A stretch of DNA of 64,000 bases from Candidatus Woesearchaeota archaeon (GTDB taxonomy: Archaea > Nanobdellota > Nanobdellia > Woesearchaeales > UBA10216): NCBI GenBank assembly GCA_016192915.1, contig JACPTF010000002.1, positions 67,530 to 131,529 of the forward strand, written 5' to 3'. The notes under the pieces are model-generated. The model had not been told where the DNA came from. It was given only the letters and a program-made list of their open reading frames with translations, and searched no databases. The translations under genes were made by a program, and so were the position numbers. Positions within the stretch are counted from its first letter, which is position 1, and each line of letters starts with the position of its first letter. Below, piece after piece: positions 1 through 64,000 of the stretch.

Positions 1-262
1 AAGCAGGCTCAGGGCTTTTGTTGAGGCTGGCGTGAAGGAATTTATTTCGACAGGCAGCCTGGTTGCCCTTGAGCTTGACCTGCTTGTGCAGCTGCTTAAG
101 CGCTCTGCGTTGCTCATACACCAGCACCCACTCTCTGTTGATGTGATACTTGGTTACGTGTTTGCCAAGGAGATTGAGGTCAGGAACCTTAAGCTTATAA
201 TGAAGGCAAAGCAGCTTGGCATTGGCGAGGGCTTTGCTGAAAAGCAGGTAGTAACTGTGTAG
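1..262 (+). CDS. atpC: A/V-type ATP synthase subunit C, C-terminal part (gene starts upstream of window)
   Basis: Open frame from base 2 with no stop; C-terminal motif ...ILGYVFAKEIEVRNLKLIMKAKQLG... resembles AtpC tails; sits just upstream of atpF-atpA-atpB-atpD. Confidence 0.5.
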   Translation, partial: SRLRAFVEAGVKEFISTGSLVALELDLLVQLLKRSALLIHQHPLSVDVILGYVFAKEIEVRNLKLIMKAKQLGIGEGFAEKQVVTV

Positions 263-273
263 AGGACGGAATT

Positions 274-564
274 ATGGAGCTTGCCGTGATTGGAAGGGAG
301 GATTTTTGCCTGGGGTTCAGCCTTGCAGGCATAAGGAACATTTTTGAGACTGATAATCCTGCTGATGCCATTAAAAAAGTAAGCGATGCCGCTGATATAG
401 GTGTTGTTGTTTTCGACGAGTCATTGTCCGGCAGGCTTGATGAGTTCGACAAGGCAAGGCTGGAGAACAGCGTGAGGCCTGTGTTTGTGATGCTCTCCCT
501 CAAAGAAGAAAGCGACGCCATCAGGAAAATGATAAAGAAGTCAATTGGTGTTGAGCTATGGTGA
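274..564 (+). CDS. atpF: A/V-type ATP synthase subunit F
   Basis: 96 aa, MELAVIGREDF...GIRN motif typical of subunit F; operon context. Confidence 0.8.
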   Translation: MELAVIGREDFCLGFSLAGIRNIFETDNPADAIKKVSDAADIGVVVFDESLSGRLDEFDKARLENSVRPVFVMLSLKEESDAIRKMIKKSIGVELW

Positions 565-584
565 TGAATGCGGTGAAATAAGGT

Positions 585-2312
585 ATGGCAAAAACAGGGA
601 AAATATATCGTGTTGCCGGGCCGGTTGTTGTTGCCGAGCTTGAAGCGGGCATGTATGATGTCTGCAAGGTCGGCAGGGAAAAGCTTCTTGGCGAGGTAAT
701 CCAGATTAACGGAAGCCGATGCACTATCCAGGTTTATGAGGACACAACAGGAATAAAGCCTGGTGAGGATGTTGAAAACACAGAGCAGCCGCTCGTTGTT
801 GAACTGGGCCCTGGCCTTTTATCTTCAATATATGATGGCATCCAGAGGCCGCTTCAGGCTCTCAGGGAAATAACAGGCGACTTCATCAGGAGGGGCGCTT
901 CAGCCCCAGGACTTGACAGGAAAAGGAAGTGGGACTTCAAGGCGACAGTAAAAGGAGGCGCAACCGTTAAGGGTGGCGATGTAATCGGGACAGTCAAGGA
1001 GAGCGAGACAGTCCTGCACAAGATTCTCGTTCCTCCGGGCGTCAGCGGAAAAGTAACAAGCATTTCAGACGGCAGCTGCACTGTTACTGACATAGTGGCC
1101 AAGCTCGACAACGGGGCAGAGCTCAAGCTGATGCAGCTTTGGCCTGTGAGGAAGCCGAGGCCTGTTAAGGAAAAGCTGCTGCCGGTTGTTCCATTAATAA
1201 CAGGACAGAGAGTTTTTGATTCACTATTTCCATTAGCTAAGGGCGGCGTGGCTGCAATTCCCGGGCCATTCGGCAGCGGGAAAACGGTCGCCCAGCAAAG
1301 CCTCGCAAAGTGGTGCGATGCCGACATCATAGTTTATGTTGGCTGCGGCGAGCGAGGCAATGAAATGACTGAGGTCCTTACCGAGTTCCCTGAAATCGTT
1401 GACCCCAGGACCGGCAAGCCTCTTATGCAGCGAACCGTACTTATTGCCAATACATCCAACATGCCTGTTGCTGCTAGGGAGGCCTCTGTTTATACCGGCA
1501 TCACCCTTGCAGAGTATTACCGCGATATGGGCTACAGCGTTGCGCTGATGGCTGATTCAACTTCAAGGTGGGCTGAGGCAATGAGGGAGATTTCATCAAG
1601 GCTTGAGGAAATGCCGGGAGAGGAGGGCTATCCTGCCTATCTTGCATCGAGGATTTCTGAATTTTACGAAAGGGCAGGCCGTGCCAGCACTTTGATGGGA
1701 GCTGAGGGCTCTGTCAGCGTCATAGGCGCCGTATCACCCCCTGGAGGGGATGTCTCAGAGCCAGTCACGCAAGGCACAAAGCGCGTGATTAAGACTTATT
1801 GGGCTTTGGATGCAAAATTGGCGCAGAGGAGGCACTTCCCGGCTATAAATTGGCTTGACTCTTACTCATTATACCTTGACTCCCTGGCAGGGTGGTATGC
1901 GGAAAAGGTCGCGCCCGACTGGATGGAGCTCATTGGCAGGACAAGGTCAATCCTGCAGGAAGAGGAAAAGCTTATGGAAATCATGCAGCTTGTCGGCTCA
2001 GACGCCCTGCCTGAAAGGGAGCAGGTCACTTTGCTTGTTGCGAGGATGTTCCGTGAATTTCTCCTGCAGCAGAACGCCTTCCACCCTGTTGACACTTACA
2101 GCGAGCTGAAGAAAACATACCTGATTATGAAGACAATACTCCGCTTCGCTGACCTTGCGAAGACCGCCCTTGATTCAGGGGTAAGGGCTCAGAGGATTGT
2201 TGCAATTAAAACAAAAGACAATGTTGCCAATGTTAAGTTCGAGAAAGACTACGAAAGCTTCCTCAATGGCGTCAACAAGGATTTGGAGAAGGAATTTTCA
2301 GGATTGAAGTGA
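585..2312 (+). CDS. atpA: A/V-type ATP synthase catalytic subunit A
   Basis: 575 aa; P-loop GPFGSGKT; strong similarity to A1 subunit A; no intein. Confidence 0.95.
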   Translation: MAKTGKIYRVAGPVVVAELEAGMYDVCKVGREKLLGEVIQINGSRCTIQVYEDTTGIKPGEDVENTEQPLVVELGPGLLSSIYDGIQRPLQALREITGDFIRRGASAPGLDRKRKWDFKATVKGGATVKGGDVIGTVKESETVLHKILVPPGVSGKVTSISDGSCTVTDIVAKLDNGAELKLMQLWPVRKPRPVKEKLLPVVPLITGQRVFDSLFPLAKGGVAAIPGPFGSGKTVAQQSLAKWCDADIIVYVGCGERGNEMTEVLTEFPEIVDPRTGKPLMQRTVLIANTSNMPVAAREASVYTGITLAEYYRDMGYSVALMADSTSRWAEAMREISSRLEEMPGEEGYPAYLASRISEFYERAGRASTLMGAEGSVSVIGAVSPPGGDVSEPVTQGTKRVIKTYWALDAKLAQRRHFPAINWLDSYSLYLDSLAGWYAEKVAPDWMELIGRTRSILQEEEKLMEIMQLVGSDALPEREQVTLLVARMFREFLLQQNAFHPVDTYSELKKTYLIMKTILRFADLAKTALDSGVRAQRIVAIKTKDNVANVKFEKDYESFLNGVNKDLEKEFSGLK

Positions 2313-2320
2313 GCTGGTGA

Positions 2321-4774
2321 TTGCGAATGAAGGAGTACAAAACTATTACAAGGGTTGCGGGCCCCTTGATTTTTGTTGAGAAAACAGACCCTGTCGGGTA
2401 TGGTGAGCTTGTGAAGATAACACTGCCCAATGGTGGCGTGAAGAGCGGCCAGGTTCTTGACACCAGTGAGGAAATCGTTGTTGTGCAGGTTTTTGAGGGC
2501 ACTTCAGGCATTGACCTTAACTCAAGGGTCAAGTTTCTTGGCGAAACAATCAAGCTGCCTGTTTCTGATGAGCTTCTTGGGAGGATTTTGAATGGCGCGG
2601 GCAAGCCCATTGACGGCGGCCCGGAGGTTGTGCCTGAAGAGCTCATGGAAATCACAGGCGCTGCCATTAATCCTTATGCCAGGGCTAACCCTTCTGATTT
2701 TATCCAGACAGGAATCTCAACCATTGATGGAACAAACACCCTTGTCAGGGGCCAGAAGCTTCCGTTGTTTTCAGGCTCAGGCCTTCCCCACAACGAGATA
2801 GCATTGCAGATTGCGAGGCAGGCGAAAGTTAGGGGGAGTGGTGAGGGCTTTGCCATTGTTTTCGCTGCAATGGGCATTACGAACGAGGAATCACAAAGGT
2901 TCATTTCAGAGTTTGAGCAGACCGGAGCTTTGAAGAGGGCTGTTGTTTTCCTTAACCTAGCTGATGACCCTGCTGTTGAGCGCCTGATTACGCCGAGGAT
3001 GGCCCTCACGGCAGCTGAGTATCTTGCTTTCAGGAAGGGGATGCACGTCCTTGTAATCCTAACTGACATGACTAATTATGCTGAGAGCCTTCGCGAGATT
3101 GGCGCTGCGCGCTCTGAAATCCCTGGAAGGAGGGGCTACCCAGGTTATATGTACAGCGTGGATGGCAGCAGAAGGGTTATTGTAAAGGACCCGGGAGGCT
3201 TTATTAGCGTTATTGAAATCAGCAAACTTTTTGAGATTTTATCGTTCGATGAGGAAGTTGCGTCAACGGACTATGAGGAACGGATTAATGTTGAAGGTTG
3301 GGAAGCTTTAAGCGCAGACAATAATGGAAAGGCCAACTTCAAGCCTATACTGCAAGCTGTTCGCCATAAGTACTCTGGTAAGTTATGCAAAATAACAACT
3401 CAGATGGGAGAGACAATAGTTACCCCTAACCACAGCATTTTCACTGTAAGAAACGGGAAAATTGAGCTATGCGAGGCGGGCAAGCTTGGAGAGGAAGACC
3501 TCATTGCTCACGTTAATAGGATACCAGAAGTCACTGAAAAAAATGTGATGAGCGATTCTCTTGCCAAATTGGCAGGCTACTATGTTTCAGAAGGACACGC
3601 CTTAAGGTATGAAGATAAGGAGAAGAGCTGTTTCTGCCATTACGTAAGAATAGATAACAATTCAAAAGAAGTCATCAGTGAGATTGTGCAAAGCTATGCC
3701 GAGGAGTTTAATGCCACTCCTTCCATATTTGTGTCTGATAAGAGGTCTGGCACAATACGTACCTCCATCGGGGGAAGGAAGTACTATGACTCTTTAGTTA
3801 GCATACTTGGCTGTGGGCATAAGTCAGCATCAAAAAGAGTTCCTAACGTGCTTTTTACAGCATCTACGAATGCAAAGCTCGCATTCTTTAAAGCATACTA
3901 CGCAGGTGATGGGAAGTCACAAGATCCGAGATATAAAGTTAAGCAGTATGATATGGTAACTGTAAGCCCCGGCCTGCGGGACGATTTAATGGTATTGTCT
4001 AGGATTTTGTTCCCAGATAGGATACCCACCTTGTATAAATGGAAGGGCAGAGATGCATGGAAGGTTTATCTGTCAACAAAGCTAAAACAAAAACGCAGTA
4101 TTGTGAATGATGTGATAGGGTGTAAAGTGAAAAAAGTTGAAATGGTTGACCCAACAGAAGAATATGTTTATGACCTATCTGTTGAGGGCAATCAGAACTT
4201 TGTGGATGCTTGCGGCAATATGCTGCTGCATAACACAGACCTCGCCATGCTCTATGAGCGGGCTGGCATGATTAAGGGGAAAAAAGGCAGCATAACCCAG
4301 CTTCCAATCCTGACGATGGTTGGCGATGACATCACCCACCCGATCCCAGACCTTACAGGCTACATCACAGAGGGCCAGATTGTTATCAGCAGGGAGCTCC
4401 ACAGCCGCAACATTTACCCACCGGTTGATGTTTTGCCTTCGCTAAGCAGGCTTATGAACCTGGGCATAGGCAAGGGAAAAACCAGGGATGACCACAAGCA
4501 GGTTTCCGACCAGCTTTACGCTTTTTATGCTGAGGGAAAAGACCTCCGCGGCCTTGTTGCAATAGTTGGCGAGGAGTCTCTTTCGGAGAGGGAGCGCCGC
4601 ATATTGAAGTTCGCAGCTGACTTTGAGGCGAAGTTTGTCAAGCAGGCAAAGGGCGAGGACCGCGATATTGAGCGGACTCTTGAGATTGGCTGGCGGCTTC
4701 TTTCAGAGTTGCCTGAGAACGAGCTCACGAGGATAAGCCCTGAGTTGAGGAAGCAGCACTATGGCAAGCATTAA
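2321..4774 (+). CDS. atpB: A/V-type ATP synthase subunit B, interrupted in frame by a 360-aa intein
   Basis: N-extein 278 aa ending ...[11 protein letters not shown] and C-extein 179 aa starting [11 protein letters not shown] match subunit B; 360 aa inserted between them. Confidence 0.9.
3155..4234 (+). mobile_element. Intein with LAGLIDADG homing-endonuclease domain inside atpB
   Basis: Starts with Ser directly after extein YMY, ends ...LLHN before +1 Thr; two LAGLIDADG-like blocks ([24 protein letters not shown]); length is a multiple of 3. Confidence 0.85.
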
Positions 4775-5387
4775 TGTCAAGCCGACAAGGTCTGAGCTTT
4801 TGCTCCTGAAGAAAAAGATTAAGCTTGCCCGCACAGGCTACAATCTCCTGAAAAAGAAGCGGGATGGCCTGATTCTGGAATTTTTCAATGTTCTCAAGCA
4901 GGCAAAGGATGTCAGGAAGGAGCTTGTTTCTTCGTATGCTGCAGCTCTCCAGAAGATAAACATTGCAAGGGCCATTGATGGCGACCTGGCAATAAAGTCA
5001 ATCTCCCTCGCCCTTAAGAGCTTGCCTGTTGTTGAGGTTGCGACTAAAAACATCATGGGCGTGAAAGTTCCCAAGATTGGCTTTCCTGAGTTCAAGAAGA
5101 GCATCTTTGAGAGGGGCTACGGCATAACGTCAGCCACGTCAAAGATAGACGAGGCCGCCATGGCTTACGAAATTGTCGTTGAGAAGGTTGTTGCGGCTGC
5201 AGAGGTTGAGCTCACCCTGAAGAAGCTGCTGAGGGAAATCGAGAGGACAAAGAGGAAAGTTAATGCGCTTGAGCTTCTGACCATTCCAAGGCTTGAGCAG
5301 GCAGCCAAGTACATCCGGCTGCGCCTGGAGGAAATGGAGCGGGAGAACTTCTCAAGGCTGAAGAGGATGAAGACGATTACGGCTTAG
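4761..5387 (+). CDS. atpD: A/V-type ATP synthase subunit D
   Basis: 208 aa coiled-coil protein [14 protein letters not shown]... typical of subunit D; operon position. Confidence 0.85.
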
Positions 5388-5444
5388 AAGCCACGGCATC
5401 TGCGGCAGAAATCTTTTTATATTACATTTATTCTCACTTGTTTC

Positions 5445-5597
5445 ATGGCAGACGAACGCATAAGCATGCCCGCTTCGCAAGGCGGCCTGGTAAGGTATTA
5501 TAATGAGTACAAGAGCAAAATCAGGATAAAGCCGATCCATGTTGTTGCTTTCGCGATAGCTGTTATTGTTCTCGAGGTTCTGTTCAGGATTCTTTGA
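5445..5597 (+). CDS. Preprotein translocase Sec61 beta subunit (too short for the supplied ORF track)
   Basis: 50 aa: MADERISMPASQGGLVRYYNEYKSKIRIKPIHVVAFAIAVIVLEVLFRIL; matches archaeal Sec61beta consensus (SMPxSxAGLxRYxDE + C-terminal TM); TATA-like tttttatatta about 26 nt upstream. Confidence 0.7.
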   Translation: MADERISMPASQGGLVRYYNEYKSKIRIKPIHVVAFAIAVIVLEVLFRIL

Positions 5598-5638
5598 GCA
5601 GTAACATTTAATAACATCTGTTCCAACCTTCTTGCATT

Positions 5639-6001
5639 ATGTTTCCGGGCATGGATAAGCGCAGTATGGAAGCTGCTATGCGCAAGTTGGGAGTGCAGCA
5701 GCTGAACGTTGATGCGGAAGAAGTTATTATAAGGCTTAAAGGCAACGGCAAGGAGATAGTCATAGCTAATCCTTCAGTTACGAAAGTCAGCATGATGGGC
5801 CAGGAGACATTCCAGGTTGCCGGGGAGTTCAGCGAGCGGCCACAGCAAGCGCAGCAACAGCAGCAATTATTCAGCGATGAGGATGTTAAGACAGTGGTTG
5901 CCCAGGCGGATGTTTCAGATGCTGAGGCAAAGGCAGCCCTTGCAAAGGTTAATGGCGACTTGGCGGCTGCCATTTTGCTGCTTGGCGAGAAAAAGGGGTG
6001 A
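5639..6001 (+). CDS. nac: Nascent polypeptide-associated complex alpha subunit (NAC domain + C-terminal UBA)
   Basis: 120 aa; NAC-domain N-terminus; poly-Q linker QQAQQQQQ; UBA-like tail DVSDAEAKAALAKVNGDLAAAILLL. Confidence 0.8.
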   Translation: MFPGMDKRSMEAAMRKLGVQQLNVDAEEVIIRLKGNGKEIVIANPSVTKVSMMGQETFQVAGEFSERPQQAQQQQQLFSDEDVKTVVAQADVSDAEAKAALAKVNGDLAAAILLLGEKKG

Positions 6002-6050
6002 GTTTGGTAACAGTGGCTATTGTCAATAATGTTTATATAAGTAGCCAGCT

Positions 6051-6575
6051 ATGCTGCCTGCGATGGAAAGGTTCCATGAGGAGCTTTCGGAGGGCAAGCG
6101 GCGATTGCATACGGCAGACCACCTGCTTTCAATCACTTACCCTTTGGTCAGGGATAACAGGCTGCTGCTGACTGCTGTTGACAACCTTCACGTTGCCGCC
6201 AGGAATTTGATGGCTTCGCTGCTTCATTATGAGGAAGCTTTTAAGAGGGTTCCTCACTTCAGGGATGAGCATGATTCGATGCTTTACTGGTTCAGGTCAA
6301 GATGCATGCCAAATTACAAGCTTGGCAGTGATTACGGTGTTGTGATTGATGAGCTTAATTCGCTTGTCAGCGAGCATAAGGCGAGCGCTGTGGAGTTTTC
6401 GCGAAAGGACAGCTTCGTCATTTGTTCTGACACTTACAGCATCAAAAAAGTCACGCTTGCCCAGCTTAAGTCTTACGCGGGCATTTTAAAGAAAATGCTT
6501 ATGGATGTTGAAGGAGTGGTGTCCAGGTATGAAGGTGTTTTTGGAAGAGGCCCGAGAGGAATTAAAGCGCGCTGA
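6051..6575 (+). CDS. Hypothetical protein, paralog 1 of a tandem pair
   Basis: 174 aa; shares motif F-EE---E-KR--ADH----S--Y with the next ORF. Confidence 0.55.
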   Translation: MLPAMERFHEELSEGKRRLHTADHLLSITYPLVRDNRLLLTAVDNLHVAARNLMASLLHYEEAFKRVPHFRDEHDSMLYWFRSRCMPNYKLGSDYGVVIDELNSLVSEHKASAVEFSRKDSFVICSDTYSIKKVTLAQLKSYAGILKKMLMDVEGVVSRYEGVFGRGPRGIKAR

Positions 6576-6993
6576 CCACATCATTTATGTCAGCCTGAAG
6601 TATACCAGGACTGTTGACGTAATTAAAAACCTGGTGGAGAGGCTGATAAACTGCCTTGACTTCGTGATAGAGAAGCTTCTCGACAGCGCTGTGGAGAAGA
6701 AGCTCATTGCCGAGAAGCCGGCCAACACTGGTTTGAAGTGCAACGCAGTGAAAAAGGCTTATGGCGAAATGTTTGCAGATATTGTTGCGTTATACGTCCA
6801 GCTTAGGAAAATCGGGCGGGCAGAGTACAAGAAGAGCAGCGAGTACAGGCGCCATGTGACTATGACGGCAACAACAGACGAGGGCACTTTCATGATAGAC
6901 ATTGACAAGTCAAAGGAGCTTTACTTCAAGGCCAGGCAATATGTTGAGGATGTTGAGAAGTTCCTGGGAGGCGGGGAAGAGGAGGAAAGTTAG
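6529..6993 (+). CDS. Hypothetical protein, paralog 2 of the tandem pair (start chosen at internal Met)
   Basis: MKVFLEEAREELKRADHIIYVSLKY... parallels ERFHEELSEGKRRLHTADHLLSITY of the upstream ORF; overlaps it out of frame. Confidence 0.55.
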   Translation: MKVFLEEAREELKRADHIIYVSLKYTRTVDVIKNLVERLINCLDFVIEKLLDSAVEKKLIAEKPANTGLKCNAVKKAYGEMFADIVALYVQLRKIGRAEYKKSSEYRRHVTMTATTDEGTFMIDIDKSKELYFKARQYVEDVEKFLGGGEEEES

Positions 6994-7046
6994 GCGTGCA
7001 TCACGCAAGTAGTTTATTTAGTTAGTTAAAAAGAGGTGCAGTAGTT

Positions 7047-7652
7047 TTGGCAAAAAAGAGGTCAAAGAGAAAGTCTGGTGAAAAAGGTAAGGGGCGCAAG
7101 GCGGCAACAGCTTCTGCCAAGAAGATAAGAAAAAAGAAGGGTGGAGGCCGCAGGAAAATAAAAATAAAATCCGCGATAGTTGTTAAGAAGCCTGTTTTGC
7201 TTGCCGCTGTTGACTCAAAATCGCACATTTCCGGCAGGGGTTCTGGGCTTGTCCTTTACTGGCTCACGCTGCTTGTTCTGGTCATCCTTAACATGTTTTC
7301 AGCTGTTGCTGTTGCCATTCTTCAGCTTGCGCTTTCGGACAACAAGCTTCTGTTCATAGTTGCTGCCATTGGGCTCTTCTTTGGCTACGTTACAAACAGG
7401 CTTGTCAACCACGTTGATAACCTTGAGCTAAAGCACCATTTCTTTGCAAGGCTGCTGGTCCCTGCCGCGGCTATCCTGAACCTTTTGGCAGTTAGTGCTG
7501 CTGCAAACGCTTTGGCACTCTCCTTGCGAATCCAGCCAGTTCATAGCCCAGTCACAATAGCTGCTGCTTACGGCATTGCCTTTGCTGTGCCGTCGCTTTT
7601 TGCCCTTTCAAGGGCTGTCGCATCTCCTTTTTTCAAATCACGGCAAAAATAA
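7047..7652 (+). CDS. Membrane protein with about 40-aa poly-basic N-terminus followed by four predicted TM helices
   Basis: N-terminus AKKRSKRKSGEKGKGRKAATASAKKIRKKKGGGRRKIKIK, then hydrophobic segments; TTG start. Confidence 0.5.
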   Translation: MAKKRSKRKSGEKGKGRKAATASAKKIRKKKGGGRRKIKIKSAIVVKKPVLLAAVDSKSHISGRGSGLVLYWLTLLVLVILNMFSAVAVAILQLALSDNKLLFIVAAIGLFFGYVTNRLVNHVDNLELKHHFFARLLVPAAAILNLLAVSAAANALALSLRIQPVHSPVTIAAAYGIAFAVPSLFALSRAVASPFFKSRQK

Positions 7653-7786
7653 CCTAAAACCATAATCTTTATAAACTACCTGCTGATTCTCGACTACAGC
7701 CTGAAAAGGAACCTTTTCAGTACGGCCTGTCCTGAGCTGTTCAGTTTTCGCGCAGAGAGTTTTTTCTGCTGCAAAATGGAATGCAA

Positions 7787-7886
7787 ACCAAATTCGTGCT
7801 GTGCACGAATGGGCCCAGTCGCAAATCGGGCAATAGCCCGATTGCGCAGTCGGCTGCTGCCGACTTGCGGCGCAAGCCGACTTGGG
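7787..7886. repeat. Modular palindromic repeat element, copy 1, intergenic upstream of rpl3
   Basis: Consecutive hairpins: caaattcgtgc-tgt-gcacgaatgg / gggcccagtcgc / aaatcgggc-aat-agcccgatt / cagtcggc-tgctg-ccgacttg / ...gccgacttggg; shares units with copies at 15922, 34645, 56330, 58321, 63463. Confidence 0.8.
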
Positions 7887-7965
7887 AGTTGCTTTTGCTC
7901 GGATTTGCATACTGGGATTCTTTTCTTGGCCTCGTTTTTGTGGAATTGTGAAGTTGTGAAGTAAA

Positions 7966-8952
7966 ATGGCTAAGGCAGGACATCCACGTCATGGAAGCTT
8001 GCAGTTTTGGCCTCGCAAGAGGGCTGCGCGCATTTATCCCAGGGTCAGGAACCATATTGTGCCTGAGGAAGGCAAATTGTCAAGCTTTGCCGGTTACAAG
8101 GCAGGCATGACCCACCTGATGATTGTTGACAACAGGCCAAACTCGATGACCAAGGGCGAGGTTGTTGCTTTTCCTGCGACAATAATCGAGTGCCCGCCTT
8201 TGAAGGTTGCTTCTGTTCGTCTTTACTCTAATTCTCCTAACGGCTTGAGGGTTGCGAAGGAAATCTTTGGCAAGGTTGACAAGGAGCTTGGCAAAAAAAT
8301 CGTGCTTCAAAAGAAAGAGCCTGTAGTATCTGCTGAAGGTTCTGACCTGGGCCAGGTTGTTGATGTCAGGGTTAATGTTTACACCCAGCCGAAGCTTGCT
8401 GCGGTAAGCAAGAGGAAGCCTGAATTTTTTGAGCTTGCAGTCGGCGGGAAGGCAATCGCTGAAAGGTTTGCCTTGGCACAGCAGCTTCTTGGAAAGGAAG
8501 TTCCTGTCAAGGATGTTTTGAAGGAGGGCCAGCAGGTTGATGTTTTTGGCGTTACATTGGGCAAGGGCTTTCAGGGCCCTGTTAAGAGGTTTGGCGTTAC
8601 ATTAAGGCATCACAAGTCTGAAAAGACCAAGAGGGGCCCTGGCAGCCTAGGCGGCTGGAGCGCCCCAAGGATGTCGACAGTAGCCCATGCCGGGCAGATG
8701 GGCGTTCATACCCGCCTTGAGAGGAACAGGTGGATTCTGAAGCTTTCGGAAAATCCGGCTGAGCTTTCCATGTCCGGAGGCATAATCCATTATGGCAGGT
8801 TGAAATCGCATTTTATTGTTGTAAAGGGCTCGGTGCAGGGCGAGCCGAAAAGGCTTTTGAGGCTTGTTCCGTCCAGGAAGCCAAGCACAGCGCTTCCGGC
8901 GCAGGCTCCAACAATTGATTATGTAAGTGTCGTTTCAAAGCAGGGAAAATAA
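7966..8952 (+). CDS. rpl3: Ribosomal protein L3
   Basis: 328 aa, strong L3 similarity; first gene of the canonical L3-L4-L23-L2-S19-L22-S3-L29 cluster. Confidence 0.95.
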   Translation: MAKAGHPRHGSLQFWPRKRAARIYPRVRNHIVPEEGKLSSFAGYKAGMTHLMIVDNRPNSMTKGEVVAFPATIIECPPLKVASVRLYSNSPNGLRVAKEIFGKVDKELGKKIVLQKKEPVVSAEGSDLGQVVDVRVNVYTQPKLAAVSKRKPEFFELAVGGKAIAERFALAQQLLGKEVPVKDVLKEGQQVDVFGVTLGKGFQGPVKRFGVTLRHHKSEKTKRGPGSLGGWSAPRMSTVAHAGQMGVHTRLERNRWILKLSENPAELSMSGGIIHYGRLKSHFIVVKGSVQGEPKRLLRLVPSRKPSTALPAQAPTIDYVSVVSKQGK

Positions 8953-8958
8953 GTTTGG

Positions 8959-9777
8959 ATGACTAAAATGAAAGTAAGTGTTGTCGATGCGGAGAAGGGG
9001 AATGTGGGCGAGGTTGAGCTTCCGCCGCAGTTTTCCGAGGAGTTTCATCCTGATTTGATAGCCCGAGCTGTTTTGTCTGTTGAGAGCAAGGAGAGGCAGC
9101 CTTACGGTTCTGACCCTGAATCGGGCAAGCGCTACTCTGCAAAGCTTTCCAGAAGGAGAAGGGATTATAAGGGCTCGTATGGCCACGGCATTTCAAGGAT
9201 TCCAAGGAAGACAATGAGCCGTTCAGGGACAAGGTTCAACTGGCAGGGTGCGCTCGCTCCGGGAACAGTTGGCGGAAGGCAGGCCCATCCTCCAAAGGCT
9301 GAGAAGGTATGGGTCAAGAAAATTAACAAGCGAGAGAACAGGAAGGCGATAAGGTCTGCGCTTGCGGCAACAATGGTTCCATCCATAGTTGGCAGCCGGG
9401 GCCATGTTGTTCCGAAGGGTTACCCGTTTATTGCAGCAGCAAAGCTCGAGGAAATTACAAAGACAAAAACAGTTGTTGATGCGTTGGGCAAGTTCGGCTT
9501 TGGTGCTGAGTTAGCCCGTGTTTCAGGCAGGACAGTTCGGGCTGGCAAGGGCAAGATGCGTGGCAGAAGGTACAAGGTGAAGCGTGGGCCTTTGATTGTT
9601 GTATCAAAGGAAGATTCAAGTATAGTGAAGGCCGCGAGAAACATCATGGGTGTTGATGTGGCTGTTGTCAACAGGCTGAACGCGAGTTTGCTGGCACCAG
9701 GAACTGCTCCTGGCAGGCTTACTCTTTTCACAGAATCGGCAATTGAAAGATTGAACAAGGAGAGGCTTTTCGCCTGA
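8959..9777 (+). CDS. rpl4: Ribosomal protein L4
   Basis: 272 aa; L4/L1e family; cluster order. Confidence 0.9.
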   Translation: MTKMKVSVVDAEKGNVGEVELPPQFSEEFHPDLIARAVLSVESKERQPYGSDPESGKRYSAKLSRRRRDYKGSYGHGISRIPRKTMSRSGTRFNWQGALAPGTVGGRQAHPPKAEKVWVKKINKRENRKAIRSALAATMVPSIVGSRGHVVPKGYPFIAAAKLEEITKTKTVVDALGKFGFGAELARVSGRTVRAGKGKMRGRRYKVKRGPLIVVSKEDSSIVKAARNIMGVDVAVVNRLNASLLAPGTAPGRLTLFTESAIERLNKERLFA

Positions 9778-9792
9778 TTTTGGTGTTGTGAA

Positions 9793-10050
9793 ATGGATGC
9801 TCAGGATGTCATCAAGTACCCGGTAAGCACGGAAAGGACGTTGAGGACCATGGAAGCAGAGAACAAGCTGCTTTTTGTGATTGACAGGAAGGCAACGAAG
9901 GCCGACGTGAAGAAGGCCGTCGAGTCATTGTTCAAGGTCAAGGTTGTGGATGTTAACACTTACATAATGCTTGGGAAGAAGAAGGCTTATGTGAAGTTAA
10001 GCAAAGACAACCCTGCCATTGATATTGCAACCCAATTGGGAATGATGTAA
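9793..10050 (+). CDS. rpl23: Ribosomal protein L23
   Basis: 85 aa; cluster order. Confidence 0.9.
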   Translation: MDAQDVIKYPVSTERTLRTMEAENKLLFVIDRKATKADVKKAVESLFKVKVVDVNTYIMLGKKKAYVKLSKDNPAIDIATQLGMM

Positions 10051-10051
10051 A

Positions 10052-10780
10052 ATGGGAAAGAACCTGATTCAGCAGCGGAGGGGAAAGGGAACGATTAGGT
10101 TCAGGGCTCCAAGCTTCAGGTACATCGGCGAGGCAAGGCACAGGAACTTCACAGAGGCCGAGAGGAACGCCAAGGTTACTGGCACAGTTGTTGCGATTGA
10201 GCACAGCTCAGGCCACTATACGCCCATAGCCCGGGTTCGGTATGATGATAATCAGGAGTCTCTCATGATTGCGCCTGAGGGCGTTAAGATTGGTGATGAG
10301 CTCGAGTCAGGTTTTTCGGCAGTCATTGCAAGCGGCAACACGCTGCCTCTGCTGCAGATTCCTGAGGGCACTCTCGTTTTCAACATTGAAAGCTCTCCTG
10401 GAGATGGCGGGAAGTTTGTAAGAACAACTGGTTTAGCTGCCAAGGTTGTTGAGAGGACTGATAAAAATGTAACTGTTTTGCTGCCGTCTAAAAAGCAGCA
10501 CACCTTTAACCTTTGGTGCCGGGCTACAGTCGGCCTTGTTGCTGGCGCTGGCAGGACAGAGAAGCCCCTGCTCAGGGCAGGCACTAACATGTTCAAGAAG
10601 ATGGCCAGGAATAAGTTCTGGCCTCAGGTCAAGGGCCAGTCTATGAACGCTGTCGCCCACCCTCATGGCGGCTCCCGCTCCTCAAAGAAGAACAAGCCAA
10701 CCATTGCGAAGAGGTTTGCGTCGTCTGGCGGAAATGTTGGCCACTTGAGGCCGAGACGAACTGGAAGAAGAAAGTTGTAG
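10052..10780 (+). CDS. rpl2: Ribosomal protein L2
   Basis: 242 aa; conserved ...AHPHGGS.. L2 motif. Confidence 0.95.
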   Translation: MGKNLIQQRRGKGTIRFRAPSFRYIGEARHRNFTEAERNAKVTGTVVAIEHSSGHYTPIARVRYDDNQESLMIAPEGVKIGDELESGFSAVIASGNTLPLLQIPEGTLVFNIESSPGDGGKFVRTTGLAAKVVERTDKNVTVLLPSKKQHTFNLWCRATVGLVAGAGRTEKPLLRAGTNMFKKMARNKFWPQVKGQSMNAVAHPHGGSRSSKKNKPTIAKRFASSGGNVGHLRPRRTGRRKL

Positions 10781-10793
10781 GCTGTGATTAAGA

Positions 10794-11174
10794 ATGGCAA
10801 GGAAAGAGTTTGTTTTTCACGGGAAGGTCATGGACGAGCTCAAAAATATGAGCTTGAAAGAGTTTGCCCAGCTTTTGCCCGCGAGGCAAAGGAGGACTTT
10901 GCTTAAGGGGCTGAGCGACCTGAACAAGAAGCTGCTTGAGGACATTAAAACCAGCAACAATGTCAGGACGCACTGCAGGGACGTCATCATACTTCCGGAG
11001 ATGGTTGGCAAGACTGTGAAGGTTTACAGCGGCAAGGAGTTTGTGCCTGTCTTGATCATGGCCGAGATGCTGGGCCATTACCTTGGGGAGTTTGTGCTCT
11101 CAAGGAGAAAGGTAGTGCATCACGCTCCGGGCATAGGCGCAACAAAGTCAAGCGCTGCGCTCTCGGTAAGGTGA
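10794..11174 (+). CDS. rps19: Ribosomal protein S19
   Basis: 126 aa; S19/S15e family; cluster order. Confidence 0.9.
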
Positions 11175-11695
11175 TTATAATGAAATACGCAACAGCATAT
11201 GATAAGAAGAGTATGGCTAGGGCAATGGGAGTTGCCATTCCGGTTTCCACTAAGAAGACTGTGGAGGTCTGCAGCTTTGTTAAAGGAAGGGAGCTTTCGA
11301 AAGCCATAAGGCTGCTTGAGGGCGTTATTGCCGAGCAGGTTGCTGTGCCTTTTCATAAGTATGCCAAGGGCGGCACCGGCCACAGGCCAGGCATCGGCAC
11401 TGGAAGGTATCCAAAGAATGTCTGTACAGAGGTCATCAAGCTGCTAAGGCAGGCCGAGGCAAACGCGAGGAACAAGGGCATCAACGCTACAGGGCTTGTT
11501 GTCAGCAGCATCCTTGCCAAGAAGGCTGCCAAGGCGTGGCATTTTGGCAGGCAGAGGCGAAGGCAAATGAAGCGAACACATGTTGAGGTTGTTGTGTCAG
11601 AAGCTGCCGAAGCTGCTAAAACAGCAGAGGCAGCAGCACTTGTTGCAAAATCATCAAACCAGAAGGTTAGCAAGCAGGCGAGTGTGAAAAAATGA
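11171..11695 (+). CDS. rpl22: Ribosomal protein L22 with Ala/Lys-rich C-terminal tail
   Basis: 174 aa; L22/L17e core plus tail [17 protein letters not shown]. Confidence 0.9.
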
Positions 11696-12558
11696 TTGAA
11701 AGGGAATTTGTGGAGCAGAAGAAGAAGGAGTTCCAGATTCAGGAGTTTGTGTCAGAGACTTTGAAGAATGCCGGCCACAGCCATACCAAGCTTCAGAGGA
11801 CTCCTCTCGGCGAGAAAGTTGTCATTTACACCTCAAGGCCGGGCCTTATTGTTGGCAGGAAGGGACAGACAATCTCTAAGCTCACTGAGGTTTTGAAGAG
11901 GAAGTTCGGCCTTGAGAACCCCCAGGTTGAGATCGCTGAGGTTCCAAATCCTCTGCTTGATTCAAGGATTGTTGCAGAGCGGATTGCTTCGGAGCTTGAG
12001 AGGTTCGGCGCTAACAGGTTTAAGGGCATTATGCACAAGGCAGCAGAAGATGTTGTTGCCGGAGGTGCCGTTGGTGTAGAGATTAGGCTGTCCGGCAAGC
12101 TTCCGGGCGCACGAGCCAAGAGCTGGAGGGTCGCTGTCGGTTATTTAAGGAAGTGCGGCGATGCTGCAATGACTTTCGTTGACAAAAAAATAATTTCAGC
12201 CCAGCTTAAGCCAGGCATCATCGGAATCCAGGTCAGGATAATGCCTCCTGGTTTGGTTATGCCTGATGAGATAAGGCTTGCTGATTTAGAGCCGAAGCCT
12301 GAGGCCTCGGCTGTGCAGGGAACAGCGCCAGAGGCTGCAACTGCAACAGTGGACGAAAAAGCCGGCTCTGAAGGGAACAAAGAGACCGTTATTGAGGAAG
12401 TGAAAGAGAAGGAAAAACCTGCAAGAAAGAGAAAATCTGCGGCTGCAAAACCCAAATCCAAAACAGCACCGGCTGCAGCTGAAACAGCAAGTGAAGCATC
12501 TGTTGAAACTAAAGAGGAAAAAGAAGCCCAAGTCGTTGAAACAGGGGAAGAAAAATGA
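11692..12558 (+). CDS. rps3: Ribosomal protein S3 (KH domain) with long K/E/A-rich C-terminal extension
   Basis: 288 aa; KH-domain S3 core; roughly 90-aa low-complexity tail. Confidence 0.9.
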   Translation: MIEREFVEQKKKEFQIQEFVSETLKNAGHSHTKLQRTPLGEKVVIYTSRPGLIVGRKGQTISKLTEVLKRKFGLENPQVEIAEVPNPLLDSRIVAERIASELERFGANRFKGIMHKAAEDVVAGGAVGVEIRLSGKLPGARAKSWRVAVGYLRKCGDAAMTFVDKKIISAQLKPGIIGIQVRIMPPGLVMPDEIRLADLEPKPEASAVQGTAPEAATATVDEKAGSEGNKETVIEEVKEKEKPARKRKSAAAKPKSKTAPAAAETASEASVETKEEKEAQVVETGEEK

Positions 12559-12761
12559 AGGTCGTGAAGGAGCTTAGGTCGCTTGCTGATAATGCTTTGA
12601 AATCGAGGATAACTGAGCTGAAGAAGGAGCTCATGAAGTACAATGCACAGGTTGCCATAGGCACTGTGCCTAAGAATCCTGGCGCTATCCGGAAGGACAA
12701 GCGCATGATTGCGAGGATAATGACGCTGTTAAATGAGAGGAGGCTGGAGCCGAAAGCATGA
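12555..12761 (+). CDS. rpl29: Ribosomal protein L29
   Basis: 68 aa; cluster order. Confidence 0.85.
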   Translation: MKVVKELRSLADNALKSRITELKKELMKYNAQVAIGTVPKNPGAIRKDKRMIARIMTLLNERRLEPKA

Positions 12762-13066
12762 GTGAAACGTGCCCAAAGTGCGGATTGCCAAAGCCGATAT
12801 GCGTCTGCGAGACCATCGCAAAGGAGAGCCAGCGCATACGCGTTTACATGGTCAAGAAGAAATTTGACAAGTTCAGCACGATAGTGGAGGGCTTGGAGAA
12901 AAAATCGATTGATATCAAGGACGTTGCCCGCAAGCTGAAATCTGACCTTGCCTGCGGCGGAACCGTAAAGGCCGGGAGGATTGAGCTTCAGGGGGACCAC
13001 AGGCAGAAAACAAAGAGCTCGCTGGTTAAGATGGGCTTTGCGCCTGAAACAATTGAGGTTCGCTGA
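12758..13066 (+). CDS. sui1: Translation initiation factor SUI1 (aIF1)
   Basis: 102 aa; SUI1 fold motifs; N-terminal CPKCG...CVC zinc knuckle; position after L29 as in archaeal clusters. Confidence 0.85.
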   Translation: MSETCPKCGLPKPICVCETIAKESQRIRVYMVKKKFDKFSTIVEGLEKKSIDIKDVARKLKSDLACGGTVKAGRIELQGDHRQKTKSSLVKMGFAPETIEVR

Positions 13067-13074
13067 GTTACAGG

Positions 13075-13536
13075 GTGGTTATGTTGGCAAAAAAAGCAAA
13101 GGAAGGAACAGCATCGGCGCAGCCGATGCGTAGAGACAGCTTGGCTGTCTCTAAAAATGAAAGTGATGCTGTGGGAGTAGCTGCAGCCGCGCCTGCTTCG
13201 AAACCAGGCGGCAGCCAGCATGACGCAACAGGACTTGGCCTTTCTGTTCCGGATGCGCCCTGCACCGACGGAAACTGCCCGTTCCATGGCAGGCTTAGGC
13301 TGCATGGCCGGCGCCTTACCGGTGTTGTAGCATCTGCAAGGATGAGGAGAACGGCCAACATTGTGATTGAGCGGATGGCATTCGTGAAGAAATATGATAG
13401 GTATGACAGGAGAAAGTCCAAGCTGAAGGTGCATAACCCTGAGTGCATATCCGCAAAGGAAGGGGATAAGGTTGATGTTGTTGAGTGCAGGCCACTCAGC
13501 AAGACAAAGCATTTCGTGATTGTGAGGAAATTGTAA
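13075..13536 (+). CDS. rps17: Ribosomal protein S17 with about 45-aa N-terminal extension
   Basis: Core ...CTDGNCPFHGRLRLHGRRLTGVV...HNPECI...ECRPLSKTKHFVIV matches S17. No RNase P Rpp29 gene lies between sui1 and rps17. Confidence 0.85.
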   Translation: MVMLAKKAKEGTASAQPMRRDSLAVSKNESDAVGVAAAAPASKPGGSQHDATGLGLSVPDAPCTDGNCPFHGRLRLHGRRLTGVVASARMRRTANIVIERMAFVKKYDRYDRRKSKLKVHNPECISAKEGDKVDVVECRPLSKTKHFVIVRKL

Positions 13537-13537
13537 G

Positions 13538-13939
13538 ATGCAGCCAATAAAATCAAGGATAACGAAAGCACTTAACCACGGAAGCTACGTGGAAACGTGC
13601 GATAACTCTGGAGCCAAGCTGCTCAGGGTTATGACATTCATGGGTTCCAAGGGAGTTGCCGGAAGAAAGCCCGCAGGTGGCGTTGGCAGCCTCATAATGG
13701 CATCTGTCAGGAGAGGCACTCCTGAGATGAGGAAGCAGGTGGTCTTTGCAGTCATAGTCAGGCAGCGCAAAGAGTTCAGGAGGCCTTCAGGCGAGAGGAT
13801 AAAGTTTGAGGACAACGCCGCAGTTGTTTTGAAGGATGAGAGCGGCAGCCCAAAAGGCACCCTAATCAAGGGCGCTATTCCGAGGGAGATTGCCGAGCGC
13901 TGGCCCATGGTGTCAAAGCTCGCCACAATCATAGTTTGA
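13538..13939 (+). CDS. rpl14: Ribosomal protein L14
   Basis: 133 aa; strong L14 similarity. Confidence 0.95.
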   Translation: MQPIKSRITKALNHGSYVETCDNSGAKLLRVMTFMGSKGVAGRKPAGGVGSLIMASVRRGTPEMRKQVVFAVIVRQRKEFRRPSGERIKFEDNAAVVLKDESGSPKGTLIKGAIPREIAERWPMVSKLATIIV

Positions 13940-13958
13940 CGTTGCAAGGTAAAGAAAA

Positions 13959-14381
13959 ATGAAACTGTTTTCATTGGCGTGGAAATCAAGTAAGAGGCCC
14001 TCCAAGCAGAGGAAGTACAGGTATAACTCACCTCTTCATTTGAAGAGGAGCTTCCTTGCCGCTCATCTGGCTCCTAACCTTAGCGCAAAGTACAGCACGG
14101 CAAGCATCAATGTAAGGGAGGGCGACACAGTGAAGGTCATGAGAGGGGAATTCAGTGGCTTGACAGGCAAGATTAACAGCGTAAGCACGAGGAAAGGCCT
14201 TGTTTATGTTGACGGCGCTGAGCGCATTAGGAAGGACGGCACAAAGTCGTTCATGCCGCTAAGGCCATCGAACCTTTTGGTTGTGGAAGCAACTATTGAG
14301 GACAAGCGCAGAATTGAGTCATTAACAAGGAAATCTGACGCTAACAGAGGCAAAAACAGTAGGCAAAAGCTTGGAAGTTAG
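13959..14381 (+). CDS. rpl24: Ribosomal protein L24 (KOW)
   Basis: 140 aa; KOW motif GDTVKVMRGEFSG. Confidence 0.9.
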   Translation: MKLFSLAWKSSKRPSKQRKYRYNSPLHLKRSFLAAHLAPNLSAKYSTASINVREGDTVKVMRGEFSGLTGKINSVSTRKGLVYVDGAERIRKDGTKSFMPLRPSNLLVVEATIEDKRRIESLTRKSDANRGKNSRQKLGS

Positions 14382-14384
14382 GGG

Positions 14385-15086
14385 TTGATGATCGTGGCTA
14401 AGAAACACTTGAAGAGGGTCGCTGCACCGGCAACATGGATGATTGGCAGGAAGGAATCTAAGTTCATAGCGATGCCTCGCGGCTCATATAGCCTTGAGCA
14501 GGGGATGCCCCTCATTGCCGTGCTGAAGGATGTGCTTAATCTTGTTAGCACGAGGAAGGAAGGCAAGCGCGTTCTCAATAGCAGGGAAATACTGGTAAAC
14601 GGCATTAGAAGGAAGGATGAGAAGTTCATGATTGGCCTGATGGACGTGCTCACAGTAAAAGAGACAGGCAAGTCTTACAGGATGCTTCTCAACAGGAATA
14701 ACGTGCTGGTACTGGTGCCAATAAGCGAAGCAGAATGTGGAATTAAGCTTTGCAAGATAACCGGCAAGAGTGTAATTAGCAAAGGGAAGCTTCAGCTTTC
14801 GCTCCATGACGGCAGGAGCATTATGGGCTCAAATGAGCACAGGACAGGCGACAGCTTGGTGCTTGAAATGCCTGCCGGCAAGATAAAGCACCACCTCAAG
14901 CTTGAGAAGGGCTGCCAGGCATATCTTATCGGGGGGAGCAATGTTGGCCGCAATGCCATTGTTGAAAATATCTCCGGCGATAAAGTCGCAATCAAGATTG
15001 GCGATGGTGTTGTTGAAGCCGCGCGCAGGTTCGTATTTGTTACGGGCTCTGACAAGCCAGTCATAAAGTCAGTGGTTTCGGTTTAA
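14385..15086 (+). CDS. rps4e: Ribosomal protein S4e
   Basis: 233 aa; S4e family; cluster order. Confidence 0.9.
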   Translation: MMIVAKKHLKRVAAPATWMIGRKESKFIAMPRGSYSLEQGMPLIAVLKDVLNLVSTRKEGKRVLNSREILVNGIRRKDEKFMIGLMDVLTVKETGKSYRMLLNRNNVLVLVPISEAECGIKLCKITGKSVISKGKLQLSLHDGRSIMGSNEHRTGDSLVLEMPAGKIKHHLKLEKGCQAYLIGGSNVGRNAIVENISGDKVAIKIGDGVVEAARRFVFVTGSDKPVIKSVVSV

Positions 15087-15109
15087 TGATTTGAGCAATA
15101 GAGGACAAA

Positions 15110-15688
15110 ATGGCTACAGCTGCAATGCGTGCAACAGGGCAGGCAGTGGTTGCTAGTCAGAGGAATGATGAACAGAATAACGTCATGCGACAGCTCAGGG
15201 TGGCAAAGGTAACTTTGAATATCGGGGCTGGGAAAAGCACTGAGAAGCTTGAGAAGGGCTTGAAGCTGCTTAAGGCTGTTACCGGGTTAGCTCCTGTTAA
15301 AACTTTCACAAACAAGCGCATACCGAACTGGGGATTGAGGCCGGGCTTGCCAATTGGCTGTAAGCTCACCCTGAGAAAGGCCAAGTCATTGGAGCTTCTC
15401 AGGAGGCTTATTCAATCCAGGGACAACAAGCTGAGCAACAGCCAGTTCGATGATGAGGGCAATGTTTCGTTCGGCATTCCGGAATACATAGACATTCCAG
15501 GAGTGAACTATGATCCTTCAATAGGAATAATGGGCCTTGAGGTCTGCATAACCCTTGAAAGGGCGGGCTTCAGGATTAAGAGGAGGAAGGTCATGAAGAG
15601 GAAGATTCCAGCAAGGCACAGGGTGAGCAAGCCTGACGCCATTGGCTTTATGAAAGACAAGTTCGGGGTTACGGTGATTTCAGAATGA
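15110..15688 (+). CDS. rpl5: Ribosomal protein L5
   Basis: 192 aa; L5/L11e family. Confidence 0.9.
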
Positions 15689-15915
15689 CAGTGAGCAGCT
15701 TCAAGAAAATGTTTACACAGCTTAAGGCAAAGCCCGTAATTTTGCAGCGCTACCTTAAGTTCAACAAGCCGAAGGCCAGGAAGTTTGGAAAGGGAATAAA
15801 GCAGTGCCTGCGCTGCGGAAACACACGCGGCTTTATTGAAAAGTATGGCCTTAACCTTTGCAGGAAATGCTTCAGGGACATTGCCACAAACATTGGCTTC
15901 AAGAAATACAGCTGA
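15685..15915 (+). CDS. rps14: Ribosomal protein S14 (zinc-binding type Z)
   Basis: 76 aa; C-x2-C...C-x2-C zinc ribbon; cluster order. Confidence 0.85.
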
Positions 15916-15921
15916 CCTTTT

Positions 15922-16019
15922 CCCAAGTCGACAGCAGTCGCAATTCCGCTCATAGCAGAATGCGCAATCGGGCTTGCCCCGATTTGCGACTGGGCCCAGT
16001 CGCCCAAAGGTGGCTTGGG
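15922..16019. repeat. Modular palindromic repeat element, copy 2, between rps14 and rps8
   Basis: cccaagtcgacagcagtcgc / aattccgc..gaatgcgc / caatcgggc-ttg-ccccgattt / perfect 18-bp palindrome gcgactgggcccagtcgc / ...ggcttggg. Confidence 0.8.
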
Positions 16020-16023
16020 TTAT

Positions 16024-16042
16024 AAAAAGGTCAATCAAAAAA
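16024..16042. repeat. Partial copy of second conserved motif (aaaaggtcaatcaaaaaa)
   Basis: Matches aaaagg(g/t)tcaatccaaaaa seen at 33698, 34742, 63513; lies directly 3' of palindromic copy 2. Confidence 0.5.
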
Positions 16043-16086
16043 CGAAATAAAAAACGAAAATGAACTAAGAAGTGAAGTGATGAAAA

Positions 16087-16476
16087 ATGCTTAATGACCC
16101 GTTGGCTAACGTGCTCTCGGTAATGAACAACGCCGACCAGAAAGGAATGAAGCAGTGCTCTATCAAGCCTTCATCGAAGCTTATTTTGAGCGTGCTAGAA
16201 ATACTTAATGCCAGGCGCTACATCGGCAGCCATAATGTCATTGAGGACGGGCGTGGGGGTATTGTGCAGATCAACCTTATTGGTGCAATCAACAAGTGCG
16301 GCGCGATAAAGCCGAGGTTCTCGGTCGGCAGGGGAAACTACGAGAAGTTCGAGACGCGCTTCCTTCCTGCCAAGGACTTTGGCTTTCTCATTGTCAGCAC
16401 GCCGAAGGGCATAATGACCCACACCGAGGCAAAGGCAAAGGGCTTTGGGGGCAGGTTGCTTGCTTACTGCTACTAG
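16087..16476 (+). CDS. rps8: Ribosomal protein S8
   Basis: 129 aa; S8 family. Confidence 0.9.
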   Translation: MLNDPLANVLSVMNNADQKGMKQCSIKPSSKLILSVLEILNARRYIGSHNVIEDGRGGIVQINLIGAINKCGAIKPRFSVGRGNYEKFETRFLPAKDFGFLIVSTPKGIMTHTEAKAKGFGGRLLAYCY

Positions 16477-16483
16477 ATTAGCA

Positions 16484-17080
16484 ATGAAAACAAAGATGGC
16501 AAAGAATAACAGCAAAACGGGAAAGGGAAATGGTGAATCAGCCAGGATGACTGAGGAGCTTGAGCTGCCAGCTGGCGTGACGGCCGCAGTTACTGTGGGA
16601 GTTCTAACCCTGAATGGCCCTAAGGGTGAGGCTTCTAGAGAGATTAAGGAGCGGAATGCTTTCGTTACAGTGGAAGGTGGCAAGGTCATCATTTCAGCAG
16701 CGAAGGCCGGCAAGCGCGAGAAAAAAACCATGGGCAGCTTGAGGGCACACGTCCTAAACATGGCAAGGGGAGTCAGCGAGGGGCATGTTTACAAGCTCAA
16801 GGTATGCTTTACGCATTTCCCGATTACAGTGCTTGTTTCAGGTAGCCAGCTGCTTGTCAAGAATTTCCTCGGCGAAAAAACGCCGCGCAAGATGAGCCTG
16901 TCTAAGGATGTCAAGGTGAAGGTTGAGGGCGCTGATATTGTCGTTGAGTCTGTGAGCAAGGAAGCCGCAGGGCAGACCGCCGCGGCAATAGAGCAGATTA
17001 CGAAAAGGGCAAACTTTGACACGAGGGTTTTTGCAGATGGCATTTACATTACCGTGAAAGACGGGAAGGATTTTAAGTAA
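16484..17080 (+). CDS. rpl6: Ribosomal protein L6 (start trimmed to internal ATG after rps8 stop)
   Basis: L6 family with duplicated alpha/beta domains; the ORF-track start at 16445 overlaps rps8. Confidence 0.85.
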   Translation: MKTKMAKNNSKTGKGNGESARMTEELELPAGVTAAVTVGVLTLNGPKGEASREIKERNAFVTVEGGKVIISAAKAGKREKKTMGSLRAHVLNMARGVSEGHVYKLKVCFTHFPITVLVSGSQLLVKNFLGEKTPRKMSLSKDVKVKVEGADIVVESVSKEAAGQTAAAIEQITKRANFDTRVFADGIYITVKDGKDFK

Positions 17081-17096
17081 AGTTAAGTGAATTGAA

Positions 17097-17729
17097 ATGG
17101 TTGACGCTAAGTTGCTTGAAGTGAGGAAGGCTGTGAAGAGAAGGAAGCCTAATTTCCAGATTCAGAACTCCAACGACCCCAAGAAAAGGTGGCCTGGGAG
17201 GTGGAAGAGGCCTAAGGGCTTGCAGTCAAAGATGCGCGAGAGGAGAAAGGGCAACCCGAGGTACATTGAGCCAGGCTACGGCTCGCCTGCTGCCTTAAGG
17301 GGCGCAACCACTGAAGGCTTGTTCCCTGTTATTGTGAACAACGTTAGCGGCCTTGGCAATGTGAATGGTGACAGCGGTGTTGTTGTCTCTTCAACAACCG
17401 GGATGAGAAAGAAAACTGGGATAGTCAGGGCCGCGGTTGAACAAAAGCTAAAGCTGCTTAATGTTGATGCTGCCAAGTTCATTAAAGGCGTTGAGGAAAG
17501 TATTGGCTCAAGAAAGAAGAGAAGGCATGAGCTCTTGCAGAAGAGAAAATTCAGGGCGGAATCAAAGAAGCCGCAGCCTGCAGAGGCAACAGCTGCCACA
17601 TCCGCAACAGCAGTGAAAAGTGATGTTAAACCTGCAAAAGATGATATAGAGAGCAAGGTTGATGATGAGGAGAGAAAGAAAGCTGAGAAGGCTGAAAAGG
17701 ACAGGATACTTACAAAACGAAGTGATTGA
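17097..17729 (+). CDS. rpl32e: Ribosomal protein L32e with K/E-rich C-terminal extension
   Basis: 210 aa; L32e core in the N-terminal half; acidic/basic low-complexity tail. Confidence 0.85.
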   Translation: MVDAKLLEVRKAVKRRKPNFQIQNSNDPKKRWPGRWKRPKGLQSKMRERRKGNPRYIEPGYGSPAALRGATTEGLFPVIVNNVSGLGNVNGDSGVVVSSTTGMRKKTGIVRAAVEQKLKLLNVDAAKFIKGVEESIGSRKKRRHELLQKRKFRAESKKPQPAEATAATSATAVKSDVKPAKDDIESKVDDEERKKAEKAEKDRILTKRSD

Positions 17730-17730
17730 A

Positions 17731-18195
17731 ATGATGCTGAATGTTCAAAAGCGATTGGCCTCTGGAATCTTAGGGTGCTCCCCGAAGAGGGTGGTTTTTG
17801 ATACTGAGCGCCTTTCAGACATCAAGGAGGCCATTACAAAGTCTGATCTGAGGGCTTTGATAGAGCAGGGCGCCATAAGGAAGCTTCCCGCTCGCGGCAT
17901 TTCCAGGGGAAGGATCAGGTTCTCCAACGCCCAGAAGAGGAAAGGCAAGAGAAAGGGCCATGGCAGCAGGAAAGGTGCTGCAGGCGCTAGGACTGTCAGG
18001 AAGACAGCTTGGGTTAACAGGGTCAGGCTGCAGAGGCGCTACCTTGCCGGGCTTAGGGAGCGCAAGGTTGTTGATGCTGCCCAGTTTTTTGAGATTTACA
18101 GGAAGATTAAGGGCGGTTTTTTCAGGAGCAAGAGGCACATGGAGCTTTACCTTACGGAAAAGGGAATCTTGAAGAATGCTGGTGATAAAAAATGA
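17731..18195 (+). CDS. rpl19e: Ribosomal protein L19e
   Basis: Start MMLNVQKRLAS matches the L19e N-terminus; the ORF-track start at 17659 is an upstream extension overlapping rpl32e. Confidence 0.85.
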   Translation: MMLNVQKRLASGILGCSPKRVVFDTERLSDIKEAITKSDLRALIEQGAIRKLPARGISRGRIRFSNAQKRKGKRKGHGSRKGAAGARTVRKTAWVNRVRLQRRYLAGLRERKVVDAAQFFEIYRKIKGGFFRSKRHMELYLTEKGILKNAGDKK

Positions 18196-18794
18196 AAAGC
18201 GTGATTGCCATCCCTTTCAGGAGAAGGCTGTCGGGCAGGACTAATTATAGGAGGAGGCTTGCCTTGCTGAAGTCAAGCACCCCAAGGTTGGTTGTGAGAA
18301 AGACATTGACAAGCATAATCTTCCAGGTTGTTGATTTAGCCGAGGGCGGCGATAAGGTTGTGCTCTCCATGACTTCAAAGAAACTGAAGGAGCTCGGCTG
18401 GAATCACAGCTTCAAGAACATTCCTGCAGCTTACCTCGCCGGCTTAATGCTTGGGAAGATGGCCCTGGCGAATGGCGTGGGCGAGGTTATACCTGATATA
18501 GGGTTCCAGAGCGTTACCAGGGGCGGGAAGATTTTTGCGGCAATCAAGGGGGCCAGGGACGCTGGCCTGAATGTCCAGGTTTCGGATGATGTTGTTCCAA
18601 GTAGCGACGCAATTACCGGCTCAAAGATAGCCACATACGCAAAGGCAGCCAAGCCAGTGCAGTTTGCAAGCGCTGGCACCGCTGCGGTTAAGATTACTGA
18701 GGACTTTGAGAAGGCAAAGGTGGCGATTGCTGCCTGGCAATTTAAGAAGGCAGCCCCCGAAAAAAATGTGGATGCTGCCTCTAAGAGGAAGTGA
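18192..18794 (+). CDS. rpl18: Ribosomal protein L18
   Basis: 200 aa; L18/L5e family. Confidence 0.85.
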   Translation: MKSVIAIPFRRRLSGRTNYRRRLALLKSSTPRLVVRKTLTSIIFQVVDLAEGGDKVVLSMTSKKLKELGWNHSFKNIPAAYLAGLMLGKMALANGVGEVIPDIGFQSVTRGGKIFAAIKGARDAGLNVQVSDDVVPSSDAITGSKIATYAKAAKPVQFASAGTAAVKITEDFEKAKVAIAAWQFKKAAPEKNVDAASKRK

Positions 18795-19609
18795 GTTGGA
18801 AGAATATGGATAAGCGCAATACATTTAGAACAAGAAAGCCGGTAAGGCGAAAGGACCGTTTCAAGCCTGTTGAGCTTACAGAAGAGGAACGGCTGCGGCA
18901 GGCTGAGCGCATGAAGGTCAGCATTGAGGCCTGGAAGCCCAGGACAGAGCTTGGCAGGAAAGTCAAGAGTGGCGAGATAACGTCCATTGACCAGATACTT
19001 GACGCGGGCCAGCGCATTATGGAACAGGAAATCGTTGACGCGCTTATGAGTAACTTGAGCAGCGACTTGTTGATGATTGGCCAGTCAAAGGGAAAGTTTG
19101 GTGGCGGCCAGCGAAGGGCTTTCAAGCAAACCCAGAAAAAGACAGCCGAGGGCAACAAGCCCAGCTTTGCAACGATGGTTGTTATTGGCAACAGGAATGG
19201 TTACATAGGCATGGGCTATGGAAAGTCCAAGGAAACTGTTCTTTCAAGAGAGAAGGCTCTCAGGAACGCCAAGCTTAACATAATCAAGATCAGAAGGGGA
19301 TGCGGAAGCTGGCAGTGCGGCTGCAAAACCGCCCACACGATTCCGTTCAAGGTTGTCGGCAAGTGCGGCTCTGTCAAGATTGAGCTCATGCCAGCTCCAA
19401 AGGGCAGCGGCCTTACGGTTGCTAAGGAGTGCAGGAAGATTCTTGCCCTTGCAGGCATTCAGGATGTCTGGAGCAAGACATTCGGCCAGACCGGGACAAC
19501 AATTAACCTGTCTACGGCCTGCTTTGAGGCGCTGAAAAGCCTTGGCGAGAGAAAGGTTCAGCCCGAGAATATTGAAAGCCTTGGCATTGTTGATGGCGCT
19601 AAGGCATAA
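18791..19609 (+). CDS. rps5: Ribosomal protein S5
   Basis: 272 aa; S5 dsRBD and C-terminal domain. Confidence 0.9.
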   Translation: MSWKNMDKRNTFRTRKPVRRKDRFKPVELTEEERLRQAERMKVSIEAWKPRTELGRKVKSGEITSIDQILDAGQRIMEQEIVDALMSNLSSDLLMIGQSKGKFGGGQRRAFKQTQKKTAEGNKPSFATMVVIGNRNGYIGMGYGKSKETVLSREKALRNAKLNIIKIRRGCGSWQCGCKTAHTIPFKVVGKCGSVKIELMPAPKGSGLTVAKECRKILALAGIQDVWSKTFGQTGTTINLSTACFEALKSLGERKVQPENIESLGIVDGAKA

Positions 19610-19635
19610 ACTTATTGTTACACCGAGTGGTAAAT

Positions 19636-20082
19636 ATGGAAAAAACAAAATCCGGAATTGGAAGGCAGCTGGCCGTCATCCGCTTGAGGGGCAGAACAGG
19701 GCTCAATCATAGTGTTGCGGTTACGCTTGACCTGCTTAACATACGGCGCGTCAACCACTGTGCTGTAGTTCCGGACACTCCGGAAGTGGTTGGAATGGTG
19801 AAGAAGGCAAAGGATTACATAACGTGGGGCCCGATAGACGATGACACGCTGAAGGCCATTGTTGAAAAGCGAGGCGAGGCAGTTGAGGCGGCAACAGCTC
19901 CCGGTACGAAGTCAAATAAAAAATCTTTTGCTTTCAACGGGAAGAATTACAGGCCTTATTTCAGGCTTAGCCCTGCCAAAGGCGGCCTTGGCAAGAGGGG
20001 GATAAAAGCATCTTTCACCAATTCAGGCGCCCTTGGCGATAGGAAGGAAAAGATAAATGATTTGATTAAGAAGATGCTGTGA
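19636..20082 (+). CDS. rpl30: Ribosomal protein L30
   Basis: LAVIRLRGR motif near N-terminus; cluster order. Confidence 0.85.
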   Translation: MEKTKSGIGRQLAVIRLRGRTGLNHSVAVTLDLLNIRRVNHCAVVPDTPEVVGMVKKAKDYITWGPIDDDTLKAIVEKRGEAVEAATAPGTKSNKKSFAFNGKNYRPYFRLSPAKGGLGKRGIKASFTNSGALGDRKEKINDLIKKML

Positions 20083-20088
20083 TGTGCC

Positions 20089-20568
20089 ATGACGGTAAAC
20101 AGAAGAAAGAAGGACGTGAAGCAGCGCGGCAGCCACACACACGGCTGGGGCAGCAAGAAGAAGCACCGTGGCTCAGGCAACCGCGGCGGGAAGGGCATGG
20201 CCGGAACCGGAAAAAGGGGCGATGCGAAGAAGCCTTCAATCTGGCAGGAAGAGTATTTTGGGAAGCACGGCTTTGTCCACAAGAACGCAACGCAGGTTGA
20301 GGCAGTTAATGTGGAGTTTATTGACCAAAACATTGAAAAGCTTGTTAAGCTGAATGCTGCAAAACAGCAGGATGGTGTTTTTGTTGTCAACATTGCTGAT
20401 CTGGGCTTCGATAAGCTGCTCGGAAAGGGCAAAGTCACAAAAAAGCTCAGGGTAACAGCAGATTATGCCTCGGCAGGAGCTGTTGAGGCTGTGAAGTCTG
20501 CCGGTGGCGAAGTTGTTTTGCCATCGCAGGCAGCAACTAGAACAAAAGGCGTGAAGGTTTTGGATTGA
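20089..20568 (+). CDS. rpl15: Ribosomal protein L15
   Basis: 159 aa; Gly/Arg-rich N-terminus GSHTHGWGSKKKHRGSGNRGG. Confidence 0.9.
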   Translation: MTVNRRKKDVKQRGSHTHGWGSKKKHRGSGNRGGKGMAGTGKRGDAKKPSIWQEEYFGKHGFVHKNATQVEAVNVEFIDQNIEKLVKLNAAKQQDGVFVVNIADLGFDKLLGKGKVTKKLRVTADYASAGAVEAVKSAGGEVVLPSQAATRTKGVKVLD

Positions 20569-20589
20569 ACCTTTTCGCAAAAGGGACAA

Positions 20590-21969
20590 ATGGGACTTAA
20601 AGACATACTGCTCAATCTGCCTGAGGTTTCCTCGCCTGCCGAGCGCAAGCTGCCTTTCAAGGAGAAGCTCAAGTGGACTGGCATTATCCTTTTATTATTC
20701 TTTGCGCTCGGGCTCATATCCCTCCATGGCTTGGGCGCGAACTCTTTGGCACAGTTCCAGTTCCTTTCCATCATCCTCGGAGCAGAGTTCGGTTCCATAA
20801 TTTCTTTGGGCATTGGCCCTATTGTTACGGCTTCCATCCTGCTGCAGCTGCTTAACGGCTCCGGAGTTTTGAAGTTTGACCTTACAACCCCTGACGGCAA
20901 AAGGATGTTCCAGGGCGTGCAGAAGGCTCTGGTTTTTGCATTCATTATTTTTGAGTCTGCCATTTATGTTTACACTGGCGGGCTTTCTCCCGGTCCTCAA
21001 GGCAGCAACCTGTCACTTGTGCTTCAGCTCATAATAGGGGGTTTGCTTATCCTGTTCATGGATGAGGTTGTGAGCAAGTGGGGCTTTGGCTCTGGTGTCA
21101 GCCTGTTTATTGCAGCTGGTGTTTCAAAAGAGATAATGATAAGGCTGCTCAGCCCTCTTAGCTCTTCCGGAAGCCTTGCTTTTGCCTCTGGAGAGGCTCC
21201 TGTTGGCGCCCTACTTGCCATGCTTTACTTTTTTGTGCAGGGTGATTTTCGCGAGGTCCTTGCCAACCTGCTGGTCATTGGCACAACGCTCCTTGTTTTT
21301 GTCATAGCTGTTTACGCCCAGTCAATGAAGGTTGAGCTGCCCCTGTCCTTTGGAAGGATTCGCGGCCACGGCATCAGGTGGCCCCTTGCTTTCATCTACA
21401 CTAGCAATATTCCGGTTATTCTTACTGCGGCGCTCCTTGCCAATATCCAGCTCTGGGCAAGGCTGCTGCAGAACAGGGGATTTACATTTTTGGGAACAAT
21501 TAACCCTGACGGGGGCGCAACAGGGTTCATCTCACTAATACAGCCCCTTAATCTTGTCAGTACATTCTCTACAGGCGGCGTTAACTGGGCTGATGCAGTT
21601 CCCAGGATAGTTGTCTTCACCCTTTTGATGATACTTGGGGCAATCCTGTTCTCGCTTTTCTGGGTTAAGACAGCAGGTATGGACGCAAGGAGCCAGGCAA
21701 GGCAGATAATGTCCTCCGGGCTGCAGATTCCTGGCTTCAGGAGGGATGAGCGTGTTGTTGAAAGCCTGCTGGACAGGTACATTCCTGCACTGACTGTGAT
21801 GGGGGCAATAACAGTTGGCTTCCTTGCGGCTTTTGCAGATGTAATGGGTGCATTGACCTCCGGCACAGGCCTGCTCCTGACCGTCATGATTGTTTACAAG
21901 CTGTATGAGGAGATTGCGCAGCAGCACGCTGTTGACATGAACCCAATGCTGAGGAAATTCATTCAGTAA
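20590..21969 (+). CDS. secY: Preprotein translocase SecY (Sec61 alpha)
   Basis: 459 aa; 10 TM helices; position after rpl15. Confidence 0.95.
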   Translation: MGLKDILLNLPEVSSPAERKLPFKEKLKWTGIILLLFFALGLISLHGLGANSLAQFQFLSIILGAEFGSIISLGIGPIVTASILLQLLNGSGVLKFDLTTPDGKRMFQGVQKALVFAFIIFESAIYVYTGGLSPGPQGSNLSLVLQLIIGGLLILFMDEVVSKWGFGSGVSLFIAAGVSKEIMIRLLSPLSSSGSLAFASGEAPVGALLAMLYFFVQGDFREVLANLLVIGTTLLVFVIAVYAQSMKVELPLSFGRIRGHGIRWPLAFIYTSNIPVILTAALLANIQLWARLLQNRGFTFLGTINPDGGATGFISLIQPLNLVSTFSTGGVNWADAVPRIVVFTLLMILGAILFSLFWVKTAGMDARSQARQIMSSGLQIPGFRRDERVVESLLDRYIPALTVMGAITVGFLAAFADVMGALTSGTGLLLTVMIVYKLYEEIAQQHAVDMNPMLRKFIQ

Positions 21970-22014
21970 GATAAGTTTTTAAGTTACGGCAAAATTGATA
22001 AGCATTCAGCGGAA

Positions 22015-22785
22015 GTGATAAAAATGGGCATGCTTGATTTTATGGACATTGTGCTGAATTTACCTCCTGCCATTTCCATCCTTATTGTTTCGGTGTTTGT
22101 CTCTTTGGTTACAACCCTGGTTTACAAGTACACGACCAACCAGAAGGTTATGAAGGAGATTAAGGATGATGTTAAAAGGATGCAGGCTGAGGTTCGCTCG
22201 ACAAAAGAGCCTGGCAGGGCAGCCCAGCTGCAGAAGGAGATGATGGGCAGGTCTATGCAGCAGATGAACTCTTCCTGGAAGTCTATGCTCATAACAATGG
22301 TTCCGCTTTTCCTGATTTTCGGCTGGATGAGCTCAAACATGGCTTATGAGCCTATAATGCCTGGTGAAGAGTTTGCAACAATAGCTAATTTTGCTGAAGG
22401 AACAGAAGGATTTGCCTCCCTCGAAGCTGCTGGCGGGCTGCAGTTGCTCACAAACTCGACACAAGCCATTTCAGGCAGTAAAGCAGTTTGGCGCTTGAAG
22501 GCTGAAGGCGAAGGCACTTACCTGCTGAGCTTCAGCTTTGGGGATGAAGTTTACACTAAAAAAGTTTTAGTGACAATGCAGCAAAGGTATGAGAAGCCTG
22601 TCCTTGACAAGTCAAGCGGAATAAAGAAAGACAGCAAGGTTAAAAGCATCTTGACAGGCCTGAAGCCTGTAAGGCCCTTCGGAAGCCTCTCCTTGTTTGG
22701 CTGGATGCCTGGCTGGCTTGCTACCTACCTCATATATTCAATTGTCGCATCAATTCTTGCAAGAAAGTGGCTTAAGGTCCACTAA
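22015..22785 (+). CDS. DUF106/EMC3-like membrane protein (archaeal YidC/Oxa1-family insertase homolog) with about 100-aa internal insertion
   Basis: N-terminal TM + coiled coil + C-terminal TMs as in the MJ0480-like family; positioned after secY; no adk gene between them. Confidence 0.6.
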   Translation: MIKMGMLDFMDIVLNLPPAISILIVSVFVSLVTTLVYKYTTNQKVMKEIKDDVKRMQAEVRSTKEPGRAAQLQKEMMGRSMQQMNSSWKSMLITMVPLFLIFGWMSSNMAYEPIMPGEEFATIANFAEGTEGFASLEAAGGLQLLTNSTQAISGSKAVWRLKAEGEGTYLLSFSFGDEVYTKKVLVTMQQRYEKPVLDKSSGIKKDSKVKSILTGLKPVRPFGSLSLFGWMPGWLATYLIYSIVASILARKWLKVH

Positions 22786-22818
22786 CACATACGTGCTAGT
22801 GGCTGGCGGTGATGGAGA

Positions 22819-23100
22819 ATGATTGACGTTGGAAGGCTGTGCGTTAAGACCGCAGGCAAGGACGCAGGCAAGAGCTGTGTCGTGGTTGAGGTTGTTGACG
22901 ATAATTTTGTTGTTGTTGATGGCCAGCTGAAACGGAAGAGGTGCAACGTAGACCACCTTGAGCCTTCACATCACCAGCTTCCGGTGGCGGCCGGCTCTTC
23001 TCATGAGGAGGTTGTTGACGCCCTCGGGGCTGTTGGCATTGATGTTGCTGTTCCTGAGAAAAGAGCTAAGAGGCCAAAGGCTGAAAAATCTAAAGGCTAA
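22819..23100 (+). CDS. rpl14e: Ribosomal protein L14e (KOW)
   Basis: MIDVGRLCVKTAGKDAGKSCVVVEVVDDNFVVV matches L14e. Confidence 0.85.
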   Translation: MIDVGRLCVKTAGKDAGKSCVVVEVVDDNFVVVDGQLKRKRCNVDHLEPSHHQLPVAAGSSHEEVVDALGAVGIDVAVPEKRAKRPKAEKSKG

Positions 23101-24724
23101 GAAGCAGGTTCAGATTAATCTCAAGCGCCGCAGCCGGAGTTTCTATCCCCCATTTGCTGAGCACAGACGGGCTGATTTCTCCTATGATACCAACGCTTCT
23201 CTTGTTGACAACAATGCTACCAGCCCTTCCTTTTATGAAGGCTGGGTGCTCTGCCGGCAGGATCTCGAATTTTGCAGCTGCAGCAGCTAGCAGTGCCGTC
23301 ACGTATTGCTTCATTTCTGTAAAGTCTGCTTTGGAGTGCGCTGTTATGAACGCAACAGAGTGCCATTCGCTAATCCTGCTGCCTTCCCTTGCAGCCACAA
23401 TGCCTTCCTCAAATATCTTCTGGGGGTAATCCACGTGCTTGTTTTTCGCGAGAACATCAAGCAGCTGCGGCAGCACAGAGTTTCTTACAGCAGAATAAGT
23501 CTCTGACATAAAGTTTTCAAGTTCAACAGCTCCTACTCCCGTTATTAACGAATTTTTGTCTGTGAGTATGTGGCTGAAGATTTCCTGGAAGCCCATTCCA
23601 ATGATGGTTTTTCTCAGCAGGTTTATGGCCGGTGCAGAATCTACAGGCATGCCTATTGTGTAGCTACTGAGCGGCTCATCAGCTATTTTGTCGTAGCCGT
23701 AAGCTATTGCCACGTCCTCAATGACGTCAACAGGGTGCATTATGTCCGCCCTGTAGTGGGGCACAGAAGCGTAACTGCCCACAAAGTCATAGCCCGCTCT
23801 TTCCAGCAGCTGCTTGAGCTGGGGGTTGTTAAGCTTTAAGCCGGTGCCTTGTTCAACCATCTCTGGCGTTATTTTCACCTTTTCCGGTTTCAAGAGGGGG
23901 GTTATTACGTTTCTTCCTTTATATGCGATAGTTGCTGAGAATATTTCAAACCCCCTGTCGGCAAGATTCTGTGCAAATATGCTGGCTGCAAGGTTTACCG
24001 ATTCCTCATCAGTGCCTGTTGCTTCGAAAAGAAGCTCGTTGTCACCAATCTCAAGCCTTCCTGTAGAGCTTGAGTTTATTATCGGCGGGAAGCTGAGTGC
24101 TTCACCCTTGTCATCCAAAAGCAGGGGGTATGCGGAAAATCCCTTAAGTATCCAGCTGTACTGCTGCCCTTTAGGATGCTGCTGCAGTATCTGGTTGAGG
24201 TTCATTTCCTTGTTGAAATCAAGGGGGACAAACCTTGCGGATGCCGGATCAACAGCCTTGTAATGCACTGGGAAGGTTATTTTTTTGTAGGCATACATGC
24301 CTATTGAAACCTTCTGCCTTCTGCGGCCGTAGCTTTCGCAGAACTTTTCCTGCATCTGCACAAGCTGCTTCAGGGTATAGTCATCAATCCTCTTCCCTTT
24401 GGCAACAAAAGCTGTGATGTATGGCCTTACATTCCTAACAGAATCTTCAACAAGTATTTTGTATCTGCTGTTGCTCACTTTTAATTTTGGCATTCCTTTT
24501 TGCTGCCCAAGGATGCCTTTGAATAACCTGGCCAGGCCTTCAGGGCACCAAAGGTACGGGAGGTTTGTGTCGTCCAGCTTTACTGCTATCTCGTCTGTTC
24601 TTTTGTCGTAGCTTTCAACTTCTGCCTTTGCATAAAGAAGCAGAATGTTTTCAAACTCCTCAACAGGCATTCTCTTCCCAAGCAGTTGCTGAAAATCCTT
24701 GAACAAAAAGCTTATCGTCGGCAT
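23090..24724 (-). CDS. pheT: Phenylalanine--tRNA ligase beta subunit (archaeal type)
   Basis: 544 aa; archaeal PheT B3/4 and B5 domains; adjacent to pheS. Confidence 0.9.
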   Translation of the reverse strand: MPTISFLFKDFQQLLGKRMPVEEFENILLLYAKAEVESYDKRTDEIAVKLDDTNLPYLWCPEGLARLFKGILGQQKGMPKLKVSNSRYKILVEDSVRNVRPYITAFVAKGKRIDDYTLKQLVQMQEKFCESYGRRRQKVSIGMYAYKKITFPVHYKAVDPASARFVPLDFNKEMNLNQILQQHPKGQQYSWILKGFSAYPLLLDDKGEALSFPPIINSSSTGRLEIGDNELLFEATGTDEESVNLAASIFAQNLADRGFEIFSATIAYKGRNVITPLLKPEKVKITPEMVEQGTGLKLNNPQLKQLLERAGYDFVGSYASVPHYRADIMHPVDVIEDVAIAYGYDKIADEPLSSYTIGMPVDSAPAINLLRKTIIGMGFQEIFSHILTDKNSLITGVGAVELENFMSETYSAVRNSVLPQLLDVLAKNKHVDYPQKIFEEGIVAAREGSRISEWHSVAFITAHSKADFTEMKQYVTALLAAAAAKFEILPAEHPAFIKGRAGSIVVNKRSVGIIGEISPSVLSKWGIETPAAALEINLNLLLSL

Positions 24725-24728
24725 TTTT

Positions 24729-26288
24729 CTAAACCACCTTTGAGCTTCTCAAAAAGTTGAGGTCATGGCTGAAAAGCTCCCTTATGTCATTCAGGCCAAG
24801 CTTGAACATGGCTATCCTGTCGATGCCTATGCCCCATGCTATTACGGGGACTTGCTTTCCGATGAGCGGCTTTACCATTTCCGGCCTGAATATTCCGGCT
24901 CCTGCCAGTTCCATCCATCCAAGCTCGGGATGTTTGGCATAAAGCGCTGCTGATGGCTCTGTGAATGGGAAATATGATGGCACTACTTTTACCTTGTCTG
25001 TATTGCAGAACTCCCTTGCAAAGAGTTTCAGCAGTCCAATCATGTGCCTCAGGTTCACTCCTTCTTCCAGAACTATGCCTTCAACCTGGTTGAAGTCTGC
25101 AAGGTGCTTCACGTCTATCACATCGTAGCGGAAGCACCTGCCTATTGCGAAATACTTTCCCGGTATTTTCAGGTCTTCGGATGCCAGCTTTCTTGAGCTG
25201 CACGCTGTGGTCTGGGAACGCATAAGCAGCCTTGATGTTTTTTCCTCGCTGAACTCATACCTCCATCCCTTGCTTCCGGTACCAAAGCCGTTTTCATGCG
25301 CTGTCTTGACTTTTTTAACAAGTTGCCGCGGCAAGTCTGTTGCGTATTTCGGCTCTTTAATGTAGTAAGCGTCGTGAATGTCCCTTGCAGAGTGGAACTG
25401 CGGCATGAACAGGGCGTCCATGTTCCAGAACTCGCTCTCTACAATCGGCCCGGTCATCTCCTCAAAGCCCATTGAAACAAACTTCTCCCTTATCTCTTCA
25501 AGGAATTCCCTGTAGGGCTGTGGCTTTCCGAAGAATACTCTTGGCGCAGCCGCTGTTAAGTTGTAGCTTCTGAATTCTGCGCTCTTCCATTTTCCTGTGA
25601 CAAGCATCTCTGGCGTAAGCCTGTCAACAGTTTCTGTCGCCGTTGATGCCTTTTTCAGTACTTCTTTGCCAAGTTCTGTTATGGCAGCAGTCCTTTTCTT
25701 TACGACTTCTTCCTCTATCACGTCTTTTCTCTTTTTCAGTTCGGCAACAATGTTCTTTTCCTCATCTGACAGGTCATTGATGCCAACCGGGAAGTTTCTT
25801 CCGGAAAGGAATCGTTGTGCCCTGAGCCCTGCTTTTGCAATCTGCCTTCCGCTTTCAGTTATTTTAAATGTCTTTTCAGCCGCAGCCGCAACAGGTTCTA
25901 TGGCTTTGACCCTCATCAGTGCGCCAATGCTTGCGCCTATCTCCTCATCGCTGAGGTTTGCCGCTTTTTTTATCACAGCCAGTGTTTGTGGTTTGTTTGC
26001 AATAGAATTCAGGAATCTCGCTTCCGGCAACAGTAATTTCACGTAGTTCTTGCCGTTTTCGCCAAGCCGAATAATCTCCTCAATCTTCTCAGTTAACTTG
26101 GCAAGCCCCTTGTTCTGGAGCCACTGCAATGCGCGTAGAACTTCTACCTCCTGCATCCTTGCTGCCGCCACTATGTCTTTCACAGAGCTGAGCTTGCTGA
26201 GATGGGGCAGCACTGCCCTTTCAAGCCTGTGCAGCGATGCTGCCATTTCCGCTGTTTTTCCTGCTATCATGGTTGAATCATTCAACAC
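24729..26288 (-). CDS. pheS: Phenylalanine--tRNA ligase alpha subunit
   Basis: 519 aa; class II motifs (FRYD...DFNQVEG); N-terminal winged-helix repeats. Confidence 0.9.
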   Translation of the reverse strand: MLNDSTMIAGKTAEMAASLHRLERAVLPHLSKLSSVKDIVAAARMQEVEVLRALQWLQNKGLAKLTEKIEEIIRLGENGKNYVKLLLPEARFLNSIANKPQTLAVIKKAANLSDEEIGASIGALMRVKAIEPVAAAAEKTFKITESGRQIAKAGLRAQRFLSGRNFPVGINDLSDEEKNIVAELKKRKDVIEEEVVKKRTAAITELGKEVLKKASTATETVDRLTPEMLVTGKWKSAEFRSYNLTAAAPRVFFGKPQPYREFLEEIREKFVSMGFEEMTGPIVESEFWNMDALFMPQFHSARDIHDAYYIKEPKYATDLPRQLVKKVKTAHENGFGTGSKGWRYEFSEEKTSRLLMRSQTTACSSRKLASEDLKIPGKYFAIGRCFRYDVIDVKHLADFNQVEGIVLEEGVNLRHMIGLLKLFAREFCNTDKVKVVPSYFPFTEPSAALYAKHPELGWMELAGAGIFRPEMVKPLIGKQVPVIAWGIGIDRIAMFKLGLNDIRELFSHDLNFLRSSKVV

Positions 26289-26368
26289 CGGTGTGCTTAT
26301 TTAAAGGTTTTGGGGCACGCTCTGCAAAAGATTAATAAGGCTGCAGAAATAGAAGATTTTGAAAGAAA

Positions 26369-26920
26369 ATGAGTGGCGTGGGCAGCATTATTAAAAAACT
26401 GAAGGAAGGCGACATTATCCTGGTAAGCGAGAAAGGGCTGAAGCACAGCCTGAACAGGGCATTAGGCAGGAGCAGGTGGCACCATATCATGCTATACATA
26501 GGGCAGGGCAGGGTGCTTGAGGCAACCCCGAGAAAAGGCTGCCATATTTCAAAGCTTGACCTGGCAAAAGAGTGTTATCTGGGGTTCAAAGCGCTGCGAC
26601 CTGCCAAGATTAATGATTTATCACGAAGAAAGGTAGCGGCAACAGCTGTCAAGATATTCCTTGGCAGAAAGTTTGACTGGCGGCAACTGATAAAGGTCTT
26701 TTTCAGAAGGCAACTAGTGTTTGCAGGCAATAACGGCAGGGCGTGCAGGCCTGGCTACAAATGCAATTTCGGCAGCGTTATATGCTCAAACCTTGTAGCT
26801 ATGTCATACCACCTGGAAGGCTGCAGCATAAGTGACAAGTGGGCTCCAGAATATGTAATGCCAAGGGATTACGACAAGGTAAAGGAATTTGACATAGTAC
26901 TTGAAAGAAAGCTTGAGTGA
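26369..26920 (+). CDS. Putative permuted papain-fold hydrolase (YiiX/NlpC-P60-like), tandem paralog 1
   Basis: GDIILV...WHHIMLYIG (His block) followed by C.PG.KC....CSNLVAM (Cys block): His-before-Cys order as in the YiiX-type permuted NlpC/P60 fold. Confidence 0.5.
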   Translation: MSGVGSIIKKLKEGDIILVSEKGLKHSLNRALGRSRWHHIMLYIGQGRVLEATPRKGCHISKLDLAKECYLGFKALRPAKINDLSRRKVAATAVKIFLGRKFDWRQLIKVFFRRQLVFAGNNGRACRPGYKCNFGSVICSNLVAMSYHLEGCSISDKWAPEYVMPRDYDKVKEFDIVLERKLE

Positions 26921-27530
26921 TGTTGAGGGAAAAATGCAACTCGGATCAGAGATGAAAAGGCTCAGGGATGCGCATAACCTAATTAAAAGGCTTCGTGAAG
27001 CTGACATCATCCTGGTAAGCGAGAAAGGGCTGCTTCATGACATCAACAGGATGTTGCAAAGGAGCAAGTGGCACCACGTAATGCTATACATAGGGAATGG
27101 CCGCACAATTGAAGCCACCCCGAAAAAAGGCGCTCATATATGCGACCTTATGTATGACCTTACAGAAAAGGAATACTTTGCTTACAAAGTCTTAAGAAAT
27201 AAAAAACTCACCAAAGCTCAAAAGAAGAAAGTGGTAAGCGTGGCACTGAAGTTCTTTTTGGGCAAAAAGTTCTCATGGGTTCAGTATGCGAAAATAGTTT
27301 TAGGCAGGTCGCTGCGCTGGAGAAAGGAAGGCAACAAAAGCCTTGTGTGCAAGCCTGGGCACAAGTGCGTCATTGAAAGCGTTGCGTGCTCAAACATGGT
27401 GGCAATGGCTTATTATGAAGCTGGCTTTCCAATAAGCGAGCGCTACATGCCCGAATACGTTGTGCCTAAGGACTATGAAGAATCGAAAGCGCTTTCTAAA
27501 CTAACAGAAGGCAAGATATTGTCGCGTTAG
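26901..27530 (+). CDS. Putative permuted papain-fold hydrolase (YiiX/NlpC-P60-like), tandem paralog 2
   Basis: About 50% identical to the upstream ORF over the core (ADIILVSEKGL, WHHVMLYIGNG, CSNMVAMAYY, PEYVVPKDY). Confidence 0.5.
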   Translation: MKESLSDVEGKMQLGSEMKRLRDAHNLIKRLREADIILVSEKGLLHDINRMLQRSKWHHVMLYIGNGRTIEATPKKGAHICDLMYDLTEKEYFAYKVLRNKKLTKAQKKKVVSVALKFFLGKKFSWVQYAKIVLGRSLRWRKEGNKSLVCKPGHKCVIESVACSNMVAMAYYEAGFPISERYMPEYVVPKDYEESKALSKLTEGKILSR

Positions 27531-28393
27531 AATTTCATGCTTCTTAACCTTTGTAGGCGGGCTTCGAGCGGAGGGTGCGTTGAAAACAACGATATTAAGC
27601 CGTGCCCCTTCAACGGATTCACAATAAACAAACTGGCTGTTGCCTCGTTGCCCATGCCCATTTTGTGGTGAAGGGCTGCCTTGTCAAGCTTAGCAAGGGC
27701 AGAAGCCAAGGGCTCAGAATCCCTTATTATGGCAGCACCGCTGTGGTCAGCGAGGTACTCCCTGGAGCGGGAAATCGCGAGCTGCAAAATCATGGCTATA
27801 ATTGGGGTAATTATCGCGAGGGCAAGAAGGGTAATAGCGTTGCCACCTCCCCTATCATCCCGCCTGCCGCCACCGAATATTGCAGCGAACTGTGCCATGT
27901 GAGCAAGGTAAGAGATAACACCAGCTATTGTGGCTGCAATTGTTGTGACAAGGATATCCCTGTTCTTTACATGGCTGATTTCATGGGCAATAACGCCTTT
28001 AAGCTCCTTATCTGTGAGAAGTTTCATAATGCCTTCTGTGCAGGCAACAGCCGCATTTTTGGGATTCCTGCCTGTGGCAAATGCATTAGCTGCTTCTGTT
28101 GGAATAATGTAGACTTTCGGCTTTGGAATATTAGCTGCTGCTACAACTTCTTCAACGATTTTGTGAAGATGGGCATGCGTTTTTTTGTCAGCTGGCTTGG
28201 CCCTGTACATTGCCAGCACAATCTTGTCAGAAAACCAGTAAGCGCCAAAGTTCATCAGGACAGAGAATATTAAGGCTGCGAAAAGCCCTGCCTGACCGCC
28301 AAGAAGCCTGCCAACTGCCAAAAGAAGGCCTGTCAAGAGGCCAAGCAGCACTACAGTCTTAATCTGGTTGCCAAAACTCACGTTTTTGGGCAA
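27527..28393 (-). CDS. htpX: M48 zinc metalloprotease HtpX
   Basis: HEISHVKNRD HExxH motif; N-terminal TM helices. Confidence 0.85.
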   Translation of the reverse strand: MPKNVSFGNQIKTVVLLGLLTGLLLAVGRLLGGQAGLFAALIFSVLMNFGAYWFSDKIVLAMYRAKPADKKTHAHLHKIVEEVVAAANIPKPKVYIIPTEAANAFATGRNPKNAAVACTEGIMKLLTDKELKGVIAHEISHVKNRDILVTTIAATIAGVISYLAHMAQFAAIFGGGRRDDRGGGNAITLLALAIITPIIAMILQLAISRSREYLADHSGAAIIRDSEPLASALAKLDKAALHHKMGMGNEATASLFIVNPLKGHGLISLFSTHPPLEARLQRLRSMKF

Positions 28394-28548
28394 AGAGCCT
28401 TGAGTTTAAAAAGATTGTTGAAATACACTCGGCAAGATTATACGAATTATAACTGCCATACTATAACAGTTGTTTTATAAAATATATTTTTAAGAAACAG
28501 TAAAGTATTTATACAAATCTTGCCAGGTAATAAAATAAGGTTGGGGGG

Positions 28549-29127
28549 ATGAATAAATTGGTTAAATCCAAGGTATACAGAAAAGTATACAAAATAAGCA
28601 GCGGCAAAACTAAAGCCAGGCCAATCAAGAAGCTTGAGGCCAAAATAGTTGATGCTATCATATCATCTGCCGGGGAGGGCGCTGCCAAGCTTGCCGGGCT
28701 AATGACAGAGCAGAGAAACGTTTCTGAGTTCGAGATAGCCAGAAGCACGCGGCTTGACATACAAACTGTAAGGAACACACTTTACAAGCTCCACAGCAGC
28801 AACCTTGCCGATTACAAAAGGGTAAAGGATAATACTGAAGGGATATACATAAGCTACTGGACATTCAACAAGGCAACCGCAAAAGAGCTTTTCGTGAAAC
28901 TGCAAAAAGAAAAGCTGCAAAGGTTCAGGGAAAGGCTGGAAGCAGAGACAAGCAATGTAAACTGCTACTTCATATGCCCATCTGCCTGTACAAGGGCTGA
29001 TTTCACCATGGCCGAGCAACAGAGATTCAGGTGCGAGGAGTGCGGAAAGCTCATGATGCAGGATGACAACACGAGAACCATTGACTTCTTAAGGGAAAAA
29101 GTCAGGGAGATGGAGGCTGTTGCATGA
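28549..29127 (+). CDS. tfe: Transcription factor E (TFIIE-alpha homolog)
   Basis: Winged helix N-domain; C-terminal zinc ribbon CPSAC...CEECG; AT-rich promoter with TATA-like gtatttataca upstream. Confidence 0.8.
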   Translation: MNKLVKSKVYRKVYKISSGKTKARPIKKLEAKIVDAIISSAGEGAAKLAGLMTEQRNVSEFEIARSTRLDIQTVRNTLYKLHSSNLADYKRVKDNTEGIYISYWTFNKATAKELFVKLQKEKLQRFRERLEAETSNVNCYFICPSACTRADFTMAEQQRFRCEECGKLMMQDDNTRTIDFLREKVREMEAVA

Positions 29128-29231
29128 CCCCTTTTTCTTTTGCGAAAAGAAAAAGCCGTCAATGGGAAAAAGAAAACAACGAAAAACGATAAGCATTTAA
29201 GCAACCTGCTGTGCCGCGTTTGCAAGGAAAA

Positions 29232-29348
29232 ATGCTTAAGTGCGACAAGTGCGGGTTTCTTCTTACGATGATGCGCGTTCATAAGAACAGGGCTTTCTGC
29301 GATAACTGCAAGGCTTGGCTCGCATGGGCAATTATTATTGCCGAATGA
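29232..29348 (+). CDS. Candidate small zinc-ribbon protein (38 aa)
   Basis: MLKCDKCGFLLTMMRVHKNRAFCDNCKAWLAWAIIIAE; two CxxC pairs; too short for the ORF track; overlaps the 3' end of the minus-strand Toprim gene. Confidence 0.3.
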   Translation: MLKCDKCGFLLTMMRVHKNRAFCDNCKAWLAWAIIIAE

Positions 29349-29700
29349 TATTTGCAATACCTTCTATCTGCCTAAGCTTCGTGTTTTTGAAAAGAAAATT
29401 TCTGAAGCGGTTGTCAACTTTCACACCCAGCTGCTGCAGCAGCGTGTTAAGCCTGCCGTAAAGCTTCCTGCCCTCTGCATCAAGGTCTGTAAGAATTGCA
29501 ACCCGGTCATAATCTTTTGCAACAGCTTCAGCAACAACAAAAAGAGGCTTCTTATTAAGCACGAGGATTAGGCCGCTGTCAACTCCGAGCTTTTCAAGCG
29601 CGGCCTTGTCCTTTTTGCCTTCGACAATCAGGGCTGCCCCTGATTCCAGTGTTTTCAGCAGCAGCTGCCTAAACTCCGAAGCTATTCCTGGCGCAATCAT
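29335..29700 (-). CDS. Small Toprim-domain protein
   Basis: EGKKD...ILTDLDAEG acidic Toprim motifs; 121 aa. Confidence 0.6.
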   Translation of the reverse strand: MIAPGIASEFRQLLLKTLESGAALIVEGKKDKAALEKLGVDSGLILVLNKKPLFVVAEAVAKDYDRVAILTDLDAEGRKLYGRLNTLLQQLGVKVDNRFRNFLFKNTKLRQIEGIANIIRQ

Positions 29701-29778
29701 CGCACCTGCCGTAGATGCCGGAAGTTAAATACGTTTGCTAAGAAGTTATTTAAACGAAAAAGAGCCACCCACTAGATA

Positions 29779-31140
29779 ATGATACACCTGAGCACATCGC
29801 TGAAGTATTACAAAAGGGAAGACGTACAGATGGCTCTTGTAGAGCACGGAAGGGACAAGGAGGTAGCTGCCAGGTTTAATGAGCAGTTCGGGAAAAGGCC
29901 TGACACGCTCACGTATCCTGGTGATATTCTTGAGCTGGCAAAACAGGGAGCAACATCCTTCCACTGCTCTGAAGAGTTATGGACAAACCCGCTACAGCTG
30001 GTGCCCCAGATGCCGAAGGCAGAGCTGGACAAGCTCAGGAAGGGGTGGGACCTGCTTCTTGATGTTGACTGTGCCATAGTTGATTACTCAAAAATAGCTG
30101 CCGACCTGATTGTAAAGGAGCTGAAGCTGCAAGGGGTAAGGAGCGTGACGGCAAAGTTTAGCGGCAATAAAGGTTTTCACATAGCTGTGCCTTACGAGGC
30201 TTTCCCGCAGAACGTCCTAGGAAAGGAAACCCAGGAGCTTTTTCCGGAAGCGCCAAAAAAGATAGCACTCTACATCAAAGAAAGGATTAAAAAAAGGCTC
30301 GGAAATGAGATACTTAAGAAAGAAAGCAACTCATTCACCAACGTTGCGGTGAAGACTGGCAAAAAAGTTGCTGAAATAACAAGCAGGAACGAAAGCAGCG
30401 AAGTGACGGCAACAGATAAGCCACTCCTGAATCCTGAGCCATTCCTTGTCATAGACACCCTCCTAATCTCATCACGGCACATGTACAGGATGCCGTACTC
30501 GCTTCATGAGAAATCGGGGCTTGTTTCTGTGCCAGTGGGTGTTGACAGAATCATGGAGTTTTCAAAAGAGCATGCTGTTGCAGAAAAAGTAAAGGCCGGG
30601 GCTTACCCCTTCATGGAGAGGAAAAATGCGAGGCAGGATGAGGCAGAACGGCTTTTCCTCGCTGCGTACGACTTTGGCAAAAAGCAAACTGTAAAAGTTG
30701 AAGTAGAAAAAGACAGCAGCTACCGTGGAGAATACGAGGAGATTGAAGGCAAAATACCAGAGCAGTATTTCCCGCCATGCATCAAAAAAATTCTTGAAGG
30801 CGTTGCTGACGGAAGGAAAAGGGCGCTGTTTGTGCTGGTGAATTTCCTCAGCAGCTGCAATTGGGGTCCTGCAGAGATTGAGACCCTGGTAAAGGAATGG
30901 AACCAACGAAACAAGGAGCCACTGCCTCATCTTGCCATCAGCTCACATCTCAACTACCACAAGCAGCAAAGCAAGAAGGCACTGCCACCAAACTGCAGCA
31001 ACGCAAGCTACTACAAGGAACTGGGGATAGAATGCACGCCTGAATGCGGCAACTGCAAGAACCCTGTTGCTGAAGCAAAGCAGATTTACAGGAGAGCGAT
31101 GAGAATGGCTACTTCTACCAACAGCAAGAAATCAAAGTAA
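29779..31140 (+). CDS. priS: DNA primase: small catalytic subunit (PriS) fused to a PriL C-terminal-domain-like Fe-S module
   Basis: N-terminal half has primase motifs LLDVD and SGNKGFHI. C-terminal half has the PriL-CTD signature YFPPCIKKILEG...GRKRALFVLVNFL plus a Cys cluster CSNASYYKELGIECTPECGNC. Confidence 0.75.
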   Translation: MIHLSTSLKYYKREDVQMALVEHGRDKEVAARFNEQFGKRPDTLTYPGDILELAKQGATSFHCSEELWTNPLQLVPQMPKAELDKLRKGWDLLLDVDCAIVDYSKIAADLIVKELKLQGVRSVTAKFSGNKGFHIAVPYEAFPQNVLGKETQELFPEAPKKIALYIKERIKKRLGNEILKKESNSFTNVAVKTGKKVAEITSRNESSEVTATDKPLLNPEPFLVIDTLLISSRHMYRMPYSLHEKSGLVSVPVGVDRIMEFSKEHAVAEKVKAGAYPFMERKNARQDEAERLFLAAYDFGKKQTVKVEVEKDSSYRGEYEEIEGKIPEQYFPPCIKKILEGVADGRKRALFVLVNFLSSCNWGPAEIETLVKEWNQRNKEPLPHLAISSHLNYHKQQSKKALPPNCSNASYYKELGIECTPECGNCKNPVAEAKQIYRRAMRMATSTNSKKSK

Positions 31141-31142
31141 TT

Positions 31143-31925
31143 TTAGTTTTTTGCGTTACTAATCTCGTAAATAGCCTGCCTGCCATAAAAAAAGCTGTCG
31201 GGGTGTGACATCTCGGAAAACGCCTTGCCGGAAATAACAACTTCTCTAGAACTAGGCCAGTAATCTGGAAATATGTTAAATACGCGCAATTGATTCAGTT
31301 TGGAATCAGATAATAAAAAGAAGTTGCCGACCGAGCCTAGCCAGCCTATTGCAGCAGCACCAGCAGCTGTACTCAGTAGGCCAAACCCCCATTTAAACCA
31401 AGTAGGAGCTATAGCGGCAGGAGTCTTAAAAGTAGCTGGAGCGACAATACCTCCAAAAACCCCCCCAGCAATAGCTCCGATTGCAGTGCTTATTTTAGTA
31501 ACCGTTCCGGCTCTAAGCCGCCTCTCAATAAGCCCTGAAGAGAGCTGCTGTGCGTTTGAAACAATTTCGTCAAGGGAGGGCGTGTCGGCTTCAGGATTGG
31601 ACATGAAAACATAACCGAGCTTGCCTTTGGCATCAGTGTAGTATGCAACGACAGAAGCGAAACGGGCCTGCTCAGTGCCTGAGGAAAACAGTGGATAATC
31701 GTCTCTTGCCATAACTTTCCAAAGTCCTTTACGTGTTGGCACTTCCCGTTCAGGCACATAGCCTAAGGAAACCAAGACAGAATCAAGACTCTTTGGAGTC
31801 TCATATTCAAATTTGTAATCAATAATTGCGTCATTGATTGCGCGTATGGTTCTGATTCTTGTGCTCTTACTACTATCTACCACATCGACACTAACAGCTT
31901 GCGAAGCCACAGTGATTATGACCAA
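31143..31925 (-). CDS. Hypothetical membrane protein with N-terminal signal/TM and glycine-zipper C-terminal TM segments
   Basis: 260 aa; GxxxG-rich hydrophobic stretch AIGAIAGGVFGGIVAPA...AAGAAAIGWLGSVG; TATA-like box upstream on the minus strand. Confidence 0.5.
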   Translation of the reverse strand: MVIITVASQAVSVDVVDSSKSTRIRTIRAINDAIIDYKFEYETPKSLDSVLVSLGYVPEREVPTRKGLWKVMARDDYPLFSSGTEQARFASVVAYYTDAKGKLGYVFMSNPEADTPSLDEIVSNAQQLSSGLIERRLRAGTVTKISTAIGAIAGGVFGGIVAPATFKTPAAIAPTWFKWGFGLLSTAAGAAAIGWLGSVGNFFLLSDSKLNQLRVFNIFPDYWPSSREVVISGKAFSEMSHPDSFFYGRQAIYEISNAKN

Positions 31926-32124
31926 TATAAGTTAAGTTTATATATTTTTAGCAAAGGAAACGCAAAGTTGGCAGTAACCTTTAAATACCACCCCTTAGTT
32001 TCTCCTCTATAACTTATCCGCCCGAGTTCTGGGAAGAGCGATTGAGGGCGTGTGACCTTTTTTGCTGCGGCCAAAAAGCTCAACCAAAAACAGACTTCTC
32101 AGAACTGATTTTGTAACGTTGAAA

Positions 32125-32652
32125 ATGGAACAGGCACAAACAGAACAACAATTCAAGCACATAGTGCGCATAGCAAACACAGACCTAGACGGTAATAGAA
32201 AGGTATCTGATGCGATAAGAAAAATCAAGGGAATAGGATTTTCCTTCGCAAACGCCATATGCCAGCTCGCGCAGATAAACGGCGACAAAAAGGCAGGCAA
32301 CCTCATCCCTGAAGAGGTTAAAAGAATTGACGAAACAATAGCGAATGCAGGCAAGACTATTCCTGTATGGATGCTAAACAGGAGAAAAGACCTCGAGGAT
32401 GGCACGGACAAGCACCTAATCGGGGCAGGCCTCACATTTGCGCAGGAAAGTGACATAAGGTTCATGAAGCAGATAAGAAGCTACAAAGGCGTAAGGCACG
32501 CGATGGGCGCGCCGGTAAGGGGCCAGAGAACAAGGTCAAACTTCAGAAGGAACAAAGGAAAGGTAATCGGCGTAATAAAGAAGAAGGAAGCCGCGGCAGC
32601 AGCTCCGGCAAAGGAAGAGAAAGGCGGGAAGGAAAAGAAAGAGAAAAAGTGA
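32125..32652 (+). CDS. rps13: Ribosomal protein S13 with K/E-rich C-terminal tail
   Basis: Start MEQAQTEQQFKHIVRIANTDLDG typical of S13; the ORF-track start at 32062 is an upstream extension. Confidence 0.85.
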   Translation: MEQAQTEQQFKHIVRIANTDLDGNRKVSDAIRKIKGIGFSFANAICQLAQINGDKKAGNLIPEEVKRIDETIANAGKTIPVWMLNRRKDLEDGTDKHLIGAGLTFAQESDIRFMKQIRSYKGVRHAMGAPVRGQRTRSNFRRNKGKVIGVIKKKEAAAAAPAKEEKGGKEKKEKK

Positions 32653-32675
32653 AGCATAAGGCAAGGTAACTCAAA

Positions 32676-33296
32676 ATGGGAGACACAAGACGATTCAAGA
32701 AAAGCTACACACGCCCCTTAAAGGTGTGGGATGATGTGAGAATAGAAGAGGAAAAAAAGCTTACGAAGGGCTACGGCCTCAAAAACAAGAAAGAAATCTG
32801 GAAGGCAGAATCCATGCTAAGAGGGTTTAAGGCACAGGCAAAAAAGCTCATAGCAACAAGGGGAAAGCAGGCTGAAAAAGAAAAACAGCAGCTGCTCACA
32901 AAGCTCGCTTCACTAGGATTAACAACACAAAACGCGGACCTCGACACAGTGCTTGGGCTCACAATGAGCAACATACTGGACAGGCGGCTGCAAACAATTG
33001 TCAACAACAAGAAACTGGCAAGGTCAATCACTCAGGCAAGGCAATTCATAGTGCACGAGCACATACTGGTAGGCGGCAAGAAGGTATCAGTGCCATCCTA
33101 CCTCGTAAGGAAAAATGAGGAAGACACGATAGTATTCAGCCAGGCATCAAAGCTTTCCAGCGACATGCATCCGGAAAGGGTGCAAAAACAGGCTGCAACG
33201 CCAACAGACACAGAAGTTGTTGCAGAGACAAAGGCTGAAAAAGAAGCGGAAGCAGCCGAAACAGAAGTTAAGGTGGAAACGAAAGCAGAGGCGTGA
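32676..33296 (+). CDS. rps4: Ribosomal protein S4 with E/A/K-rich C-terminal tail
   Basis: 206 aa; S4 domain; S13-S4-S11-rpoD order. Confidence 0.85.
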
Positions 33297-33700
33297 AAAT
33301 GGAAAGGGAAAGAACAACACGGTGGGGAATAGCTCACATATTCAGCTCATACAACAACACAATCATACACATAACAGACGTAACAGGCACAGAAACACTG
33401 GGCAAGGCCACAGGCGGAATGGTCGTGAAAGCTGACAGGCTTGAAGGCTCGCCAACAGCAGCCATGGCGGCAGCCAAAAGGGCAGCCGAACAGGCAATGG
33501 AGAAGGGCATAACAGGGATACACGTAAAAATAAAGGCGCCAGGGGGTCACAACGGCCCAAACACGCCAGGGCCAGGGGCACAGGCAGCCGTAAGGGCGCT
33601 ATCAAGAATGGGGCTAAGGATAGGAACAATAGAAGATGTAACACCATTGCCTCACGACAGCTGCAGAAAGAAAGGCGGCAAACGCGGCAGAAGGGTATGA
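33293..33700 (+). CDS. rps11: Ribosomal protein S11
   Basis: 135 aa; strong S11 similarity. Confidence 0.9.
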
Positions 33701-33731
33701 CCCTTTTCGTGGAAAAGGTTCAATCCAAAAA
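33698..33731. repeat. Second conserved motif, copy a (tgacccttttcgtggaaaaggttcaatccaaaaa) between rps11 and rpoD
   Basis: Hairpin cctttt-N5-aaaagg followed by ttcaatccaaaaa; near-identical to the copy inside the tRNA-Leu intron. Confidence 0.7.
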
Positions 33732-33768
33732 CGACACTAGGTGAAACAACAACATCGGCAAGAAGCCG

Positions 33769-34590
33769 ATGAGTTTTAACCAGGAGGTTAAAATGACGGA
33801 GATTGAAGTCATAAAGGCGGACAAGAAAAACAACAGGCTCACACTGCTAATCAGGAAATCAAACGCACCATTCGTAAACGCAGTAAGAAGGGCAATAGTG
33901 GAAAGCGTGCCCACAATGGCAATAGAAGACGTTGAGATAAGAAAAAACAGCTCAGTGCTTTACGACGAGGTAATAGCGCACAGATTAGGGCTACTCCCGC
34001 TGACAACAGACTTAGAATCATACAACCTCCAGGCAAAATGCAAATGCAACGGCGAGGGATGCGCAAACTGCCAGGTCAAGCTCACGCTTGAGTCAGAAGG
34101 GCCGGGAATAATAACGGCCTCAGAGATAAAATCAAAAGATCCCAAAATAAAACCGGTATTCCCCGAAACACCAATAGTAAAGCTCCTCAAAGGGCAAAAG
34201 GTAGAAGTTGAAGCAACAGCAGTGCTCGGCACAGGAAAAGTCCACGCAAAATGGAGCCCGGCACACGTCTGGTATAAGCACAAGCCTATACTAAAAATTG
34301 GCAGCGTCAAAGAGCCCCAAAAAGTAGTGGATGCGTGCCCGCCCGGAGTCTTTGAAATCAAAAACGGGAAGCTGGTCGCGAATGAGGAAAAACTGCTCAC
34401 AACAGACCTTGCCGGGCTTGCCGAAGAAGCAAGCAATGGCGAAGTAAACATAGAAAAGTCGGATGACTTTGTAATGTTCATAGAAAGCTTCGGGCAGCTT
34501 GACTGCAAGGAAATACTGGAGCAGGCCACAAAATCGCTTGACGAAGACCTGGAAGAGTTCGAAAAACTCCTCAAAGAAACCAAAGAATAA
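33769..34590 (+). CDS. rpoD: DNA-directed RNA polymerase subunit D
   Basis: 273 aa; RpoD/Rpb3 fold with Cys cluster CKCNGEGCANCQ; cluster order. Confidence 0.9.
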   Translation: MSFNQEVKMTEIEVIKADKKNNRLTLLIRKSNAPFVNAVRRAIVESVPTMAIEDVEIRKNSSVLYDEVIAHRLGLLPLTTDLESYNLQAKCKCNGEGCANCQVKLTLESEGPGIITASEIKSKDPKIKPVFPETPIVKLLKGQKVEVEATAVLGTGKVHAKWSPAHVWYKHKPILKIGSVKEPQKVVDACPPGVFEIKNGKLVANEEKLLTTDLAGLAEEASNGEVNIEKSDDFVMFIESFGQLDCKEILEQATKSLDEDLEEFEKLLKETKE

Positions 34591-34644
34591 GCATTTGCAC
34601 TCACTCCTCACAGCGAGGGTTGGGGTTGATAAGGGGGCGTAGAG

Positions 34645-34694
34645 CACAATTCCGCCAAGGCGGAATGTGCAATCGGGTTTTCCCCGATTTGCAC
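34645..34694. repeat. Modular palindromic repeat element, copy 3, between rpoD and tRNA-Leu
   Basis: Perfect hairpin cacaattccgcc-aag-gcggaatgtg, then caatcggg-ttttc-cccgatttg; same two units as the in-frame copy inside gatA. Confidence 0.8.
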
Positions 34695-34701
34695 CCTTAT
34701 A

Positions 34702-34841
34702 GCGGGGGTGGCAGAGCCTGGTCAAATGCGCTACCTTGAGGTGACCCTTTTTGGAACAAAAAGGTTCAATCCAAAAAAGTTGAAGGGTTGCGAACGGGTA
34801 GTCCCTTAGTGGGTGCGCGTGTTCGAATCACGTCCCCCGCA
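34702..34841 (+). tRNA. tRNA-Leu(GAG) with 54-nt intron at the canonical 37/38 position
   Basis: Manual fold: acceptor GCGGGGG/CCCCCGC (7 bp), D-arm GCAG...AUGC, anticodon stem CUACC/GGUAG with loop UUGAGG (anticodon GAG), long variable arm UCCCUUAGUGGGUGC, T-arm GCGUG-UUCGAAU-CACGU, discriminator A; CCA not encoded; intron 34742-34795. Confidence 0.8.
34742..34778 (+). repeat. Second conserved motif, copy b, inside the tRNA-Leu intron
   Basis: tgaccctttttggaacaaaaaggttcaatccaaaaaa; same hairpin stem (cctttt/aaaagg) and ttcaatccaaaaa tail as copies a and c. Confidence 0.7.
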
Positions 34842-34863
34842 CTCATAATAAAAGTGAGAAACG

Positions 34864-35214
34864 ATGGTAAAACCTGATTCACAAAGGCACACGGCAATAA
34901 TTGCCATAAAAACTACCGAAGGGGAAGACCTCGCGGCTGTTGTAAAGGCGGAAGCGCTGAAACTGAGAAGGCATGCAGGTTTAAGGCACAAGCCTCTCTG
35001 GCACAGCGGAAACTACATTGTGCTTAGAGCAAGCAGAAATTATGCGCTTGAAATTGTCGCGGCACAAACGCAAGAAGCTGGAGTTGTGAGGCTGACAATC
35101 AACAGCACAGGAACTGGTGCAATGCCGAAGCATGTTACAGACACCTTGCGGAAACAAGGCTACACGCCATTAGCCAAACAACATGTGCAGTTAGATGCAC
35201 TGTACAGACTATGA
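34864..35214 (+). CDS. Hypothetical small protein (weak resemblance to RNase P Pop5-like fold)
   Basis: 116 aa; host-like GC; pattern TAIIAIK..., LWHSGNYIVLRASRNYALEIVAA, VRLTINSTGTG loosely parallels Pop5 blocks; not verifiable here. Confidence 0.35.
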   Translation: MVKPDSQRHTAIIAIKTTEGEDLAAVVKAEALKLRRHAGLRHKPLWHSGNYIVLRASRNYALEIVAAQTQEAGVVRLTINSTGTGAMPKHVTDTLRKQGYTPLAKQHVQLDALYRL

Positions 35215-35218
35215 TAAG

Positions 35219-35578
35219 ATGAGAACCGGACCAACAAACATAAACCTGAAGAGCCTGATAGGCGAGCTCAGGAAGAAGGCCTATGCAGAGAACTCACCGC
35301 TACTTGCAAGAATAGCAGAGGACCTTGAGAAGTCAACAAGGCAGAGAAGGGCTGTTAACCTTTCCAAGATAAGCAGGTATGCCAAGAAGGGAGAGCTGGT
35401 TGTAGTCCCTGGAAAAGTGCTGGCGGCAGGAGAGCTGAACCAGAGCTTAACAATAGCCGCCTGGAAGTTTTCTGAACAGGCCCTCGATAAGATATCAAAG
35501 GCAAACGCCAAGGCAATAACAATCAATGATCTTATGAAGAACAGGGTAAAAAACACGGCAGTGAGGATAATAGGCTGA
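35219..35578 (+). CDS. rpl18e: Ribosomal protein L18e
   Basis: Start MRTGPTNINL; the ORF-track start at 35195 is an upstream extension; rpoD-L18e-L13-S9-rpoN order. Confidence 0.8.
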   Translation: MRTGPTNINLKSLIGELRKKAYAENSPLLARIAEDLEKSTRQRRAVNLSKISRYAKKGELVVVPGKVLAAGELNQSLTIAAWKFSEQALDKISKANAKAITINDLMKNRVKNTAVRIIG

Positions 35579-35596
35579 AAGATAAAGTGATAAAAA

Positions 35597-36016
35597 ATGG
35601 CCATAATTGACGCAACAAACATGATCCTTGGAAGGCTCGCCACACAGGCAGCCAAGCAGGCACTCAAAGGGGAGGAAGTTACGGTCGTGAACTGCGAAAA
35701 GGCCGTCGTGACGGGAAACAAGGAAAACATATATGAAAACTACATGAAAAAGTTTGATGTAGGGCAGGTAAACCAGGGGCCGTACTTCCCGAAAAGGCCA
35801 GACATGCTCGTAAGAAGAACAATAAGGGGAATGCTGCCTAGAAAAAAGCCAAGGGGAAGGTCTGCATTCGAAAGGGTAAAATGCTACGTAGGCATGCCAC
35901 AGGGTATAAAGGCGGAAGACGCCAAAATAGTGCCTGGGGCAAGCATAGAAAAGGCAAAAAAAGTGCCATTCATGACTGTTAGCCAGTTATGCAAGCACAT
36001 AGGCTACAAAGGGTAA
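35597..36016 (+). CDS. rpl13: Ribosomal protein L13
   Basis: 139 aa; L13 family. Confidence 0.9.
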   Translation: MAIIDATNMILGRLATQAAKQALKGEEVTVVNCEKAVVTGNKENIYENYMKKFDVGQVNQGPYFPKRPDMLVRRTIRGMLPRKKPRGRSAFERVKCYVGMPQGIKAEDAKIVPGASIEKAKKVPFMTVSQLCKHIGYKG

Positions 36017-36021
36017 CAAAA

Positions 36022-36432
36022 ATGACAGCAAGCAAGGTTATAGTTGTCTCAGGAAAAAGGAAAAGCGCCATAGCAAGGGCAATAGTAAGGCCTGGCAGCG
36101 GAAAGGTCACTGTAAACGGCAAGATGCTCGACTATTATGAGCCAGCTATTGCAAGAATGAAGCTTCAGGAGCCAATCCTGCTTGCAGGAGATGGCGCTGC
36201 AAAGGTTGACGTAGAAATTAACGTAAGAGGAGGGGGCGTGATGGGCCAGGCAGAGGCAGCAAGGCTAGCCATGGCAAAAGGCGTGGTGGCCTTCCTTAGG
36301 GACAAAAAGCTTGAGAAGGCATTCCTCGAGTATGACAGGCACTTGCTTGTTGCCGACGTAAGAAGGAAAGAAGTCAGGAAGCCGAACAGGCACGGAAAAG
36401 CCAGGGCAGCGGTTCAGAAAAGTTATAGATAA
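36022..36432 (+). CDS. rps9: Ribosomal protein S9
   Basis: Start MTASKVIVVSGKRKSAIA...; ends ...QKSYR as in S9. Confidence 0.9.
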   Translation: MTASKVIVVSGKRKSAIARAIVRPGSGKVTVNGKMLDYYEPAIARMKLQEPILLAGDGAAKVDVEINVRGGGVMGQAEAARLAMAKGVVAFLRDKKLEKAFLEYDRHLLVADVRRKEVRKPNRHGKARAAVQKSYR

Positions 36433-37856
36433 TTTTCAATTTTTTGGAATTCTTCCGTATTTTTAATTTCTCACTGGACACTGGACATGTGCCCGGCGAG
36501 GGTATTTAAGCTAGTTCTGCTGCGTGTTTCAGAGATCAGAAAAATGGATAAAAAAGATACCAGAGTTGTGTTAAAACCTGAATTCCAGAGAGAATTGTTT
36601 ACAAAGCTATTGAAAACTTATGCAAGAATGAAACTTGCGAAACTTATAGGCATATCTTCAGCAATGCTATACCACTACAAGAATTTGAGAGTTAGGAACA
36701 TTTCTCTTGCTACACTTGAAAGAGGGGCTATGCTTCTCGAAATAGAAATGAACAAAATAGAGGGATATATACTCAACACATATTCATTTAAAGAGAGTGT
36801 TCAAGATATTATGAAAGAAGGAAGTGCTAAACGCCATCAGCTACTAAAAGATTTTAGGAACGAAATTCCTAAAATTTCGGAAATTGCCTCAAATGGGCAG
36901 TTAGATGTTGAGAAATGGTTCTTAGCCTATAAGAAGCTCATAGATTTTGGGGCAAGGCAGTTTACTAAAATAAGAGAAAAGGGTAATCGGCTGCTGCTTG
37001 AATATACAAATTTCGCCAATGGCAAGCAAAAGGCGTTCAAAACCGTTTTACCGCGAAAAATAGAGGTTGATAGAGATTTTCTCTACTTCTTTGGACTTTG
37101 GCTTGGTGACAAGGCCGGAGGGGGAAGGATTGGTGTAGTAAACAAAGAACCTAAAATTAATTTTGAAACTTCAAAATTATTGCAAAAGTATCGCCAAACC
37201 CCGTTTTTCGAATTATATGTGGATAGAAATGTAGAGATTCCAAAAACAATCAAGGTAGATAAAATAACAAAAAAAGGGCTGACGGGTTGGGCCATTAGTG
37301 TTTATTCTGTCAATAGTATCTTTAAACGCTTTTTTGAATATTTAGAAGCTAATTTGGATGAATTTCTAAATCTTATGCCAAATAAAGCTGTGGTATTTGC
37401 TGGACTGTTTGATGCAGAGGGCAATATACTTTTAGAAGATAAATGTTTTAGGTGGGCTTGTAAAGATAAAGTAAAGATAGAAATTTACAAAAAGCATCTT
37501 TTTGAGATGGGGCTTTATAGAAGGTTTGATGGTGGCAATTTGGTTGGTTACGACCTTAATAAGTTCAGAAGTTTAGTGTTTCCTCATTTAAGGCATCCTA
37601 AGAAAATAAATGCGTGTAATTTGCTCTTTTTTAAACAAGGAAATCTTGAAGACCGGTTTATGCGGATTTTAGAGTTCATTCAGGCCAGACCTGGTCAAAC
37701 AAACCGAGAGGTGGCAAAAGCTTTAAAAAGAGCCAAGCGTTCCTCCCAGTTAAAATTTTTGGAGTACTTGGACTTGATTAAGATGACCGATTATCCTAAA
37801 AGAATGTTTATCACTGAAAAAGGTTTGGCTTCTCTTAGCCAAGGGGGCAAGGACAT
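36433..37856 (+). mobile_element. Low-GC (about 36-38%) island carrying a free-standing LAGLIDADG homing-endonuclease-like gene, inserted between rps9 and rpoN
   Basis: Abrupt drop from about 50% GC exactly at the rps9 stop; the island ends at the rpoN start codon; interrupts an otherwise universally conserved archaeal gene order. Confidence 0.7.
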
Positions 37857-37860
37857 ATGA
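36544..37860 (+). CDS. Free-standing double-motif LAGLIDADG homing endonuclease-like protein with flanking HTH/winged-helix domains
   Basis: Two LAGLIDADG blocks (FFGLWLGDKAGGG and VFAGLFDAEGN) about 100 aa apart; N-terminal HTH-like region; AT-rich codon usage; start chosen at MDKKDTR (36544). Confidence 0.7.
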   Translation: MDKKDTRVVLKPEFQRELFTKLLKTYARMKLAKLIGISSAMLYHYKNLRVRNISLATLERGAMLLEIEMNKIEGYILNTYSFKESVQDIMKEGSAKRHQLLKDFRNEIPKISEIASNGQLDVEKWFLAYKKLIDFGARQFTKIREKGNRLLLEYTNFANGKQKAFKTVLPRKIEVDRDFLYFFGLWLGDKAGGGRIGVVNKEPKINFETSKLLQKYRQTPFFELYVDRNVEIPKTIKVDKITKKGLTGWAISVYSVNSIFKRFFEYLEANLDEFLNLMPNKAVVFAGLFDAEGNILLEDKCFRWACKDKVKIEIYKKHLFEMGLYRRFDGGNLVGYDLNKFRSLVFPHLRHPKKINACNLLFFKQGNLEDRFMRILEFIQARPGQTNREVAKALKRAKRSSQLKFLEYLDLIKMTDYPKRMFITEKGLASLSQGGKDI

Positions 37861-38055
37861 TCATACCAGTCCGTTGTTTTTAGCTGCGGAAAACCAGTCG
37901 CGCAGTTTTGGGAGCAGTTTAAGGAAAGGGTTGCCAAGGGAGAAAACGGCAAGAAGGTGCTGGACGAGCTTGGCATGGAAAGGTACTGCTGCAGGGCGCT
38001 GTTCCTGGGGCATGTTGACCTGACAGACATCGCTGCAGAGTTCAAGAAGGCGTAA
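37857..38055 (+). pseudogene. rpoN: RNA polymerase subunit N gene interrupted by a +1 frameshift in a T5 run (37877-37881)
   Basis: ATG-ATC-ATA-CCA-GTC-CGT-TGT-TTT then TAG (MIIPVRCF*). Removing one T gives ...CFSCGKPVAQFWEQFKERVAKGENGKKVLDELGMERYCCRALFLGHVDLTDIAAEFKKA*, a full RpoN. Confidence 0.7.
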
Positions 38056-38452
38056 ACGGGGGTTTGATTAAAAAGGCACAAGCTGGAACGCCATTTTTTG
38101 GGTGAACTTGTGGTTTTCGCAGACAGGCCAGCTTACCTGGCCTGCCACCCTGTTTCAGAAGAGTGGGTGACTTATTTCGAACCAAACGATAGCTACTGGG
38201 ATTCTAACTTCACAAAAAGGTGGGAACAGTTTTGAATAGAAACGGTCAATGAACTGGCTGGACTTGTAGCTTCCGCCCCAGAAGAAAGGGAAGCCATCGT
38301 GGCAACAGTCGAAAACACATTCGGGCTCTCATGGTATGGGCAGCCGCCACAAACCAACCCTGCGGCGGGAAAAGCAGCCGAAGTACTATACAATGCAATC
38401 AAAGTCGTAGCGCTAAGCAAAGTTTAAAAACACTCAGCAGTTCTATCGAGCC

Positions 38453-41164
38453 ATGGAAGACGAAGCCAGAATAGACTACAACAAGATAGCCCAAAAGTGG
38501 CAGAAGAAATGGGCAGATTCTGGAATATTCAAGGTAAAGGAAGACGCTAAGAAGAAGAAATTTTTTCTGTTGGAGATGTTTCCGTACCCGTCGGGAAGCG
38601 GGCTTCACATGGGCCACGTTCGAAACTACGCTATTGGCGACTGCTACGCCAGATACAAAAGAATGAGGGGATTTAACGTTCTTTACCCTATGGGTTATGA
38701 TGCTTTCGGGCTGCCGGCAGAAAATGCGGCCATAAAAAACAAGGTTAACCCGAAAAAGTGGACAGAAGAAAACATGGCCCTTATGAAGTCGCAGCAGAAG
38801 CTGCTCGGGCTAAGCTACGACTGGGACAGGGAACTTGCAACCTGCTATCCAGAATATTACAAATGGAACCAGTGGATATTCCTCAAGATGCTGGAGAAAG
38901 GGCTTGCCTACAAGAAAAAGGCTGCTGCAAACTGGTGTCCGAGCTGCAAAACAGTACTTGCCAATGAACAAGTGCACGAGGGAACATGCTGGAGATGCCA
39001 CAGCCCTGTTGAGCAGAAAGAACTTGAGCAGTGGTTCCTAAAAATAACAGCATACGCAGACCAGCTCCTTAACGACCTTGACAAGCTTGGAAACTGGCCT
39101 GAACGGGTAAAGGTAATGCAGAAGAACTGGATTGGAAAGAGCGAGGGCGTGGAGATATTCTTTCCTGTTGACGGGATGAAAAAGGCAATGCCTACTTTTA
39201 CAACAAGGCCTGACACAATATTCTCTGTAACTTTTGTTGTTTTGGCACCAGAACATTCGCTTGTCAGCGAACTCACAAAGGGCACGAAACATGAAAAAGA
39301 GGTTGCAGAATTCGTGAAAAGCGCTATAAGGGAAAGCACAATTGACAGATTGAATGAAGAGAAGGAAAAGAAAGGTGTGTTCACAGGGCGTTACGCCATT
39401 AACCCTGCCTCAAAGGAAAAAATACCAATTTGGGTTGCAAACTTTGCGGTAATGGAATACGGTACAGGAGCAGTAATGTGTGATGCCCACGACAAAAGGG
39501 ACTTTAAATTTGCAAAGAAGTATGGAATACCACTCAAAATTGTAATAAGGCCTGCTGACAAGCCTGATTTTAGCGTCGAACAGCTTTCAGAGGCTTATAC
39601 CGAAGCTGGCATAATGATTAATTCTGACCAGTTTAACGGTCAGACAAATGCTGAAGCGTTACCGAAGATTGCAGAGTGGCTTGTGAAAAATAAGAATGCT
39701 AAGAAGGTTACAAACTACAAGCTCCGCGACTGGCTCATATCAAGGCAAAGGTATTGGGGCACGCCAATCCCTATCATATACTGCAAAAAATGCGGAATAG
39801 TGCCTGTGCCTGAAAAAGAGCTGCCGGTTATGCTTCCGGAGCCTGAAAAGGCAAAGTTTACTGGCGAAGGCAATCCTCTCAACAGCTGCGGCGAGTTTGT
39901 TAACGTAAAGTGCCCAAAGTGCAAGGCTAACGCAAGGAGAGAAACGGACACGATGGACACTTTTGTAGACAGCTCGTGGTATTTCCTCCGTTATTGCAGC
40001 AACAAAGAACAGAAAATGCCGTTTGACAAAAAGGCAGCAGAATATTGGATGCCTGTAGACCAGTACATTGGCGGGATAGAGCACGCTGTGATGCATCTTC
40101 TTTACGCGAGGTTTTTCACGAAGGTGCTAAGGGACTTTAAGCTGGTTGATGTAGCTGAGCCTTTCAGCAACCTGCTATGCCAGGGAATGGTTCTAAAAGA
40201 TGGGGCGGTCATGAGCAAGAGCCGCGGCAATGTTGTTGACCCGAGGGAAATAATTTCCAAATACGGGCCTGACACGGCAAGGATGTTCATACTGTTCATG
40301 GCCATGCCTGAAAAAGAGCTCGAGTGGTCGGACAAGGGTGTGGAGGGGAGTTTTAGACTGCTAAGGAAGATTTATTCCCTGGCAACGAAGAAGTTGAGTT
40401 ACGGCAGCGGGAAAGAGCTGACATCCAAAGATAAGCAAGTTCTGAGCAAGACACACTCGACGATAAAGAAAACAACAGAGCTTGTTGAGGAATTCCGGCT
40501 GAATGCCGCAATAGGGGCTGTTATAGAGATGGTAAACGTGCTTTCAAAATACGGCGATGGGCAGGTTAATAAGCAAGTTTACAGTGAAGCCCTTAAAAAT
40601 CTTACACTGCTCATTTCGCCGTTTGCACCGCACATTGCTGAGGAGCTGTGGGAGATTCAAGGCCGCAAAGGATTCATATCATTGCAGAGCTGGCCAGAAT
40701 ACGAAGAAGAGAAAATAGACAAAGAAGCGGAAGCAATGGAACAGCTTTTTCACACAACGCTTTCGGATTTTGAGACTGTGTTGCAGCTGGCGAGGATAGA
40801 AAAACCAAAAGAAGTTGTGCTCGTTGTCGCGCCAAGCTGGAAATACGAGCTGGTGAGGATTTTGAAAGAGGAGCTGACAAAGACAAGAGACCAAAGGGCG
40901 CTCATAAGCGCATGCCTTGCGGAAAAGGACCTGAAGCCACACGGAGAGGAAGTAGCCAAGATAGTGCAGGCAGTGCTGAAGGACCCGGCGAAGCTGCCAG
41001 AAACAGTAATTGACAGGGAAAAGGAGCTTGAGACTTACAATTCAGCAAAGGATGAGATTGAAAAGGATTACAAGGCCAAGGTAGTTATTTCCGATGCGGA
41101 CACGTCAAAAGAGCAGAAGGCAAGGCAGGCAATGCCCGGGAAGCCTGCAATAATAGTCAAATAA
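38453..41164 (+). CDS. leuS: Leucine--tRNA ligase (archaeal type)
   Basis: 903 aa; HMGH (HIGH-class) and KMSKS-like motifs; CP1 editing domain. Confidence 0.95.
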   Translation: MEDEARIDYNKIAQKWQKKWADSGIFKVKEDAKKKKFFLLEMFPYPSGSGLHMGHVRNYAIGDCYARYKRMRGFNVLYPMGYDAFGLPAENAAIKNKVNPKKWTEENMALMKSQQKLLGLSYDWDRELATCYPEYYKWNQWIFLKMLEKGLAYKKKAAANWCPSCKTVLANEQVHEGTCWRCHSPVEQKELEQWFLKITAYADQLLNDLDKLGNWPERVKVMQKNWIGKSEGVEIFFPVDGMKKAMPTFTTRPDTIFSVTFVVLAPEHSLVSELTKGTKHEKEVAEFVKSAIRESTIDRLNEEKEKKGVFTGRYAINPASKEKIPIWVANFAVMEYGTGAVMCDAHDKRDFKFAKKYGIPLKIVIRPADKPDFSVEQLSEAYTEAGIMINSDQFNGQTNAEALPKIAEWLVKNKNAKKVTNYKLRDWLISRQRYWGTPIPIIYCKKCGIVPVPEKELPVMLPEPEKAKFTGEGNPLNSCGEFVNVKCPKCKANARRETDTMDTFVDSSWYFLRYCSNKEQKMPFDKKAAEYWMPVDQYIGGIEHAVMHLLYARFFTKVLRDFKLVDVAEPFSNLLCQGMVLKDGAVMSKSRGNVVDPREIISKYGPDTARMFILFMAMPEKELEWSDKGVEGSFRLLRKIYSLATKKLSYGSGKELTSKDKQVLSKTHSTIKKTTELVEEFRLNAAIGAVIEMVNVLSKYGDGQVNKQVYSEALKNLTLLISPFAPHIAEELWEIQGRKGFISLQSWPEYEEEKIDKEAEAMEQLFHTTLSDFETVLQLARIEKPKEVVLVVAPSWKYELVRILKEELTKTRDQRALISACLAEKDLKPHGEEVAKIVQAVLKDPAKLPETVIDREKELETYNSAKDEIEKDYKAKVVISDADTSKEQKARQAMPGKPAIIVK

Positions 41165-41166
41165 AA

Positions 41167-41958
41167 ATGAAAAAAGTAAAAAAGGCGCTTGTTGTATATT
41201 ATGCCAGAAACTACGGCACCCTCAACGTGGTAAAAAAGGCGCTGCAGAAAAACAAAATAGCCGCTTCCTACATTAAAAGGGAAAGTGAATCAGCAATAAA
41301 AAAAGCCGCCCTTAAAGCTGATTGTGCTGTTGTTGTTGGCGGCGATGGAACGCTGCTCAGGGCATCACACTTAATAGAAAGCACCCCTGTCCTTCACGTA
41401 AGCTCCAATTTGAGCATAAACGAAGCATTCTTTGCAAGGGCAACAACAAAAGACATAAGCAGGAAAATAAAACTCCTTACCAAAGGAAAATATAAGCTGC
41501 TGCCGCTGCTGAGGCTTGAAGCTGAAATTAACGGAAAAAAGCTCCCATTCAAGGCCCTTAACGAAGTCTATGCGGGCAGTAAGGAGCCGTATCACACCGC
41601 CCGATATAAACTAATAATCGGCAACAAGACAGAGGAGCAGAAAAGCTCCGGAATCCTGATTTCAACTCCTGCTGGGAGTTATGCGTGGGCAAGAAGCGCA
41701 GGGGGAAGAACCTTGTCGTTGACGGCAAAAAAGATGCAGTTTGTAGTAAGAGAGCCTTATGTTGGAAGGCTCACAAAACCGAAGATGACAAAGGGCGTTC
41801 TGAGCAGCAGCCAGAGCATAACGGTAATTTCAAACATCTGGGAAAGGCACAAAGGGATAGTTGTTGTTGATTCTTACAAAAAGAATTTTGGGTTTAACAA
41901 CGGGGACAAGCTTCTTGTAAAAGCCGCGAAGCAGCCTCTGAATCTGATGGGCTTTTAA
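41167..41958 (+). CDS. nadK: NAD kinase
   Basis: 263 aa; GGDGT motif (VVVGGDGTLL). Confidence 0.85.
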   Translation: MKKVKKALVVYYARNYGTLNVVKKALQKNKIAASYIKRESESAIKKAALKADCAVVVGGDGTLLRASHLIESTPVLHVSSNLSINEAFFARATTKDISRKIKLLTKGKYKLLPLLRLEAEINGKKLPFKALNEVYAGSKEPYHTARYKLIIGNKTEEQKSSGILISTPAGSYAWARSAGGRTLSLTAKKMQFVVREPYVGRLTKPKMTKGVLSSSQSITVISNIWERHKGIVVVDSYKKNFGFNNGDKLLVKAAKQPLNLMGF

Positions 41959-41969
41959 TATCTGTGGCA

Positions 41970-42884
41970 CTATTTACTAAAACGCAGCTGCAGCATCCTC
42001 TTTCCATAAAGCCATGCATAGCCAAAAAGGAACCCAAGCCTCTCGGCAGACTTTGACTTGCCCTCCTCCCGAAAGTTGTAAACAAAAGGAACTTCAGAGA
42101 TGCTAAATCCCGCATTCATGGCCCTGTAAAGAAGCTCGAGGTCAAACTCCCCCCACTTCGAAGGATACCTGAAGTCGAGCGCAAGCAGCTTCGCCCGCCT
42201 TATTGCATGAAAGCCGCCAGTCCAATCCGTAATTCCGTGACCCATCACAAAACGAATCACGCTGTTAAAAAGAACAGTAGCAGCCTTTCTTAAAAAAGGA
42301 GCTTCAATGCCTCCTCCAGCCATAAACCTTGAGGCTGAAACCATGTCAAGATTCTTATCAACAAGATTTTTTATAAGCTCAGGAACCTTGGAAGGAGGAT
42401 GGGATGCGTCAGCATCCATAATTACAACAAGATCGCCCCGTGCGACTTTAACGCCGTCCATAATGGCCGAAAATATGCCCCTTATGTTGTAACGGTGAAC
42501 CGCAGCAACCCTGCCAGACGCGGCGCTCTTATCAATAATTGAAGGTGTTTCGTCCCTTGAGTCGTCATCTACGACAATAATCTCAAAATAATTAATGCCT
42601 GCCGATTCAAGGCTTAAAGACAATGCTCCAATCAGCCTTCCAACATTACCCTCCTCATTATATGTGGGCACAACCACAGAAACAAAATGTTTATTGGCGA
42701 CAGCAGCCACTCTAGAGATGCCTTGCCGCAGCTCAGCTACTGAACCGGCTTCAATATTAACCTTGCCAGACTTGTAAGCGTATCTGGCCGCATTGGTGTC
42801 CTTGCCCGTTGCATTACTCATAATTTCTGGGATAATCCTAAAGTATAAAAATCTACCCACAGAAAAAACTAACAGTAATTTCAA
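41970..42884 (-). CDS. Family 2 glycosyltransferase (dolichyl-phosphate mannose/glucose synthase-like)
   Basis: VSVVVPTYNEEGN...VVDDDSRDET...DADASHPP GT-A fold motifs (DxD). Confidence 0.8.
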   Translation of the reverse strand: MKLLLVFSVGRFLYFRIIPEIMSNATGKDTNAARYAYKSGKVNIEAGSVAELRQGISRVAAVANKHFVSVVVPTYNEEGNVGRLIGALSLSLESAGINYFEIIVVDDDSRDETPSIIDKSAASGRVAAVHRYNIRGIFSAIMDGVKVARGDLVVIMDADASHPPSKVPELIKNLVDKNLDMVSASRFMAGGGIEAPFLRKAATVLFNSVIRFVMGHGITDWTGGFHAIRRAKLLALDFRYPSKWGEFDLELLYRAMNAGFSISEVPFVYNFREEGKSKSAERLGFLFGYAWLYGKRMLQLRFSK

Positions 42885-42993
42885 ACATCTGGGAAAGCCA
42901 CAAAGGCGTTGTCGTCATCTACTCCTACAAGAAAGAGTTCAGGTTCAACAATGGGGACAGGCTTATTGTCAGGGCTTCAAAGCAGTCGCTTAA
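42856..42993 (+). pseudogene. Duplicated 3' fragment of nadK (about 75% nt identity to 41822-41958), no start codon
   Basis: Translates in frame to VISNIWESHKGVVVIYSYKKEFRFNNGDRLIVRASKQSLNLM vs nadK C-terminus VISNIWERHKGIVVVDSYKKNFGFNNGDKLLVKAAKQPLNLMGF; flanks the minus-strand GT2 gene. Confidence 0.7.
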
Positions 42994-42995
42994 CC

Positions 42996-43841
42996 TTATG
43001 TGCCTGCGAGGCCGGCGTTATTATTTTCGTACTCTTGGAGTCTTCCCAATATCCCATCAAGTATTCTTTGGCGCGCTTCAGGCGGTCGCGGTGCACTCCT
43101 AATTCGCGCCTGCAGGTAAGCAAATCTCTCTAACAAACTGAGTGTTGTTTCCCGCCCACCTACAAAAAGCCAAGGATATCTTCGAGGAAAATTTTGCTTA
43201 ATGGATTCAGGCCTCATGCCAAGAATTCCGGCAATAACTTCTATATCCTTGACAACAACCTGGGGGTTTTGCAAGACGCTCACGTATTCAATTTTCGGGA
43301 CGGCAGTCTTGAGTTTAATTCTCGGGCCTGCTCCCGGGGCTTTTAAAACCTTAAAATTCTGCCTCGAATACTGAAACTCCAATGCCAGGGCTGTTTTGCC
43401 CTCTTGAGGTATGATTATTGAACCTAGAAGCGGCGGCGCATGTTCTGTTTCGGGCGTATAGCCAACAATCATAACTTCTGGCAATGAATCAAAGCCGAAC
43501 CTGAAATCTTTAACAGGAAGCTGCATTAAAACGTGCTTTTGCTCTTGCAGTGTGTTGTACAAAGCCACAGCAATGTCCTCTGTGAGCCTTTGAAATTCAA
43601 GGAACTTTTGTGAAAGCGTTGAGCCATCAGGCTGCCCACGCATGCGCAACGAATAAAGGCAGCGCCCGTATGGCATCTTAATCAGACGTGCTTCAGAATA
43701 AGCCATAAAAGGATTTTTAGGGTCAAAAGGCGCGCCAGAAGCCGAAACGTACCCCACACTATGAGAGGTAGTCGCAATTCTTTGAATTTCGGAGAGCTGC
43801 CCTTCAACTAAGTTTTCAAGCCGGACTGATAAGGGATTCAT
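42996..43841 (-). CDS. Hypothetical protein
   Basis: 281 aa; no recognisable motif. Confidence 0.5.
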   Translation of the reverse strand: MNPLSVRLENLVEGQLSEIQRIATTSHSVGYVSASGAPFDPKNPFMAYSEARLIKMPYGRCLYSLRMRGQPDGSTLSQKFLEFQRLTEDIAVALYNTLQEQKHVLMQLPVKDFRFGFDSLPEVMIVGYTPETEHAPPLLGSIIIPQEGKTALALEFQYSRQNFKVLKAPGAGPRIKLKTAVPKIEYVSVLQNPQVVVKDIEVIAGILGMRPESIKQNFPRRYPWLFVGGRETTLSLLERFAYLQARIRSAPRPPEARQRILDGILGRLQEYENNNAGLAGT

Positions 43842-43882
43842 TTACAGGACAATGGGTTGAGCAAATGCTTAAAAATGTTGTT

Positions 43883-43891
43883 TAAAAAAAA
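43883..43891 (-). terminator. Oligo-T terminator of the SRP RNA gene
   Basis: Run of 9 T on the minus strand immediately 3' of the SRP RNA terminal helix. Confidence 0.5.
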
Positions 43892-44170
43892 AGCGGGAGA
43901 CGCGCCTGAAAGTTGGTAAGGCTTGAACCTTTCGGTTTGCTCCGCCATCGCTCCTCTCCGCTACCCTCCAAGCGCAAACACTTACGATTCGTGCTGCTTC
44001 CTTCCGGACCTGACACTTTGACCATAAATGCTAACCCTGCAGGACAGAGACTCAACGCTTTAGCAAAGGCCTACAGGCCAATACCAGACCGCCCCTCAAG
44101 CTTCGGTCCACCCATGAAGCCCGTATGGTGCAACAGCGCAGGGCTGGCGCGCCAACCTAGTCTCCCGGCG
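43892..44170 (-). ncRNA. ffs: Signal recognition particle RNA (7S/SRP RNA)
   Basis: Minus strand carries GUCAGGUCCGGAAGGAAGCAGC (conserved helix-8 SRP54-binding motif) at 43994-44015. 5' GCCGGGAGAC pairs with 3' GUCUCCCGC (terminal helix 5). TATA-like aacctttaaa about 25 nt upstream; T-run downstream; no protein gene on this strand. Confidence 0.8.
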
Positions 44171-44201
44171 AAGGGTAATGAAGAAGTGGTTTTAAAGGTT
44201 T

Positions 44202-45134
44202 CTAAAATAGCAAAAGACTGCCATACCCAACAAAACACCCCGCAGCAATAAACGGCATGGCCGGGTAGAACTTGCCTCTCTTGCCTATCATCAGGAGCAC
44301 GGCTAAAGCTCCTGTGGCTGCAACTGGGATTATTAGCGCCTTGTACAACCCGAAGGTGGCCAAGGCAGTGCCTGCAAACAAGAGAGGGAAGCCAATATCT
44401 CCCCCACCAACAACAGCATAACTGCCAGAATCAGAATATTTATCGGCTTTAAGCTTCGGTTGTGAGGGCTTTGTGGAAGTAGATGATGATGTGATTGGTG
44501 AAACTGCAGACTTGGCAGAAAGCTTCTTTGGAACGAACAGGCCGGCAAAGATTCTGTTTTCTGTCTGGAACTTTGCCAGGGTTATCATGTGCTTGCTGTG
44601 GAAAACCGCGAAGATGTCGTAAGCGGCTATTATGAGCAACAGGATGGCAGCGGATTTGACGTTCATTACTGGAACAAAGATTGCTGCCATGCCGCCATAA
44701 ATGAAAAGCTCGCTAAGGTTATGGGCAAGGACATTTGGCCTAAAGACCTTGAAATAAGCCAGGGCTAAGGACAACACTGCTGCTGCCAAACTTGGAATAA
44801 AAGCCGAAAACGCGGCTGCAAGGGTTATCACAACAGCAAGGAAGAACCAAACCTTCCAAAGGGAGAGCTTTCGTAGCTTGATTATCAGCAGAAGCAGCAC
44901 GGTACCAATGGCGATAGCAGCCCCAAAAAAGAGGAAGGAGATGTCTGGGGCAATGCTGGGCCTCTCAACGCCATAAGGCAGCTGCCCGTAAACCACGACA
45001 GGCTTTCCGGCTTCCTTTGATGCCTGCTCAGAGGCGGCATCGTCAATATATGAGTGAACAACAAAAAGCCCGATAAACTGTGCAGCGAGGAAAATTGACA
45101 GAAGAACAGCCGAAACCTGCCATGAATGTTTCAT
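44202..45134 (-). CDS. Presenilin/signal-peptide-peptidase-like intramembrane aspartyl protease (A22 family)
   Basis: Multi-TM protein with YD (AAYDIFAVF) and GxGD (VGGGDIGFP) catalytic motifs and a PAM (PAL-like) motif near the C-terminus. Confidence 0.65.
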   Translation of the reverse strand: MKHSWQVSAVLLSIFLAAQFIGLFVVHSYIDDAASEQASKEAGKPVVVYGQLPYGVERPSIAPDISFLFFGAAIAIGTVLLLLIIKLRKLSLWKVWFFLAVVITLAAAFSAFIPSLAAAVLSLALAYFKVFRPNVLAHNLSELFIYGGMAAIFVPVMNVKSAAILLLIIAAYDIFAVFHSKHMITLAKFQTENRIFAGLFVPKKLSAKSAVSPITSSSTSTKPSQPKLKADKYSDSGSYAVVGGGDIGFPLLFAGTALATFGLYKALIIPVAATGALAVLLMIGKRGKFYPAMPFIAAGCFVGYGSLLLF

Positions 45135-45641
45135 GCTTTCACTGCGGCAAAGATTTATATAAAAAATATTCTACACAAAGAAAAAGTGGGAATTGCGCAT
45201 ACTGTTGCGATAAGGGTATTCTGCGGGCAGGAAGAAAACGAAAACGAGATAGTGAATGGGTTAAAATCTCTGCTCCCTTTTGACCTGGAGAAGGAGAAGA
45301 TATTGATACGGAGGCAGAACGCACTCGGGTTCAATGACAGAAAGATTGTAATATTTGAGGCTGTGCTGAACAAAAACAGGCACGTAAAGGCGTTTCTTGA
45401 AAACATTCTGGAGAAAGTTTCTGGACCTGACAAGCAGATGCTGCTGCGGCAGCTTGACTCACGAGTGGATGATGATGCAAACTTCTTCGTGAGGTTTGAA
45501 AAGGAGACGCTGGCAAAGCACAACGAACTTCTGGTAACCGATAACGGCAACTGCTACCATGTCAAAATAAAGATGGCTGCTTATCCAAGCAGCAAGCAGG
45601 CAGCCATAGCCGTAATGAAAGAAGTGCTGGAAAAGGCATAA
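45126..45641 (+). CDS. Conserved hypothetical protein (possibly RNA-binding)
   Basis: 171 aa; host-like GC; no recognisable motif; start uncertain (overlaps the divergent gene start). Confidence 0.45.
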   Translation: MFHAFTAAKIYIKNILHKEKVGIAHTVAIRVFCGQEENENEIVNGLKSLLPFDLEKEKILIRRQNALGFNDRKIVIFEAVLNKNRHVKAFLENILEKVSGPDKQMLLRQLDSRVDDDANFFVRFEKETLAKHNELLVTDNGNCYHVKIKMAAYPSSKQAAIAVMKEVLEKA

Positions 45642-45693
45642 AACCACAAACAATATATTCAGGCGCAAAACTTGCTCTTGTAAGGGTGTTTCT

Positions 45694-46518
45694 ATGGCAG
45701 ATGCTACGACTGTTGCAAAGCTAAAAGAAAAGGCAAAGCAGCTGCGAATTGAGTCAGTTAAGCTCGTTTACCAAGCTGGTTCAGGCCATCCCGGAGGCTC
45801 ACTTTCGGCAGCAGACATAATGGCCGCGCTGTTCTACCACCACATGAAGTACGACCCTAAAAGGCCCGACTGGCCTAGCAGGGACAGGTTCATACTGAGC
45901 AAAGGGCACTGCACACCACTTCTTTACTCTGTTTTTGCTGATGTCGGATACTTCCCCAAAGAAGAACTTGCAACATACAGGAGGCTCGGAAGGCTTACTG
46001 GACACCCAAACCCGAAGTTGCCTGGGGTTGAGATAGCAACAGGCTCGCTTGGGCAGGGGCTCTCTGTCGGGCACGGCATGGCCCTCGCCGGAAAGCTTGA
46101 CAAAAAAGACTTCTACGTTTACGTGCTGCTCGGCGATGGCGAACTGAACGAGGGGCAGGTCTGGGAGGCGGCAATGAGCGCTGCGCAATACAAATCTGAC
46201 CATTTGATTGCGCTAGTTGACAACAATAAAGTTGCGCAGGATAATTTAACTGCAAACCTGAAGAATATTGAGCCTGTTGACAAAAAGTTCGAGGCATTCG
46301 GCTGGCAGACATTCAGGATAAACGGTCATGACATTGCAGCAATAATTGACGCGTTGGCGGCAGCAAAGAAAATACGAGGTAAGCCTGTCATAATAGTTGC
46401 CGACACGATAAAAGGAAAAGGCGTTTCTTACATGGAAGGCAAGCCGGACTGGCACGGCAAGGCGCCAAACGAGGAATTGTTCAGGAAGGCAATGGAAGAA
46501 CTGGAAAAAGGTGGCTAA
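45694..46518 (+). CDS. tkt: Transketolase, N-terminal (TPP-binding) subunit
   Basis: 274 aa; GSGHPGGSLS and GDGELNEG TPP motifs; split transketolase typical of archaea. Confidence 0.9.
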   Translation: MADATTVAKLKEKAKQLRIESVKLVYQAGSGHPGGSLSAADIMAALFYHHMKYDPKRPDWPSRDRFILSKGHCTPLLYSVFADVGYFPKEELATYRRLGRLTGHPNPKLPGVEIATGSLGQGLSVGHGMALAGKLDKKDFYVYVLLGDGELNEGQVWEAAMSAAQYKSDHLIALVDNNKVAQDNLTANLKNIEPVDKKFEAFGWQTFRINGHDIAAIIDALAAAKKIRGKPVIIVADTIKGKGVSYMEGKPDWHGKAPNEELFRKAMEELEKGG

Positions 46519-47476
46519 AATGGGAGGAAATGCAACGACACCTGCAATGGCCGCAACGAGGGACGGCTACGGAAACGCGCTGCTGAAAATCGGCAGCGAC
46601 ACAAACATAGTAGTTCTTGATGCCGGAGTGTCAGATTCCACCAGAACGAATAAGTTTGCCGAGAAGTGGCCTGAAAGGTTCTTCAACATGGGAATAAGCG
46701 AGGGGGACATGGTCTGCACGGCGGCAGGACTGGCGAAGTGCGGCAAAACCGCTTTTGCAACCAGCTTCATATGCTTCCTTCTCGGAAGGTCAATGGACCA
46801 GATACTCGTTTCAGTAGCTTACTCAGACAGCAACGTGAAAATAATCGGAACGCATGCCGGATTAGCTATTGGAGAGGATGGCCCTACTGCGCAGGCAATT
46901 GGTGATGTTTCTTACATGAGGGCGATGCCGAACTTTATCGTGATTTGCCCTGCTGATGTTGTAGAGGCGGAGAAGGCGACACTTGCTGTTGCAAAAAGGA
47001 AAGGGCCTGCATATCTGAGGCTGGGAAGGCCTGCTGTCAAAACTATTTACGACGACAGCTACAAGTTTGAAATTGGCAAAGCATCTGTTGTTGCTGAGGG
47101 AAACGACGCTGCAATAATCGCTTCTGGAATAATGGTGCAGGAGTCAATGGCTGCTGCCGAGATTTTGAGGAAAGAAGGCGTTAATGTGAGAGTAATAAAC
47201 ATGTCAACGATAAAGCCGCTTGACAGAAAGGCGGTTGCCGAGGCTGCCAAAACAGGCGCGATAGTTACTGCTGAGGACCATAACATCTACGGCGGGCTGG
47301 GAAGCGCTGTGGCTGAAGTCATTGCTGAAGAAGGCCTCAACGTGAAGTTTGGCATGATGGGTGTCAAGGACCGATTTGCCGAATCAGACACGCAGAAAGT
47401 GCTTTTCAAGAAGTACGGTCTGGATGCGGAAGCGATAGCAGCTGCCGTGAGAAAAGCAGTTGTAGCGAAGAAATGA
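46511..47476 (+). CDS. tkt: Transketolase, C-terminal subunit
   Basis: 321 aa; pyrimidine-binding and C-terminal domains; overlaps the N-terminal subunit gene by 8 nt. Confidence 0.9.
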   Translation: MAKMGGNATTPAMAATRDGYGNALLKIGSDTNIVVLDAGVSDSTRTNKFAEKWPERFFNMGISEGDMVCTAAGLAKCGKTAFATSFICFLLGRSMDQILVSVAYSDSNVKIIGTHAGLAIGEDGPTAQAIGDVSYMRAMPNFIVICPADVVEAEKATLAVAKRKGPAYLRLGRPAVKTIYDDSYKFEIGKASVVAEGNDAAIIASGIMVQESMAAAEILRKEGVNVRVINMSTIKPLDRKAVAEAAKTGAIVTAEDHNIYGGLGSAVAEVIAEEGLNVKFGMMGVKDRFAESDTQKVLFKKYGLDAEAIAAAVRKAVVAKK

Positions 47477-47605
47477 TTTCGCACTATACGATATAGGCAC
47501 AAATTTAATAAACCGCCTTATAAATCTGGTTCTTATGTTGAAACGAAGTGATTGCCTTTGGGGGTAGCCGCTTTTTCTTAGATGCATCACCAAACTTAAG
47601 CCGAA

Positions 47606-48349
47606 GTGATTTTCGGTGGCAATAACAACCTTCGCATCGGGGTCCTCGGAGGAATAGGGCCGGAATCAACAGCTGTTTTCTACAGCAAGCTGATAGAAAA
47701 GCTACAGGCAATCGGACTTATAAAAAGCAACACAGACTTCCCGCAGGTAATCATAAACAGCATACCAGCACCTGAACTTATAAGCGGCAACCACAGAGCC
47801 ATCAAGCACTATGAAAAGGGGCTAAAAGAGCTGGACTCTTTCGGAGTTGACTTTATTGTTATGGTGTGCAATACTGTGCATCTCTTCCTACCTAGGCTGC
47901 AGCGCGGCGTTAAAGCAAGGATACTGGACCTGAGGGAAGCGGTTTATAAAGAGCTGAAGAATAGAAAAATCTCACGCATAGCTGTGCTAGCCACAGAGAA
48001 CACCATCAGGCTGCGGCTCTATGAGTTCGGTGACTTAATGACAATTCGGCTGGAAACCGCAGACATAAAAGCCCTAAACAACGCAATAATAAATTTCAAC
48101 ATCGGAAAGGAAAAAAACAAACAGCGGCTTACATGCGAACGCATTGCGGAAAAGTGCTATGACGAAGGGGCGCAGCTTATTGTCCTTGGCTGCACTGAGC
48201 TGGCAGTCATGCTGGGAAAGTGCAGACTCCCTTCCCTCAACACCATCGATGTTCTTGTGCATGCTGTCATCAGTGAATACAGGAATCATATTAACAATTG
48301 TATGAACCAACAATATTTAAATAGCAACAGAACGGAGGCAAGGGTATGA
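47606..48349 (+). CDS. Asp/Glu/hydantoin racemase family protein (aspartate racemase-like)
   Basis: IGVLGGIGPEST and VLGCTEL motifs (two catalytic Cys regions). Confidence 0.7.
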   Translation: MIFGGNNNLRIGVLGGIGPESTAVFYSKLIEKLQAIGLIKSNTDFPQVIINSIPAPELISGNHRAIKHYEKGLKELDSFGVDFIVMVCNTVHLFLPRLQRGVKARILDLREAVYKELKNRKISRIAVLATENTIRLRLYEFGDLMTIRLETADIKALNNAIINFNIGKEKNKQRLTCERIAEKCYDEGAQLIVLGCTELAVMLGKCRLPSLNTIDVLVHAVISEYRNHINNCMNQQYLNSNRTEARV

Positions 48350-49443
48350 CAAAAATCATAGACCCCTGGGGCTCTGTCCTCGTTGAGGACTACGCGAAGC
48401 TGATAAAGGATTTTGGCTTGGAGCAATTCTCGCAGTACTTGGAGCTTTTCCCCAATCCGAACAGGCTGATGAGAAGGGATGTTGTGTTTGCTGGAAGGGA
48501 CGTGAAGAGAATAGCTGATGCCATAAAGAAGAAAGAGGACTTCTATGTGCTGTCTGGGATAATGCCCTCTGCGGAGAAGATACACCTTGGCACTAAGATG
48601 GTGATTGAGGACATAAGGTACTTCCAGGACCACGGAGCTGATACTTATGTGCTGGTTGCAGACCTTGAGGCGGCAGCCGCGAGGGGCGTAACTCTTGAAG
48701 AAGGCAGAAAAAGGGCACTGGAATTCTACATTCCGGCTTACATAGCCCTCGGATTGGACCCCAAAAAGACGACGTTTTATTTCCAGTCTGAAAATAAGGA
48801 AGTAATGCACCTTGCTTACGAATTTGCCAAGAAGATAACGGCAAATGAATTTGAGGCAATTTATGGCAGCAATGACCCCGGCAAGATGTTCAGCGCACTA
48901 ACACAGGTTGGTGACATACTCTACCCGCAGCTGAAGAAAAGAAGGCCAGGAGTCATACCTGTCGGGATTGACCAGGACCCGCACATAAGGCTGACAAGGG
49001 ACATAGTAGCAAGAACAAAGTCAAAGTACAACTTTGTGCCGCCCTCAAGCATCTACAACAAGTACACGCCCTCACTAAGCGGGAAGCTGAAGATGTCCAA
49101 GTCTGAGCCGGAAAGCTGCATCGAGCTACCAGAAGACACGAAAAGCGTGTGCAGGAAGATAAAAAATGCTATGAGCGGTGGAAGGGACACGCTTGAGGAA
49201 CACAAAAAGCTAGGCGCGGTTATAGAGAAAGATATGGTATTTGAGCTGCTGAAGCAGCACTTGGTTGAAGACGACAGGGAACTGCAAAGGATACATGACG
49301 ACTACAAGTCTGGGAAGATGACAAGCGGCGAGCTGAAGCAGATAGCCTGTGACAAGATGACTGAATTCCTAGCTGATTTCTCTGCAAAGCTGGAAAAGGC
49401 GAGGCAGAATATCGGCAAATTGAAGTTTATTTCTTTCAACTAA
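48346..49443 (+). CDS. trpS: Tryptophan--tRNA ligase (archaeal/eukaryotic type)
   Basis: DPWGS...DYAKLIKDFG N-terminus, KMSKS, and C-terminal SGGRDTLEEHKKLG...DDYKSGKMTSGELKQ closely parallel eukaryotic TrpRS. Confidence 0.85.
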   Translation: MTKIIDPWGSVLVEDYAKLIKDFGLEQFSQYLELFPNPNRLMRRDVVFAGRDVKRIADAIKKKEDFYVLSGIMPSAEKIHLGTKMVIEDIRYFQDHGADTYVLVADLEAAAARGVTLEEGRKRALEFYIPAYIALGLDPKKTTFYFQSENKEVMHLAYEFAKKITANEFEAIYGSNDPGKMFSALTQVGDILYPQLKKRRPGVIPVGIDQDPHIRLTRDIVARTKSKYNFVPPSSIYNKYTPSLSGKLKMSKSEPESCIELPEDTKSVCRKIKNAMSGGRDTLEEHKKLGAVIEKDMVFELLKQHLVEDDRELQRIHDDYKSGKMTSGELKQIACDKMTEFLADFSAKLEKARQNIGKLKFISFN

Positions 49444-49475
49444 GCCCTTTTTCGGCAGGTTTTTATACAACCCTG

Positions 49476-51689
49476 TTGTTTCTTACTTTTATGGTGGAAT
49501 TAATTATAGCCGAAAAACCAAAGGCTGCACAGCGTATAGCAGAATCTCTAGCTGAAGGCAAAGTTGTGAAAAAGGGCGTGCATGGTGTTTATTACTATGA
49601 AATTTCAAGAGGCAAAAATGACATAATTGTTGCCTGCGCCGTAGGTCACTTGTTTGGTCTTGCTGAAAAAGAGAAGAAAAAAGGTATGGCTTACCCTGTT
49701 TTTGATGTTGAATGGAAGCCACTATATGAAACAACAAAGACAGCTGCGTTCTCCAAGAAGTATTATGATATGTTAAAGAAGTTGTCCAAAGATGCAACAA
49801 CCTTTACCGTTAGCTGCGACTACGATATTGAGGGAAGCACTCTTGGAATGAATATAATTCGTTTTATCTGCAAGCAAAAAGATGCTAGAAGAATGAAGTT
49901 TTCTACATTGACCAAACCAGACCTTATTCAAGCTTACGAAAGCGTTTCACAAAGTTTGGACTGGGGGCAGGCGCACGCAGGCGAAACCAGACATGAGCTG
50001 GATTGGTACTGGGGCATCAACCTGAGCAGGGCATTGACCTCAGCAATAAAGAAAGCAGGCTTATTCAAGATACTCAGCATAGGCAGAGTACAAGGCCCTG
50101 CACTGCAGATTATTGTGCAAAGGGAGAAGGAAATAAAGGCGTTCAAGCCGCAGCCGTTCTGGCAGCTGGAGCTGCAGGGCAAGGTGAAGAATGGCGAGCT
50201 GACTGCGCTGCACGAAAAGGACAAGTTCTGGGACAAGAAAGAAGCTGATTTGGTGTATGCAAAAGTTAAAGGAAAAAACGGCACTATTTCAGAGGTAAAA
50301 CGGGACGAGTTTCAGCAGCAAACACCATACCCATTTGACCTGACAACGCTGCAGACAGAAGCTTACAGGTGCTTTGGCGCGCCTCCGAAAGCGACGCTTG
50401 AAATAGCACAGGAATTGTATACTTCGGGGCTCATCTCGTACCCAAGAACATCGTCCCAGCAGCTGCCGCCTACAATCGGCTACTCAAAGATAATAGCAGC
50501 ACTCTCTCAGCAAGAGAACTACAGCGCGCTATGCAAGCGGTTGCTGGCGAAAGGAGGTCTGAAACCGAACAACGGAAAGAAGACAGACCCCGCGCACCCG
50601 GCAATCTATCCGACAGGGCTGAAGCCGAAGAGCCTTGACAAGAGGGGCCAGAGAATCTATGACCTGATTGCCCGGAGATTCCTTGCCACTTTTGCGGATG
50701 CAGCCACCAGGGAAACAGTATCAGCGAGAATTGACGTAAATAAAGAAATTTTTGTTGCTGCCGGAACGACAACAAAGTACAGGGGGTGGCACGAGTTCTA
50801 TGGGCCTTATGCGAGGTTCAAGGAAGAGGAACTGCCACAGGTGACAAAAGGCGAAACAGTTGTTGTGAAAAAGCTGGAGCTCCTGGCAAAAGAGACGAAG
50901 CCTCCGGCGAGGTACACGGAGGCTTCTATAATAAGGGAGCTTGAAAAGAGGAACCTGGGCACAAAGGCGACAAGGGCTGAGATTATTGACACATTGCACA
51001 AAAGAGGATATGTTAACGGAAGGGCGATAGAAGCGACAGACCTCGGGATAAAGATTGTTGAAACATTGGGGAAGTACAGCCCAGAAATAATAGATGAGGA
51101 GCTGACAAGGCACTTCGAGGGCGAGATGGAGGAAATACAGGAAGACAAGAAAAAAGGGGAAGATGTGCTGGAAGAGGCAAAAGGGGTGCTGGTTAAAATC
51201 CTTGACAGCTTCAAGAAAAAGGAGAAAGGGATAGGAGACGAGCTGATAACTGCAACGAAAGAATCTGAAACAAAGGAGAATACCATTGGAAGATGCCCTG
51301 TCTGCGGTGAAGGGACACTTATGATGAAAAGAGGCAAGTTTGGCAGGTTCATAGCGTGCAGCTGCTATCCGGACTGCAAGGCGACATTCAAGCTGCCATC
51401 AAACGGGCTTGTCAAGAACACCGACAAGGTGTGCGAAACGTGCAAGCACCCCGTAATAACGGTGATAAGGAGCGCCAGAAAGCCGCAGGAGGTATGCATA
51501 AACCCCGACTGCCAAAGCAAGATTTCGCCAGACGCAAGAAAGCTGATAAGACAGAATGAAAACAGCAGCTGCAAAAAATGCGGCGAGGGGAAAATGGTTC
51601 TCAGAAGAAGCGTTTACGGGAGCTTCCTCGGGTGCGATAAGTTCCCGAAATGCAGGAATATAGTGAAGATAAATGGCGGAATACGATAA
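49476..51689 (+). CDS. topA: DNA topoisomerase I (type IA) with C-terminal zinc ribbons
   Basis: N-terminal Toprim (ELIIAEKPKAA), topo IA core, three C4 zinc-ribbon repeats at the C-terminus. Confidence 0.9.
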   Translation: MFLTFMVELIIAEKPKAAQRIAESLAEGKVVKKGVHGVYYYEISRGKNDIIVACAVGHLFGLAEKEKKKGMAYPVFDVEWKPLYETTKTAAFSKKYYDMLKKLSKDATTFTVSCDYDIEGSTLGMNIIRFICKQKDARRMKFSTLTKPDLIQAYESVSQSLDWGQAHAGETRHELDWYWGINLSRALTSAIKKAGLFKILSIGRVQGPALQIIVQREKEIKAFKPQPFWQLELQGKVKNGELTALHEKDKFWDKKEADLVYAKVKGKNGTISEVKRDEFQQQTPYPFDLTTLQTEAYRCFGAPPKATLEIAQELYTSGLISYPRTSSQQLPPTIGYSKIIAALSQQENYSALCKRLLAKGGLKPNNGKKTDPAHPAIYPTGLKPKSLDKRGQRIYDLIARRFLATFADAATRETVSARIDVNKEIFVAAGTTTKYRGWHEFYGPYARFKEEELPQVTKGETVVVKKLELLAKETKPPARYTEASIIRELEKRNLGTKATRAEIIDTLHKRGYVNGRAIEATDLGIKIVETLGKYSPEIIDEELTRHFEGEMEEIQEDKKKGEDVLEEAKGVLVKILDSFKKKEKGIGDELITATKESETKENTIGRCPVCGEGTLMMKRGKFGRFIACSCYPDCKATFKLPSNGLVKNTDKVCETCKHPVITVIRSARKPQEVCINPDCQSKISPDARKLIRQNENSSCKKCGEGKMVLRRSVYGSFLGCDKFPKCRNIVKINGGIR

Positions 51690-51700
51690 AGGTGTTTATA

Positions 51701-52774
51701 ATGGCCTCTGTAATTAATGAATTCAGGAAAGTTTCTTCTTTGATGGCAAATTTTATGCTAAGCAGACCATTCTATGCATCAGTTGATATAACCAATTTCT
51801 GTAACTTGCGCTGCGATGGATGTGACTACCCCTTGCTTCTCGGACAGAAGCAACTCGGCAAAGACTTGCCGCTTGAGGGGATTGAAGCAAGGATTGAGGC
51901 ACTGCATAAGGCATTTGGAAGCTTGGTTGTTGTACTGGCCGGGTTTGAGCCAACCGTGAGAACAGACTTGGCAAGCATCATTACCGCTGCATCTCGACAT
52001 AATTACGTTGGAATTGTAACTAATGGAACGCTTATTGACAGGGAAAAAGCAAAGAGCTACTGGAAAGCCGGGCTCTTGTTTGCAAGCGTTTCTTTACCTA
52101 CAACGGATGATAAAAGATTCAGGGAAATAACACAGGTGCAACGCTACGGTGTCAGGGACGTTAAAAATGCAATTGAAACGCTGATTGAGACTGCACCAAT
52201 ATTCGGAAAAGTAGCAATAACTGTGACAGTCGACAACCAAACAACGCCAGCACAAATGGAGGAAATTATCGTTTACGCGAAGAATGTGAGAGCTGCAGTT
52301 TCATTCCAACCATACTCAGCATCAAAACCTGCTTCGGCCCTGATTAGCTATGATATTGCTGGTGACAAAAGAAGAATCACAGAGGAAACACTCGAAACGG
52401 TTTTTGCCGGAAGTTTAGCCGGCATAATTCTAGAGTTGAAAAGAAAATATGGCAATGTTATCGGTCGAACTGTTGCCTTAAGAAATTTTGATACTTTCAT
52501 TAGAGAGGGAATGATACCATTTAAGCCCCGTTCACTCAAACTTTACACAAATGGGAATATTAGCCTATACCCTGAAAGGCAAGCGTTCAGCAATATTGAC
52601 GCTAGATTGCCGGAACAGGTCTGGCAAGATTATAGGCAACATGTTGAGGAATTAAGGGCACAGGGGCCATTTAAGGCAAATAACTGCTACCGATGCGTTA
52701 ATTTAACTAATCCAACAACGCCGATGGGTGACATGGTTGGAACTGTATGGAGAGCGATTGCGAAGGTAGTCTAA
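51701..52774 (+). CDS. Radical SAM protein
   Basis: CNLRCDGCDY (CxxxCxxC) near N-terminus; start trimmed to MASVINEF to avoid overlap with topA. Confidence 0.7.
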   Translation: MASVINEFRKVSSLMANFMLSRPFYASVDITNFCNLRCDGCDYPLLLGQKQLGKDLPLEGIEARIEALHKAFGSLVVVLAGFEPTVRTDLASIITAASRHNYVGIVTNGTLIDREKAKSYWKAGLLFASVSLPTTDDKRFREITQVQRYGVRDVKNAIETLIETAPIFGKVAITVTVDNQTTPAQMEEIIVYAKNVRAAVSFQPYSASKPASALISYDIAGDKRRITEETLETVFAGSLAGIILELKRKYGNVIGRTVALRNFDTFIREGMIPFKPRSLKLYTNGNISLYPERQAFSNIDARLPEQVWQDYRQHVEELRAQGPFKANNCYRCVNLTNPTTPMGDMVGTVWRAIAKVV

Positions 52775-52843
52775 GCTAAATGTTGTCGTAATTCTATAAT
52801 AGCCAGAAAGGTTTAAATCGTGGCATCAGCAATAATTGGCTGA

Positions 52844-53211
52844 ATGCTTGCAAACGAGGATGTAATAATAAGACTGGCGCTCGCCGTATTAGTGGGTGCT
52901 TTGATAGGATTGGAAAGAGAGAAAACAAAGCATGCCGCAGGGCTACGAACCCACCTGCTTGTATGCATAGGCTCAACACTGATAACCCTCACTTCAATTG
53001 ACATGTTCCCGCAGAACCCGGCTCCGATAACGGCTGCCATAATAACAGGAATAGGCTTTCTCGGAGCATATGGGCAGTAGCCGGGTTGGGGCTTGCTCTG
53101 GGCGCAGGAGCTTACATAATAGCGGCATTTGGAACATTGGCGATGATGTTCACGCTGGAATTTGGGCGGATACAGTACTTAATAACAAAGAAAAAGCGGA
53201 AGTGGAGCTAA
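52844..53211 (+). pseudogene. mgtC: mgtC/SapB-family membrane protein gene, disrupted (internal deletion + frameshift)
   Basis: N-terminal part ...LVGALIGLEREKTKHAAGLRTHLLVCIGS...GIGFLGA ends at TAG. The conserved C-terminal block AVAGLGLALGAGAYIIAAFGTLAMMFTLEFG continues in the +1 frame with about 20 residues missing. Confidence 0.7.
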
Positions 53212-53214
53212 AAT

Positions 53215-54534
53215 CTAAAATTCAAGGATACCCTTGGCTTCTGCAACAAGGCTGGGGCTGCTGCCGCCGTGCCAGGTTGACCTTGGGCGGACTCTCATCG
53301 GATAAAGGCGCTCATTGGTATCGTCAAAAAGGAGAGCTGCGCCTTTTACCCTCGGCAGGTCGTTGAGCGACTTGTCAAGGCCCTCGCGCATGTAGCTCTG
53401 CATCAGGGCGCCAAGGGCGTCAACGTCAATCTTTGCAGTAACACGATGGGAGATAACGATATCCGATTGTGTCATGACGTCGGTATGAATCTGGCCTGGC
53501 TGCTGCGATGCAAGAACCAGGGAAATGCCGGGCTGCCTGCCCTCCCTGAGGACAGTGATTAGGGAATTCGACGCCGGCGTGATGCCCTGCTTGGGAAGGA
53601 ATTCGTGGGCCTCATCGAGAAAAAGCCAAATCAACGGGACTTCCTTCTTCTCGCCTGCAAGCTTCCTAGAGAAGGATGTTGCCTGTTTTATTGAGGCCAT
53701 TTCCTCAGCCTTCCTTATGAGCATCCTTTCGTTAAACAGCTTCTTTGAAACAAGGCCAATGACCAATGCACGGATGTTGTTCTTGCCCCCAGAGACGGCA
53801 TAAGGGCTTATGTCAAGTATTGTAATCTGCCCGCCAACAGCCAGGTCGCTGATTAGCGTTGATTTCTCGCTGAAAAGCCCCCAATCTTCAGCTGAGAGGA
53901 ACATGTTTTCAACAGCCGCCCTTGTCTCATTGCTTGTCCTGTCATCCTTCCTTACCTCAGCCACGATGTCGTTTAATGAAAAATCCGCCTGCTGCTTCCT
54001 GAGCCCGGAGACAACCCTTCCGATAAGAGTGCCAAACTCGCTTGTGATGTCAACCTCGAAAATGCCGCACCAGTCGCCAATGGTGAGCTCTGCCGGGTTG
54101 ATTGAGAAAGGCAGGTCAACCGGTATGCCGCGGTCCTTGAACTCCTGGTAGCTGCCCAGGGGCACGTAAACCCGCGCGTTAAAGTGCTGGTAAGGAATCT
54201 GCCACTCCCTGAGAAGGGCTTCGTCCTTCCTGTTCTCGTACTTGGTTGTCCAGAAAATTCCCATGGTGTCAAAAACTACGAGGCTGAGGTTTTTTGTGAG
54301 CTCTGGCTCAAGGGACATCATGCCTTCAGCCATTGCCATAATAGAATAGCTTTTCCCGCTTCCCCTCTTGCCAAAAACTGAAACAACATGGCTTCTCAGA
54401 ACGTCCATGTAAATTCCTGTTGACAGCGAGGTTGTCTGGCCCATCTTGACGTAATGCTTGCCAATAAGGAAGGTGCCCTTATCGCCAAAAGCCCTCCTGT
54501 CTTCCTCATCCCTTCCGACAATTATCTCGTACAC
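53215..54534 (-). CDS. HerA/FtsK-like P-loop ATPase (DUF87-type)
   Basis: 439 aa; Walker A FGKRGSGKSY; Walker B LFLDEAHEF; no adjacent NurA-like nuclease. Confidence 0.65.
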   Translation of the reverse strand: MYEIIVGRDEEDRRAFGDKGTFLIGKHYVKMGQTTSLSTGIYMDVLRSHVVSVFGKRGSGKSYSIMAMAEGMMSLEPELTKNLSLVVFDTMGIFWTTKYENRKDEALLREWQIPYQHFNARVYVPLGSYQEFKDRGIPVDLPFSINPAELTIGDWCGIFEVDITSEFGTLIGRVVSGLRKQQADFSLNDIVAEVRKDDRTSNETRAAVENMFLSAEDWGLFSEKSTLISDLAVGGQITILDISPYAVSGGKNNIRALVIGLVSKKLFNERMLIRKAEEMASIKQATSFSRKLAGEKKEVPLIWLFLDEAHEFLPKQGITPASNSLITVLREGRQPGISLVLASQQPGQIHTDVMTQSDIVISHRVTAKIDVDALGALMQSYMREGLDKSLNDLPRVKGAALLFDDTNERLYPMRVRPRSTWHGGSSPSLVAEAKGILEF

Positions 54535-54607
54535 GCACTAACCTCTTTTGCAGCTATTCCAGCTGTTCTGCTGTTGTGGCAATAAATACTTTGCGCTAGT
54601 GGGGTGC

Positions 54608-54744
54608 TTTCAAGTTAATTGGCAAAGCCGACTTTGGTGCTGCGCACTTCCTTTCCCTCCCCTACGCTTAGCGTGGGGAGAGGAAAGCAACCCAAATGCA
54701 GTTTGGGCAAAGTCGGCAACAAAAGACACTTAACTTGACATTAT
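54608..54744. mobile_element. MITE-like element: about 135 bp with terminal inverted repeats, flanked by imperfect 17-bp direct repeats
   Basis: Ends tcaagttaa ... ttaacttga; internal long hairpin with perfect 13-bp arms cctttccctcccc / ggggagaggaaag around tacgcttagcgt. Flanks cgctagtggggtgcttt (54592-54608) and cgctagtgggaagcttt (54752-54768). Shares gccgactttgg / caaagtcggc with the palindromic family. Confidence 0.65.
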
Positions 54745-54790
54745 CCGCTAGTGGGAAGCTTTATAAAATCGCTGTGGCTTCACAGGAGAA

Positions 54791-55390
54791 ATGGCAAAAA
54801 GCATTGGGGAAGGGAACGGCATCAGCGAAGAGTTCGCAAGTCTCAAAAAGGAGATAGAAACTATTGACTCTAAAAGAGAAGCTCTCATCGCCAGCACAAG
54901 GGAAATACTGAAGGCATCCAAAGGAGCGATCTATTCCTTGCAACGAGGCGATAACAAGGCGGCGGAAAAGGCGCTTGCTGAACTGAAGCCAAAGATTGCC
55001 GCGCTAAAGCCTTATTCTGAAGATGCAAACTATGCGAGCGTCACAAAGCCTCCAATCCAGGAATATGTTGAGGCAGCCTGCTTCAGCGAATTCATCAACA
55101 ATGGAAAGATACTGCCACGGGAAAAGCTTGGAGTTTCGGCGGAAAACTATATCGCCGGGCTTTGCGACCTGTCAGGCGAGATTGTGCGCAAGGCAGTCAA
55201 CGCCGCCATAAACGATGATGCCAAGACGGTAATTTCGGGAAAAAAATTCATTGAAAACCTCTACTATGGCCTGATGCAATTTGACTTCAGGAATGGGGAC
55301 TTAAGGAGGAAGTTTGACGGCCTGAAATACGACCTGAAGAAGATGGAAGACCTGCTTCTCAGCCTGAAGCTGCAGGGGAAGGTGAAGTGA
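54791..55390 (+). CDS. Translin-family protein
   Basis: C-terminal FDGLKYDLKKMEDLLLSLKLQG parallels human translin YDGLKYDVKKVEEVVYDLSIRG; YIAGLCDLSGE matches the translin YVCGLADLTGE block. Confidence 0.8.
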   Translation: MAKSIGEGNGISEEFASLKKEIETIDSKREALIASTREILKASKGAIYSLQRGDNKAAEKALAELKPKIAALKPYSEDANYASVTKPPIQEYVEAACFSEFINNGKILPREKLGVSAENYIAGLCDLSGEIVRKAVNAAINDDAKTVISGKKFIENLYYGLMQFDFRNGDLRRKFDGLKYDLKKMEDLLLSLKLQGKVK

Positions 55391-55393
55391 AAA

Positions 55394-55624
55394 ATGGTCA
55401 TAGACCATGAAAGGGTAAGGAAACAGGCAAAAGCCGTTATGGATGAGTTTGTGAAGGCACTTGATAAAATTGGAGGGGTTTCTGGAGAGGTTGGCATTGA
55501 AAGGGATGAGCAAACAAGGGCTGCGAAGGCAACAAAGCAGGACAGCGGCTTCAGGGGGAGGATGCTTGGAAACGCCCCTAAAAAGGACAGCTCACACATA
55601 ATTGCCGAGAAGAAAAGCTGGTAA
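55394..55624 (+). CDS. gatC: Putative Asp-tRNA(Asn)/Glu-tRNA(Gln) amidotransferase subunit C
   Basis: 76-aa ORF ending 3 nt before gatA; sequence similarity to GatC is weak, call rests mainly on position. Confidence 0.5.
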   Translation: MVIDHERVRKQAKAVMDEFVKALDKIGGVSGEVGIERDEQTRAAKATKQDSGFRGRMLGNAPKKDSSHIIAEKKSW

Positions 55625-55626
55625 AA

Positions 55627-57054
55627 ATGACCTATTCAACAGAAGAAAAAAAATCACTCATTAAGAAAGGCAAAATAACGGCATCGAAAAACATCAAAGG
55701 ATTTCTAAACGCCGTAAGGAAGAAAAATGGCAGCGTGAACGCCATATTGCACGTTAATGAAAATGCTGTTGCCGAGGCAGAGGCTGCTGACAGGAAGATA
55801 AAGGCCGGGAAAGCCGGAAGGCTGGCAGGGCTAGCAATAGTGGTGAAGTCAAACATTTCTGTAACAGGGTTGCCTGTTACTTGCGCTTCGAAAACGCTGG
55901 AAAATTATTACGGGACTTTTGACGCTGACGTTATCGCTAAGATAAAGGCCGAGGACGGCATAATAATCGGGATGGCAAACATGGACGAGTTCGCCTGCGG
56001 AAGCTCAGGAGAGACCTCGGCATTTGGGGCAACACACAACCCTGCGGCCCCGGGAAGAATACCGGGAGGGACAAGCTCTGGCTCAGCTGCGGCTGTCGCG
56101 GCAGGATTCTGCGACCTGGCCCTTGGCTCAGACACAGGCGGCTCAATCAGGAATCCAGCCTCGCATTGCGGCGTTGTAGGCATAAAGCCAAGCTACGGAA
56201 GGGTTTCAAGGTATGGACTGGTTGACATGACAATGAGCTTTGACCAGATAGGGCCTCTCAGCAACGATGCTTACGGGGCAGCACTGCTTATGGAGGTAAT
56301 CGCCGGGAAAAGCGAGAACGACGGCACAACACAATTCCGCGATGAGCGGAATGTGCAATCGGGCAATGCCCGATTTGCAACTGCAAATAAAGTTCCGGAT
56401 TACCTGAAGCTTCTGCAGAATGGCGTGAAGGGGATAAAAATAGGCATGAGCCCGGAATTTGAGGAGATGTGCAGTGACAAAAGGATATATGGGCTGATAG
56501 AAGACGCCGCGCATAAATTTGCTGCTGCAACGAAAAGCACGATAAAACAAATAAAGTTGCCTTATGTTGACATGGCAATACAGGCCTACTACCCGATAGT
56601 TTACGTCGAGTTCTTCTCGGGAACCAGGAAATTTGACGGGAGGAAGTACGGCAAGAAAATAGAAGACAGCTGCGGTGAAGAGGTGCTGAGAAGGATACTT
56701 GGCGGCAGGGAAATATCAAAAGCTGAGCACCACGGCACTTATTACAGAAAGGCGCTGATGGCAAAGAAGCGGATAGCTGAAGGCTTTGAAAGCGCATTCA
56801 AGGATGTTGACATCATAATATCGCCAACAACGCCCATGCTGCCGCACAGGATTGGAACGAAAATAAGTGACCCGATGGTAATGTATGCTTATGACGCTTA
56901 TACCATCCCGGTGAATTTGGCGGGGGTTTGCGCGGGGGTTGTGCCTGCAGGGAAAATAGATGGTATACCTGTTGGGCTGCAGACTATGACGCCTGCTTTC
57001 AGGGAGGAATTGCTGCTTCAGACACTTGCCGGAATAGAAAAACAATCTTTATAA
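55627..57054 (+). CDS. gatA: Asp-tRNA(Asn)/Glu-tRNA(Gln) amidotransferase subunit A, carrying an in-frame 57-nt repeat insertion
   Basis: Amidase signature GGSSGGSAAAVA; 475 aa. Segment TQFRDERNVQSGNARFATA (56329-56385) is encoded by a palindromic repeat copy. Confidence 0.9.
   Translation: MTYSTEEKKSLIKKGKITASKNIKGFLNAVRKKNGSVNAILHVNENAVAEAEAADRKIKAGKAGRLAGLAIVVKSNISVTGLPVTCASKTLENYYGTFDADVIAKIKAEDGIIIGMANMDEFACGSSGETSAFGATHNPAAPGRIPGGTSSGSAAAVAAGFCDLALGSDTGGSIRNPASHCGVVGIKPSYGRVSRYGLVDMTMSFDQIGPLSNDAYGAALLMEVIAGKSENDGTTQFRDERNVQSGNARFATANKVPDYLKLLQNGVKGIKIGMSPEFEEMCSDKRIYGLIEDAAHKFAAATKSTIKQIKLPYVDMAIQAYYPIVYVEFFSGTRKFDGRKYGKKIEDSCGEEVLRRILGGREISKAEHHGTYYRKALMAKKRIAEGFESAFKDVDIIISPTTPMLPHRIGTKISDPMVMYAYDAYTIPVNLAGVCAGVVPAGKIDGIPVGLQTMTPAFREELLLQTLAGIEKQSL
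56330..56380. repeat. Modular palindromic repeat element, copy 5, in frame inside gatA
   Basis: cacaattccgc-gatga-gcggaatgtg + caatcgggc-aat-gcccgatttg; near-identical to intergenic copy 3 (34645). Confidence 0.85.
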
Positions 57055-57078
57055 ACGCTTTCTTGCTCTCTGGAATGC

Positions 57079-58875
57079 ATGTTAAGAACCAATACCTGCG
57101 GGGAGCTGACTGCCAAAGACATAGGCAGGATTGTTACGCTGGCCGGCTGGTGCCATTCCAGAAGGGACCACGGCGGGGTAATCTTTATTGACTTGCGTGA
57201 CAGGTATGGATTAACGCAGGTAGTTCTTGACCCAAGCCACAGCAAAAAAGTCCACAAGCTGGGCGAGCACATAGGGAGGGAGTGGGTCATTTCTGCAAAA
57301 GGCAAGGTGAGGAACAGGCCTAAGGACATGGTCAATCCTAAAATGGCCACGGGTGAAATAGAGGTCCTTGTTGATGAGCTTCAGATAATAACGAAAGCCG
57401 CTGTTCCGCCAATTGAAGTGGATGACAGGGTGGAAGCCTCTGAAGATATCAGGATGAAGTACAAGTACCTTGACCTGAGAAGGCCAATGATGCAGCAACG
57501 GCTGATTTTCAGGCATAAAGCGGCTGAAGCAGTGAGGGAGTACTTCAGCAAAAACAGCTTTATTGAGATTGAAACGCCTCTCCTCGTCAGGTCAACCCCT
57601 GAGGGGGCAAGGGACTATGTCGTTCCAAGCCGGGTTAGTCCTGGAAAGTTCTATGCCCTGCCGCAAAGCCCGCAGCTGTATAAACAGATTCTGATGATAG
57701 CTGGGTTCGATAAGTATTTTCAGCTTGCAAAATGCCTCAGGGATGAGGACTTAAGAGCAGACAGGCAGCCTGAGCACACCCAGATTGACTTTGAGATAAG
57801 CTTCGTTGACGAGAAAGACGTAATGCTGTTCGTTGAGGGGCTCTACAAGCACCTGTTCAAGGAAATGCTGGAGATTGACTTAAAAACGCCGTTCCAAGTG
57901 CTGACGCACGCCGAAACAATGGCAAAATATGGCACTGACAAGCCAGACTTAAGGTTCGGCATGGAACTTACTGATGTAACAGAGATTGTGAGAAAATCAG
58001 ACTTCAAAACATTTGCATCTGAGGAGCAAGTCAAATGCGTGGTTGCTGAAAAAGACTTCAGCAGAAACGAGATAGACGAGCTAATAGGATGGGCAAAGGA
58101 AAATGGCGCAAAAGGGCTTGCGTGGATGAAAGCAACCGACAAAGGGTTGGAGTCATCAATCGTAAAGTTCTTCAGCACAGAAATACAGAAGCAGCTGCTT
58201 CTGAAAACAAAGGCAAAGAAGGGCTCGGTTCTGTTCTTCGTTGCAGACAGCAAGAAAAAGGTTGCGGAAGTCCTTGGAAAACTAAGGGTTGAGCTGGGGC
58301 AAAGGTTTGGGCTGATACCCAAATCGGCCGCTACCGATTGGGCCCAGTCGCAGCAGCGACTTGGGAATGACAAGGAATTCAAGTTCTGCTGGGTAGTTGC
58401 TTTTCCTTTGTTTGAATGGAATGCTGACGTGAATAGGTGGGAGGCAGCGCACCACATGTTCACATCGCCAAAGCCTGAGCACGCAGATTTGCTTGAGAAA
58501 GACCCGGGTAAGGTTCTCGGAAACCTTTACGACCTCGTGCTCAACGGAACAGAGTTGGGTTCTGGCTCAATACGCATTAACAGCCCAGATCTGCAGGAAA
58601 GGGTGATGAAGGTTGTTGGCTTAAGCCATGAAGCTGCCCAGGCAAAGTTTGGGTTTCTTCTTGAGGCATACAAGTTTGGAGCTCCTGTTCATGGTGGGAT
58701 GGGGATAGGATTTGACAGGACAGTAGCGCTCATGCAGGGGCTGCACGACATAAGGGAGGTTATTGCTTTTCCGAAAAACAAAAAGGCTGAGAGTCCGATG
58801 GACGGCTCGCCATCAGAAGTTGAAGAGAGGCAGCTTAAGGAGCTGCACATCAAGAGTGATGTGGTTGGAAAATGA
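57079..58875 (+). CDS. aspS: Aspartate--tRNA ligase, bacterial type (with GAD insertion domain), carrying an in-frame repeat insertion
   Basis: 598 aa; class II motifs; bacterial-type length. Adjacent gatCA suggests the non-discriminating enzyme. Segment KSAATDWAQSQQRLGN is encoded by a repeat copy. Confidence 0.9.
   Translation: MLRTNTCGELTAKDIGRIVTLAGWCHSRRDHGGVIFIDLRDRYGLTQVVLDPSHSKKVHKLGEHIGREWVISAKGKVRNRPKDMVNPKMATGEIEVLVDELQIITKAAVPPIEVDDRVEASEDIRMKYKYLDLRRPMMQQRLIFRHKAAEAVREYFSKNSFIEIETPLLVRSTPEGARDYVVPSRVSPGKFYALPQSPQLYKQILMIAGFDKYFQLAKCLRDEDLRADRQPEHTQIDFEISFVDEKDVMLFVEGLYKHLFKEMLEIDLKTPFQVLTHAETMAKYGTDKPDLRFGMELTDVTEIVRKSDFKTFASEEQVKCVVAEKDFSRNEIDELIGWAKENGAKGLAWMKATDKGLESSIVKFFSTEIQKQLLLKTKAKKGSVLFFVADSKKKVAEVLGKLRVELGQRFGLIPKSAATDWAQSQQRLGNDKEFKFCWVVAFPLFEWNADVNRWEAAHHMFTSPKPEHADLLEKDPGKVLGNLYDLVLNGTELGSGSIRINSPDLQERVMKVVGLSHEAAQAKFGFLLEAYKFGAPVHGGMGIGFDRTVALMQGLHDIREVIAFPKNKKAESPMDGSPSEVEERQLKELHIKSDVVGK
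58321..58365. repeat. Modular palindromic repeat element, copy 6, in frame inside aspS
   Basis: ccgattgggcccagtcgc-agcag-cgacttggg; same units as intergenic copies 1, 2 and 7. Confidence 0.85.
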
Positions 58876-59093
58876 ACCGGCTTCTGCGTTTATTTCTCTA
58901 CCTTTGTGTTAGTGTGTTGATTTTTGTTTTGATATTAATACCTGTCGGCTTTTTAGTGCAAACAGTTTCCGGCACCTGTGAATTTTCGGAAGGCACATGC
59001 GGTTCACTTCGATTATCGATCGATCTGTTAATTTTAATCGCTGTTGTGGCTGCTTCACAACTAATAACCTACAAAATTTTTACAAAATTTTGA
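58872..59093 (+). CDS. Small membrane protein (hypothetical)
   Basis: 73 aa; two hydrophobic segments; 4-nt overlap with the aspS stop. Confidence 0.4.
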   Translation: MNRLLRLFLYLCVSVLIFVLILIPVGFLVQTVSGTCEFSEGTCGSLRLSIDLLILIAVVAASQLITYKIFTKF

Positions 59094-59102
59094 GGCTGCC
59101 GA

Positions 59103-59645
59103 ATGTTTGTTCTGGTAACCAGCAACGAAAGGAAGCTTGAGGAATTCAGAGAGCTGCTGAAAGGGCTAAACTTTGAAGTTCTGAAAACAGAAAAGCCTGA
59201 GCTTAGGTCTGATGACATCTGCGAGGTTGCAAAAACAGCTGCTAAAGCTATTTGCGGGAAAATACAGAAGCCGGTTGTTGTTGAGGACTCAGGACTGTTC
59301 ATTGATGCCTTAAAGGGCTTTCCTGGAACGTGCACTGCTTACGCCTTCAAAAGGATAGGCAACAGAGGCATTCTGGAGTTAATGAAAGGAGTAAAAAACA
59401 GGCGGTGCTGGTACAAATCTGCTGTCGGCTACTGCGAGCCGGGAAAAGAGCCGGCATGCTTCCTTGGCAGCGAGGAAGGAAGAATTTCTGAGAGGGAAAA
59501 AGGCAAGGGCGGCTGGGGGCAGGACCCGATATTCGTACCGAAAGGAAAAAGCAGGACTTACGGCGAACTGAGGAAGAAGGGTGATGTTAATTTGTTTAGG
59601 AAGGAAGCGATTGAGAAGTTGAAAAGTTTTTTGGAGACAAAATGA
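59103..59645 (+). CDS. Non-canonical purine NTP pyrophosphatase (Ham1/RdgB/ITPase family)
   Basis: VLVTSNERKLEEF...VVEDSGLFIDALKGFPG motifs. Confidence 0.8.
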   Translation: MFVLVTSNERKLEEFRELLKGLNFEVLKTEKPELRSDDICEVAKTAAKAICGKIQKPVVVEDSGLFIDALKGFPGTCTAYAFKRIGNRGILELMKGVKNRRCWYKSAVGYCEPGKEPACFLGSEEGRISEREKGKGGWGQDPIFVPKGKSRTYGELRKKGDVNLFRKEAIEKLKSFLETK

Positions 59646-60316
59646 GGACGGTAGATAGCCTTGTAAAGCTCGCAATGATGAATTTTCTAAAAGCTAGTGC
59701 TGTTTTCTATGGCGTAAAAATTTACGGTCTTGAAAATGTCGAAACTGAAAAAGGGAGTGTTTTTGGAGTCAAACACGCCAATAGTGTTGACCTTCCACTC
59801 ATGGTTCACGTGCTTCAAGGCAAAGCAACAATATTTGCATCCAGTCATATTTTCAAGAATCCGGCAGCAAACTATATGCTCACAGTGGCTGGCGCCGTAC
59901 CCCTCTATACAGCTCCAGATTATAAAGTGTTGAGATTAAACGGGGAATTGACCTCTCAGGCAGAATTAATAAAAAATGGATTGGAAGCACAAAAATGGCT
60001 GGCTTATGCACCAGAGGGAAACGTAGGCATGGGCTTTGTACGAGAGGATATTTACCCACAAATGCTAATAAAAGCAGCCAGCCACGGTCATCACACTTAC
60101 CTTGTTGGCATAAAGTTTAGGCATACTTACCACCCGTGGTTTTCTTTCGTGCGATGGCCATGGCAAAACGGAATTGAAGTTAGGATTGAGGAATACAATG
60201 CTGCTGGTAAACCACTTGGACTGGTTAAGGAAGAGGTAAGGGAATATCTAGCAAGGCTTAGCGGGCTTGATTGTTTAGAACAAAGAGTTAAACAACTAGC
60301 CCCCAGAAATAACTGA
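59642..60316 (+). CDS. PlsC/LPLAT-like acyltransferase (HX4D motif)
   Basis: VKHANSVDLPL contains H-x4-D; followed by the conserved ...YAPEGN.. block (EGxR-like). Confidence 0.5.
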   Translation: MRTVDSLVKLAMMNFLKASAVFYGVKIYGLENVETEKGSVFGVKHANSVDLPLMVHVLQGKATIFASSHIFKNPAANYMLTVAGAVPLYTAPDYKVLRLNGELTSQAELIKNGLEAQKWLAYAPEGNVGMGFVREDIYPQMLIKAASHGHHTYLVGIKFRHTYHPWFSFVRWPWQNGIEVRIEEYNAAGKPLGLVKEEVREYLARLSGLDCLEQRVKQLAPRNN

Positions 60317-60532
60317 CAGGATTTTAACCTCGTCTTTATCGCTCAGTGTGTCGTCTTCCGTAACAAGGCCGTTATTTTTCGCAACCAAGACTGCCGCAGG
60401 ATTGAGATTAAGCTTTTTCAGCAAAGCAGAGACCTTGCCGCTGAACTTAAGCTTCTTCCTTGCGTTTTCGCGCTCAATAAAGATTTCCATGTTTTTGAAA
60501 AAGACAGTCCTGCTTAATAAGTTTTTGAACAA
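60296..60532 (-). CDS. MoaD/ThiS/SAMP-like ubiquitin-fold protein ending in Gly-Gly
   Basis: 78 aa; C-terminus ...KILSVISGG; beta-grasp-like pattern. Confidence 0.6.
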   Translation of the reverse strand: MFKNLLSRTVFFKNMEIFIERENARKKLKFSGKVSALLKKLNLNPAAVLVAKNNGLVTEDDTLSDKDEVKILSVISGG

Positions 60533-60736
60533 TTTCCAAAAATTTCCGTAAAAACAGGCATTCCTGCATTTATAAATACTAATATGGACTGGTTGCTGGC
60601 GGTTTTAGGCAAAGCTTTGCGAATTTTAGCTCTGCAGGCTCTGGAAGGGCTTTTTTCCATGGGAAAGTATGGGGTTATGCTTACTTGAAAGGTCTTGTTT
60701 AAAAATAGCAGTGTTTATAAATAAGAACAGATAAGT

Positions 60737-60748
60737 GCTTATAAATAG
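60737..60748 (+). promoter_or_regulatory. TATA box (gcttataaatag) for tbp; consistent with a leaderless transcript
   Basis: Centre about 29 nt upstream of the ATG at 60771; a second TATA-like gtttataaata lies at 60713-60723. Confidence 0.4.
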
Positions 60749-60770
60749 AGTTTAGGGGGTGTTTAACAGA

Positions 60771-61328
60771 ATGGGCAAGAGAGAAATCACTGTAGTGAAC
60801 ATAGTAGTAAGCACTTCTTTGGGTCATGACATTCCTCTTGAGAAGATGAATGCCATGCTTTCAAACACAGAGTACAACCCTGAGCAGTTCCCGGGGCTGG
60901 TTATAAGGATAAAGGAGCCGAAAACATCTGCCCTTGTCTTCAGCAGCGGAAAGGTTGTCTGCACAGGCGCAAGGTCTATGGATAAGGTTGAGGAGTCAAT
61001 AAAGAAGATTATCAAGAGCCTTGAGAAGATTGGCATAAAGATAACGATAAAGCCAGAAATCAAGATTCAGAACATTGTCGCTTCAGGAACGGTGGGAATG
61101 GACCTTAACCTGAACACGCTAGCAATGAAGCTCAGCAACACAGAGTACGAGCCGGAGCAGTTCCCGGGGCTTGTTTACAAGCTCATAGACGGGCCTGTAA
61201 AGGCGACATTCCTCCTTTTCAGCAACGGAAAGGTTGTCTGCACAGGAACAAAGAGCGAAGAGGAAGTCAACAAATCACTTGACAAGCTTATTGACAACCT
61301 GAAGAAGGCTTCGGGGAAGAAAGGATAA
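60771..61328 (+). CDS. tbp: TATA-box binding protein
   Basis: Two direct TBP repeats (NTEYNPEQFPGLVIRIKEPK... and NTEYEPEQFPGLVYKLIDGP...); start moved to the ATG at 60771. Confidence 0.9.
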   Translation: MGKREITVVNIVVSTSLGHDIPLEKMNAMLSNTEYNPEQFPGLVIRIKEPKTSALVFSSGKVVCTGARSMDKVEESIKKIIKSLEKIGIKITIKPEIKIQNIVASGTVGMDLNLNTLAMKLSNTEYEPEQFPGLVYKLIDGPVKATFLLFSNGKVVCTGTKSEEEVNKSLDKLIDNLKKASGKKG

Positions 61329-61404
61329 ATTTTGCAGGGCTTAAGCACTCTTACTCTAAAACATGTTGCGGCCATGCTGAAGCAGGAATCGGCAGGCGTC
61401 AAAA

Positions 61405-63462
61405 ATGGGCGAAAAGGACATAACCGCGAAAGGCATCATGATGCTCGAAGCCACAGAGCAGATAGAGCGGTTCAAGGAATTCTTTGAAGAAATTGAAAAG
61501 AAAAACATGCTTGAAGCCGTATCATCGGGCAGGGCTTCGATAACAACTGATTTTGCAAAGCTTTCGGCGTTTGACCCAAAACTGGCTGTGGACTTGCTCG
61601 ACTATCCTGAAGAGGTAATCAAAGCCGCTGAACTGTCGATAAGGGAGATAGAGCTTCCAACAGATGTAAACAAGCTCAGGGTCAGGGTAAAAAACCTTCC
61701 GGAATCCCAGAAGCTGATGATAAGGGAGATAAGAAGCAACCACCTGGGAAGGCTCCTGGTTCTGGACGGGATTGTGAGAAGGAAATCAGATGTGAGGCCG
61801 CAAGTCATAAAAACCGAGTTTGAATGCCCTAACTGCGGGAGGATAATATCACTCCTGCAGACAGAAGCCACGTTCAAAGAGCCGAGGAGTTGCAGCTGCG
61901 GCAGAAAGGGAAACTTCAGGCTCATGGGTAAGGAGATGGTTGACGCTCAAAGCATGGTGCTGGAAGAAAACCCGGAGATGCTTGAAGGAGGAGACCAGCC
62001 AAAGCGAATAGGGGTTTTCCTTAAAGAGGACCTTGTAAGCCCGATAAGCGAGAAAAGGACTAACCCCGGAAACAGGGTAAGGGTAGTCGGAATACTGAAA
62101 GACGTGCCAGTGATAAAGCAGGGAAGCCGCTCAACAAACTACGAACTTTTAATCGATACGAATTACATAGAAACGATAGATGAGGATTTTTATGATATAA
62201 ACATTTCAAAAGAGGACGAAGAGCGCATAATGGCCCTGGCAAAAGACCCAAGAGTGTATGACAAGCTGGTTGCTGCCATTGCGCCGTCAATTTACGGCTA
62301 TGAAAAAGTGAAGGAGTCCCTCATGCTGCAGCTTATGGGTGGTGTGCAGAAAAAGCGTTCCGACGGGATTGTCTCAAGAGGGGATATCCACGTTTTGCTG
62401 GTGGGCGACCCTGGATCAGGAAAAAGCCAGCTCCTGAAAAGGGTAAGCGTCATAGCGCCGAAAGGAAGATACGTAAGCGGAGGGGGCGTAAGCGGGGCAG
62501 GCATAACGGCTGCAGTAGTCAAAGATGAAATCCTTGGGGGCTGGAGCCTTGAGGCGGGAGCACTGGTCCTTGCAAACAACGGCGTTTGCTCAATAGATGA
62601 GATGGACAAGATGAGCGAGGAGGACACAGGAGCCATGCACGAGGCGCTGGAACAGCAGAGTGTTAGTATTGCGAAGGCAAACATACAGGCAACGCTCATG
62701 GCCCGCACAACAGTCCTTGCCGCAGCAAACCCGAAATTCGGAAGGTTTGACCCGTACGGAAACATAGCAGAGCAGATAAACCTCCCGCCTGCGCTTATAA
62801 ACAGATTCGACTTGATATTCACAATAAAAGACATGCCACAGAAAGAAAATGATGAAAAGATAGCAGGCCACATACTGCAGCTGCACCAAACCCCGGACGT
62901 GCACGAGCCTGAGATTTCAACAGAATTCCTGAAAAAGTACATTTCGTATGCGAGGCAGAAAGTAAGGCCGTTTCTGGAGGATAATGCAATAGATGAAATA
63001 AAAGAATTCTACGTGCAGCTTAGAAACAGGGCAGTCAGCGACGAAAGGGCGGCAAGGGCAATACCAATATCAGCAAGGCAGCTTGAAGCCCTGGTCAGGA
63101 TGAGCGAGGCATCGGCAAAGGTAAGGCTGTCAGACAAGGTAACAAGGGAAGATGCTAAGAGGGCAATTGAGCTGTTGATGTACTGCCTGATGGAAGTAGG
63201 AAGGGAGAAAGAAACGGGCCAGATCGACATAGATAGGATAGCCACTGGCATACCGGCATCGCAAAGAGAGAAGATGTTCCTGATAAAGCAAATACTGGAC
63301 GACCTTGAAAAAGAACTAGGGAAAACTATCCCTGTAGAGGACGTTGCAAGGATTGCTGTTGAAAAAGGCCTAAGCAAGGCAGAAGTGGATGAAATAATAG
63401 AAAGGCTCAAGAGAATAGGCGATGTTTACGAGCCAAGATACGGCTTCCTGTCCAGAGTGTGA
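61405..63462 (+). CDS. mcm: Minichromosome maintenance (MCM) replicative helicase
   Basis: 685 aa; zinc finger CPNCG...CSCG; Walker A GDPGSGKSQ; Walker B IDEMDKM; arginine finger SARQ; no intein. Confidence 0.95.
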   Translation: MGEKDITAKGIMMLEATEQIERFKEFFEEIEKKNMLEAVSSGRASITTDFAKLSAFDPKLAVDLLDYPEEVIKAAELSIREIELPTDVNKLRVRVKNLPESQKLMIREIRSNHLGRLLVLDGIVRRKSDVRPQVIKTEFECPNCGRIISLLQTEATFKEPRSCSCGRKGNFRLMGKEMVDAQSMVLEENPEMLEGGDQPKRIGVFLKEDLVSPISEKRTNPGNRVRVVGILKDVPVIKQGSRSTNYELLIDTNYIETIDEDFYDINISKEDEERIMALAKDPRVYDKLVAAIAPSIYGYEKVKESLMLQLMGGVQKKRSDGIVSRGDIHVLLVGDPGSGKSQLLKRVSVIAPKGRYVSGGGVSGAGITAAVVKDEILGGWSLEAGALVLANNGVCSIDEMDKMSEEDTGAMHEALEQQSVSIAKANIQATLMARTTVLAAANPKFGRFDPYGNIAEQINLPPALINRFDLIFTIKDMPQKENDEKIAGHILQLHQTPDVHEPEISTEFLKKYISYARQKVRPFLEDNAIDEIKEFYVQLRNRAVSDERAARAIPISARQLEALVRMSEASAKVRLSDKVTREDAKRAIELLMYCLMEVGREKETGQIDIDRIATGIPASQREKMFLIKQILDDLEKELGKTIPVEDVARIAVEKGLSKAEVDEIIERLKRIGDVYEPRYGFLSRV

Positions 63463-63512
63463 CCCCCAATTCGCTTTGGCGAATGGGCCCAGTCGACGCA
63501 AGTCAACTTGGG
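63463..63512. repeat. Modular palindromic repeat element, copy 7, directly after the mcm stop
   Basis: ccaattcgc-tttg-gcgaatgg + gcccagtcgacgcaagtcaacttggg. Confidence 0.75.
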
Positions 63513-63539
63513 CTTTTCCTAAAAGGGTCAATCCAAAAA
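63513..63539. repeat. Second conserved motif, copy c (cttttcctaaaagggtcaatccaaaaa)
   Basis: Hairpin cctttt-ccta-aaaagg + gtcaatccaaaaa; immediately 3' of palindromic copy 7 and about 20 nt upstream of the next ATG. Confidence 0.65.
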
Positions 63540-63557
63540 CTAATTCGAAAATGAACA

Positions 63558-64000
63558 ATGCAGCAGGAAAATCAGTTCAAAAGGGAAGTTGCCAGAAAAG
63601 CAAGCGTGGCTGACATTCTTAGAGGGGCGTTTGCCGAAAATGAGGAAGGAAGCCGCACATTGCTCATAAGCGGCAAACATGCAAGAAGGGTTAACATACT
63701 TGCAACGATAGTTGACAAAAGTGGCCAAGAAAACCAGGCTTACAAAAGCGCAGTGATTGACGACGGAACAGCACGGATAAGGCTCAGGTTCTTCGATAAT
63801 GAGCCATGGCTTTTCGAAAAAGCTGGGGTAGGGGATTTTGCACTAATAGTGGGAAAGCCAAGAAGCTACGGCAGCGAAAGCTACATTGCACCGGAGATAA
63901 TAAAGCCGCTAAAGGATGTCAAGTGGGCTGAAGTGAGGAAGCTGGAACTCAAGGCATTGCAAACGCCCATGAGGGAAGGAACAGAGGAGGGCAATGCTGT
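63558..64000 (+). CDS. OB-fold (RPA/SSB-like) nucleic-acid-binding protein, partial (runs off the window end)
   Basis: Open frame from ATG 63558 with no stop to the window end (absent from the ORF track); ...RVNILATIVDKSGQENQAYKSAVIDDGTARIRLRFFDNEPWLFEKAGVGDFALIVGKPRSYG is an OB-fold pattern; next to mcm. Confidence 0.5.
   Translation, partial: MQQENQFKREVARKASVADILRGAFAENEEGSRTLLISGKHARRVNILATIVDKSGQENQAYKSAVIDDGTARIRLRFFDNEPWLFEKAGVGDFALIVGKPRSYGSESYIAPEIIKPLKDVKWAEVRKLELKALQTPMREGTEEGNA

Follow-up and report, generated by a model that had tools for sequence, protein, structure and literature searches.

A family of 48-nt double-hairpin DNA repeats lies between genes and in-frame within essential genes of a Candidatus Woesearchaeota archaeon

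A stretch of 64,000 nt of DNA (hereafter the window) from a MAG of Candidatus Woesearchaeota, a DPANN archaeon from groundwater, carries a family of tiny 48-nt double-hairpin repeats that occupy both intergenic sites and in-frame positions within essential genes, namely those for GatA and aspartyl-tRNA synthetase (AspRS). We consider it probable, at about 0.72, that the copies represent a non-autonomous, protein-free family of mobile DNA in Candidatus Woesearchaeota that depends on structure and is translated when intragenic, in the manner of the Rickettsia palindromic elements (RPEs).

The repeat family is real, and six short copies were recovered at, or a few bases away from, the places where an initial annotation of the window had seen them (Table 1). 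The motif GGGCCCAGTCG occurs four times in the window where 0.01 is expected, and AATTCCGC three times versus 0.7 expected. Hairpins of at least 9 pairs number 21, compared with 1–11 in shuffles, and 12 of these 21 are family members; bulged CA..TG modules are found 10 times (0–3 in shuffles) and adjacent hairpin pairs seven times (0–2 in 30 shuffles), while fold z-scores range from -3.1 to -7.4 over all copies. The resemblance among the loci is therefore well beyond that of shuffled sequence in motif, hairpin and doublet counts, and further copies are present outside the window. The earlier suggestion of a MITE/REP-like family stands insofar as this is a genuine multi-copy family of small palindromes that behaves like a MITE- or REP-type repeat; its members are not confined to intergenic DNA or transcript ends. 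A search of Rfam 15 at the gathering score returned no match to the repeats, and the only match in the window was an archaeal SRP RNA at 43894–44167.

Table 1 Repeat copies, host genes and a separate insertion in the window
Feature	Position	Strand	Context or evidence
Copy A, composite	7788–7886	-	Between unknown ORF and rpl3; sequence parse
Probable third doublet type	13108–13153	+	N-terminal extension of ribosomal protein S17
Copy B, composite	15922–16019	+	6 nt past rps14 stop, upstream of rps8
Copy C, type I doublet (CA-type)	34645–34693	+	Intergenic, rpoD / tRNA-Leu(GAG)
MITE-like insertion, ~144 nt	54605–54748		TIRs CAAGTTAA/TTAACTTG (8-bp inverted repeat); 9-bp duplication GCTAGTGGG
GatA (amidase family), host of doublet D	55627–57054	+	Pfam Amidase 5.8e-119; PDB GatA matches
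Copy D, type I doublet (CA-type)	56330–56379	+	Exact 48-nt insertion in GatA
AspRS, bacterial-type, GAD domain, host of doublet E	57079–58875	+	Pfam tRNA-synt_2, GAD, tRNA_anti-codon; PDB AspRS E 1e-177
Copy E, type II doublet	58318–58365	+	48-nt in-frame insertion in bacterial-type AspRS
Copy F, type II doublet, 48 nt	63465–63512	+	Begins 2 nt past MCM stop codon

Each unit spans 48 nt and joins two ~24-nt hairpins with different stems into a doublet. An extrahelical A interrupts the 5' arm of hairpin 1 and an extrahelical T the 3' arm of hairpin 2, so that both strands present the same shape. The termini are conserved as CA(A)..(T)TG or CCCA..TGGG, and the two hairpins are adjacent in every copy found except that at locus L027, where they are separated by a short additional hairpin. 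Palindromy resides within each hairpin and not end-to-end, such that the element ends, 5'-CAATTCC and CCGATTTG-3', are related as inverted repeats over only ~4–5 nt (CAA(A)T). What had been described as interchangeable modules is better captured by a single 48-nt doublet architecture plus nesting: the longer "modular" copies are doublets nested within a hairpin of another doublet. One supposed module, the palindrome gcgactgggcccagtcgc ("H3"), proves to be the junction of a 3' arm with the next 5' arm in a CCCA..TGGG/CCCA..TTGGG doublet (the slash marks the boundary between hairpins).

Copies A and B are both nested composites. Read on the minus strand, the host doublet of copy A is CCCA..TGGG/CCCA..TTGG (7788–7821 plus 7870–7886) and the nested 48-nt doublet at 7822–7869, CG-CAAGTCGGC..GCCGACTG-CG-CAATCGGGC..GCCCGATTTG, is positioned just 5' of the 3' arm CGACTGGG; the DNA fold has an energy of -37.3 kcal/mol (z -7.4), and the composite recurs in L005 and L017 at non-orthologous sites. 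The host doublet of copy B is CCCAAGTCG..CGACTGGG/CCCAGTCGCC..GGTGGCTTGGG, and a type I doublet (15939–15986) is nested in the loop of the first of its hairpins (z -3.1). Copy C is 47 nt long, with hairpin 1 short by one base (z -5.2). A GATAAGGG/CCCTTAT hairpin encloses it in its loop, and a tRNA-Leu(GAG) gene with an intron follows 8 nt downstream. The type II copies E and F read CCCAAATCGG..CCGATTGGG/CCCAGTCGC..GCGACTTGGG (z -4.2) and CCCAATTCGC..GCGAATGGG/CCCAGTCGAC..GTCAACTTGGG (z -3.1), respectively. The S17 extension likely contains a further doublet of the family that had gone unnoticed, GCATCGGC..GCCGATGC plus TAGAGACAGC..GCTGTCTCTA (z -6.3), which lies upstream of a Pfam S17 domain beginning at ORF residue 83; at loci L023, L024, L063, L071 and L078, type I doublets are nested in the same GCATCGGC..GCCGATGC hairpin. 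The "related copy" reported at 54608–54744 is a different and unrelated MITE-like element, missing from syntenic loci and single-copy in all sequence compared.

Substitutions within the doublets preserve hairpin pairing. Hairpin 1 is paired at 99.1% across 26 distinct copies, and double changes affect 4 of its 9 pairs (20 cells), a level matched by 0 of 500 shuffles and inflated to some degree by compared copies that are orthologous or belong to the same composite. The CCCA..TGGG hairpins have many differing stems, each of them complementary. The loci were ascertained by their hairpin-2 sequence, so the conservation of hairpin 2 is uninformative.

What becomes of a gene that receives such an element? 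Doublet D adds 16 aa to GatA (QFRDERNVQSGNARFA, residues 236–251), where alignment to Thermotoga GatA 2gi3 shows a 17-residue gap, and the insert is missing from 13 of the 13 closest homologues (67–89% identical). Doublet E adds 16 aa (~PKSAATDWAQSQQRLG) to an AspRS that measures 598 aa here versus 582–584 aa in relatives, again at a gap against solved AspRS structures. In DNA alignments, the syntenic loci L033, L034 and L035 have clean 48-nt empty sites in both genes. Outside these genes, copy F is missing at syntenic L035, with a different intergenic sequence in L033, and the L007 site orthologous to that of copy C holds only a degenerate hairpin like the former module H2; L007 in turn has a composite at the uL13 N-terminus, a site that is empty in the window, and L105 consists of a doublet identical to that of L017a whose hairpin-2 loop has received a further 48-nt doublet at its CG. 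The presence/absence comparisons are between species-level relatives at ~80% DNA identity. In the AlphaFold prediction for GatA (mean pLDDT 86.6), residues 237–252 form the sole long segment with pLDDT <50, and the model suggests that the insert occupies a tolerated position in the protein. The insert is not an assembly artefact, as an identical insert-bearing GatA gene is present in three Logan assemblies from independent read sets and in an NCBI MAG.

The family extends well beyond this genome. The exact hairpin-2 pattern was found at 24 loci in ~10 archaeal MAG species, along with 5 bacterial loci presumed to match by chance, and metagenome contigs (45–55% GC) provided 22 more complete doublets. 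Two of the six window copies are intragenic, as are most copies in related genomes, in frame and in both orientations. Pfam-confirmed host genes with the insert inside or between domains encode PurD/PurN, Elp3, SufC, RtcA, Rrp4, a PMT_2 glycosyltransferase and uL13, and doublets in relatives also occur at ribosomal-protein N-termini.

The initial annotation had proposed that most copies abut stop codons and may serve as transcript-end structures. Adjacency holds at 15922 (rps14, 6 nt) and 63463 (MCM, immediately after) and fails at 34645, which is 55 nt after the rpoD stop, and at 56330 and 58321; the intervals 56330–56380 and 58321–58365 are not near gene ends and lie in-frame within the GatA and AspRS ORFs. 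Could the hairpins be RNA-level signals selected by the host, whether terminators, processing sites or transcript stabilisers? All copies fold stably, copies B and F start 6 and 2 nt past the rps14 and MCM stops, and bacterial REP/BIME elements stabilise upstream mRNA. However, 21 of 39 type I doublets, like two of the six window copies, lie in ORFs of at least 200 codons, in both orientations and all frames, no T-run follows the hairpins, no Rfam family is matched, and in the same essential genes a site occupied in one species is vacant in close relatives. We regard such an RNA signal as unlikely, and the in-frame intragenic copies in both orientations disfavour termination or processing as the primary role. 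If the intergenic copies influence how transcripts end or how stable they are, that would be a secondary effect.

A second alternative is that the intragenic copies are RNA introns excised ahead of translation, for example of the bulge-helix-bulge kind that the archaeal splicing endonuclease cleaves. Archaea splice many tRNAs and a few mRNAs, the window contains a tRNA-Leu with an intron, and the inserts are strongly structured. The doublets, however, form two independent 1-nt-bulged hairpins and no end-to-end helix with two 3-nt bulges separated by 4 bp, unlike a bulge-helix-bulge intron. Moreover, every one of the 21 copies spanned by an ORF of 200 codons or more measures exactly 48 nt, compared with 12 of the 18 others (Fisher p = 0.006), and the loss of 1–2 nt (46–47 nt) is seen only outside long ORFs. 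In all six frames, stop codons are absent from the type I consensus and from every stem segment of types I and II; when the type I consensus is shuffled, only 4% of the sequences are stop-free in this way. An intron would not be held to such a constraint, and the strict length and absence of in-frame stops in the intragenic copies therefore count against splicing, which we judge very unlikely. These length and stop-codon statistics instead suggest that the intragenic inserts are translated. Within ORFs of 200 codons or more, each of the six frame/orientation combinations is represented among the translations, which indicates an origin at the level of DNA and not of protein.

Similarly improbable is a repeated local origin of the hairpins through template switching or snap-back synthesis in replication, in place of transposition of copies. 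Perfect hairpins can arise de novo by template-switch mutations (PMC10710096), and the CCCA..TGGG stems are highly diverse and still perfectly complementary. Against this stands the recurrence of identical stems, bulge positions, 48-nt length and even loops at unrelated loci and in different species, as between L017a and the L105 host doublet, or for CCCAGTCGCAGCAGCGACTTGGG, which is common to the window, L029, L057 and L104; entire composites also recur in unrelated genes, one ~90-nt unit being common to PurD, Elp3 and a membrane protein. Least credible of all is an explanation of the similarity by a conserved peptide motif or by faulty assembly or binning. Although MAG assemblies can be chimeric and L034 looks like a mosaic of the window and L033 lineages, it is the nucleotides that are conserved while the encoded peptides differ over six frames, intergenic copies are present, and the GatA insert was assembled independently as described above.

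How, then, would a protein-free element of 48 nt be mobilised? The flanking dinucleotides are the same 5' and 3' in 38 of 39 copies (CG, CA or CT), and the central dinucleotide between the hairpins is the reverse complement of the flanks in 36 of 39, both counts being inflated by the orthologous and shared-composite copies noted for the covariation. Empty sites in GatA, the L105 host and the CCCAGTCGCAGCAG^CGACTTGGG hairpin each contain the dinucleotide once. The flank also co-varies with the central dinucleotide and may for that reason belong to the element, or serve as a required overlap, instead of being a target duplication. New copies are seen as precise 48-nt insertions between identical dinucleotides complementary to the central one, and doublets often lie within hairpins of older copies, which generates the longer composites. 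Movement would need recognition of folded hairpins and not of a long sequence, and would likely be driven in trans by a transposase or recombinase specific for structured single-strand DNA, the candidate classes being HUH/Y1 enzymes of the IS200/IS605-REP type and recombinases that need a matching 2-nt overlap. No transposase, RAYT, Y1, serine recombinase or HUH nuclease was found among ~50 window proteins, a crude tblastn over 0.93 Mb of related loci, covered in fragments of 8 kb or less (a weak test with approximate queries), gave no mobilising enzyme, and no autonomous parent element was seen in the window or, by the same tblastn, in those loci.

Comparison with known systems places the doublets between several classes. 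REP/REPIN elements, mobilised by RAYT (TnpA_REP), are similarly very short imperfect palindromes with conserved stem asymmetry that form doublets, are non-autonomous, keep structure more than sequence and are without classical terminal inverted repeats. However, an extragenic location is part of the definition of REPs, whereas most doublets are intragenic; REPs also have a conserved 5' GTAG that the doublets do not have, and their pairs consist of one hairpin in inverted copies, whereas the hairpins of a doublet differ in sequence; nor was a RAYT gene found for the doublets in the proteins and loci searched. The PATEs, miniature elements derived from IS200/IS605, share two distinct imperfect subterminal hairpins, one per end, without TIRs or a long target duplication, and the match between the flanking and internal bases of the doublet resembles, by analogy, the guide/cleavage-site pairing of IS608. 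Known elements of this kind run to hundreds of bases and integrate on the 3' side of a 4–5-nt target, while the doublet has 48 nt and a matched flank of only 2 nt, and no Y1 TnpA was detected in the window or by weak tblastn outside it. Classical MITEs, exemplified in the window by the insertion at 54605–54748, are alike in being small, non-coding, multi-copy and polymorphic in presence or absence between relatives, and differ in their terminal inverted repeats and defined target-site duplication; the doublets have no TIRs of ~10 bp or more at their ends and a shared flank of only 2 nt. Integron attC sites offer an analogy only, in that recognition would depend on a folded single strand with extrahelical bases whose stem sequence may vary while pairing is kept; they measure 57–141 nt and stand beside integron cassettes instead of being scattered through genes.

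RPEs are palindromic and non-autonomous, and occur both between genes and in-frame in conserved genes, which they leave intact by staying open in the host's frame, in presumed surface regions (PMC2229807, PMC10969869), with a size of 105–150 bp (PMC2229807). The doublets are like them in retaining the frame of GatA and AspRS in the window and of PurD, Elp3, SufC, RtcA, Rrp4 and uL13 in relatives. They differ in that an RPE is a single long stem-loop, restricted to Rickettsia, with one conserved peptide per family, whereas the doublets, which have no sequence similarity to RPEs, combine 48 nt, two independent bulged hairpins, six frames and nesting in a DPANN archaeon. The coding palindromes of Wolbachia are also among the closest known systems, and MJRE2 of Methanocaldococcus jannaschii, reportedly described by Suyama and colleagues in 2005, is said to be another. 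For the archaeal family, the counts suggest that a unit whose length is a multiple of three and whose stems are stop-free would add 16 residues on insertion into a coding sequence without destroying the gene. Such insertions would persist, and be translated, at positions where the protein can accommodate an added loop, linker or terminal tail.

Every copy of the repeat can be reduced to a single plan, a doublet of two ~24-nt hairpins (hairpin 1 and hairpin 2). Type I doublets have the layout xy-CAATTCCGC-loop-GCGGAATG-y'x'-CAATCGGGC-loop-GCCCGATTTG-xy, and type II doublets the layout CCCA(A)-stem-loop-stem-TGGG|CCCA-stem-loop-stem-(T)TGGG, in which constant CCCA and TGGG ends enclose many differing stems. 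One A in the 5' arm of the first hairpin and one T in the 3' arm of the second are always unpaired, so that the reverse complement of a doublet keeps the same shape. The perfect palindrome H3, listed as a module of its own in the initial annotation, dissolves on this plan into the GGG|CCC junction of a type II doublet. A probable third type (GCATCGGC..GCCGATGC plus a second hairpin) is present in the window and hosts nested type I doublets at other loci. A strict pattern search for CCCA..TGGGCCCA..TGGG doublets recovered only three, and the type II census therefore rests on a manual list.

By Pfam and ORF maps the window is an archaeal housekeeping region that encodes A-type ATPase subunits, the large ribosomal protein operon, SecY, the rpoD operon, LeuRS, PheRS, a topoisomerase, GatA, AspRS, TBP and MCM. 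A reading of the seven regions named by the initial annotation bears out short GC-rich hairpins with common sequence, and their frequency is far above chance. GGGCCCAGTCG occurs four times versus 0.01 expected, in claimed copies only, and AATTCCGC three times versus 0.7 expected, while a repeat finder grouped 15941, 34646 and 56332 as family D4 and 15983 with 63476 as family D19. Hairpins of at least nine pairs (one bulge allowed) number 21 in the window versus 1-11 in 20 shuffles, with 12 of the 21 being family members, and directly adjacent hairpin pairs number 7 versus 0-2 in 30 shuffles. The single-stranded DNA fold z-score of the window copies ranges from -3.1 to -7.4. A palindrome at 46183-46213 in transketolase resembles native coding sequence and was left out of the count. 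The proposed placement of copies at gene ends holds for the rps14 and MCM stop codons, but two copies lie inside genes (see table).

Coordinates of the doublets and of other features in the window
Feature	Position	Context
Copy A	7788-7886	intergenic, upstream of rpl3
Copy B	15922-16019	intergenic, 6 nt past rps14 stop
Copy C	34645-34693	intergenic
Copy D	56330	within GatA ORF (55627-57054), in frame
Copy E	58318	within bacterial-type AspRS ORF (57079-58875), in frame
Copy F	63465-63512	intergenic, 2 nt past MCM stop
Third-type doublet	13108-13153	S17 N-terminal extension
MITE-like element	54605-54748	gap between HerA-like gene and translin
9-bp direct duplication GCTAGTGGG	54596-54604, 54749-54757	flanks MITE-like element
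18-nt motif AAAGGKTCAATCMAAAAA	16025-16042, 20557-20574 (-), 33714-33731, 34760-34777, 63522-63539	
tRNA-Leu(GAG)	~34702-34848 (+)	adjoins copy C
Archaeal SRP RNA	43894-44167 (-)	RF01857, 126.7 bits
A-type ATPase B subunit gene	2321-4774 (+)	interrupted by intein; protein 817 aa
GatA and AspRS genes	55627-58875	AspRS directly downstream of GatA
457-aa ORF	36487-37860 (+)	no Pfam match

Compensatory changes, for which the initial annotation had proposed a test, were found in hairpin 1. Among 27 type I copies (26 distinct) its pairing is 99.1%, and four of its nine pairs carry both-side changes in a total of 20 cells, a count that overstates the number of events because the copies are not phylogenetically independent. 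Examples are the replacement of TTCCGC/GCGGAA by TTCAGC/GCTGAA, TTCGGC/GCCGAA or GTCGGC/GCCGAC. The observed covariation was reached by 0 of 500 shuffles, and in slid registers pairing falls to 20-42%. The conservation of hairpin 2 is uninformative because hairpin 2 served as the search key. One composite, a doublet nested in another, occurs twice in the same contig (loci L007 and L029), and its two copies are set apart by a compensatory replacement of A-T by C-G. What the copies conserve is their structure.

In the ~100-nt copies at 7788 and 15922, one hairpin of a type II doublet holds a nested 48-nt doublet just 5' of that hairpin's 3' arm, and like nesting is seen at L007, L029, L032 and L103, loci from related MAGs or metagenome contigs. 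Locus L105 is nested in itself, such that removal of 48 nt from its hairpin-2 loop leaves a doublet identical to that of L017. Composites also recur whole, as in a ~90-nt unit found in PurD/PurN, Elp3 and a membrane protein, where it encodes S(N/D)KG(S/T)..QFREERNAQSGSPRFAPLSTL. L005 and L017 were considered as orthologues of copy A and rejected because neither has rpl3 nearby; each is a copy of that composite in its own right.

Comparison with homologues and relatives reveals the same sites in filled and empty form. Alignment to solved structures opens a 17-residue gap that coincides exactly with the GatA repeat and a ~14-residue gap over the AspRS repeat. The 16 GatA residues QFRDERNVQSGNARFA (predicted peptide across the insert, QFRDERNVQSGNAR) are missing from all 13 nearest homologues (89-67% identity). 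Syntenic loci of three related MAGs (L033, L034 and L035) align through GatA and AspRS with clean 48-nt gaps at both repeats, and the copy after MCM is also missing from L035. At L007, uL13 has a composite in an N-terminal extension, at a place occupied in the window by just an 18-nt spacer, and the doublet upstream of tRNA-Leu is absent. The GatA, AspRS, MCM, uL13 and tRNA-Leu sites are thus insertion/empty-site pairs between relatives of ~80% DNA identity. In L020 (~5412-5460) and L027 (~2519-2585), orthologous proteins carry a doublet at the same site, and L027 has an extra 18-nt hairpin (six codons) separating hairpin 1 from hairpin 2, which shows that smaller insertions of one hairpin, in multiples of three, are found as well.

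Two further observations concern these genes and genomes. The arrangement of a bacterial-type AspRS with a GAD domain directly downstream of GatA suggests that Asn/Gln-tRNA is made by the indirect pathway and that the synthetase is atypical or was acquired horizontally. L034 (CAZBFZ010000045.1), from a MAG labelled 'Methanosarcinales', is syntenic with window positions 54042-60862, and the label looks wrong. It is 98.6% identical to L033 overall, yet the N-terminal ~230 residues of its GatA are identical to those of the window protein, which indicates either recombination between lineages or a co-assembly chimera.

An uninterrupted ORF of at least 200 codons spans 21 of the 39 distinct type I doublets. 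Hosts confirmed by Pfam domains flanking or around the insert are PurD/PurN, Elp3, SufC, RtcA, Rrp4, a PMT_2 glycosyltransferase and uL13. All six frame/orientation translations are in use (QFRxERNAQSG.., RNSAxGGMRNRA.., AIPRxAECAIGR.., QIGxxPIAHSA.., RKSGxARLRIP.. and ANRxxPDCAxR..), and the conserved entity is therefore the DNA, not the peptide. Length is exactly 48 nt in 21 of 21 ORF-embedded copies and 46-47 nt in 6 of the 18 others (Fisher p = 0.006). No stop triplet occurs on either strand in the type I consensus or in the stems of both types; ~4% of shuffles of that consensus are stop-free on both strands. The AlphaFold model of the window GatA, built on a 68-sequence alignment (the model from a 14-sequence alignment, at pLDDT 36, was dropped), has a mean pLDDT of 86.6 and a pTM of 0.90, with residues 237-252, which are the insert, as the only long low-confidence stretch. 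Other inserts lie in inter-domain linkers or terminal tails. The fixed length, the stop-free stems, the GatA model and the linker and tail positions together indicate that intragenic copies are probably translated and would be kept only where 16 added residues are harmless.

Among rival explanations, a primary role in RNA, as terminator or processing signal, is the one to which intergenic copies at gene ends would point, and the initial annotation had suggested such a transcript-end function. This is unlikely as the primary role since the majority of copies lie within genes, both orientations are represented, relatives differ in whether a copy is present, and no T-run follows the hairpins, although a secondary effect of intergenic copies on transcripts is possible. 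The structure does not fit bulge-helix-bulge introns, and the intragenic copies are strictly 48 nt and stop-free, which together exclude this reading. Local de novo formation of hairpins cannot explain stems, loops and composites that are identical at unrelated loci. The agreement of independent assemblies rules out an assembly artefact; the insert-bearing GatA protein is identical in an NCBI Candidatus Woesearchaeota entry and is also encoded in three independent Logan assemblies.

The family extends well outside the window, with copies in ~10 archaeal MAG species and in metagenomes, and the lack of additional copies that would have refuted the initial annotation is thus not what is seen. In one genome per prokaryotic species, GCAATCGGG-N5-CCCGATTTGC has exact matches at 29 loci, 24 of them from ~10 archaeal MAG species (8 named Woesearchaeota, 1 Iainarchaeum and the 'Methanosarcinales' MAG syntenic with the window). 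The five bacterial matches are without the rest of the element, and ~4 chance matches are expected. A metagenome scan with the hairpin 1-hairpin 2 junction yielded 22 more complete elements, whose contigs all have 45-55% GC; of the 106 matches to this 17-nt pattern, ~80 lay on high-GC bacterial contigs and were discounted as due to chance. In viral contigs the hairpin 2 pattern had no match, and six hairpin 1 matches were judged to be chance because all are without hairpin 2. A protein-database search with an artificial 49-aa query of the encoded peptide was uninformative, with a single candidate returned.

Several other features of the window lie outside the family. The region 54608-54744, previously taken for a related copy, belongs to a separate ~144-nt insertion with 8-bp terminal inverted repeats (CAAGTTAA/TTAACTTG) and a direct duplication at its borders (see table). 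This highly structured element (z -7.6) is missing from L033 and L034, is single-copy in all sequence compared, and is an ordinary MITE-like element; one of its inner hairpins (CCCAAATGCAGTTTGGG) has family-like ends. The tRNA-Leu gene, recognised by eye, has a ~55-nt intron after the anticodon loop; ARAGORN finds no tRNA in the window, and Rfam at gathering score matches only the SRP RNA. The intron contains the 18-nt motif AAAGGKTCAATCMAAAAA, and that of the L007 orthologue is longer and holds the motif in both orientations. This motif (5 occurrences versus 0.01 expected) is placed 37-62 nt ahead of rps8 and rpoD, of the gene that follows MCM and of the 3' part of tRNA-Leu; it often directly follows a CCTTTT..AAAAGG hairpin, and its inverse, TTTTTGATTGACC, is present in related loci. 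It may be a lineage-specific promoter/terminator cassette or another repeat. The intein in the ATPase gene was called from Pfam Intein_splicing and LAGLIDADG_3 and has a LAGLIDADG homing-endonuclease domain. The 457-aa ORF occupies the lowest-GC stretch of the window (40% versus ~48%), which may be foreign DNA.

How might such a unit move? The doublet ends have neither a long duplication nor terminal inverted repeats longer than CAA(A)T. The dinucleotide before CAATT equals that after TTTG in 38 of 39 copies (CG 27, CA 7, CT 3, TA 1), and the dinucleotide between the hairpins is the reverse complement of the flank in 36 of 39; these flank positions had been left unconstrained by the search pattern. 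Known empty sites carry the dinucleotide once (GatA ..AA-CA-AC.., the CG of the L105 host loop, and the CCCAGTCGCAGCAG-CG-ACTTGGG hairpin). The rule reflects either a 2-nt duplication in which only copies with hairpin-closing flanks spread on, or pairing or overlap of the target with the central dinucleotide.

The precise 48-nt insertion, fixed extrahelical base and free stem sequence, together with the absence of terminal repeats and frequent landing inside other hairpins, fit a non-autonomous element that would be recognised as folded single-stranded DNA by an enzyme acting in trans. IS200/IS605 ends and REPs are recognised as folded single strands in trans by HUH/Y1 transposases. An alternative agent would be a recombinase that needs a matching 2-nt overlap. 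Pfam finds neither a transposase nor a structure-specific recombinase among the ~50 window proteins, and a crude tblastn with IS608 TnpA and gamma-delta resolvase queries over 0.93 Mb, a weak negative, returned nothing. Hairpins 1 and 2 are adjacent in every copy found except L027, and in none are they spaced widely enough for a gene. We hypothesize, at a probability of roughly 0.3, that the doublet represents an undescribed class of minimal mobile element that is protein-free, has its target set by central-dinucleotide pairing or overlap, is moved by a putative DPANN structure-specific ssDNA recombinase, and has evolved to be 'codable', with a length divisible by three and no stop in any of the six frames. 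If so, codability would let doublets colonise essential genes of gene-dense genomes, and proteins such as S17 and uL13 would gain new loops and N-terminal tails from them.

In-frame 'selfish' palindromes in essential genes are textbook knowledge in Rickettsia and rare elsewhere. The doublets belong with the protein-coding-tolerant palindromic repeats and match in behavior the Rickettsia palindromic elements, whose insertions into conserved genes are in frame (PMC2229807, PMC10969869); nematomorph mitochondria, too, harbor coding palindromes (PMC6649704). In anatomy they are closer to REPs or IS200/IS605 ends, yet they are members of none of these groups, as they have no GTAG, are not extragenic, are not 100-150 bp and have no terminal inverted repeats. 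No description of such an element turned up in searches of the literature on Woesearchaeota and other DPANN archaea. What distinguishes the doublets is the minimal 48-nt double hairpin, six-frame codability, nesting and the three-way dinucleotide rule. If our reading is right, this unusually small and regular family may mark the minimum for hairpin-dependent transposition, and its flank/center dinucleotide rule would be testable in vitro. It would also mean that marker proteins (aminoacyl-tRNA synthetases, GatA and ribosomal proteins) carry lineage-specific insertions, which can disturb Woesearchaeota alignments, phylogenies and MAG assembly, and that natural filled/empty pairs are at hand to study how enzymes tolerate 16-residue loops.

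Follow-up and report, generated by a model that had tools for sequence, protein, structure and literature searches.

The 64,000-nt stretch of DNA from a Candidatus Woesearchaeota archaeon analysed here (the window) carries seven copies of a short hairpin repeat, whose family is probably a miniature palindromic interspersed element, similar to REP/REPIN sequences or very small MITEs, that survives only where its presence is harmless. One Woesearchaeota clade carries it, as do a few further DPANN archaea. Orthologous sites differ in having or lacking the unit, which is inserted DNA; it occurs in both orientations, forms convergent doublets and accepts nested hairpin repeats.

The repeat unit and its copies in the window

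The unit can be written (CA)TGACC(C)TTTT – loop – AAAAGG(G/T)TCA – ATCCAAAAACG and is about 37-45 bp long, comprising a hairpin, a variable loop and an A-rich tail. The stem is an imperfect hairpin of 9-10 bp (TGACCCTTTT / AAAAGG(G/T)TCA), frequently with one conserved mismatch, and the conserved tail ATCCAAAAACG lies on one side of it only. In this archaeon and its relatives the unit is found in intergenic spacers, against the ends of tRNA genes and within a tRNA intron. A covariance model (R1) together with inspection gave the seven units of the window. The four copies of the original prediction were all recovered where it had placed them, but its total was too low, as two of the seven are new. 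An 18-nt core (AAAGGKTCAATCCAAAAA, up to 3 mismatches) has 6 matches in the window versus 0.24 expected, a count reached in 0 of 100 dinucleotide shuffles. One core match, at 57326-57343, was rejected as chance (3 mismatches, within an ORF). The 12-nt tail alone, with 2 mismatches, was not enriched in the window (11 matches versus 12.5 expected).

In 298 kb of window and related DNA, most loci of which were chosen because the core is present, there are 58 full-length copies. Four pairs of the stem show double-sided changes among them, for example C-G (46) versus T-A (10), with C-G (15) versus A-T (7) at another pair, and a recurrent C.T or C.C mismatch is retained in 33 of the 58. These double-sided changes and the kept mismatch indicate that the hairpin is under pairing constraint.

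The copy between rps11 and rpoD (c1, 33696..33734, + strand; R1 58 bits, E=1.9e-16) is a full unit with the 5' arm TGACCCTTTT at 33698-33707, the loop CGTGG, the 3' arm AAAAGGTTCA at 33713-33722 and the tail ATCCAAAAACG at 33723-33733. Its first three unit bases are the rps11 stop codon TGA (33698-33700), it folds as a simple hairpin (z=-2.95), and both flanking genes were confirmed by Pfam. A full unit in inverted orientation (c5, 20554..20590, - strand; R1 47 bits, E=8e-13) lies among the genes for L15 and SecY, also confirmed by Pfam. Its tail, read on the + strand, encodes the last codons and stop of rpl15 (TGA 20566-20568), and its hairpin ends 3 nt short of the secY ATG at 20590. The orthologue in JACPIH (L053) carries this copy too, with two additional hairpins in the loop.

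Two copies that had been taken as partial are in fact complete units whose 5' arm lies 60-110 nt upstream, at the preceding stop codon. In c3 (63460..63542, + strand; R1 23 bits for the 3' part) the loop is expanded: the 5' arm TGACCCCC (63460-63467), whose TGA is the mcm stop, is followed by two nested palindromic repeats (63468-63512), an inner mini-hairpin CTTTTCCTAAAAG, the 3' arm AAAAGGGTCA (63521-63530) and the tail ATCCAAAAAC (63531-63540). In the predicted fold GUGACCCC pairs with GGGUCA and encloses two hairpins (z=-2.0). L031 and L035 have an architecture orthologous to c3, with 62-nt loops. The degenerate unit c4 (15913..16045, + strand; R1 12 bits, 3' part only) has a loop of about 100 nt and consists of the 5' arm TGACCTTTT (15913-15921, with TGA as the rps14 stop), four nested palindromic repeats, the 3' arm AAAAAGGTCA (16024-16033) and the tail ATCAAAAAACG (16034-16044); 15914-15922 are predicted to pair with 16025-16033 around four hairpins (z=-3.8). 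The original prediction was right that copies follow a palindromic repeat, and the 3' parts of c3 and c4 do so because other palindromic repeats are nested in the unit loops.

The rps13 leader holds a variant unit (TGACCTTTTTTGCTGCGGCCAAAAAGCTCAACCAAAAAC; c6, 32053..32092, + strand; R1 16 bits, E=0.007) with the layout TGACCTTTTTT-GCTGCGG-CCAAAAAGCTCA-ACCAAAAAC. Its insertion point is the loop of a conserved helix in the 5' leader of the rps13 operon, and it is enclosed by a 12-bp helix made from its own flanks. The same variant also occurs in tRNA introns of L042, L002 and L071.

Evidence for insertion

Assemblies of Woesearchaeota and other DPANN archaea contain the unit too, alone or in convergent pairs. 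It lies there at junctions between genes, directly against tRNA 5' and 3' ends and within the introns of many tRNAs. At syntenic rps11|rpoD junctions c1 is missing, the spacer being 10 nt in L042 and 27 nt in L069. The L042 junction reads GGGTA-TAA-GGTGAACCAA-ATG, and the window carries the unit where the stop codon would be. In the rps13 leader L069 has 10 nt (AATGAGTGTT) where the window has c6, while the rest of the leader is conserved, and upstream of the orthologue of window-7047 there is a unit in JACPIH and none in the window. The c1 sequence is identical (37/37) to a copy at a non-orthologous locus, L015, and the L016 and L034 copies are likewise identical at unrelated loci; such identity reflects recent spread. 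Both orientations were seen, convergent doublets occur in L042, L080 and L019, and foreign palindromes are nested within unit loops. The tiny mobile element that was one option of the original prediction fits the polymorphic insertions, the identity of copies at unrelated sites, the two orientations and the nesting.

As a miniature mobile element, the unit would be copied and inserted as DNA, perhaps in the form of a single-stranded hairpin that a putative trans-acting enzyme recognises, and in these compact genomes selection would spare harmless insertions only. One such site would be exactly at a stop codon, where the unit supplies TGA, then a T-run and a hairpin; others would be flush with mature tRNA ends, where it is lost with leader or trailer trimming, and within an existing bulge-helix-bulge intron, where it is removed by the splicing endonuclease.

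Four copies have flanking direct repeats of 8-15 nt (each p<=0.013 by 300 shuffles, uncorrected for the roughly 40 copies tested), a further feature in keeping with an element. Some observations count against a mobile element. Overall the flanking repeats range from 0 to 15 nt, with none at the clean rps11|rpoD insertion or at tRNA copies, and such variable or absent repeats are unlike ordinary transposition. Viral contigs gave no match to the unit, and in tandem gene contexts the forward orientation is 2-3 times commoner than the inverted one. A tblastn search of 469 kb with approximate IS200-type and RAYT queries returned no transposase or mobilising enzyme, although this is a weak test. Conservation of the 11-14-nt tail extends over several DPANN lineages, beyond what would be expected of a purely selfish sequence, which suggests a conserved binding partner; the tail may have a protein-binding role.

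The tRNA-Leu(GAG) intron

The tRNA-Leu(GAG) gene (34702-34842) has a 54-nt intron at 34742-34795, in silico deletion of which leaves a clean 87-nt tRNA-Leu(gag) in ARAGORN. The first 38 nt of the intron are a full unit (c2, 34742..34779, + strand; R1 51 bits), which agrees with the proposal that the unit forms most of the intron. A degenerate second arm, GAAGGGTTG, lies inside the intron at 34782..34790 (+ strand) and is probably what is left of an inverted second unit, which is intact in L042, where the intron of the same tRNA is 96 nt long and ends ...CGTTTTTGGATTGAACCTTTTGCCGTGCAAAAGGGTCA|AAC. In the minimum-energy fold 34741-34750 pair with 34782-34791. In a bulge-helix-bulge drawn by hand, the bulges are GG|U and AC|G, the central helix has 3 bp and one mismatch, and the outer helix (h'), 7 bp long, is formed by the unit 5' arm GACCCUU and the second arm; the central helix and second bulge are built from non-unit sequence.

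Comparison of 26 metagenome contigs with an identical 22-nt 5'-exon tag of tRNA-Leu(GAG) showed that intron content differs by lineage: 13 are intronless, four have a 12-nt intron, one has a 26-nt intron, three have other hairpin content and five have the unit. Unit-type introns are confined to contigs of unit-bearing lineages, and the remaining 21 contigs have no unit anywhere on the contig. Whether or not they carry the unit, the longer introns mostly share a related 3' end, (G)CRAAY (usually GCAAAC or GCGAAC), so that an older intron frame was in place before the unit. In the window's tRNA-Leu(GAG) gene the unit has probably taken over the inside of an older, canonical 37/38 intron. Pairing of the unit 5' arm (GACCC) with the leftover second arm would give a slightly relaxed bulge-helix-bulge its outer helix, and the old intron 3' end (GCGA + AC|G) would provide the central helix and second bulge. 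Since the splice structure would come partly from the older intron, the intron copy would be a spliced-out passenger, with no signal common to it and the intergenic copies.

Alternative explanations

The unit could instead be kept by the host for work in transcripts or in DNA between cistrons, a form of punctuation that we regard as unlikely though deserving of attention. It would end the upstream message through its TGA, T-run and protective hairpin and, when inverted, would act as a promoter-proximal or initiator region and as a 5'-terminal tRNA leader hairpin. Consistent with this, the 5' arm contains the stop codons of rps11, rps14, mcm and, in L005, a 471-aa gene, start codons of real genes lie 4-21 nt beyond the tail, and the tail is strongly conserved. 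About nine copies end 0-3 nt from tRNA position +1, and in at least five of them (seven if distal variant copies in L049 and L085 are included) a canonical TATA box begins 21-23 nt upstream of the tail T-run. The predicted start of these tRNA-upstream copies (TATA+30-32, as in the window's leaderless genes) is the first hairpin base, and unit-free tRNA genes have TATA 32-35 nt from +1. This regularity of spacing looks like function or targeting, not random insertion and selection. However, the unit is dispensable, as close relatives have a 10-nt rps11|rpoD junction and an rps13 leader without it. The distance from tail to start codon varies from 4 to about 60 nt, and there is therefore no fixed promoter geometry; loops of 60-100 nt are tolerated, and copies also lie in introns, a place in which stopping or starting transcription would serve no purpose or do harm. 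Punctuation could also reflect secondary exaptation of a mobile element, and it and the explanation that we prefer do not strictly exclude each other.

It is improbable that the unit is an archaeal core promoter that drives the downstream gene, even from inside the intron; in that reading the T-run and A-run of the hairpin would form a split TATA box, or AAAGG-TTCAATCC would be BRE plus TATA. Local canonical promoters (CCTTTAAAAAGC or AAAGGTTTAAATCG) do resemble CCCTTTT-loop-AAAAGGTTCAATCC, c4 has a true TTATAAAA in place of the loop side of the 3' arm, and several downstream genes lack a Shine-Dalgarno sequence. The organism's ordinary TATA boxes (TTTAAATA/TTTATAAA) begin 29-34 nt ahead of start codons; TTCAATCC as the TATA box would put the predicted start beyond most start codons, and the hairpin in that role would have a GC-rich centre and a loop of up to 100 nt. 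Nor is the distance to start codons constant: the 20-45 nt originally given holds, from the last conserved tail base, for the OB-fold gene (ATG 63561, about 20 nt) and rps8 (ATG 16087, about 42 nt) but not for rpoD (ATG 33793, about 59 nt). In addition, c1, c4 and the L016 copy lie within conserved ribosomal operons that relatives transcribe without the unit, and inverted copies aim into coding regions. The motif is not the local TATA box, in line with the earlier argument that sharing between intron and spacers speaks against a simple promoter.

We judge it very improbable that all copies share a bulge-helix-bulge processing site, at which the tRNA splicing endonuclease would free the unit from mRNAs and tRNA precursors. 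In many tRNA introns the 5' splice site (after position 37) is precisely where the unit starts, copies abut tRNA 5' and 3' ends, a 12-bp helix of flanks encloses the rps13-leader copy, and DPANN endonucleases reportedly tolerate relaxed motifs (PMC5829648). When copies were folded with their flanks, however, a bulge-helix-bulge context was seen for the intron copy alone. The intergenic copies c1, c3, c4 and c5 gave plain or multibranched hairpins: their flanks are not complementary, and 3-nt bulges and a 4-bp central helix are both lacking. Even in the intron the motif gives just one strand of the outer helix, with the rest of the splice motif from non-unit sequence, and cutting out c1, c3 or c4 would delete the upstream gene's stop codon. 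The predicted structures already largely refute such a shared site.

Guide RNAs can be encoded in archaeal introns, that of tRNA-Trp being the established example, and in L071 and L096 the repeat on the unit's left side matches the start of the downstream gene exactly and co-varies with it between genomes, as an antisense transcript would explain. A small RNA repeated across the genome, either a guide (an option raised earlier; for example C/D-box-like and intron-encoded) or a regulatory antisense RNA, is nevertheless scarcely credible: the unit lacks C (RUGAUGA) and D (CUGA) boxes and showed no complementarity to targets, it lies in either orientation relative to transcription, and Rfam gave no family at the gathering threshold across the window and one chance-level match only at 34600-34900.

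Comparison with known systems

Like bacterial REP sequences and their REPIN/BIME doublets, GTAG- and CGTC-tagged families among them, the unit is a short (20-40 bp in REPs) imperfect palindrome of extragenic transcribed spacers after stop codons, with conserved sequence on one side of the stem, a conserved stem irregularity, frequent inverted doublets and marked differences between related strains (PMC3733652). For CGTC-type REPs a dedicated transposase is not known (PMC3733652). The unit differs in its archaeal (DPANN) host, in its one-sided tag, an 11-14-nt A-rich tail and not a tetranucleotide, in that no RAYT gene was seen for it, in lying flush with tRNA ends and inside tRNA introns, and in often providing the upstream gene's stop codon. 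Prokaryotic MITEs and the archaeal hairpin-ended IS200/IS605 derivatives (PATEs) are likewise small, non-coding and non-autonomous, with an inverted repeat, insertion polymorphism, nesting and occasional flanking duplications. In contrast, the unit is about 40 bp long (typical MITEs are 100-400 bp), is a single hairpin without two distinct ends, and has variable or absent flanking repeats; no parent insertion sequence was found for it.

Fujishima and co-workers reportedly proposed that tRNA intron families of Thermoproteales spread by 'intron transposition', and are said to have described similarity between introns and leaders in split tRNA genes. As with the unit, the sequence is common to introns of different tRNAs in one genome and also lies beside tRNA gene pieces, and close relatives differ in their introns. 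The unit, from a DPANN clade, is also common in protein-gene junctions and occurs in one mRNA leader, and hence is not intron-specific; its doublets and nested repeats indicate a DNA element and not reverse splicing. For Caldiarchaeum subterraneum, disruption of tRNA genes by an integrating mobile element has been modelled (PMC3293823). There, as here, comparison of populations or relatives ties rapid gain and remodelling of tRNA introns to mobile DNA, although that element is a 1.8-kb recombinase-encoding insertion (PMC3293823), whereas the unit is a 40-bp non-coding hairpin repeat.

Structure of the repeat unit and its copies in the window

Seven copies of a short repeat occur in the window. 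The unit has the form (CA)TGACC(C)TTTT – loop – AAAAGG(G/T)TCA – ATCCAAAAACG, that is, an imperfect hairpin with a variable loop, followed on one side by a conserved stretch of 11–14 nt, the tail. The original prediction had named four copies, one of them in a tRNA-Leu intron, and all four were found where it placed them. Chance A/T composition is excluded as the source of their similarity, since the window contains six matches to the 18-nt core AAAGGKTCAATCCAAAAA when as many as three mismatches are allowed, against an expectation of 0.24, and six matches were reached in none of 100 shuffles; one of the six, at 57326–57343 inside a coding region, was taken as chance. The tail alone is not enriched in the window, and the unit is therefore defined as hairpin plus tail.

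An unfiltered search of the window with a covariance model derived from 31 copies returned three full units scoring 47–58 bits, at 33696–33734 between rps11 and rpoD, at 34740–34780 in the tRNA-Leu(GAG) gene, and at 20554–20590 on the minus strand between rpl15 and secY, the last of which had been overlooked. The model also recovered the 3' parts of two copies that had appeared partial, as well as a sixth, variant unit at about 32053–32092 in the leader of rps13. Both of the apparently partial copies are in fact complete units, each with its 5' arm at the preceding gene's stop codon: TGACCCCC at 63460 for the mcm copy, which extends to 63542, and TGACCTTTT at 15913 for the rps14 copy, which extends to 16045. 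Their loops hold two and four copies, respectively, of other palindromic repeats, and on folding the distant arms pair around the inner hairpins (z = −2.0 and −3.8). The nesting of the palindromes in their loops explains why these copies had seemed to follow a palindromic repeat. In the rps11 copy the TGA of the unit serves as the stop codon of that gene. The copies are non-coding apart from the tail of the minus-strand copy, which encodes the last codons and stop of rpl15, with the hairpin ending 3 nt before the secY start.

At least five other families of short palindromic repeats are present at 15922–16019, 34591–34690 and 63468–63512 of the window and also in related loci (L031, L035, L053, L071 and L144), including GGGCCCAGTCG..CGACTTGGG, CAATCGGG..CCCGATTTG, GCACAATTCCGCC..GGCGGAATGTGC, TGTTGGCGGAGAGCCAACA and CTTCGTCTCTAAGACGAAG. 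They are often nested in the loop of the unit, and the same composite can be met in different genomes.

Conservation of the stem and tail

The unit is not confined to the window: full-length copies number 58 in 298 kb of window and related DNA, most of these loci having been chosen because they carry the core. In the alignment of these 58 copies, changes in the stem occur on both sides, with one pair being C-G in 46 copies and T-A in 10, two more pairs alternating between T-A and C-G, and the pair four from the base being C-G (15 copies), A-T (7) or G-C (1); a C.T or C.C mismatch is retained at the fourth stem pair in 33 of the 58. Half-sites that vary yet remain complementary argue for pairing of nucleic acid, either as RNA or as single-stranded DNA, rather than for a dimeric protein site, and the tolerance of 60–100-nt loops favours the same conclusion. 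The tail is the best conserved part of the unit, with four invariant positions and most of the others above 80%.

Distribution and genomic contexts

The window is archaeal, with a G+C content of 47.9%, genes for ribosomal proteins, rpoD, secY and MCM, and an archaeal SRP RNA at 43894–44167 on the minus strand (Rfam RF01857, 126.7 bits); its coding regions are 85–89% identical to those of the groundwater Woesearchaeota assembly JACPIH. It also contains an A/V-type ATPase subunit gene of 817 aa (2321–4774, plus strand) with an intein that includes a LAGLIDADG homing-endonuclease domain (Pfam Intein_splicing and LAGLIDADG_3, residues ~324–638; insert ~3155–4233). The JACPIH orthologue (L015) is without this stretch of ~1.08 kb, so that only one of these two relatives has the intein.

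An exact scan for a 17-mer of the core covered one genome per species (596 Gb), for which we estimate several hundred chance matches. Among the matches listed, repeated ones fall in the Woesearchaeota JAHFTU, JACPIH, JACPBX, JACPBY, JACPCV, JACPIJ and UBA10216, and others in one Iainarchaeum, one Aenigmarchaeota and two unclassified archaeal bins; the archaeal loci carry the full hairpin-plus-tail form. Bacterial matches, which are single ones among those listed, are consistent with chance given the several hundred chance matches estimated for a 16–17-mer in this amount of DNA, and the matches in JAUWQN ('Methanosarcinales'), one of them within an ORF, are probably chance as well. A search of viral contigs did not turn up the full form.

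At junctions between protein genes, forward units often supply the upstream stop codon through their TGA, and the next start lies 4–21 nt past the tail, or further; with inverted units the upstream stop lies 2–9 nt ahead of the tail. At tRNA genes, about nine copies have the hairpin end GGGTCA(T) directly against position +1, and two or three have the TGACCC end against the tRNA 3' end. Within introns the unit starts directly after position 37 (genes for tRNA-Leu, Glu, Thr and Gly) or stands at non-canonical positions, for example in tRNA-Pro of L102. Convergent pairs occur in 96-nt introns at L042 and L080, and L019 has a further one; in JACPCV the 96-nt introns of tRNA-Leu(GAG) and tRNA-Glu(CUC) consist of a forward variant unit and an inverted canonical unit.

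Two tRNA-like genes (GCCGCGGATGCAGAAA...CCCGCGGCG), in L019 (minus strand, ~5966–6038) and L094 (1217–1307), have several non-canonical interruptions and were not resolved by ARAGORN; in L019 a convergent doublet of the unit, 71 nt long, forms the interruption that follows the D-arm. Directly 5' of many tRNA genes of the clade (L026, L043, L046 and window 34691–34701) stands the sequence C(C)CTTAT(T/A), which may be a start-site context, and a similar CTTATCC precedes the rps13 leader.

Filled and empty sites

The region of the window from 32 to 41 kb is syntenic with L042 and L069. At the rps11–rpoD junction L042 reads GGGTA-TAA-GGTGAACCAA-ATG (10 nt) and L069 has 27 nt, while in the window the unit exactly replaces the stop codon and is followed by the old Shine-Dalgarno sequence. 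A second insertion at 33743–33787 (plus strand), between this Shine-Dalgarno and the rpoD start and likewise missing from L042 and L069, brings a hairpin, CATCGGCAAGAAGCCGATG, and a new GGAGGT Shine-Dalgarno.

The leader of the rps13-rps4-rps11 operon is otherwise conserved, with 10 nt in L069 where the window has the variant unit. This leader (32019–32124, plus strand) is kept in L069 as GCCCGAGTTCTGGGAAGAGCGATTG(C)AGGGCG..., begins ~30 nt downstream of a canonical TATA box at 31981, and has a 12-bp long-range helix of 32025–32036 with 32096–32107; it matches no Rfam family and may be an archaeal ribosomal-protein leader structure.

The orthologue of the window gene at 7047 has an inverted unit upstream in JACPIH and a different hairpin-containing segment in the window. 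The rps11–rpoD copy and a JACPIH copy are identical at 37 of 37 positions although they occupy non-orthologous sites, and the same holds for the copies of L016 and L034. The unit itself receives insertions of other palindromic repeats, giving composites that recur across genomes and loci. Direct repeats of 15, 12, 10 and 8 nt, which include the downstream start codon, flank four copies at the starts of protein genes (each p ≤ 0.013 from 300 shuffles, a per-copy value uncorrected for the ~40 copies tested), and a fifth repeat of 5–6 nt is found at the formerly 5-nt rpl39e–rpl31e junction. The rps11–rpoD insertion and the tRNA copies have no flanking direct repeats.

The original observation is confirmed and extended, and among the options offered for it the tiny mobile element is supported by the filled versus empty sites, the identical copies at non-orthologous loci and the nested insertions. 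We conclude that the unit is probably a mobile, REP-like element. A simple selfish-element model leaves several features unexplained, namely the conserved stem mismatch, a tail that is deeply conserved, and flanking repeats that vary in length and co-vary between L071 and L096. No mobilising enzyme was found in a tblastn search of 469 kb with two approximate IS200/RAYT transposase sequences (no match at E<1), a weak test.

The tRNA-Leu(GAG) intron

By hand and by minimum-energy folding, the intron of tRNA-Leu(GAG) was placed at 34742–34795, in the canonical position 37/38, with the unit occupying 34742–34779. Removing it in silico yields an 87-nt tRNA-Leu(gag) according to ARAGORN, whose intron mode mis-calls the unspliced gene as tRNA-Phe; the Rfam tRNA model does not detect the intron-containing gene. 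The anticodon stem has 5 bp (CUACC/GGUAG). The predicted fold is a slightly relaxed bulge-helix-bulge, with 3-nt bulges (AC|G and GG|U), a central helix of U-A, U.G and G-C with one A/G mismatch, and a 7-bp outer helix (GACCCUU/AAGGGUU) formed by the 5' arm of the unit and a degenerate second arm at 34782–34790. This second arm looks like the remnant of an inverted unit that is intact in L042. The hairpin of the unit itself is a competing alternative fold.

A 22-nt segment of the 5' exon, running from the D-loop to position 37, was matched exactly at 26 loci of metagenome contigs, whose tRNA-Leu(GAG) genes differ slightly outside this tag. Half of these (13/26) are intronless, with the same tag and a closely matching 3' exon; four have 12-nt introns, one has a 26-nt hairpin intron, three contain unrelated hairpins of 45–92 nt, and in five the unit is present, with intron lengths of 39, 51 and 104 nt and nested repeats in the longest. 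Most introns of at least 26 nt, with or without the unit, finish in a (G)CRAAY motif, mostly GCAAAC or GCGAAC, and therefore an older intron frame predates the unit. By the covariance model, the five contigs with unit-type introns carry units and the other 21, including eight of 7–15 kb, carry none, so the interior of the intron reflects the hairpin family active in the lineage.

The 12-nt mini-introns at 37/38 in L121, L131, L132 and L136 (GCATGGCCAAAA, CCATGGGCAAAA and CCATAGGCAAAA) look as if both ends of the unit (CATG ... CCAAAA) had been fused, and from this resemblance they may be deletion footprints.

Alternative explanations

A role for the unit in the host as punctuation or as a leader hairpin, which may coexist with mobility, seems to us rather unlikely. 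It draws on the tRNA-associated copies: a canonical TATA box starts 21–23 nt before the T-run of the tail in five of the 58 aligned copies, all of them tRNA-associated, and in distal variant copies in L049 and L085, and the predicted transcription start of the TATA-linked tRNA-upstream copies is the first base of the hairpin. In tRNA genes without the unit the TATA box lies 32–35 nt from +1. This spacing suggests that the unit has been exapted as a leader hairpin or initiator region, or else that start regions are targeted.

A bolder proposal, to which we give little credence, sees in the unit an 'intron-compatible' miniature transposon that is chiefly responsible for creating and remodelling the tRNA introns of this DPANN clade. 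The design of its hairpin would ensure that a copy inserted next to a helix (anticodon stem, acceptor stem or leader helix) stays removable, either by a splicing endonuclease of broad specificity or by end-processing enzymes, and structural RNA genes could thereby be invaded without being killed. Such an element would fit the copies flush with tRNA ends and the fixed 21–23-nt TATA spacing; the flanking repeats that contain start codons would reflect targeting of transcription start regions, and the 12-nt mini-introns could be excision footprints.

The suggestion of a shared bulge-helix-bulge processing site is not supported. The intron copy is part of such a predicted motif, with the central helix and second bulge lying outside the unit, but the intergenic copies at 33696–33734, 63460–63542, 15913–16045 and 20554–20590, folded with their flanks, show only their own stem and any nested hairpins, and no bulge-helix-bulge geometry.

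Reading TTCAATCC as a TATA box, taking the hairpin for a split TATA or assuming a bidirectional promoter yielded no consistent geometry: canonical TATA boxes of this organism start 29–34 nt from the ATG, the distance from unit to ATG ranges from 4 to ~60 nt with no segment of the unit aligning consistently at TATA distance, and the unit does not consistently place a TATA-like octamer ~30 nt upstream of a start site or leaderless ATG, as an archaeal BRE/TATA core promoter would. A start codon at the GGGTCATG end was rejected, as only secY and a few doubtful short ORFs begin there, and a conserved small ORF across the unit (MTLL..KGSIQK) is excluded because loop lengths differ by non-multiples of three. 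For a C/D-box guide, neither a C box (RUGAUGA) nor a D box (CUGA) was found in 34742–34795, and the unit matches no Rfam family. Resemblances of GGTTCAATCC to the T-arm or B box of tRNAs, to the 5' end of 16S or the anti-16S 3' end, and to the termini of some CRISPR repeats were dropped after no pairing partner or array was found.

Significance and comparison with known systems

The origin and turnover of archaeal tRNA introns is an old question that is still open, for which mobile elements, reverse splicing and protection against integration have all been proposed. Here a single 40-bp repeat family occupies gene junctions, tRNA ends and the introns of many tRNAs, and the varied states of the tRNA-Leu(GAG) intron in close relatives make remodelling by small mobile DNA directly testable. 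A mobile, REP-like unit would add such a repeat system to the DPANN archaea, whose very compact genomes were not expected to tolerate elements of this kind; the price of tolerance shows in the stop codons that the unit supplies and in its position precisely at the boundaries of RNA processing.

Full-text searches of the literature gave no description of the motif. Among the Thermoproteales, tRNA introns fall into sequence families, and introns and leaders show similarities to each other; the unit parallels both. It also fits the mobile-element model of tRNA gene disruption developed for Caldiarchaeum (PMC3293823). Compared with MITEs, the hairpin arms of the unit could be likened to terminal inverted repeats but are not terminal on the tail side, and as regards a target-site duplication of fixed length, flanking repeats of 15, 12, 10, 8 and 5–6 nt are seen at five copies.

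Bacterial REP/REPIN sequences are short imperfect palindromes with a one-sided tag, located after stop codons, that differ from strain to strain and occur as inverted doublets; for some REP families no transposase is known (PMC3733652). The unit has no tetranucleotide tag (GTAG or CGTC) at one end; there is no GTAG, and (G)TCG, which often follows the tail, is not constant. Given the missing tag and the lack of a RAYT match in the 469 kb searched, we describe the unit as REP-like and do not class it as REP. With its short (20–40 bp) imperfect palindrome, its many interspersed and mostly extragenic copies, and its inverted doublets with a short spacer in L042, L080 and L019, it appears to have its closest analogues in these bacterial REP/REPIN sequences.

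Follow-up and report, generated by a model that had tools for sequence, protein, structure and literature searches.

A putative homing cassette inside archaeal rpoN and a candidate programmed +1 frameshift

RpoN (Rpo10/Rpb10) is an essential and universally conserved subunit of RNA polymerase. In a Candidatus Woesearchaeota archaeon, we found its reading frame broken after a few codons, directly downstream of a low-GC gene. How can the subunit be made from such a gene, and do the broken frame and the low-GC neighbor have a common origin? We studied a 64-kb stretch of the genome (hereafter the window) together with rpoN loci of other archaea. We think it probable, though well short of certain, that rpoN carries a mobile homing cassette and is read by a programmed +1 frameshift; cleavage, immunity and frameshifting are what we infer from sequence comparisons.

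Layout of the locus and the encoded protein

The GC content is 47.9% in the window, 49.5% in rps9, 52% in rpoN, 39% in the spacer behind rps9 (36433-36543) and 35.7% in the ORF that follows. The low-GC stretch starts directly 3' of the rps9 stop codon (36430-36432) and extends to the rpoN ATG (37857-37859), which shares the sequence ATGA with the TGA of the ORF (37858-37860); a first-pass annotation of this DNA had described the same segment, and its GC values and coordinates agree with ours. Lower GC in this gene than in those of L13 and S9 was seen in 22 of 22 loci. The features are listed in Table 1.

Table 1. Features of the rps9-rpoN region, numbered from the first nucleotide of the window
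Feature	Coordinates	Strand	Remarks
rps9 (ribosomal protein S9)	36022..36432	+	Pfam Ribosomal_S9, E=5.5e-34
Imported or converted tract, relative to L053	36403..37893	+	Mismatch density jumps at both ends
Putative archaeal TATA box TATTTAAG for the endonuclease gene	36503..36510	+	Read from the sequence; 34 nt upstream of ATG
Free-standing LAGLIDADG homing-endonuclease-like gene	36544..37860	+	438 aa
LAGLIDADG motif 1 (YFFGLWLGDKAGG; motif read as FFGLWLGDKAGGG)	37084..37122	+	Putative catalytic D189 at 37108-37110
LAGLIDADG motif 2 (FAGLFDAEGN)	37396..37425	+	Putative catalytic E292 at 37417-37419
Hyper-conserved module: last ~150 nt of endonuclease gene, Shine-Dalgarno sequence (SD), rpoN codons 1-8 with shift site	37705..37884	+	
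Hairpin TTTGGCT-tctctt-AGCCAAG adjoining SD	37824..37843	+	
Purine-rich SD of rpoN (GGGGGCAAGGA) within the endonuclease ORF (codons GGKD)	37843..37853	+	
rpoN codons 1-8 (MIIPVRCF), zero frame, cassette-borne copy	37857..37880	+	Identical (100%) to L136 and L138
Putative +1 frameshift site TTT TAG C	37878..37884	+	Extra T in run 37877-37881; right-hand element/rpoN-body junction
rpoN codons 9-65 and stop, +1 frame	37882..38055	+	9/162 mismatches to L053

The 1.3-kb ORF between rps9 and rpoN was identical to P0001 (HYY73_00725). A longer reading from an ATG at 36487 is also open and would give 457 aa. The block 36479-36518 around the putative TATA box was 90% identical to that of locus L136, and in other loci similar boxes, AAGTATATA or AAGTATTTAAG, come after a relic of rpoN (see below).

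From its N-terminus, the protein has an Xre-type helix-turn-helix (HTH) and a beta domain, followed by a LAGLIDADG core of two domains and, at the C-terminus, a winged HTH. In the core, two alpha-beta-beta-alpha-beta-beta-alpha domains are packed via the two LAGLIDADG helices. Among 45 aligned sequences, F182, G184, L185, W186, G188 and D189 of motif 1 and G287-G293 of motif 2 were invariant. The 44 locus-derived proteins all kept the GD of motif 1, and motif 2 read DAEGN in 43 of them and DADGN in one. Accordingly, the acidic residue closing each motif (D189 and E292) was invariant in 45/45 aligned sequences and kept in 44/44 locus-derived proteins, one of them with D for E. Profile searches gave less. 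The window protein did not match Pfam LAGLIDADG_1, 2 or 3 even at E<=1, had only sub-threshold HTH matches in Pfam and NCBIfam, and had no phmmer match in PDB; PF14528 was matched by 23 of 45 relatives (best E 2.5e-7), and the family profile reached PI-SceI among PDB sequences only at E=0.25. The single-chain two-domain fold with both acidic motif residues is like that of I-DmoI, I-Tsp061I, PI-PfuI and PI-SceI. In WhiA, a bacterial LAGLIDADG-HTH transcription factor, the catalytic acidic residues are gone; both are kept in this family, and we did not find the degenerate domains of a WhiA-like protein. The identification as a free-standing LAGLIDADG protein, first made on its two motifs and flanking HTH regions, is thus supported, and the gene most likely encodes an endonuclease.

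Presence, absence and position of the insertion

The gene had been taken for an insertion, and comparison of the rps9-rpoN junction among relatives bore this out. In L053, which shares 94% nucleotide identity in the operon, there is no endonuclease gene, and an unshifted rpoN lies 7 nt from the rps9 stop. The differences from the window crowd around the site: mismatches numbered 13 in the last 30 nt of rps9 (36403-36432) compared to 21 in the 414 nt before (Fisher p=1.4e-8), and 12 in the first 36 nt of rpoN compared to 9 in the remaining 162 (p=2e-5). The tract between these boundaries runs from the 3' end of rps9 through the spacer and the LAGLIDADG gene into rpoN, of which it takes in the first 36 nt and with them the extra T. 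Because the divergent tract reaches nt 36 of rpoN, the extra T came in with the endonuclease gene. The earlier suggestion that island and frameshift are linked is strengthened by this, as well as by the co-occurrence of the T with the gene family.

GC content does not settle whether the window gained the gene or L053 lost it; the direction was read from the RpoN signature, which is RC[YF]AC in the closest gene-less relatives and the cassette-type RCFSC in the window. These sequence comparisons support the view that, in the window genome, the gene is an insertion relative to its 94%-identical empty-site relative. Presence or absence at one conserved site with co-converted flanks, as a mobile gene should leave, is what the empty L053 and its sharp mismatch boundaries exhibit.

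The same gene was found at the same site in all assessable loci, in metagenome-assembled genomes (MAGs) of Woese-, Pace-, Nano-, Aenigmat- and Hadarchaeota. The gene followed rps9 in every locus reaching far enough, and rpoN came directly downstream of it in 49 of 53 sources, the other 4 ending at contig edges. The first-pass annotation had named an orthologue at this place in related genomes as grounds against a recent insertion. Such orthologues do exist, but homing yields the same pattern and mobility is not refuted by it; we also tried shared position in distant genomes as an argument against recent insertion, and it was overturned by the empty site in L053. At this site the family is both old and widely distributed.

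Endonuclease identity follows the L13+S9 identity of the hosts (r=0.70, slope 0.94). Since the endonuclease is as conserved as the ribosomal proteins, long vertical residence or a host function fits this relationship as well as homing does. The gene could be a domesticated resident, mostly inherited vertically, whose LAGLIDADG-HTH product is a host factor, for example one that binds DNA or RNA and regulates the operon of ribosomal proteins and RNA polymerase, comparable to WhiA; the frameshift in the window's clade (clade A) and the ATT or ATC first codons in another (clade B) would then be attenuators or a means of coupling to translation of the upstream ORF. We regard domestication as quite unlikely in view of the sharp conversion boundaries seen when the window is compared with L053, the 94%-identical relative whose site is empty. 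Moreover, hosts with the gene interleave with gene-less hosts, so that its presence is patchy among relatives, and identity within the gene is mosaic along its length (in pairs of the window, L136 and L138). In locus L095 only a decayed 49-aa 3' remnant of the gene is left, GC is consistently low, and both catalytic acidic residues are invariant, unlike those of degenerate WhiA-type domains. This presence/absence polymorphism and the conversion tracts again set the family apart from WhiA.

Where the element had entered was indicated by relics. In at least 14 loci, "MIIPIRCF"-type copies of rpoN codons 1-8 were found upstream of the endonuclease gene, directly adjoining its ATG in L025 and L139, and they end at codon 8, exactly at the position of the frameshift. 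Because the relic MIIPIRCF lies upstream of the gene in these other loci, the element must have been inserted inside rpoN after codon 8, and the simpler picture of an element placed between rps9 and rpoN had to be given up. In the window's own spacer, a search for the relic of codons 1-8 gave a best match with 10 mismatches, no better than shuffled sequence. Left junctions read TTY-TAA or TGA and the right junction NTT-T-AGC, with hyphens at the boundaries.

The disrupted frame of rpoN

In the zero frame, rpoN of the window reads ATG ATC ATA CCA GTC CGT TGT TTT TAG (37857-37883), eight codons and a stop, and the remainder of RpoN (SCGKPVAQ...FKKA*) is encoded in the +1 frame, from AGC at 37882 to TAA at 38053-38055. 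The +1 frameshift and the T-run described in the first-pass annotation are both real, but the frame breaks 24 nt (8 codons) into the gene and not 21. When the frame was repaired, the protein was 94% identical to an intact RpoN (P0121).

A homopolymer sequencing error, or decay of rpoN into a pseudogene after the insertion, could be suspected because the extra base of the window lies in a T5 run and gene callers skip rpoN. The chance of this is negligible. A shift at codon 8/9 was found in 22 distinct rpoN alleles from independent assemblies, produced by different projects and assemblers, and in several of them it falls outside homopolymers. Their bodies are intact, with 57-58 codons, the Zn-ligand cysteines C10, C44 and C45 are kept in all 22, and there is a single rpoN match within the 64 kb of the window. 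Before the site, MIIP[VI]RC is conserved in the zero frame, with 244, 83 and 551 substitutions at codon positions 1, 2 and 3; after it the corresponding numbers are 4220, 2278 and 7259. This third-position bias over 22 alleles points to purifying selection in both frames, and we found no alternative start behind the conserved disruption. A one-off scar of cleavage and repair, as once proposed, does not explain the same shift in 22 alleles under purifying selection.

Two other ways around the break were rejected. Read-through into an endonuclease-RpoN fusion is out because two to three consecutive stops lie upstream in the body frame in several loci. Reassignment of UAG is out as well, since 12 of the window's 65 long ORFs terminate with TAG and the zero frame past the UAG is not RpoN.

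The site varies among loci (NTT TAG C, TGG TAG C, TTT C) and is always at codon 8/9. Most alleles have UUU or CUU followed by UAG C; AUU and GUU would re-pair at only two of three positions, and in the two alleles with UGG UAG C re-pairing in the P site is not possible or poor. In three shifted alleles the site is without a stop (TTT CAG, TTT CTC, TTT CAC). No single slippage rule fits all 22. Nor did we see a stimulator: the 12 nt upstream of the shift codon read CCAGTCCGTTGT, without a purine-rich, SD-like element, the only SD lies ~24-34 nt upstream of the site and serves initiation, RNAalifold predicted no conserved structure in the vicinity of the site or 3' of it (-3.6 kcal/mol), and Rfam had no match in 34500-38500. 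Viral contigs scanned for the pattern of the shift site gave 0 matches.

The frame might also be corrected by transcriptional slippage, by RNA editing or by a tRNA that decodes UAGC or UUUU as a quadruplet. In 19 of the 22 shifted alleles UAGC is invariant, and this, like the TGG TAG C variant that permits no P-site re-pairing, would favor four-base or out-of-frame decoding. However, T-runs of only 1-3 bases in some shift contexts rule out transcriptional slippage, and quadruplet decoding is opposed by the three alleles without UAG and by the absence of an unusual tRNA, tRNA detection here being poor. We consider these routes very improbable.

Shifted frames and the endonuclease gene appear to go together. 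Among distinct loci with the gene present or partial, rpoN was shifted in 22, unshifted with a non-ATG first codon in 18 and unshifted with ATG in 4, while none of the 79 gene-less loci was shifted and 76 of these had ATG, in a sample biased toward unshifted alleles. The bias arises because the 80 rpoN loci from metagenomes were chosen as the best tblastn matches over the full length, a ranking that disfavors shifted alleles. With this bias in mind, 22/44 against 0/79 suggests that the endonuclease gene and the adjacent recoded insertion are co-inherited. In clade B, unlike clade A, rpoN is unshifted and its first codon is mostly ATT or ATC; the right junction is apparently intact and has no extra T. 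Because the clade B junction was rebuilt in this way, the extra T is not the sole means of coexisting with the enzyme. The exception in clade A is L032, in which an unshifted rpoN stands beside a partial endonuclease match (residues 93-436). Inactivation of the enzyme found no support as its explanation, both motifs being intact.

These cases leave some room for a cassette that is mobile but whose extra T is a mere scar of the junction, hitch-hiking and tolerated at a shift-prone site with no protective or regulatory role. Codons 1-8 might, for example, have been duplicated along with the T that opens the element's TAA, and the sequences of the two junctions agree with a T copied from the first base of the element; coexistence with an unshifted junction in clade B, and L032, are in line with this. 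We nevertheless think it unlikely. Deletion of one base in the T-run would easily restore the frame, but 22 alleles have kept the shift even though their endonucleases are now down to ~40% identity, and it survived while the site itself changed (UAG to CAG, CUC or CAC; UUU to CUU, AUU, GUU or UGG). The surrounding ~180 nt are conserved at synonymous sites, and in L095, the sole locus whose gene has decayed, the shift is lost and rpoN is unshifted.

The hyper-conserved module of Table 1 had 93-100% nucleotide identity in all three pairs among the window, L136 and L138, and the rest of the endonuclease gene was mostly at 50-85% in the same pairs, apart from a few mosaic blocks. Within the module, the SD pattern GG[AG]GGNAAGGA hardly varies among the 22 frameshifted loci. 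The island had been supposed to supply expression signals to rpoN, and the 3' end of the gene indeed gives both SD and start. In 13-14 loci of the window's subclade, a hairpin with a stem of 6-8 bp ends at the first G of the SD, formed by at least 7 different stem sequences; no hairpin at the SD was seen in the other subclade. It may couple initiation on rpoN to translation of the upstream ORF.

A possible mechanism and its relatives

We suggest the following course of events. Comparison among the loci places the element inside rpoN right after codon 8 (RC[FY]-SCGK), where it leaves the native eight codons orphaned. Downstream of its ORF it brings an SD, a start codon and replacement codons 1-8 of its own, from which rpoN is rebuilt, with one extra T at the rebuilt junction in the window's clade. 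On the same comparative evidence, the window gained the cassette through recombination, in which ~30 nt at the 3' end of rps9 and ~36 nt at the start of rpoN were exchanged as well. As conservation implies, full-length RpoN would then need a +1 ribosomal frameshift at UUU-UAG-C: with a slow UAG in the A site, the P-site tRNA may re-pair on UUU, or Ser-tRNA may bind AGC out of frame. To spread, the enzyme would cut a gene-less rpoN near codon 8/9, the candidate target as judged from the positions of relics and junctions, and repair from a cassette-bearing allele would copy the cassette. With codons 1-8 duplicated, the target would otherwise arise anew at the right junction. Perhaps the extra T and the unusual RTC-CGY codons keep the resident allele uncuttable, in keeping with a T exactly at the element/target junction that the relics define; this is the least certain step and we propose it tentatively, with rather more doubt than belief.

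If so, there would be a third way, besides introns and inteins, for a homing endonuclease to live inside an essential gene, by entering the ORF a few codons from its start, duplicating the 5' end of the gene and making the host dependent on recoding, with the extra base as self-immunity. The recoding would take the form of a +1 frameshift at codon 8/9 in one clade and of ATT/ATC initiation in another. For this generalization, our belief and our doubt are nearly balanced, with doubt slightly ahead. Archaeal LAGLIDADG enzymes of introns and inteins are likewise inserted at highly conserved coding sites of information-processing genes. Unlike them, nothing is spliced here as RNA or protein, the protein has an extra N-terminal HTH and C-terminal winged HTH, and function would be restored by 5'-end duplication and recoding. 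In intronless or collaborative homing, as by the Seg/Mob enzymes, F-CphI and I-TslI, a free-standing gene lies next to its target and flanking markers are co-converted, and the resident allele is protected by target polymorphisms or a group I intron. The candidate protection here differs in being one inserted base that shifts the frame of an essential gene of a cell.

As a frameshift, the site resembles that of prfB (RF2), CUU UGA C: most alleles have a shift-prone NUU followed by a stop in frame and a C, with CUU UAG C in several of them, the position is early in the gene, and the slip would be required for an essential protein. It differs in lacking an SD-like stimulator 3 nt upstream and in the alleles with TGG TAG C or with no stop. 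The stop here is UAG and the factor aRF1, which gives no obvious autoregulatory loop, and the frameshift is tied to a mobile element and is not universal in the lineage. A close parallel is phage T4, in which the 50-nt bypass insert of gene 60 was proposed to protect against the neighboring homing endonuclease mobA (Bonocora et al. 2011, as reviewed in PMC5009743; for related elements, bioRxiv 10.1101/2022.08.31.505936). In both systems a free-standing homing endonuclease occupies an essential gene beside a coding insert that the ribosome apparently must skip, endonuclease and recoding insert travel together, and the insert may protect its carrier, as was proposed for T4. The archaeal case differs in being chromosomal and not phage-borne, with a LAGLIDADG instead of an HNH enzyme and a 1-nt insertion with a +1 shift instead of a 50-nt hop. 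Moreover, the host gene does not come to encode two polypeptides; its first 8 codons are duplicated and the native copy is orphaned.

Very few cases of archaeal +1 frameshifting are known; one review lists only viral tail genes, Mg-chelatase and Sulfolobus candidates (PMC5009743). We found no earlier description in the literature on rpoN/Rpo10 frameshifting, DPANN frameshifting or DPANN LAGLIDADG proteins. If the proposed insertion, self-immunity and recoding are right, this would be the first conserved programmed +1 frameshift in an archaeal core cellular gene, and the T4 gene 60 cassette would have its first counterpart in a cell. A selfish element would have reshaped the expression of a core gene, and if dozens of archaeal lineages need a slip at codon 8 to make RpoN, they would offer a natural and easily testable archaeal +1 frameshift signal. 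The enzyme family may also yield new long-target nucleases. There is a practical side as well. The frameshift at codon 8/9 would explain why rpoN is left uncalled in many DPANN MAGs, which affects completeness estimates and marker-gene phylogenies; at the rpoN site, five loci had no gene call and one had only a 31-aa fragment.

A homing-endonuclease-like gene between rps9 and rpoN

The first-pass annotation of the window had reported a low-GC ORF between rps9 and rpoN and a broken rpoN frame, and this observation was correct in all material respects. The ORF has a GC content of 35.7%, compared to 49.5% in rps9, 52% in rpoN and 47.9% in the window, and its product has the LAGLIDADG fold and motifs; its endonuclease activity and target are putative. 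The ATG of rpoN overlaps the TGA of the ORF as ATGA, and the surplus base in rpoN is one T within a short run, beyond which the +1 frame reads SCGKPVAQ...FKKA.

Features of the window discussed in the text
Feature	Position	Strand	Remarks
Hairpin pair	34645-34694	+	CACAATTCCGCC..GGCGGAATGTG and CAATCGGGG..CCCGATTTG
tRNA-like element	34702-34845	+	144 nt
ORF between rpoD and L18e	34864-35214	+	116 aa
rps11, rpoD, L18e, L13, rps9	end 36432		in this order; then 112-nt spacer, ORF, rpoN, leuS
Counterpart of clade-B putative TATA box	36503-36510		TATTTAAG
Endonuclease ORF	36544-37860	+	438 aa
Mosaic block in endonuclease gene	37075-37224
Possible pairing around rpoN ATG	37851-37854, 37869-37872		GGAC/GTCC
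rpoN	37857-38055	+	MIIPVRCF, then TAG; 57 further codons in +1 frame
T-run with surplus base	37877-37881
rpoN-leuS spacer	38056-38452		only 42-47-aa ORFs
leuS	38453-41164	+	leucyl-tRNA synthetase
SRP RNA	43894-44167	-	archaeal; Rfam RF01857, 126.7 bits

The gene occupies the same site in many genomes. L18e-L13-rps9 precede the homologue in every locus that extends far enough upstream, and in 49 of 53 sources it is followed immediately by rpoN, the other four stopping at contig edges; two of the gene-bearing MAGs carry a Hadarchaeota label. With the repaired window RpoN as query, 2392 intact RpoNs were found, and the top one, 94% identical, was on contig L053 (GCA_016188155.1). This contig has the window's gene order at 94% operon nucleotide identity and no endonuclease gene, with 7 nt between the rps9 stop and an unshifted rpoN. 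Conversion boundaries flank this empty site: the two sequences differ at 13 of the final 30 nt of rps9 vs 21 of the 414 earlier (p=1.4e-8), and at 12 of the initial 36 nt of rpoN vs 9 of the 162 later (p=2e-5). Because the mismatches cluster at the insertion edges, the differing unit reaches from the 3' end of rps9 through the gene to the 5' end of rpoN, where it takes in the extra T. RC[YF]AC is common to the nearest gene-less RpoNs and the window has the cassette-type RCFSC, which favours acquisition by the window lineage over loss from L053.

A second difference from L053 adjoins the cassette. The rpoN-leuS spacer of the window has no BLAST match to L053, where it holds a 157-aa minus-strand gene. 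The leucyl-tRNA synthetase, whose editing domain is of the bacterial type (Pfam tRNA-synt_1_2, E=1.6e-67), is 78% identical to that of L053, compared to 94% for the ribosomal operon.

The conserved frame break in rpoN

The frame break is conserved under selection. Among gene-bearing loci, 22 distinct shifted rpoN alleles are all broken exactly at codon 8/9. The site reads TGT TTT TAG C, TGT CTT TAG C, TGT ATT TAG C, TGT GTT TAG C or TGT TGG TAG C; in three alleles the stop is absent and TGC TTT is followed by CAG, CTC or CAC. All 22 bodies are uninterrupted over 57-58 codons up to the usual stop and keep C10, C44 and C45; C7 belongs to the upstream frame. Both frames show a third-position bias of substitutions (codon positions 1/2/3: 244/83/551 upstream and 4220/2278/7259 downstream).

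A read-through fusion of the endonuclease with RpoN was ruled out by two to three successive stops that precede the site in the body frame of some loci, and transcriptional slippage by T-runs of only 1-3 bases at some shift sites. In this genome TAG is used as a normal stop codon, at the end of 12 of 65 long ORFs. The simplest reading is that rpoN would be rescued by +1 ribosomal frameshifting, in which UAG would be decoded slowly in the A site and AGC would follow. The site resembles that of prfB (CUU UGA C) but lacks the upstream SD-like stimulator of prfB, and RNAalifold gave no conserved structure there or further downstream. Neither an rpoN/Rpo10 frameshift nor this LAGLIDADG family was described in the literature that we searched. 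The closest analogue is phage T4, in which a topoisomerase gene is split by a homing endonuclease and the 50-nt bypassed insert of gene 60 has been proposed as protection from that nuclease (PMC5009743; for the T4-type comparison see also bioRxiv 2022.08.31.505936). The rpoN cassette differs in domain of life, enzyme family and recoding type, and in its 5'-end duplication.

The frameshifted rpoN is left entirely unannotated by gene callers in L001, L004, L006 and L139, and in L136 (6246-6341) they report just 31 aa of its C-terminus; such genomes therefore appear to be without this marker gene.

Linkage with the endonuclease gene and the insertion point

In a neighbour-joining tree of the endonucleases, rpoN is shifted in all assessable members of the window's clade (clade A) except L032, and unshifted in the sister clade B. 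There the first codon, aligned with Met1 and preceded by a strong TAGGAG SD, is usually ATT or ATC (L021, L023, L026, L028, L031, L033, L035, L038-L043, L049, L051), and 14 loci lack an in-frame ATG, GTG or TTG start. Two distant family members have canonical rpoN starts and one Hadarchaeota member has a shifted rpoN. Among distinct gene-less loci, rpoN is shifted in 0 of 79 and starts with ATG in 76, in a sample of best full-length matches that disfavours shifted alleles, so that the shifted class without the gene is not fairly represented. In L095 the gene has decayed to a 49-aa 3' remnant that still overlaps the ATG, beside an unshifted rpoN (TGG TCA); L009 and L013, relatives in which the gene is intact, have TGG T AGC. 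The gene's place in L095 (542-2147) is mostly filled by two ORFs, one of 249 aa and, on the minus strand, one of 250 aa for a TrmB-like regulator.

In clade B, the upstream ORF either stops 1 nt short of the rpoN start or runs a few nt past it. RpoN position 5 is Cys or Pro in five of the ATT/ATC alleles, and in none of three translated gene-less N-termini (L053, L095, L139 relic) or of the 15 RpoNs without the gene in alignment A2.

At least 14 gene-bearing loci, drawn from both clades and an outgroup, have a relic of rpoN codons 1-8 in the spacer that precedes the endonuclease start (L007, L016, L017, L019, L021, L023, L025, L028, L037, L039, L044, L048, L139 and the N-terminus of protein P0036); none was recognisable in the window itself. 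Typical relics read ATG ATA ATC CCA ATT AGA TGT TTC TAA or "MIIPVRCY*", and in L025 and L139 the relic directly abuts the endonuclease ATG. Because the relics end at codon 8, the insertion point lies within rpoN after this codon, at the position of the frameshift. Codons 1-8 in present use are a second copy, from the cassette. This copy has RTC CGY; the relics and gene-less alleles mostly have ATH or GTH with AGA. The extra base at the right junction is plausibly a self-immunity device, as the uninterrupted sequence would otherwise be restored there by the duplication; this is the most speculative of our readings. In clade-B loci the relic is followed by a common TAA ATR GAA AAG TATATA, in which TATATA is likely a TATA box.

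Exchange among cassettes and neighbouring elements

Between the window, L136 (GCA_053533775.1) and L138, host genes are 73-81% identical and the endonuclease gene about 75-78%, with mosaic blocks that suggest recombination among cassette alleles. The last ~150 nt of the gene and the first 30 nt of rpoN are 93-100% identical in all three pairs. One internal block is 90-97% identical to L138 and 70-83% to L136, and its neighbours are 50-70% identical to both.

GC is lower in the endonuclease gene than in L13+S9 in all 22 loci compared (means 29% vs 42%). Identity between endonucleases rises with that between their hosts (r=0.70, slope 0.94), which would count against simple, frequent long-range transfer; hosts with and without the gene interleave at 75-79% marker identity, which would count for patchiness. 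The earlier interpretation, a recent horizontal insertion possibly linked to the frame break, is borne out in part, for the insertion and its linkage.

In the window's subclade the first G of the SD marks the end of a 6-8 bp hairpin, the stem of which has seven or more different sequences; a coupling of initiation at rpoN to upstream-ORF translation is suggested by this. A possible 4-bp pairing, GGAC/GTCC, encloses the rpoN ATG (alignment A3, columns 30-33 / 50-53) and covaries with GGAT/ATCC (10 C-G vs 9 U-A, two exceptions); the covariation may come from shared ancestry, not structure.

The ORF between rpoD and L18e is outside the canonical archaeal operon, and its position holds a called gene in L053 (117 aa) and L136 (129 aa), without a precomputed Pfam family. 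The SRP RNA is the sole Rfam family found in the window. The tRNA-like element, 98-100% identical to L136, resembles a class II tRNA, probably tRNA-Leu(GAG), interrupted at position 37/38 by an intron of ~57 nt; ARAGORN reported zero tRNAs in the whole 64-kb window and Rfam was also silent on this element. Two small adjoining hairpins lie upstream of it, and an 84% identical copy of the pair is found at L136 4504-4551, within the rps9-to-endonuclease spacer.
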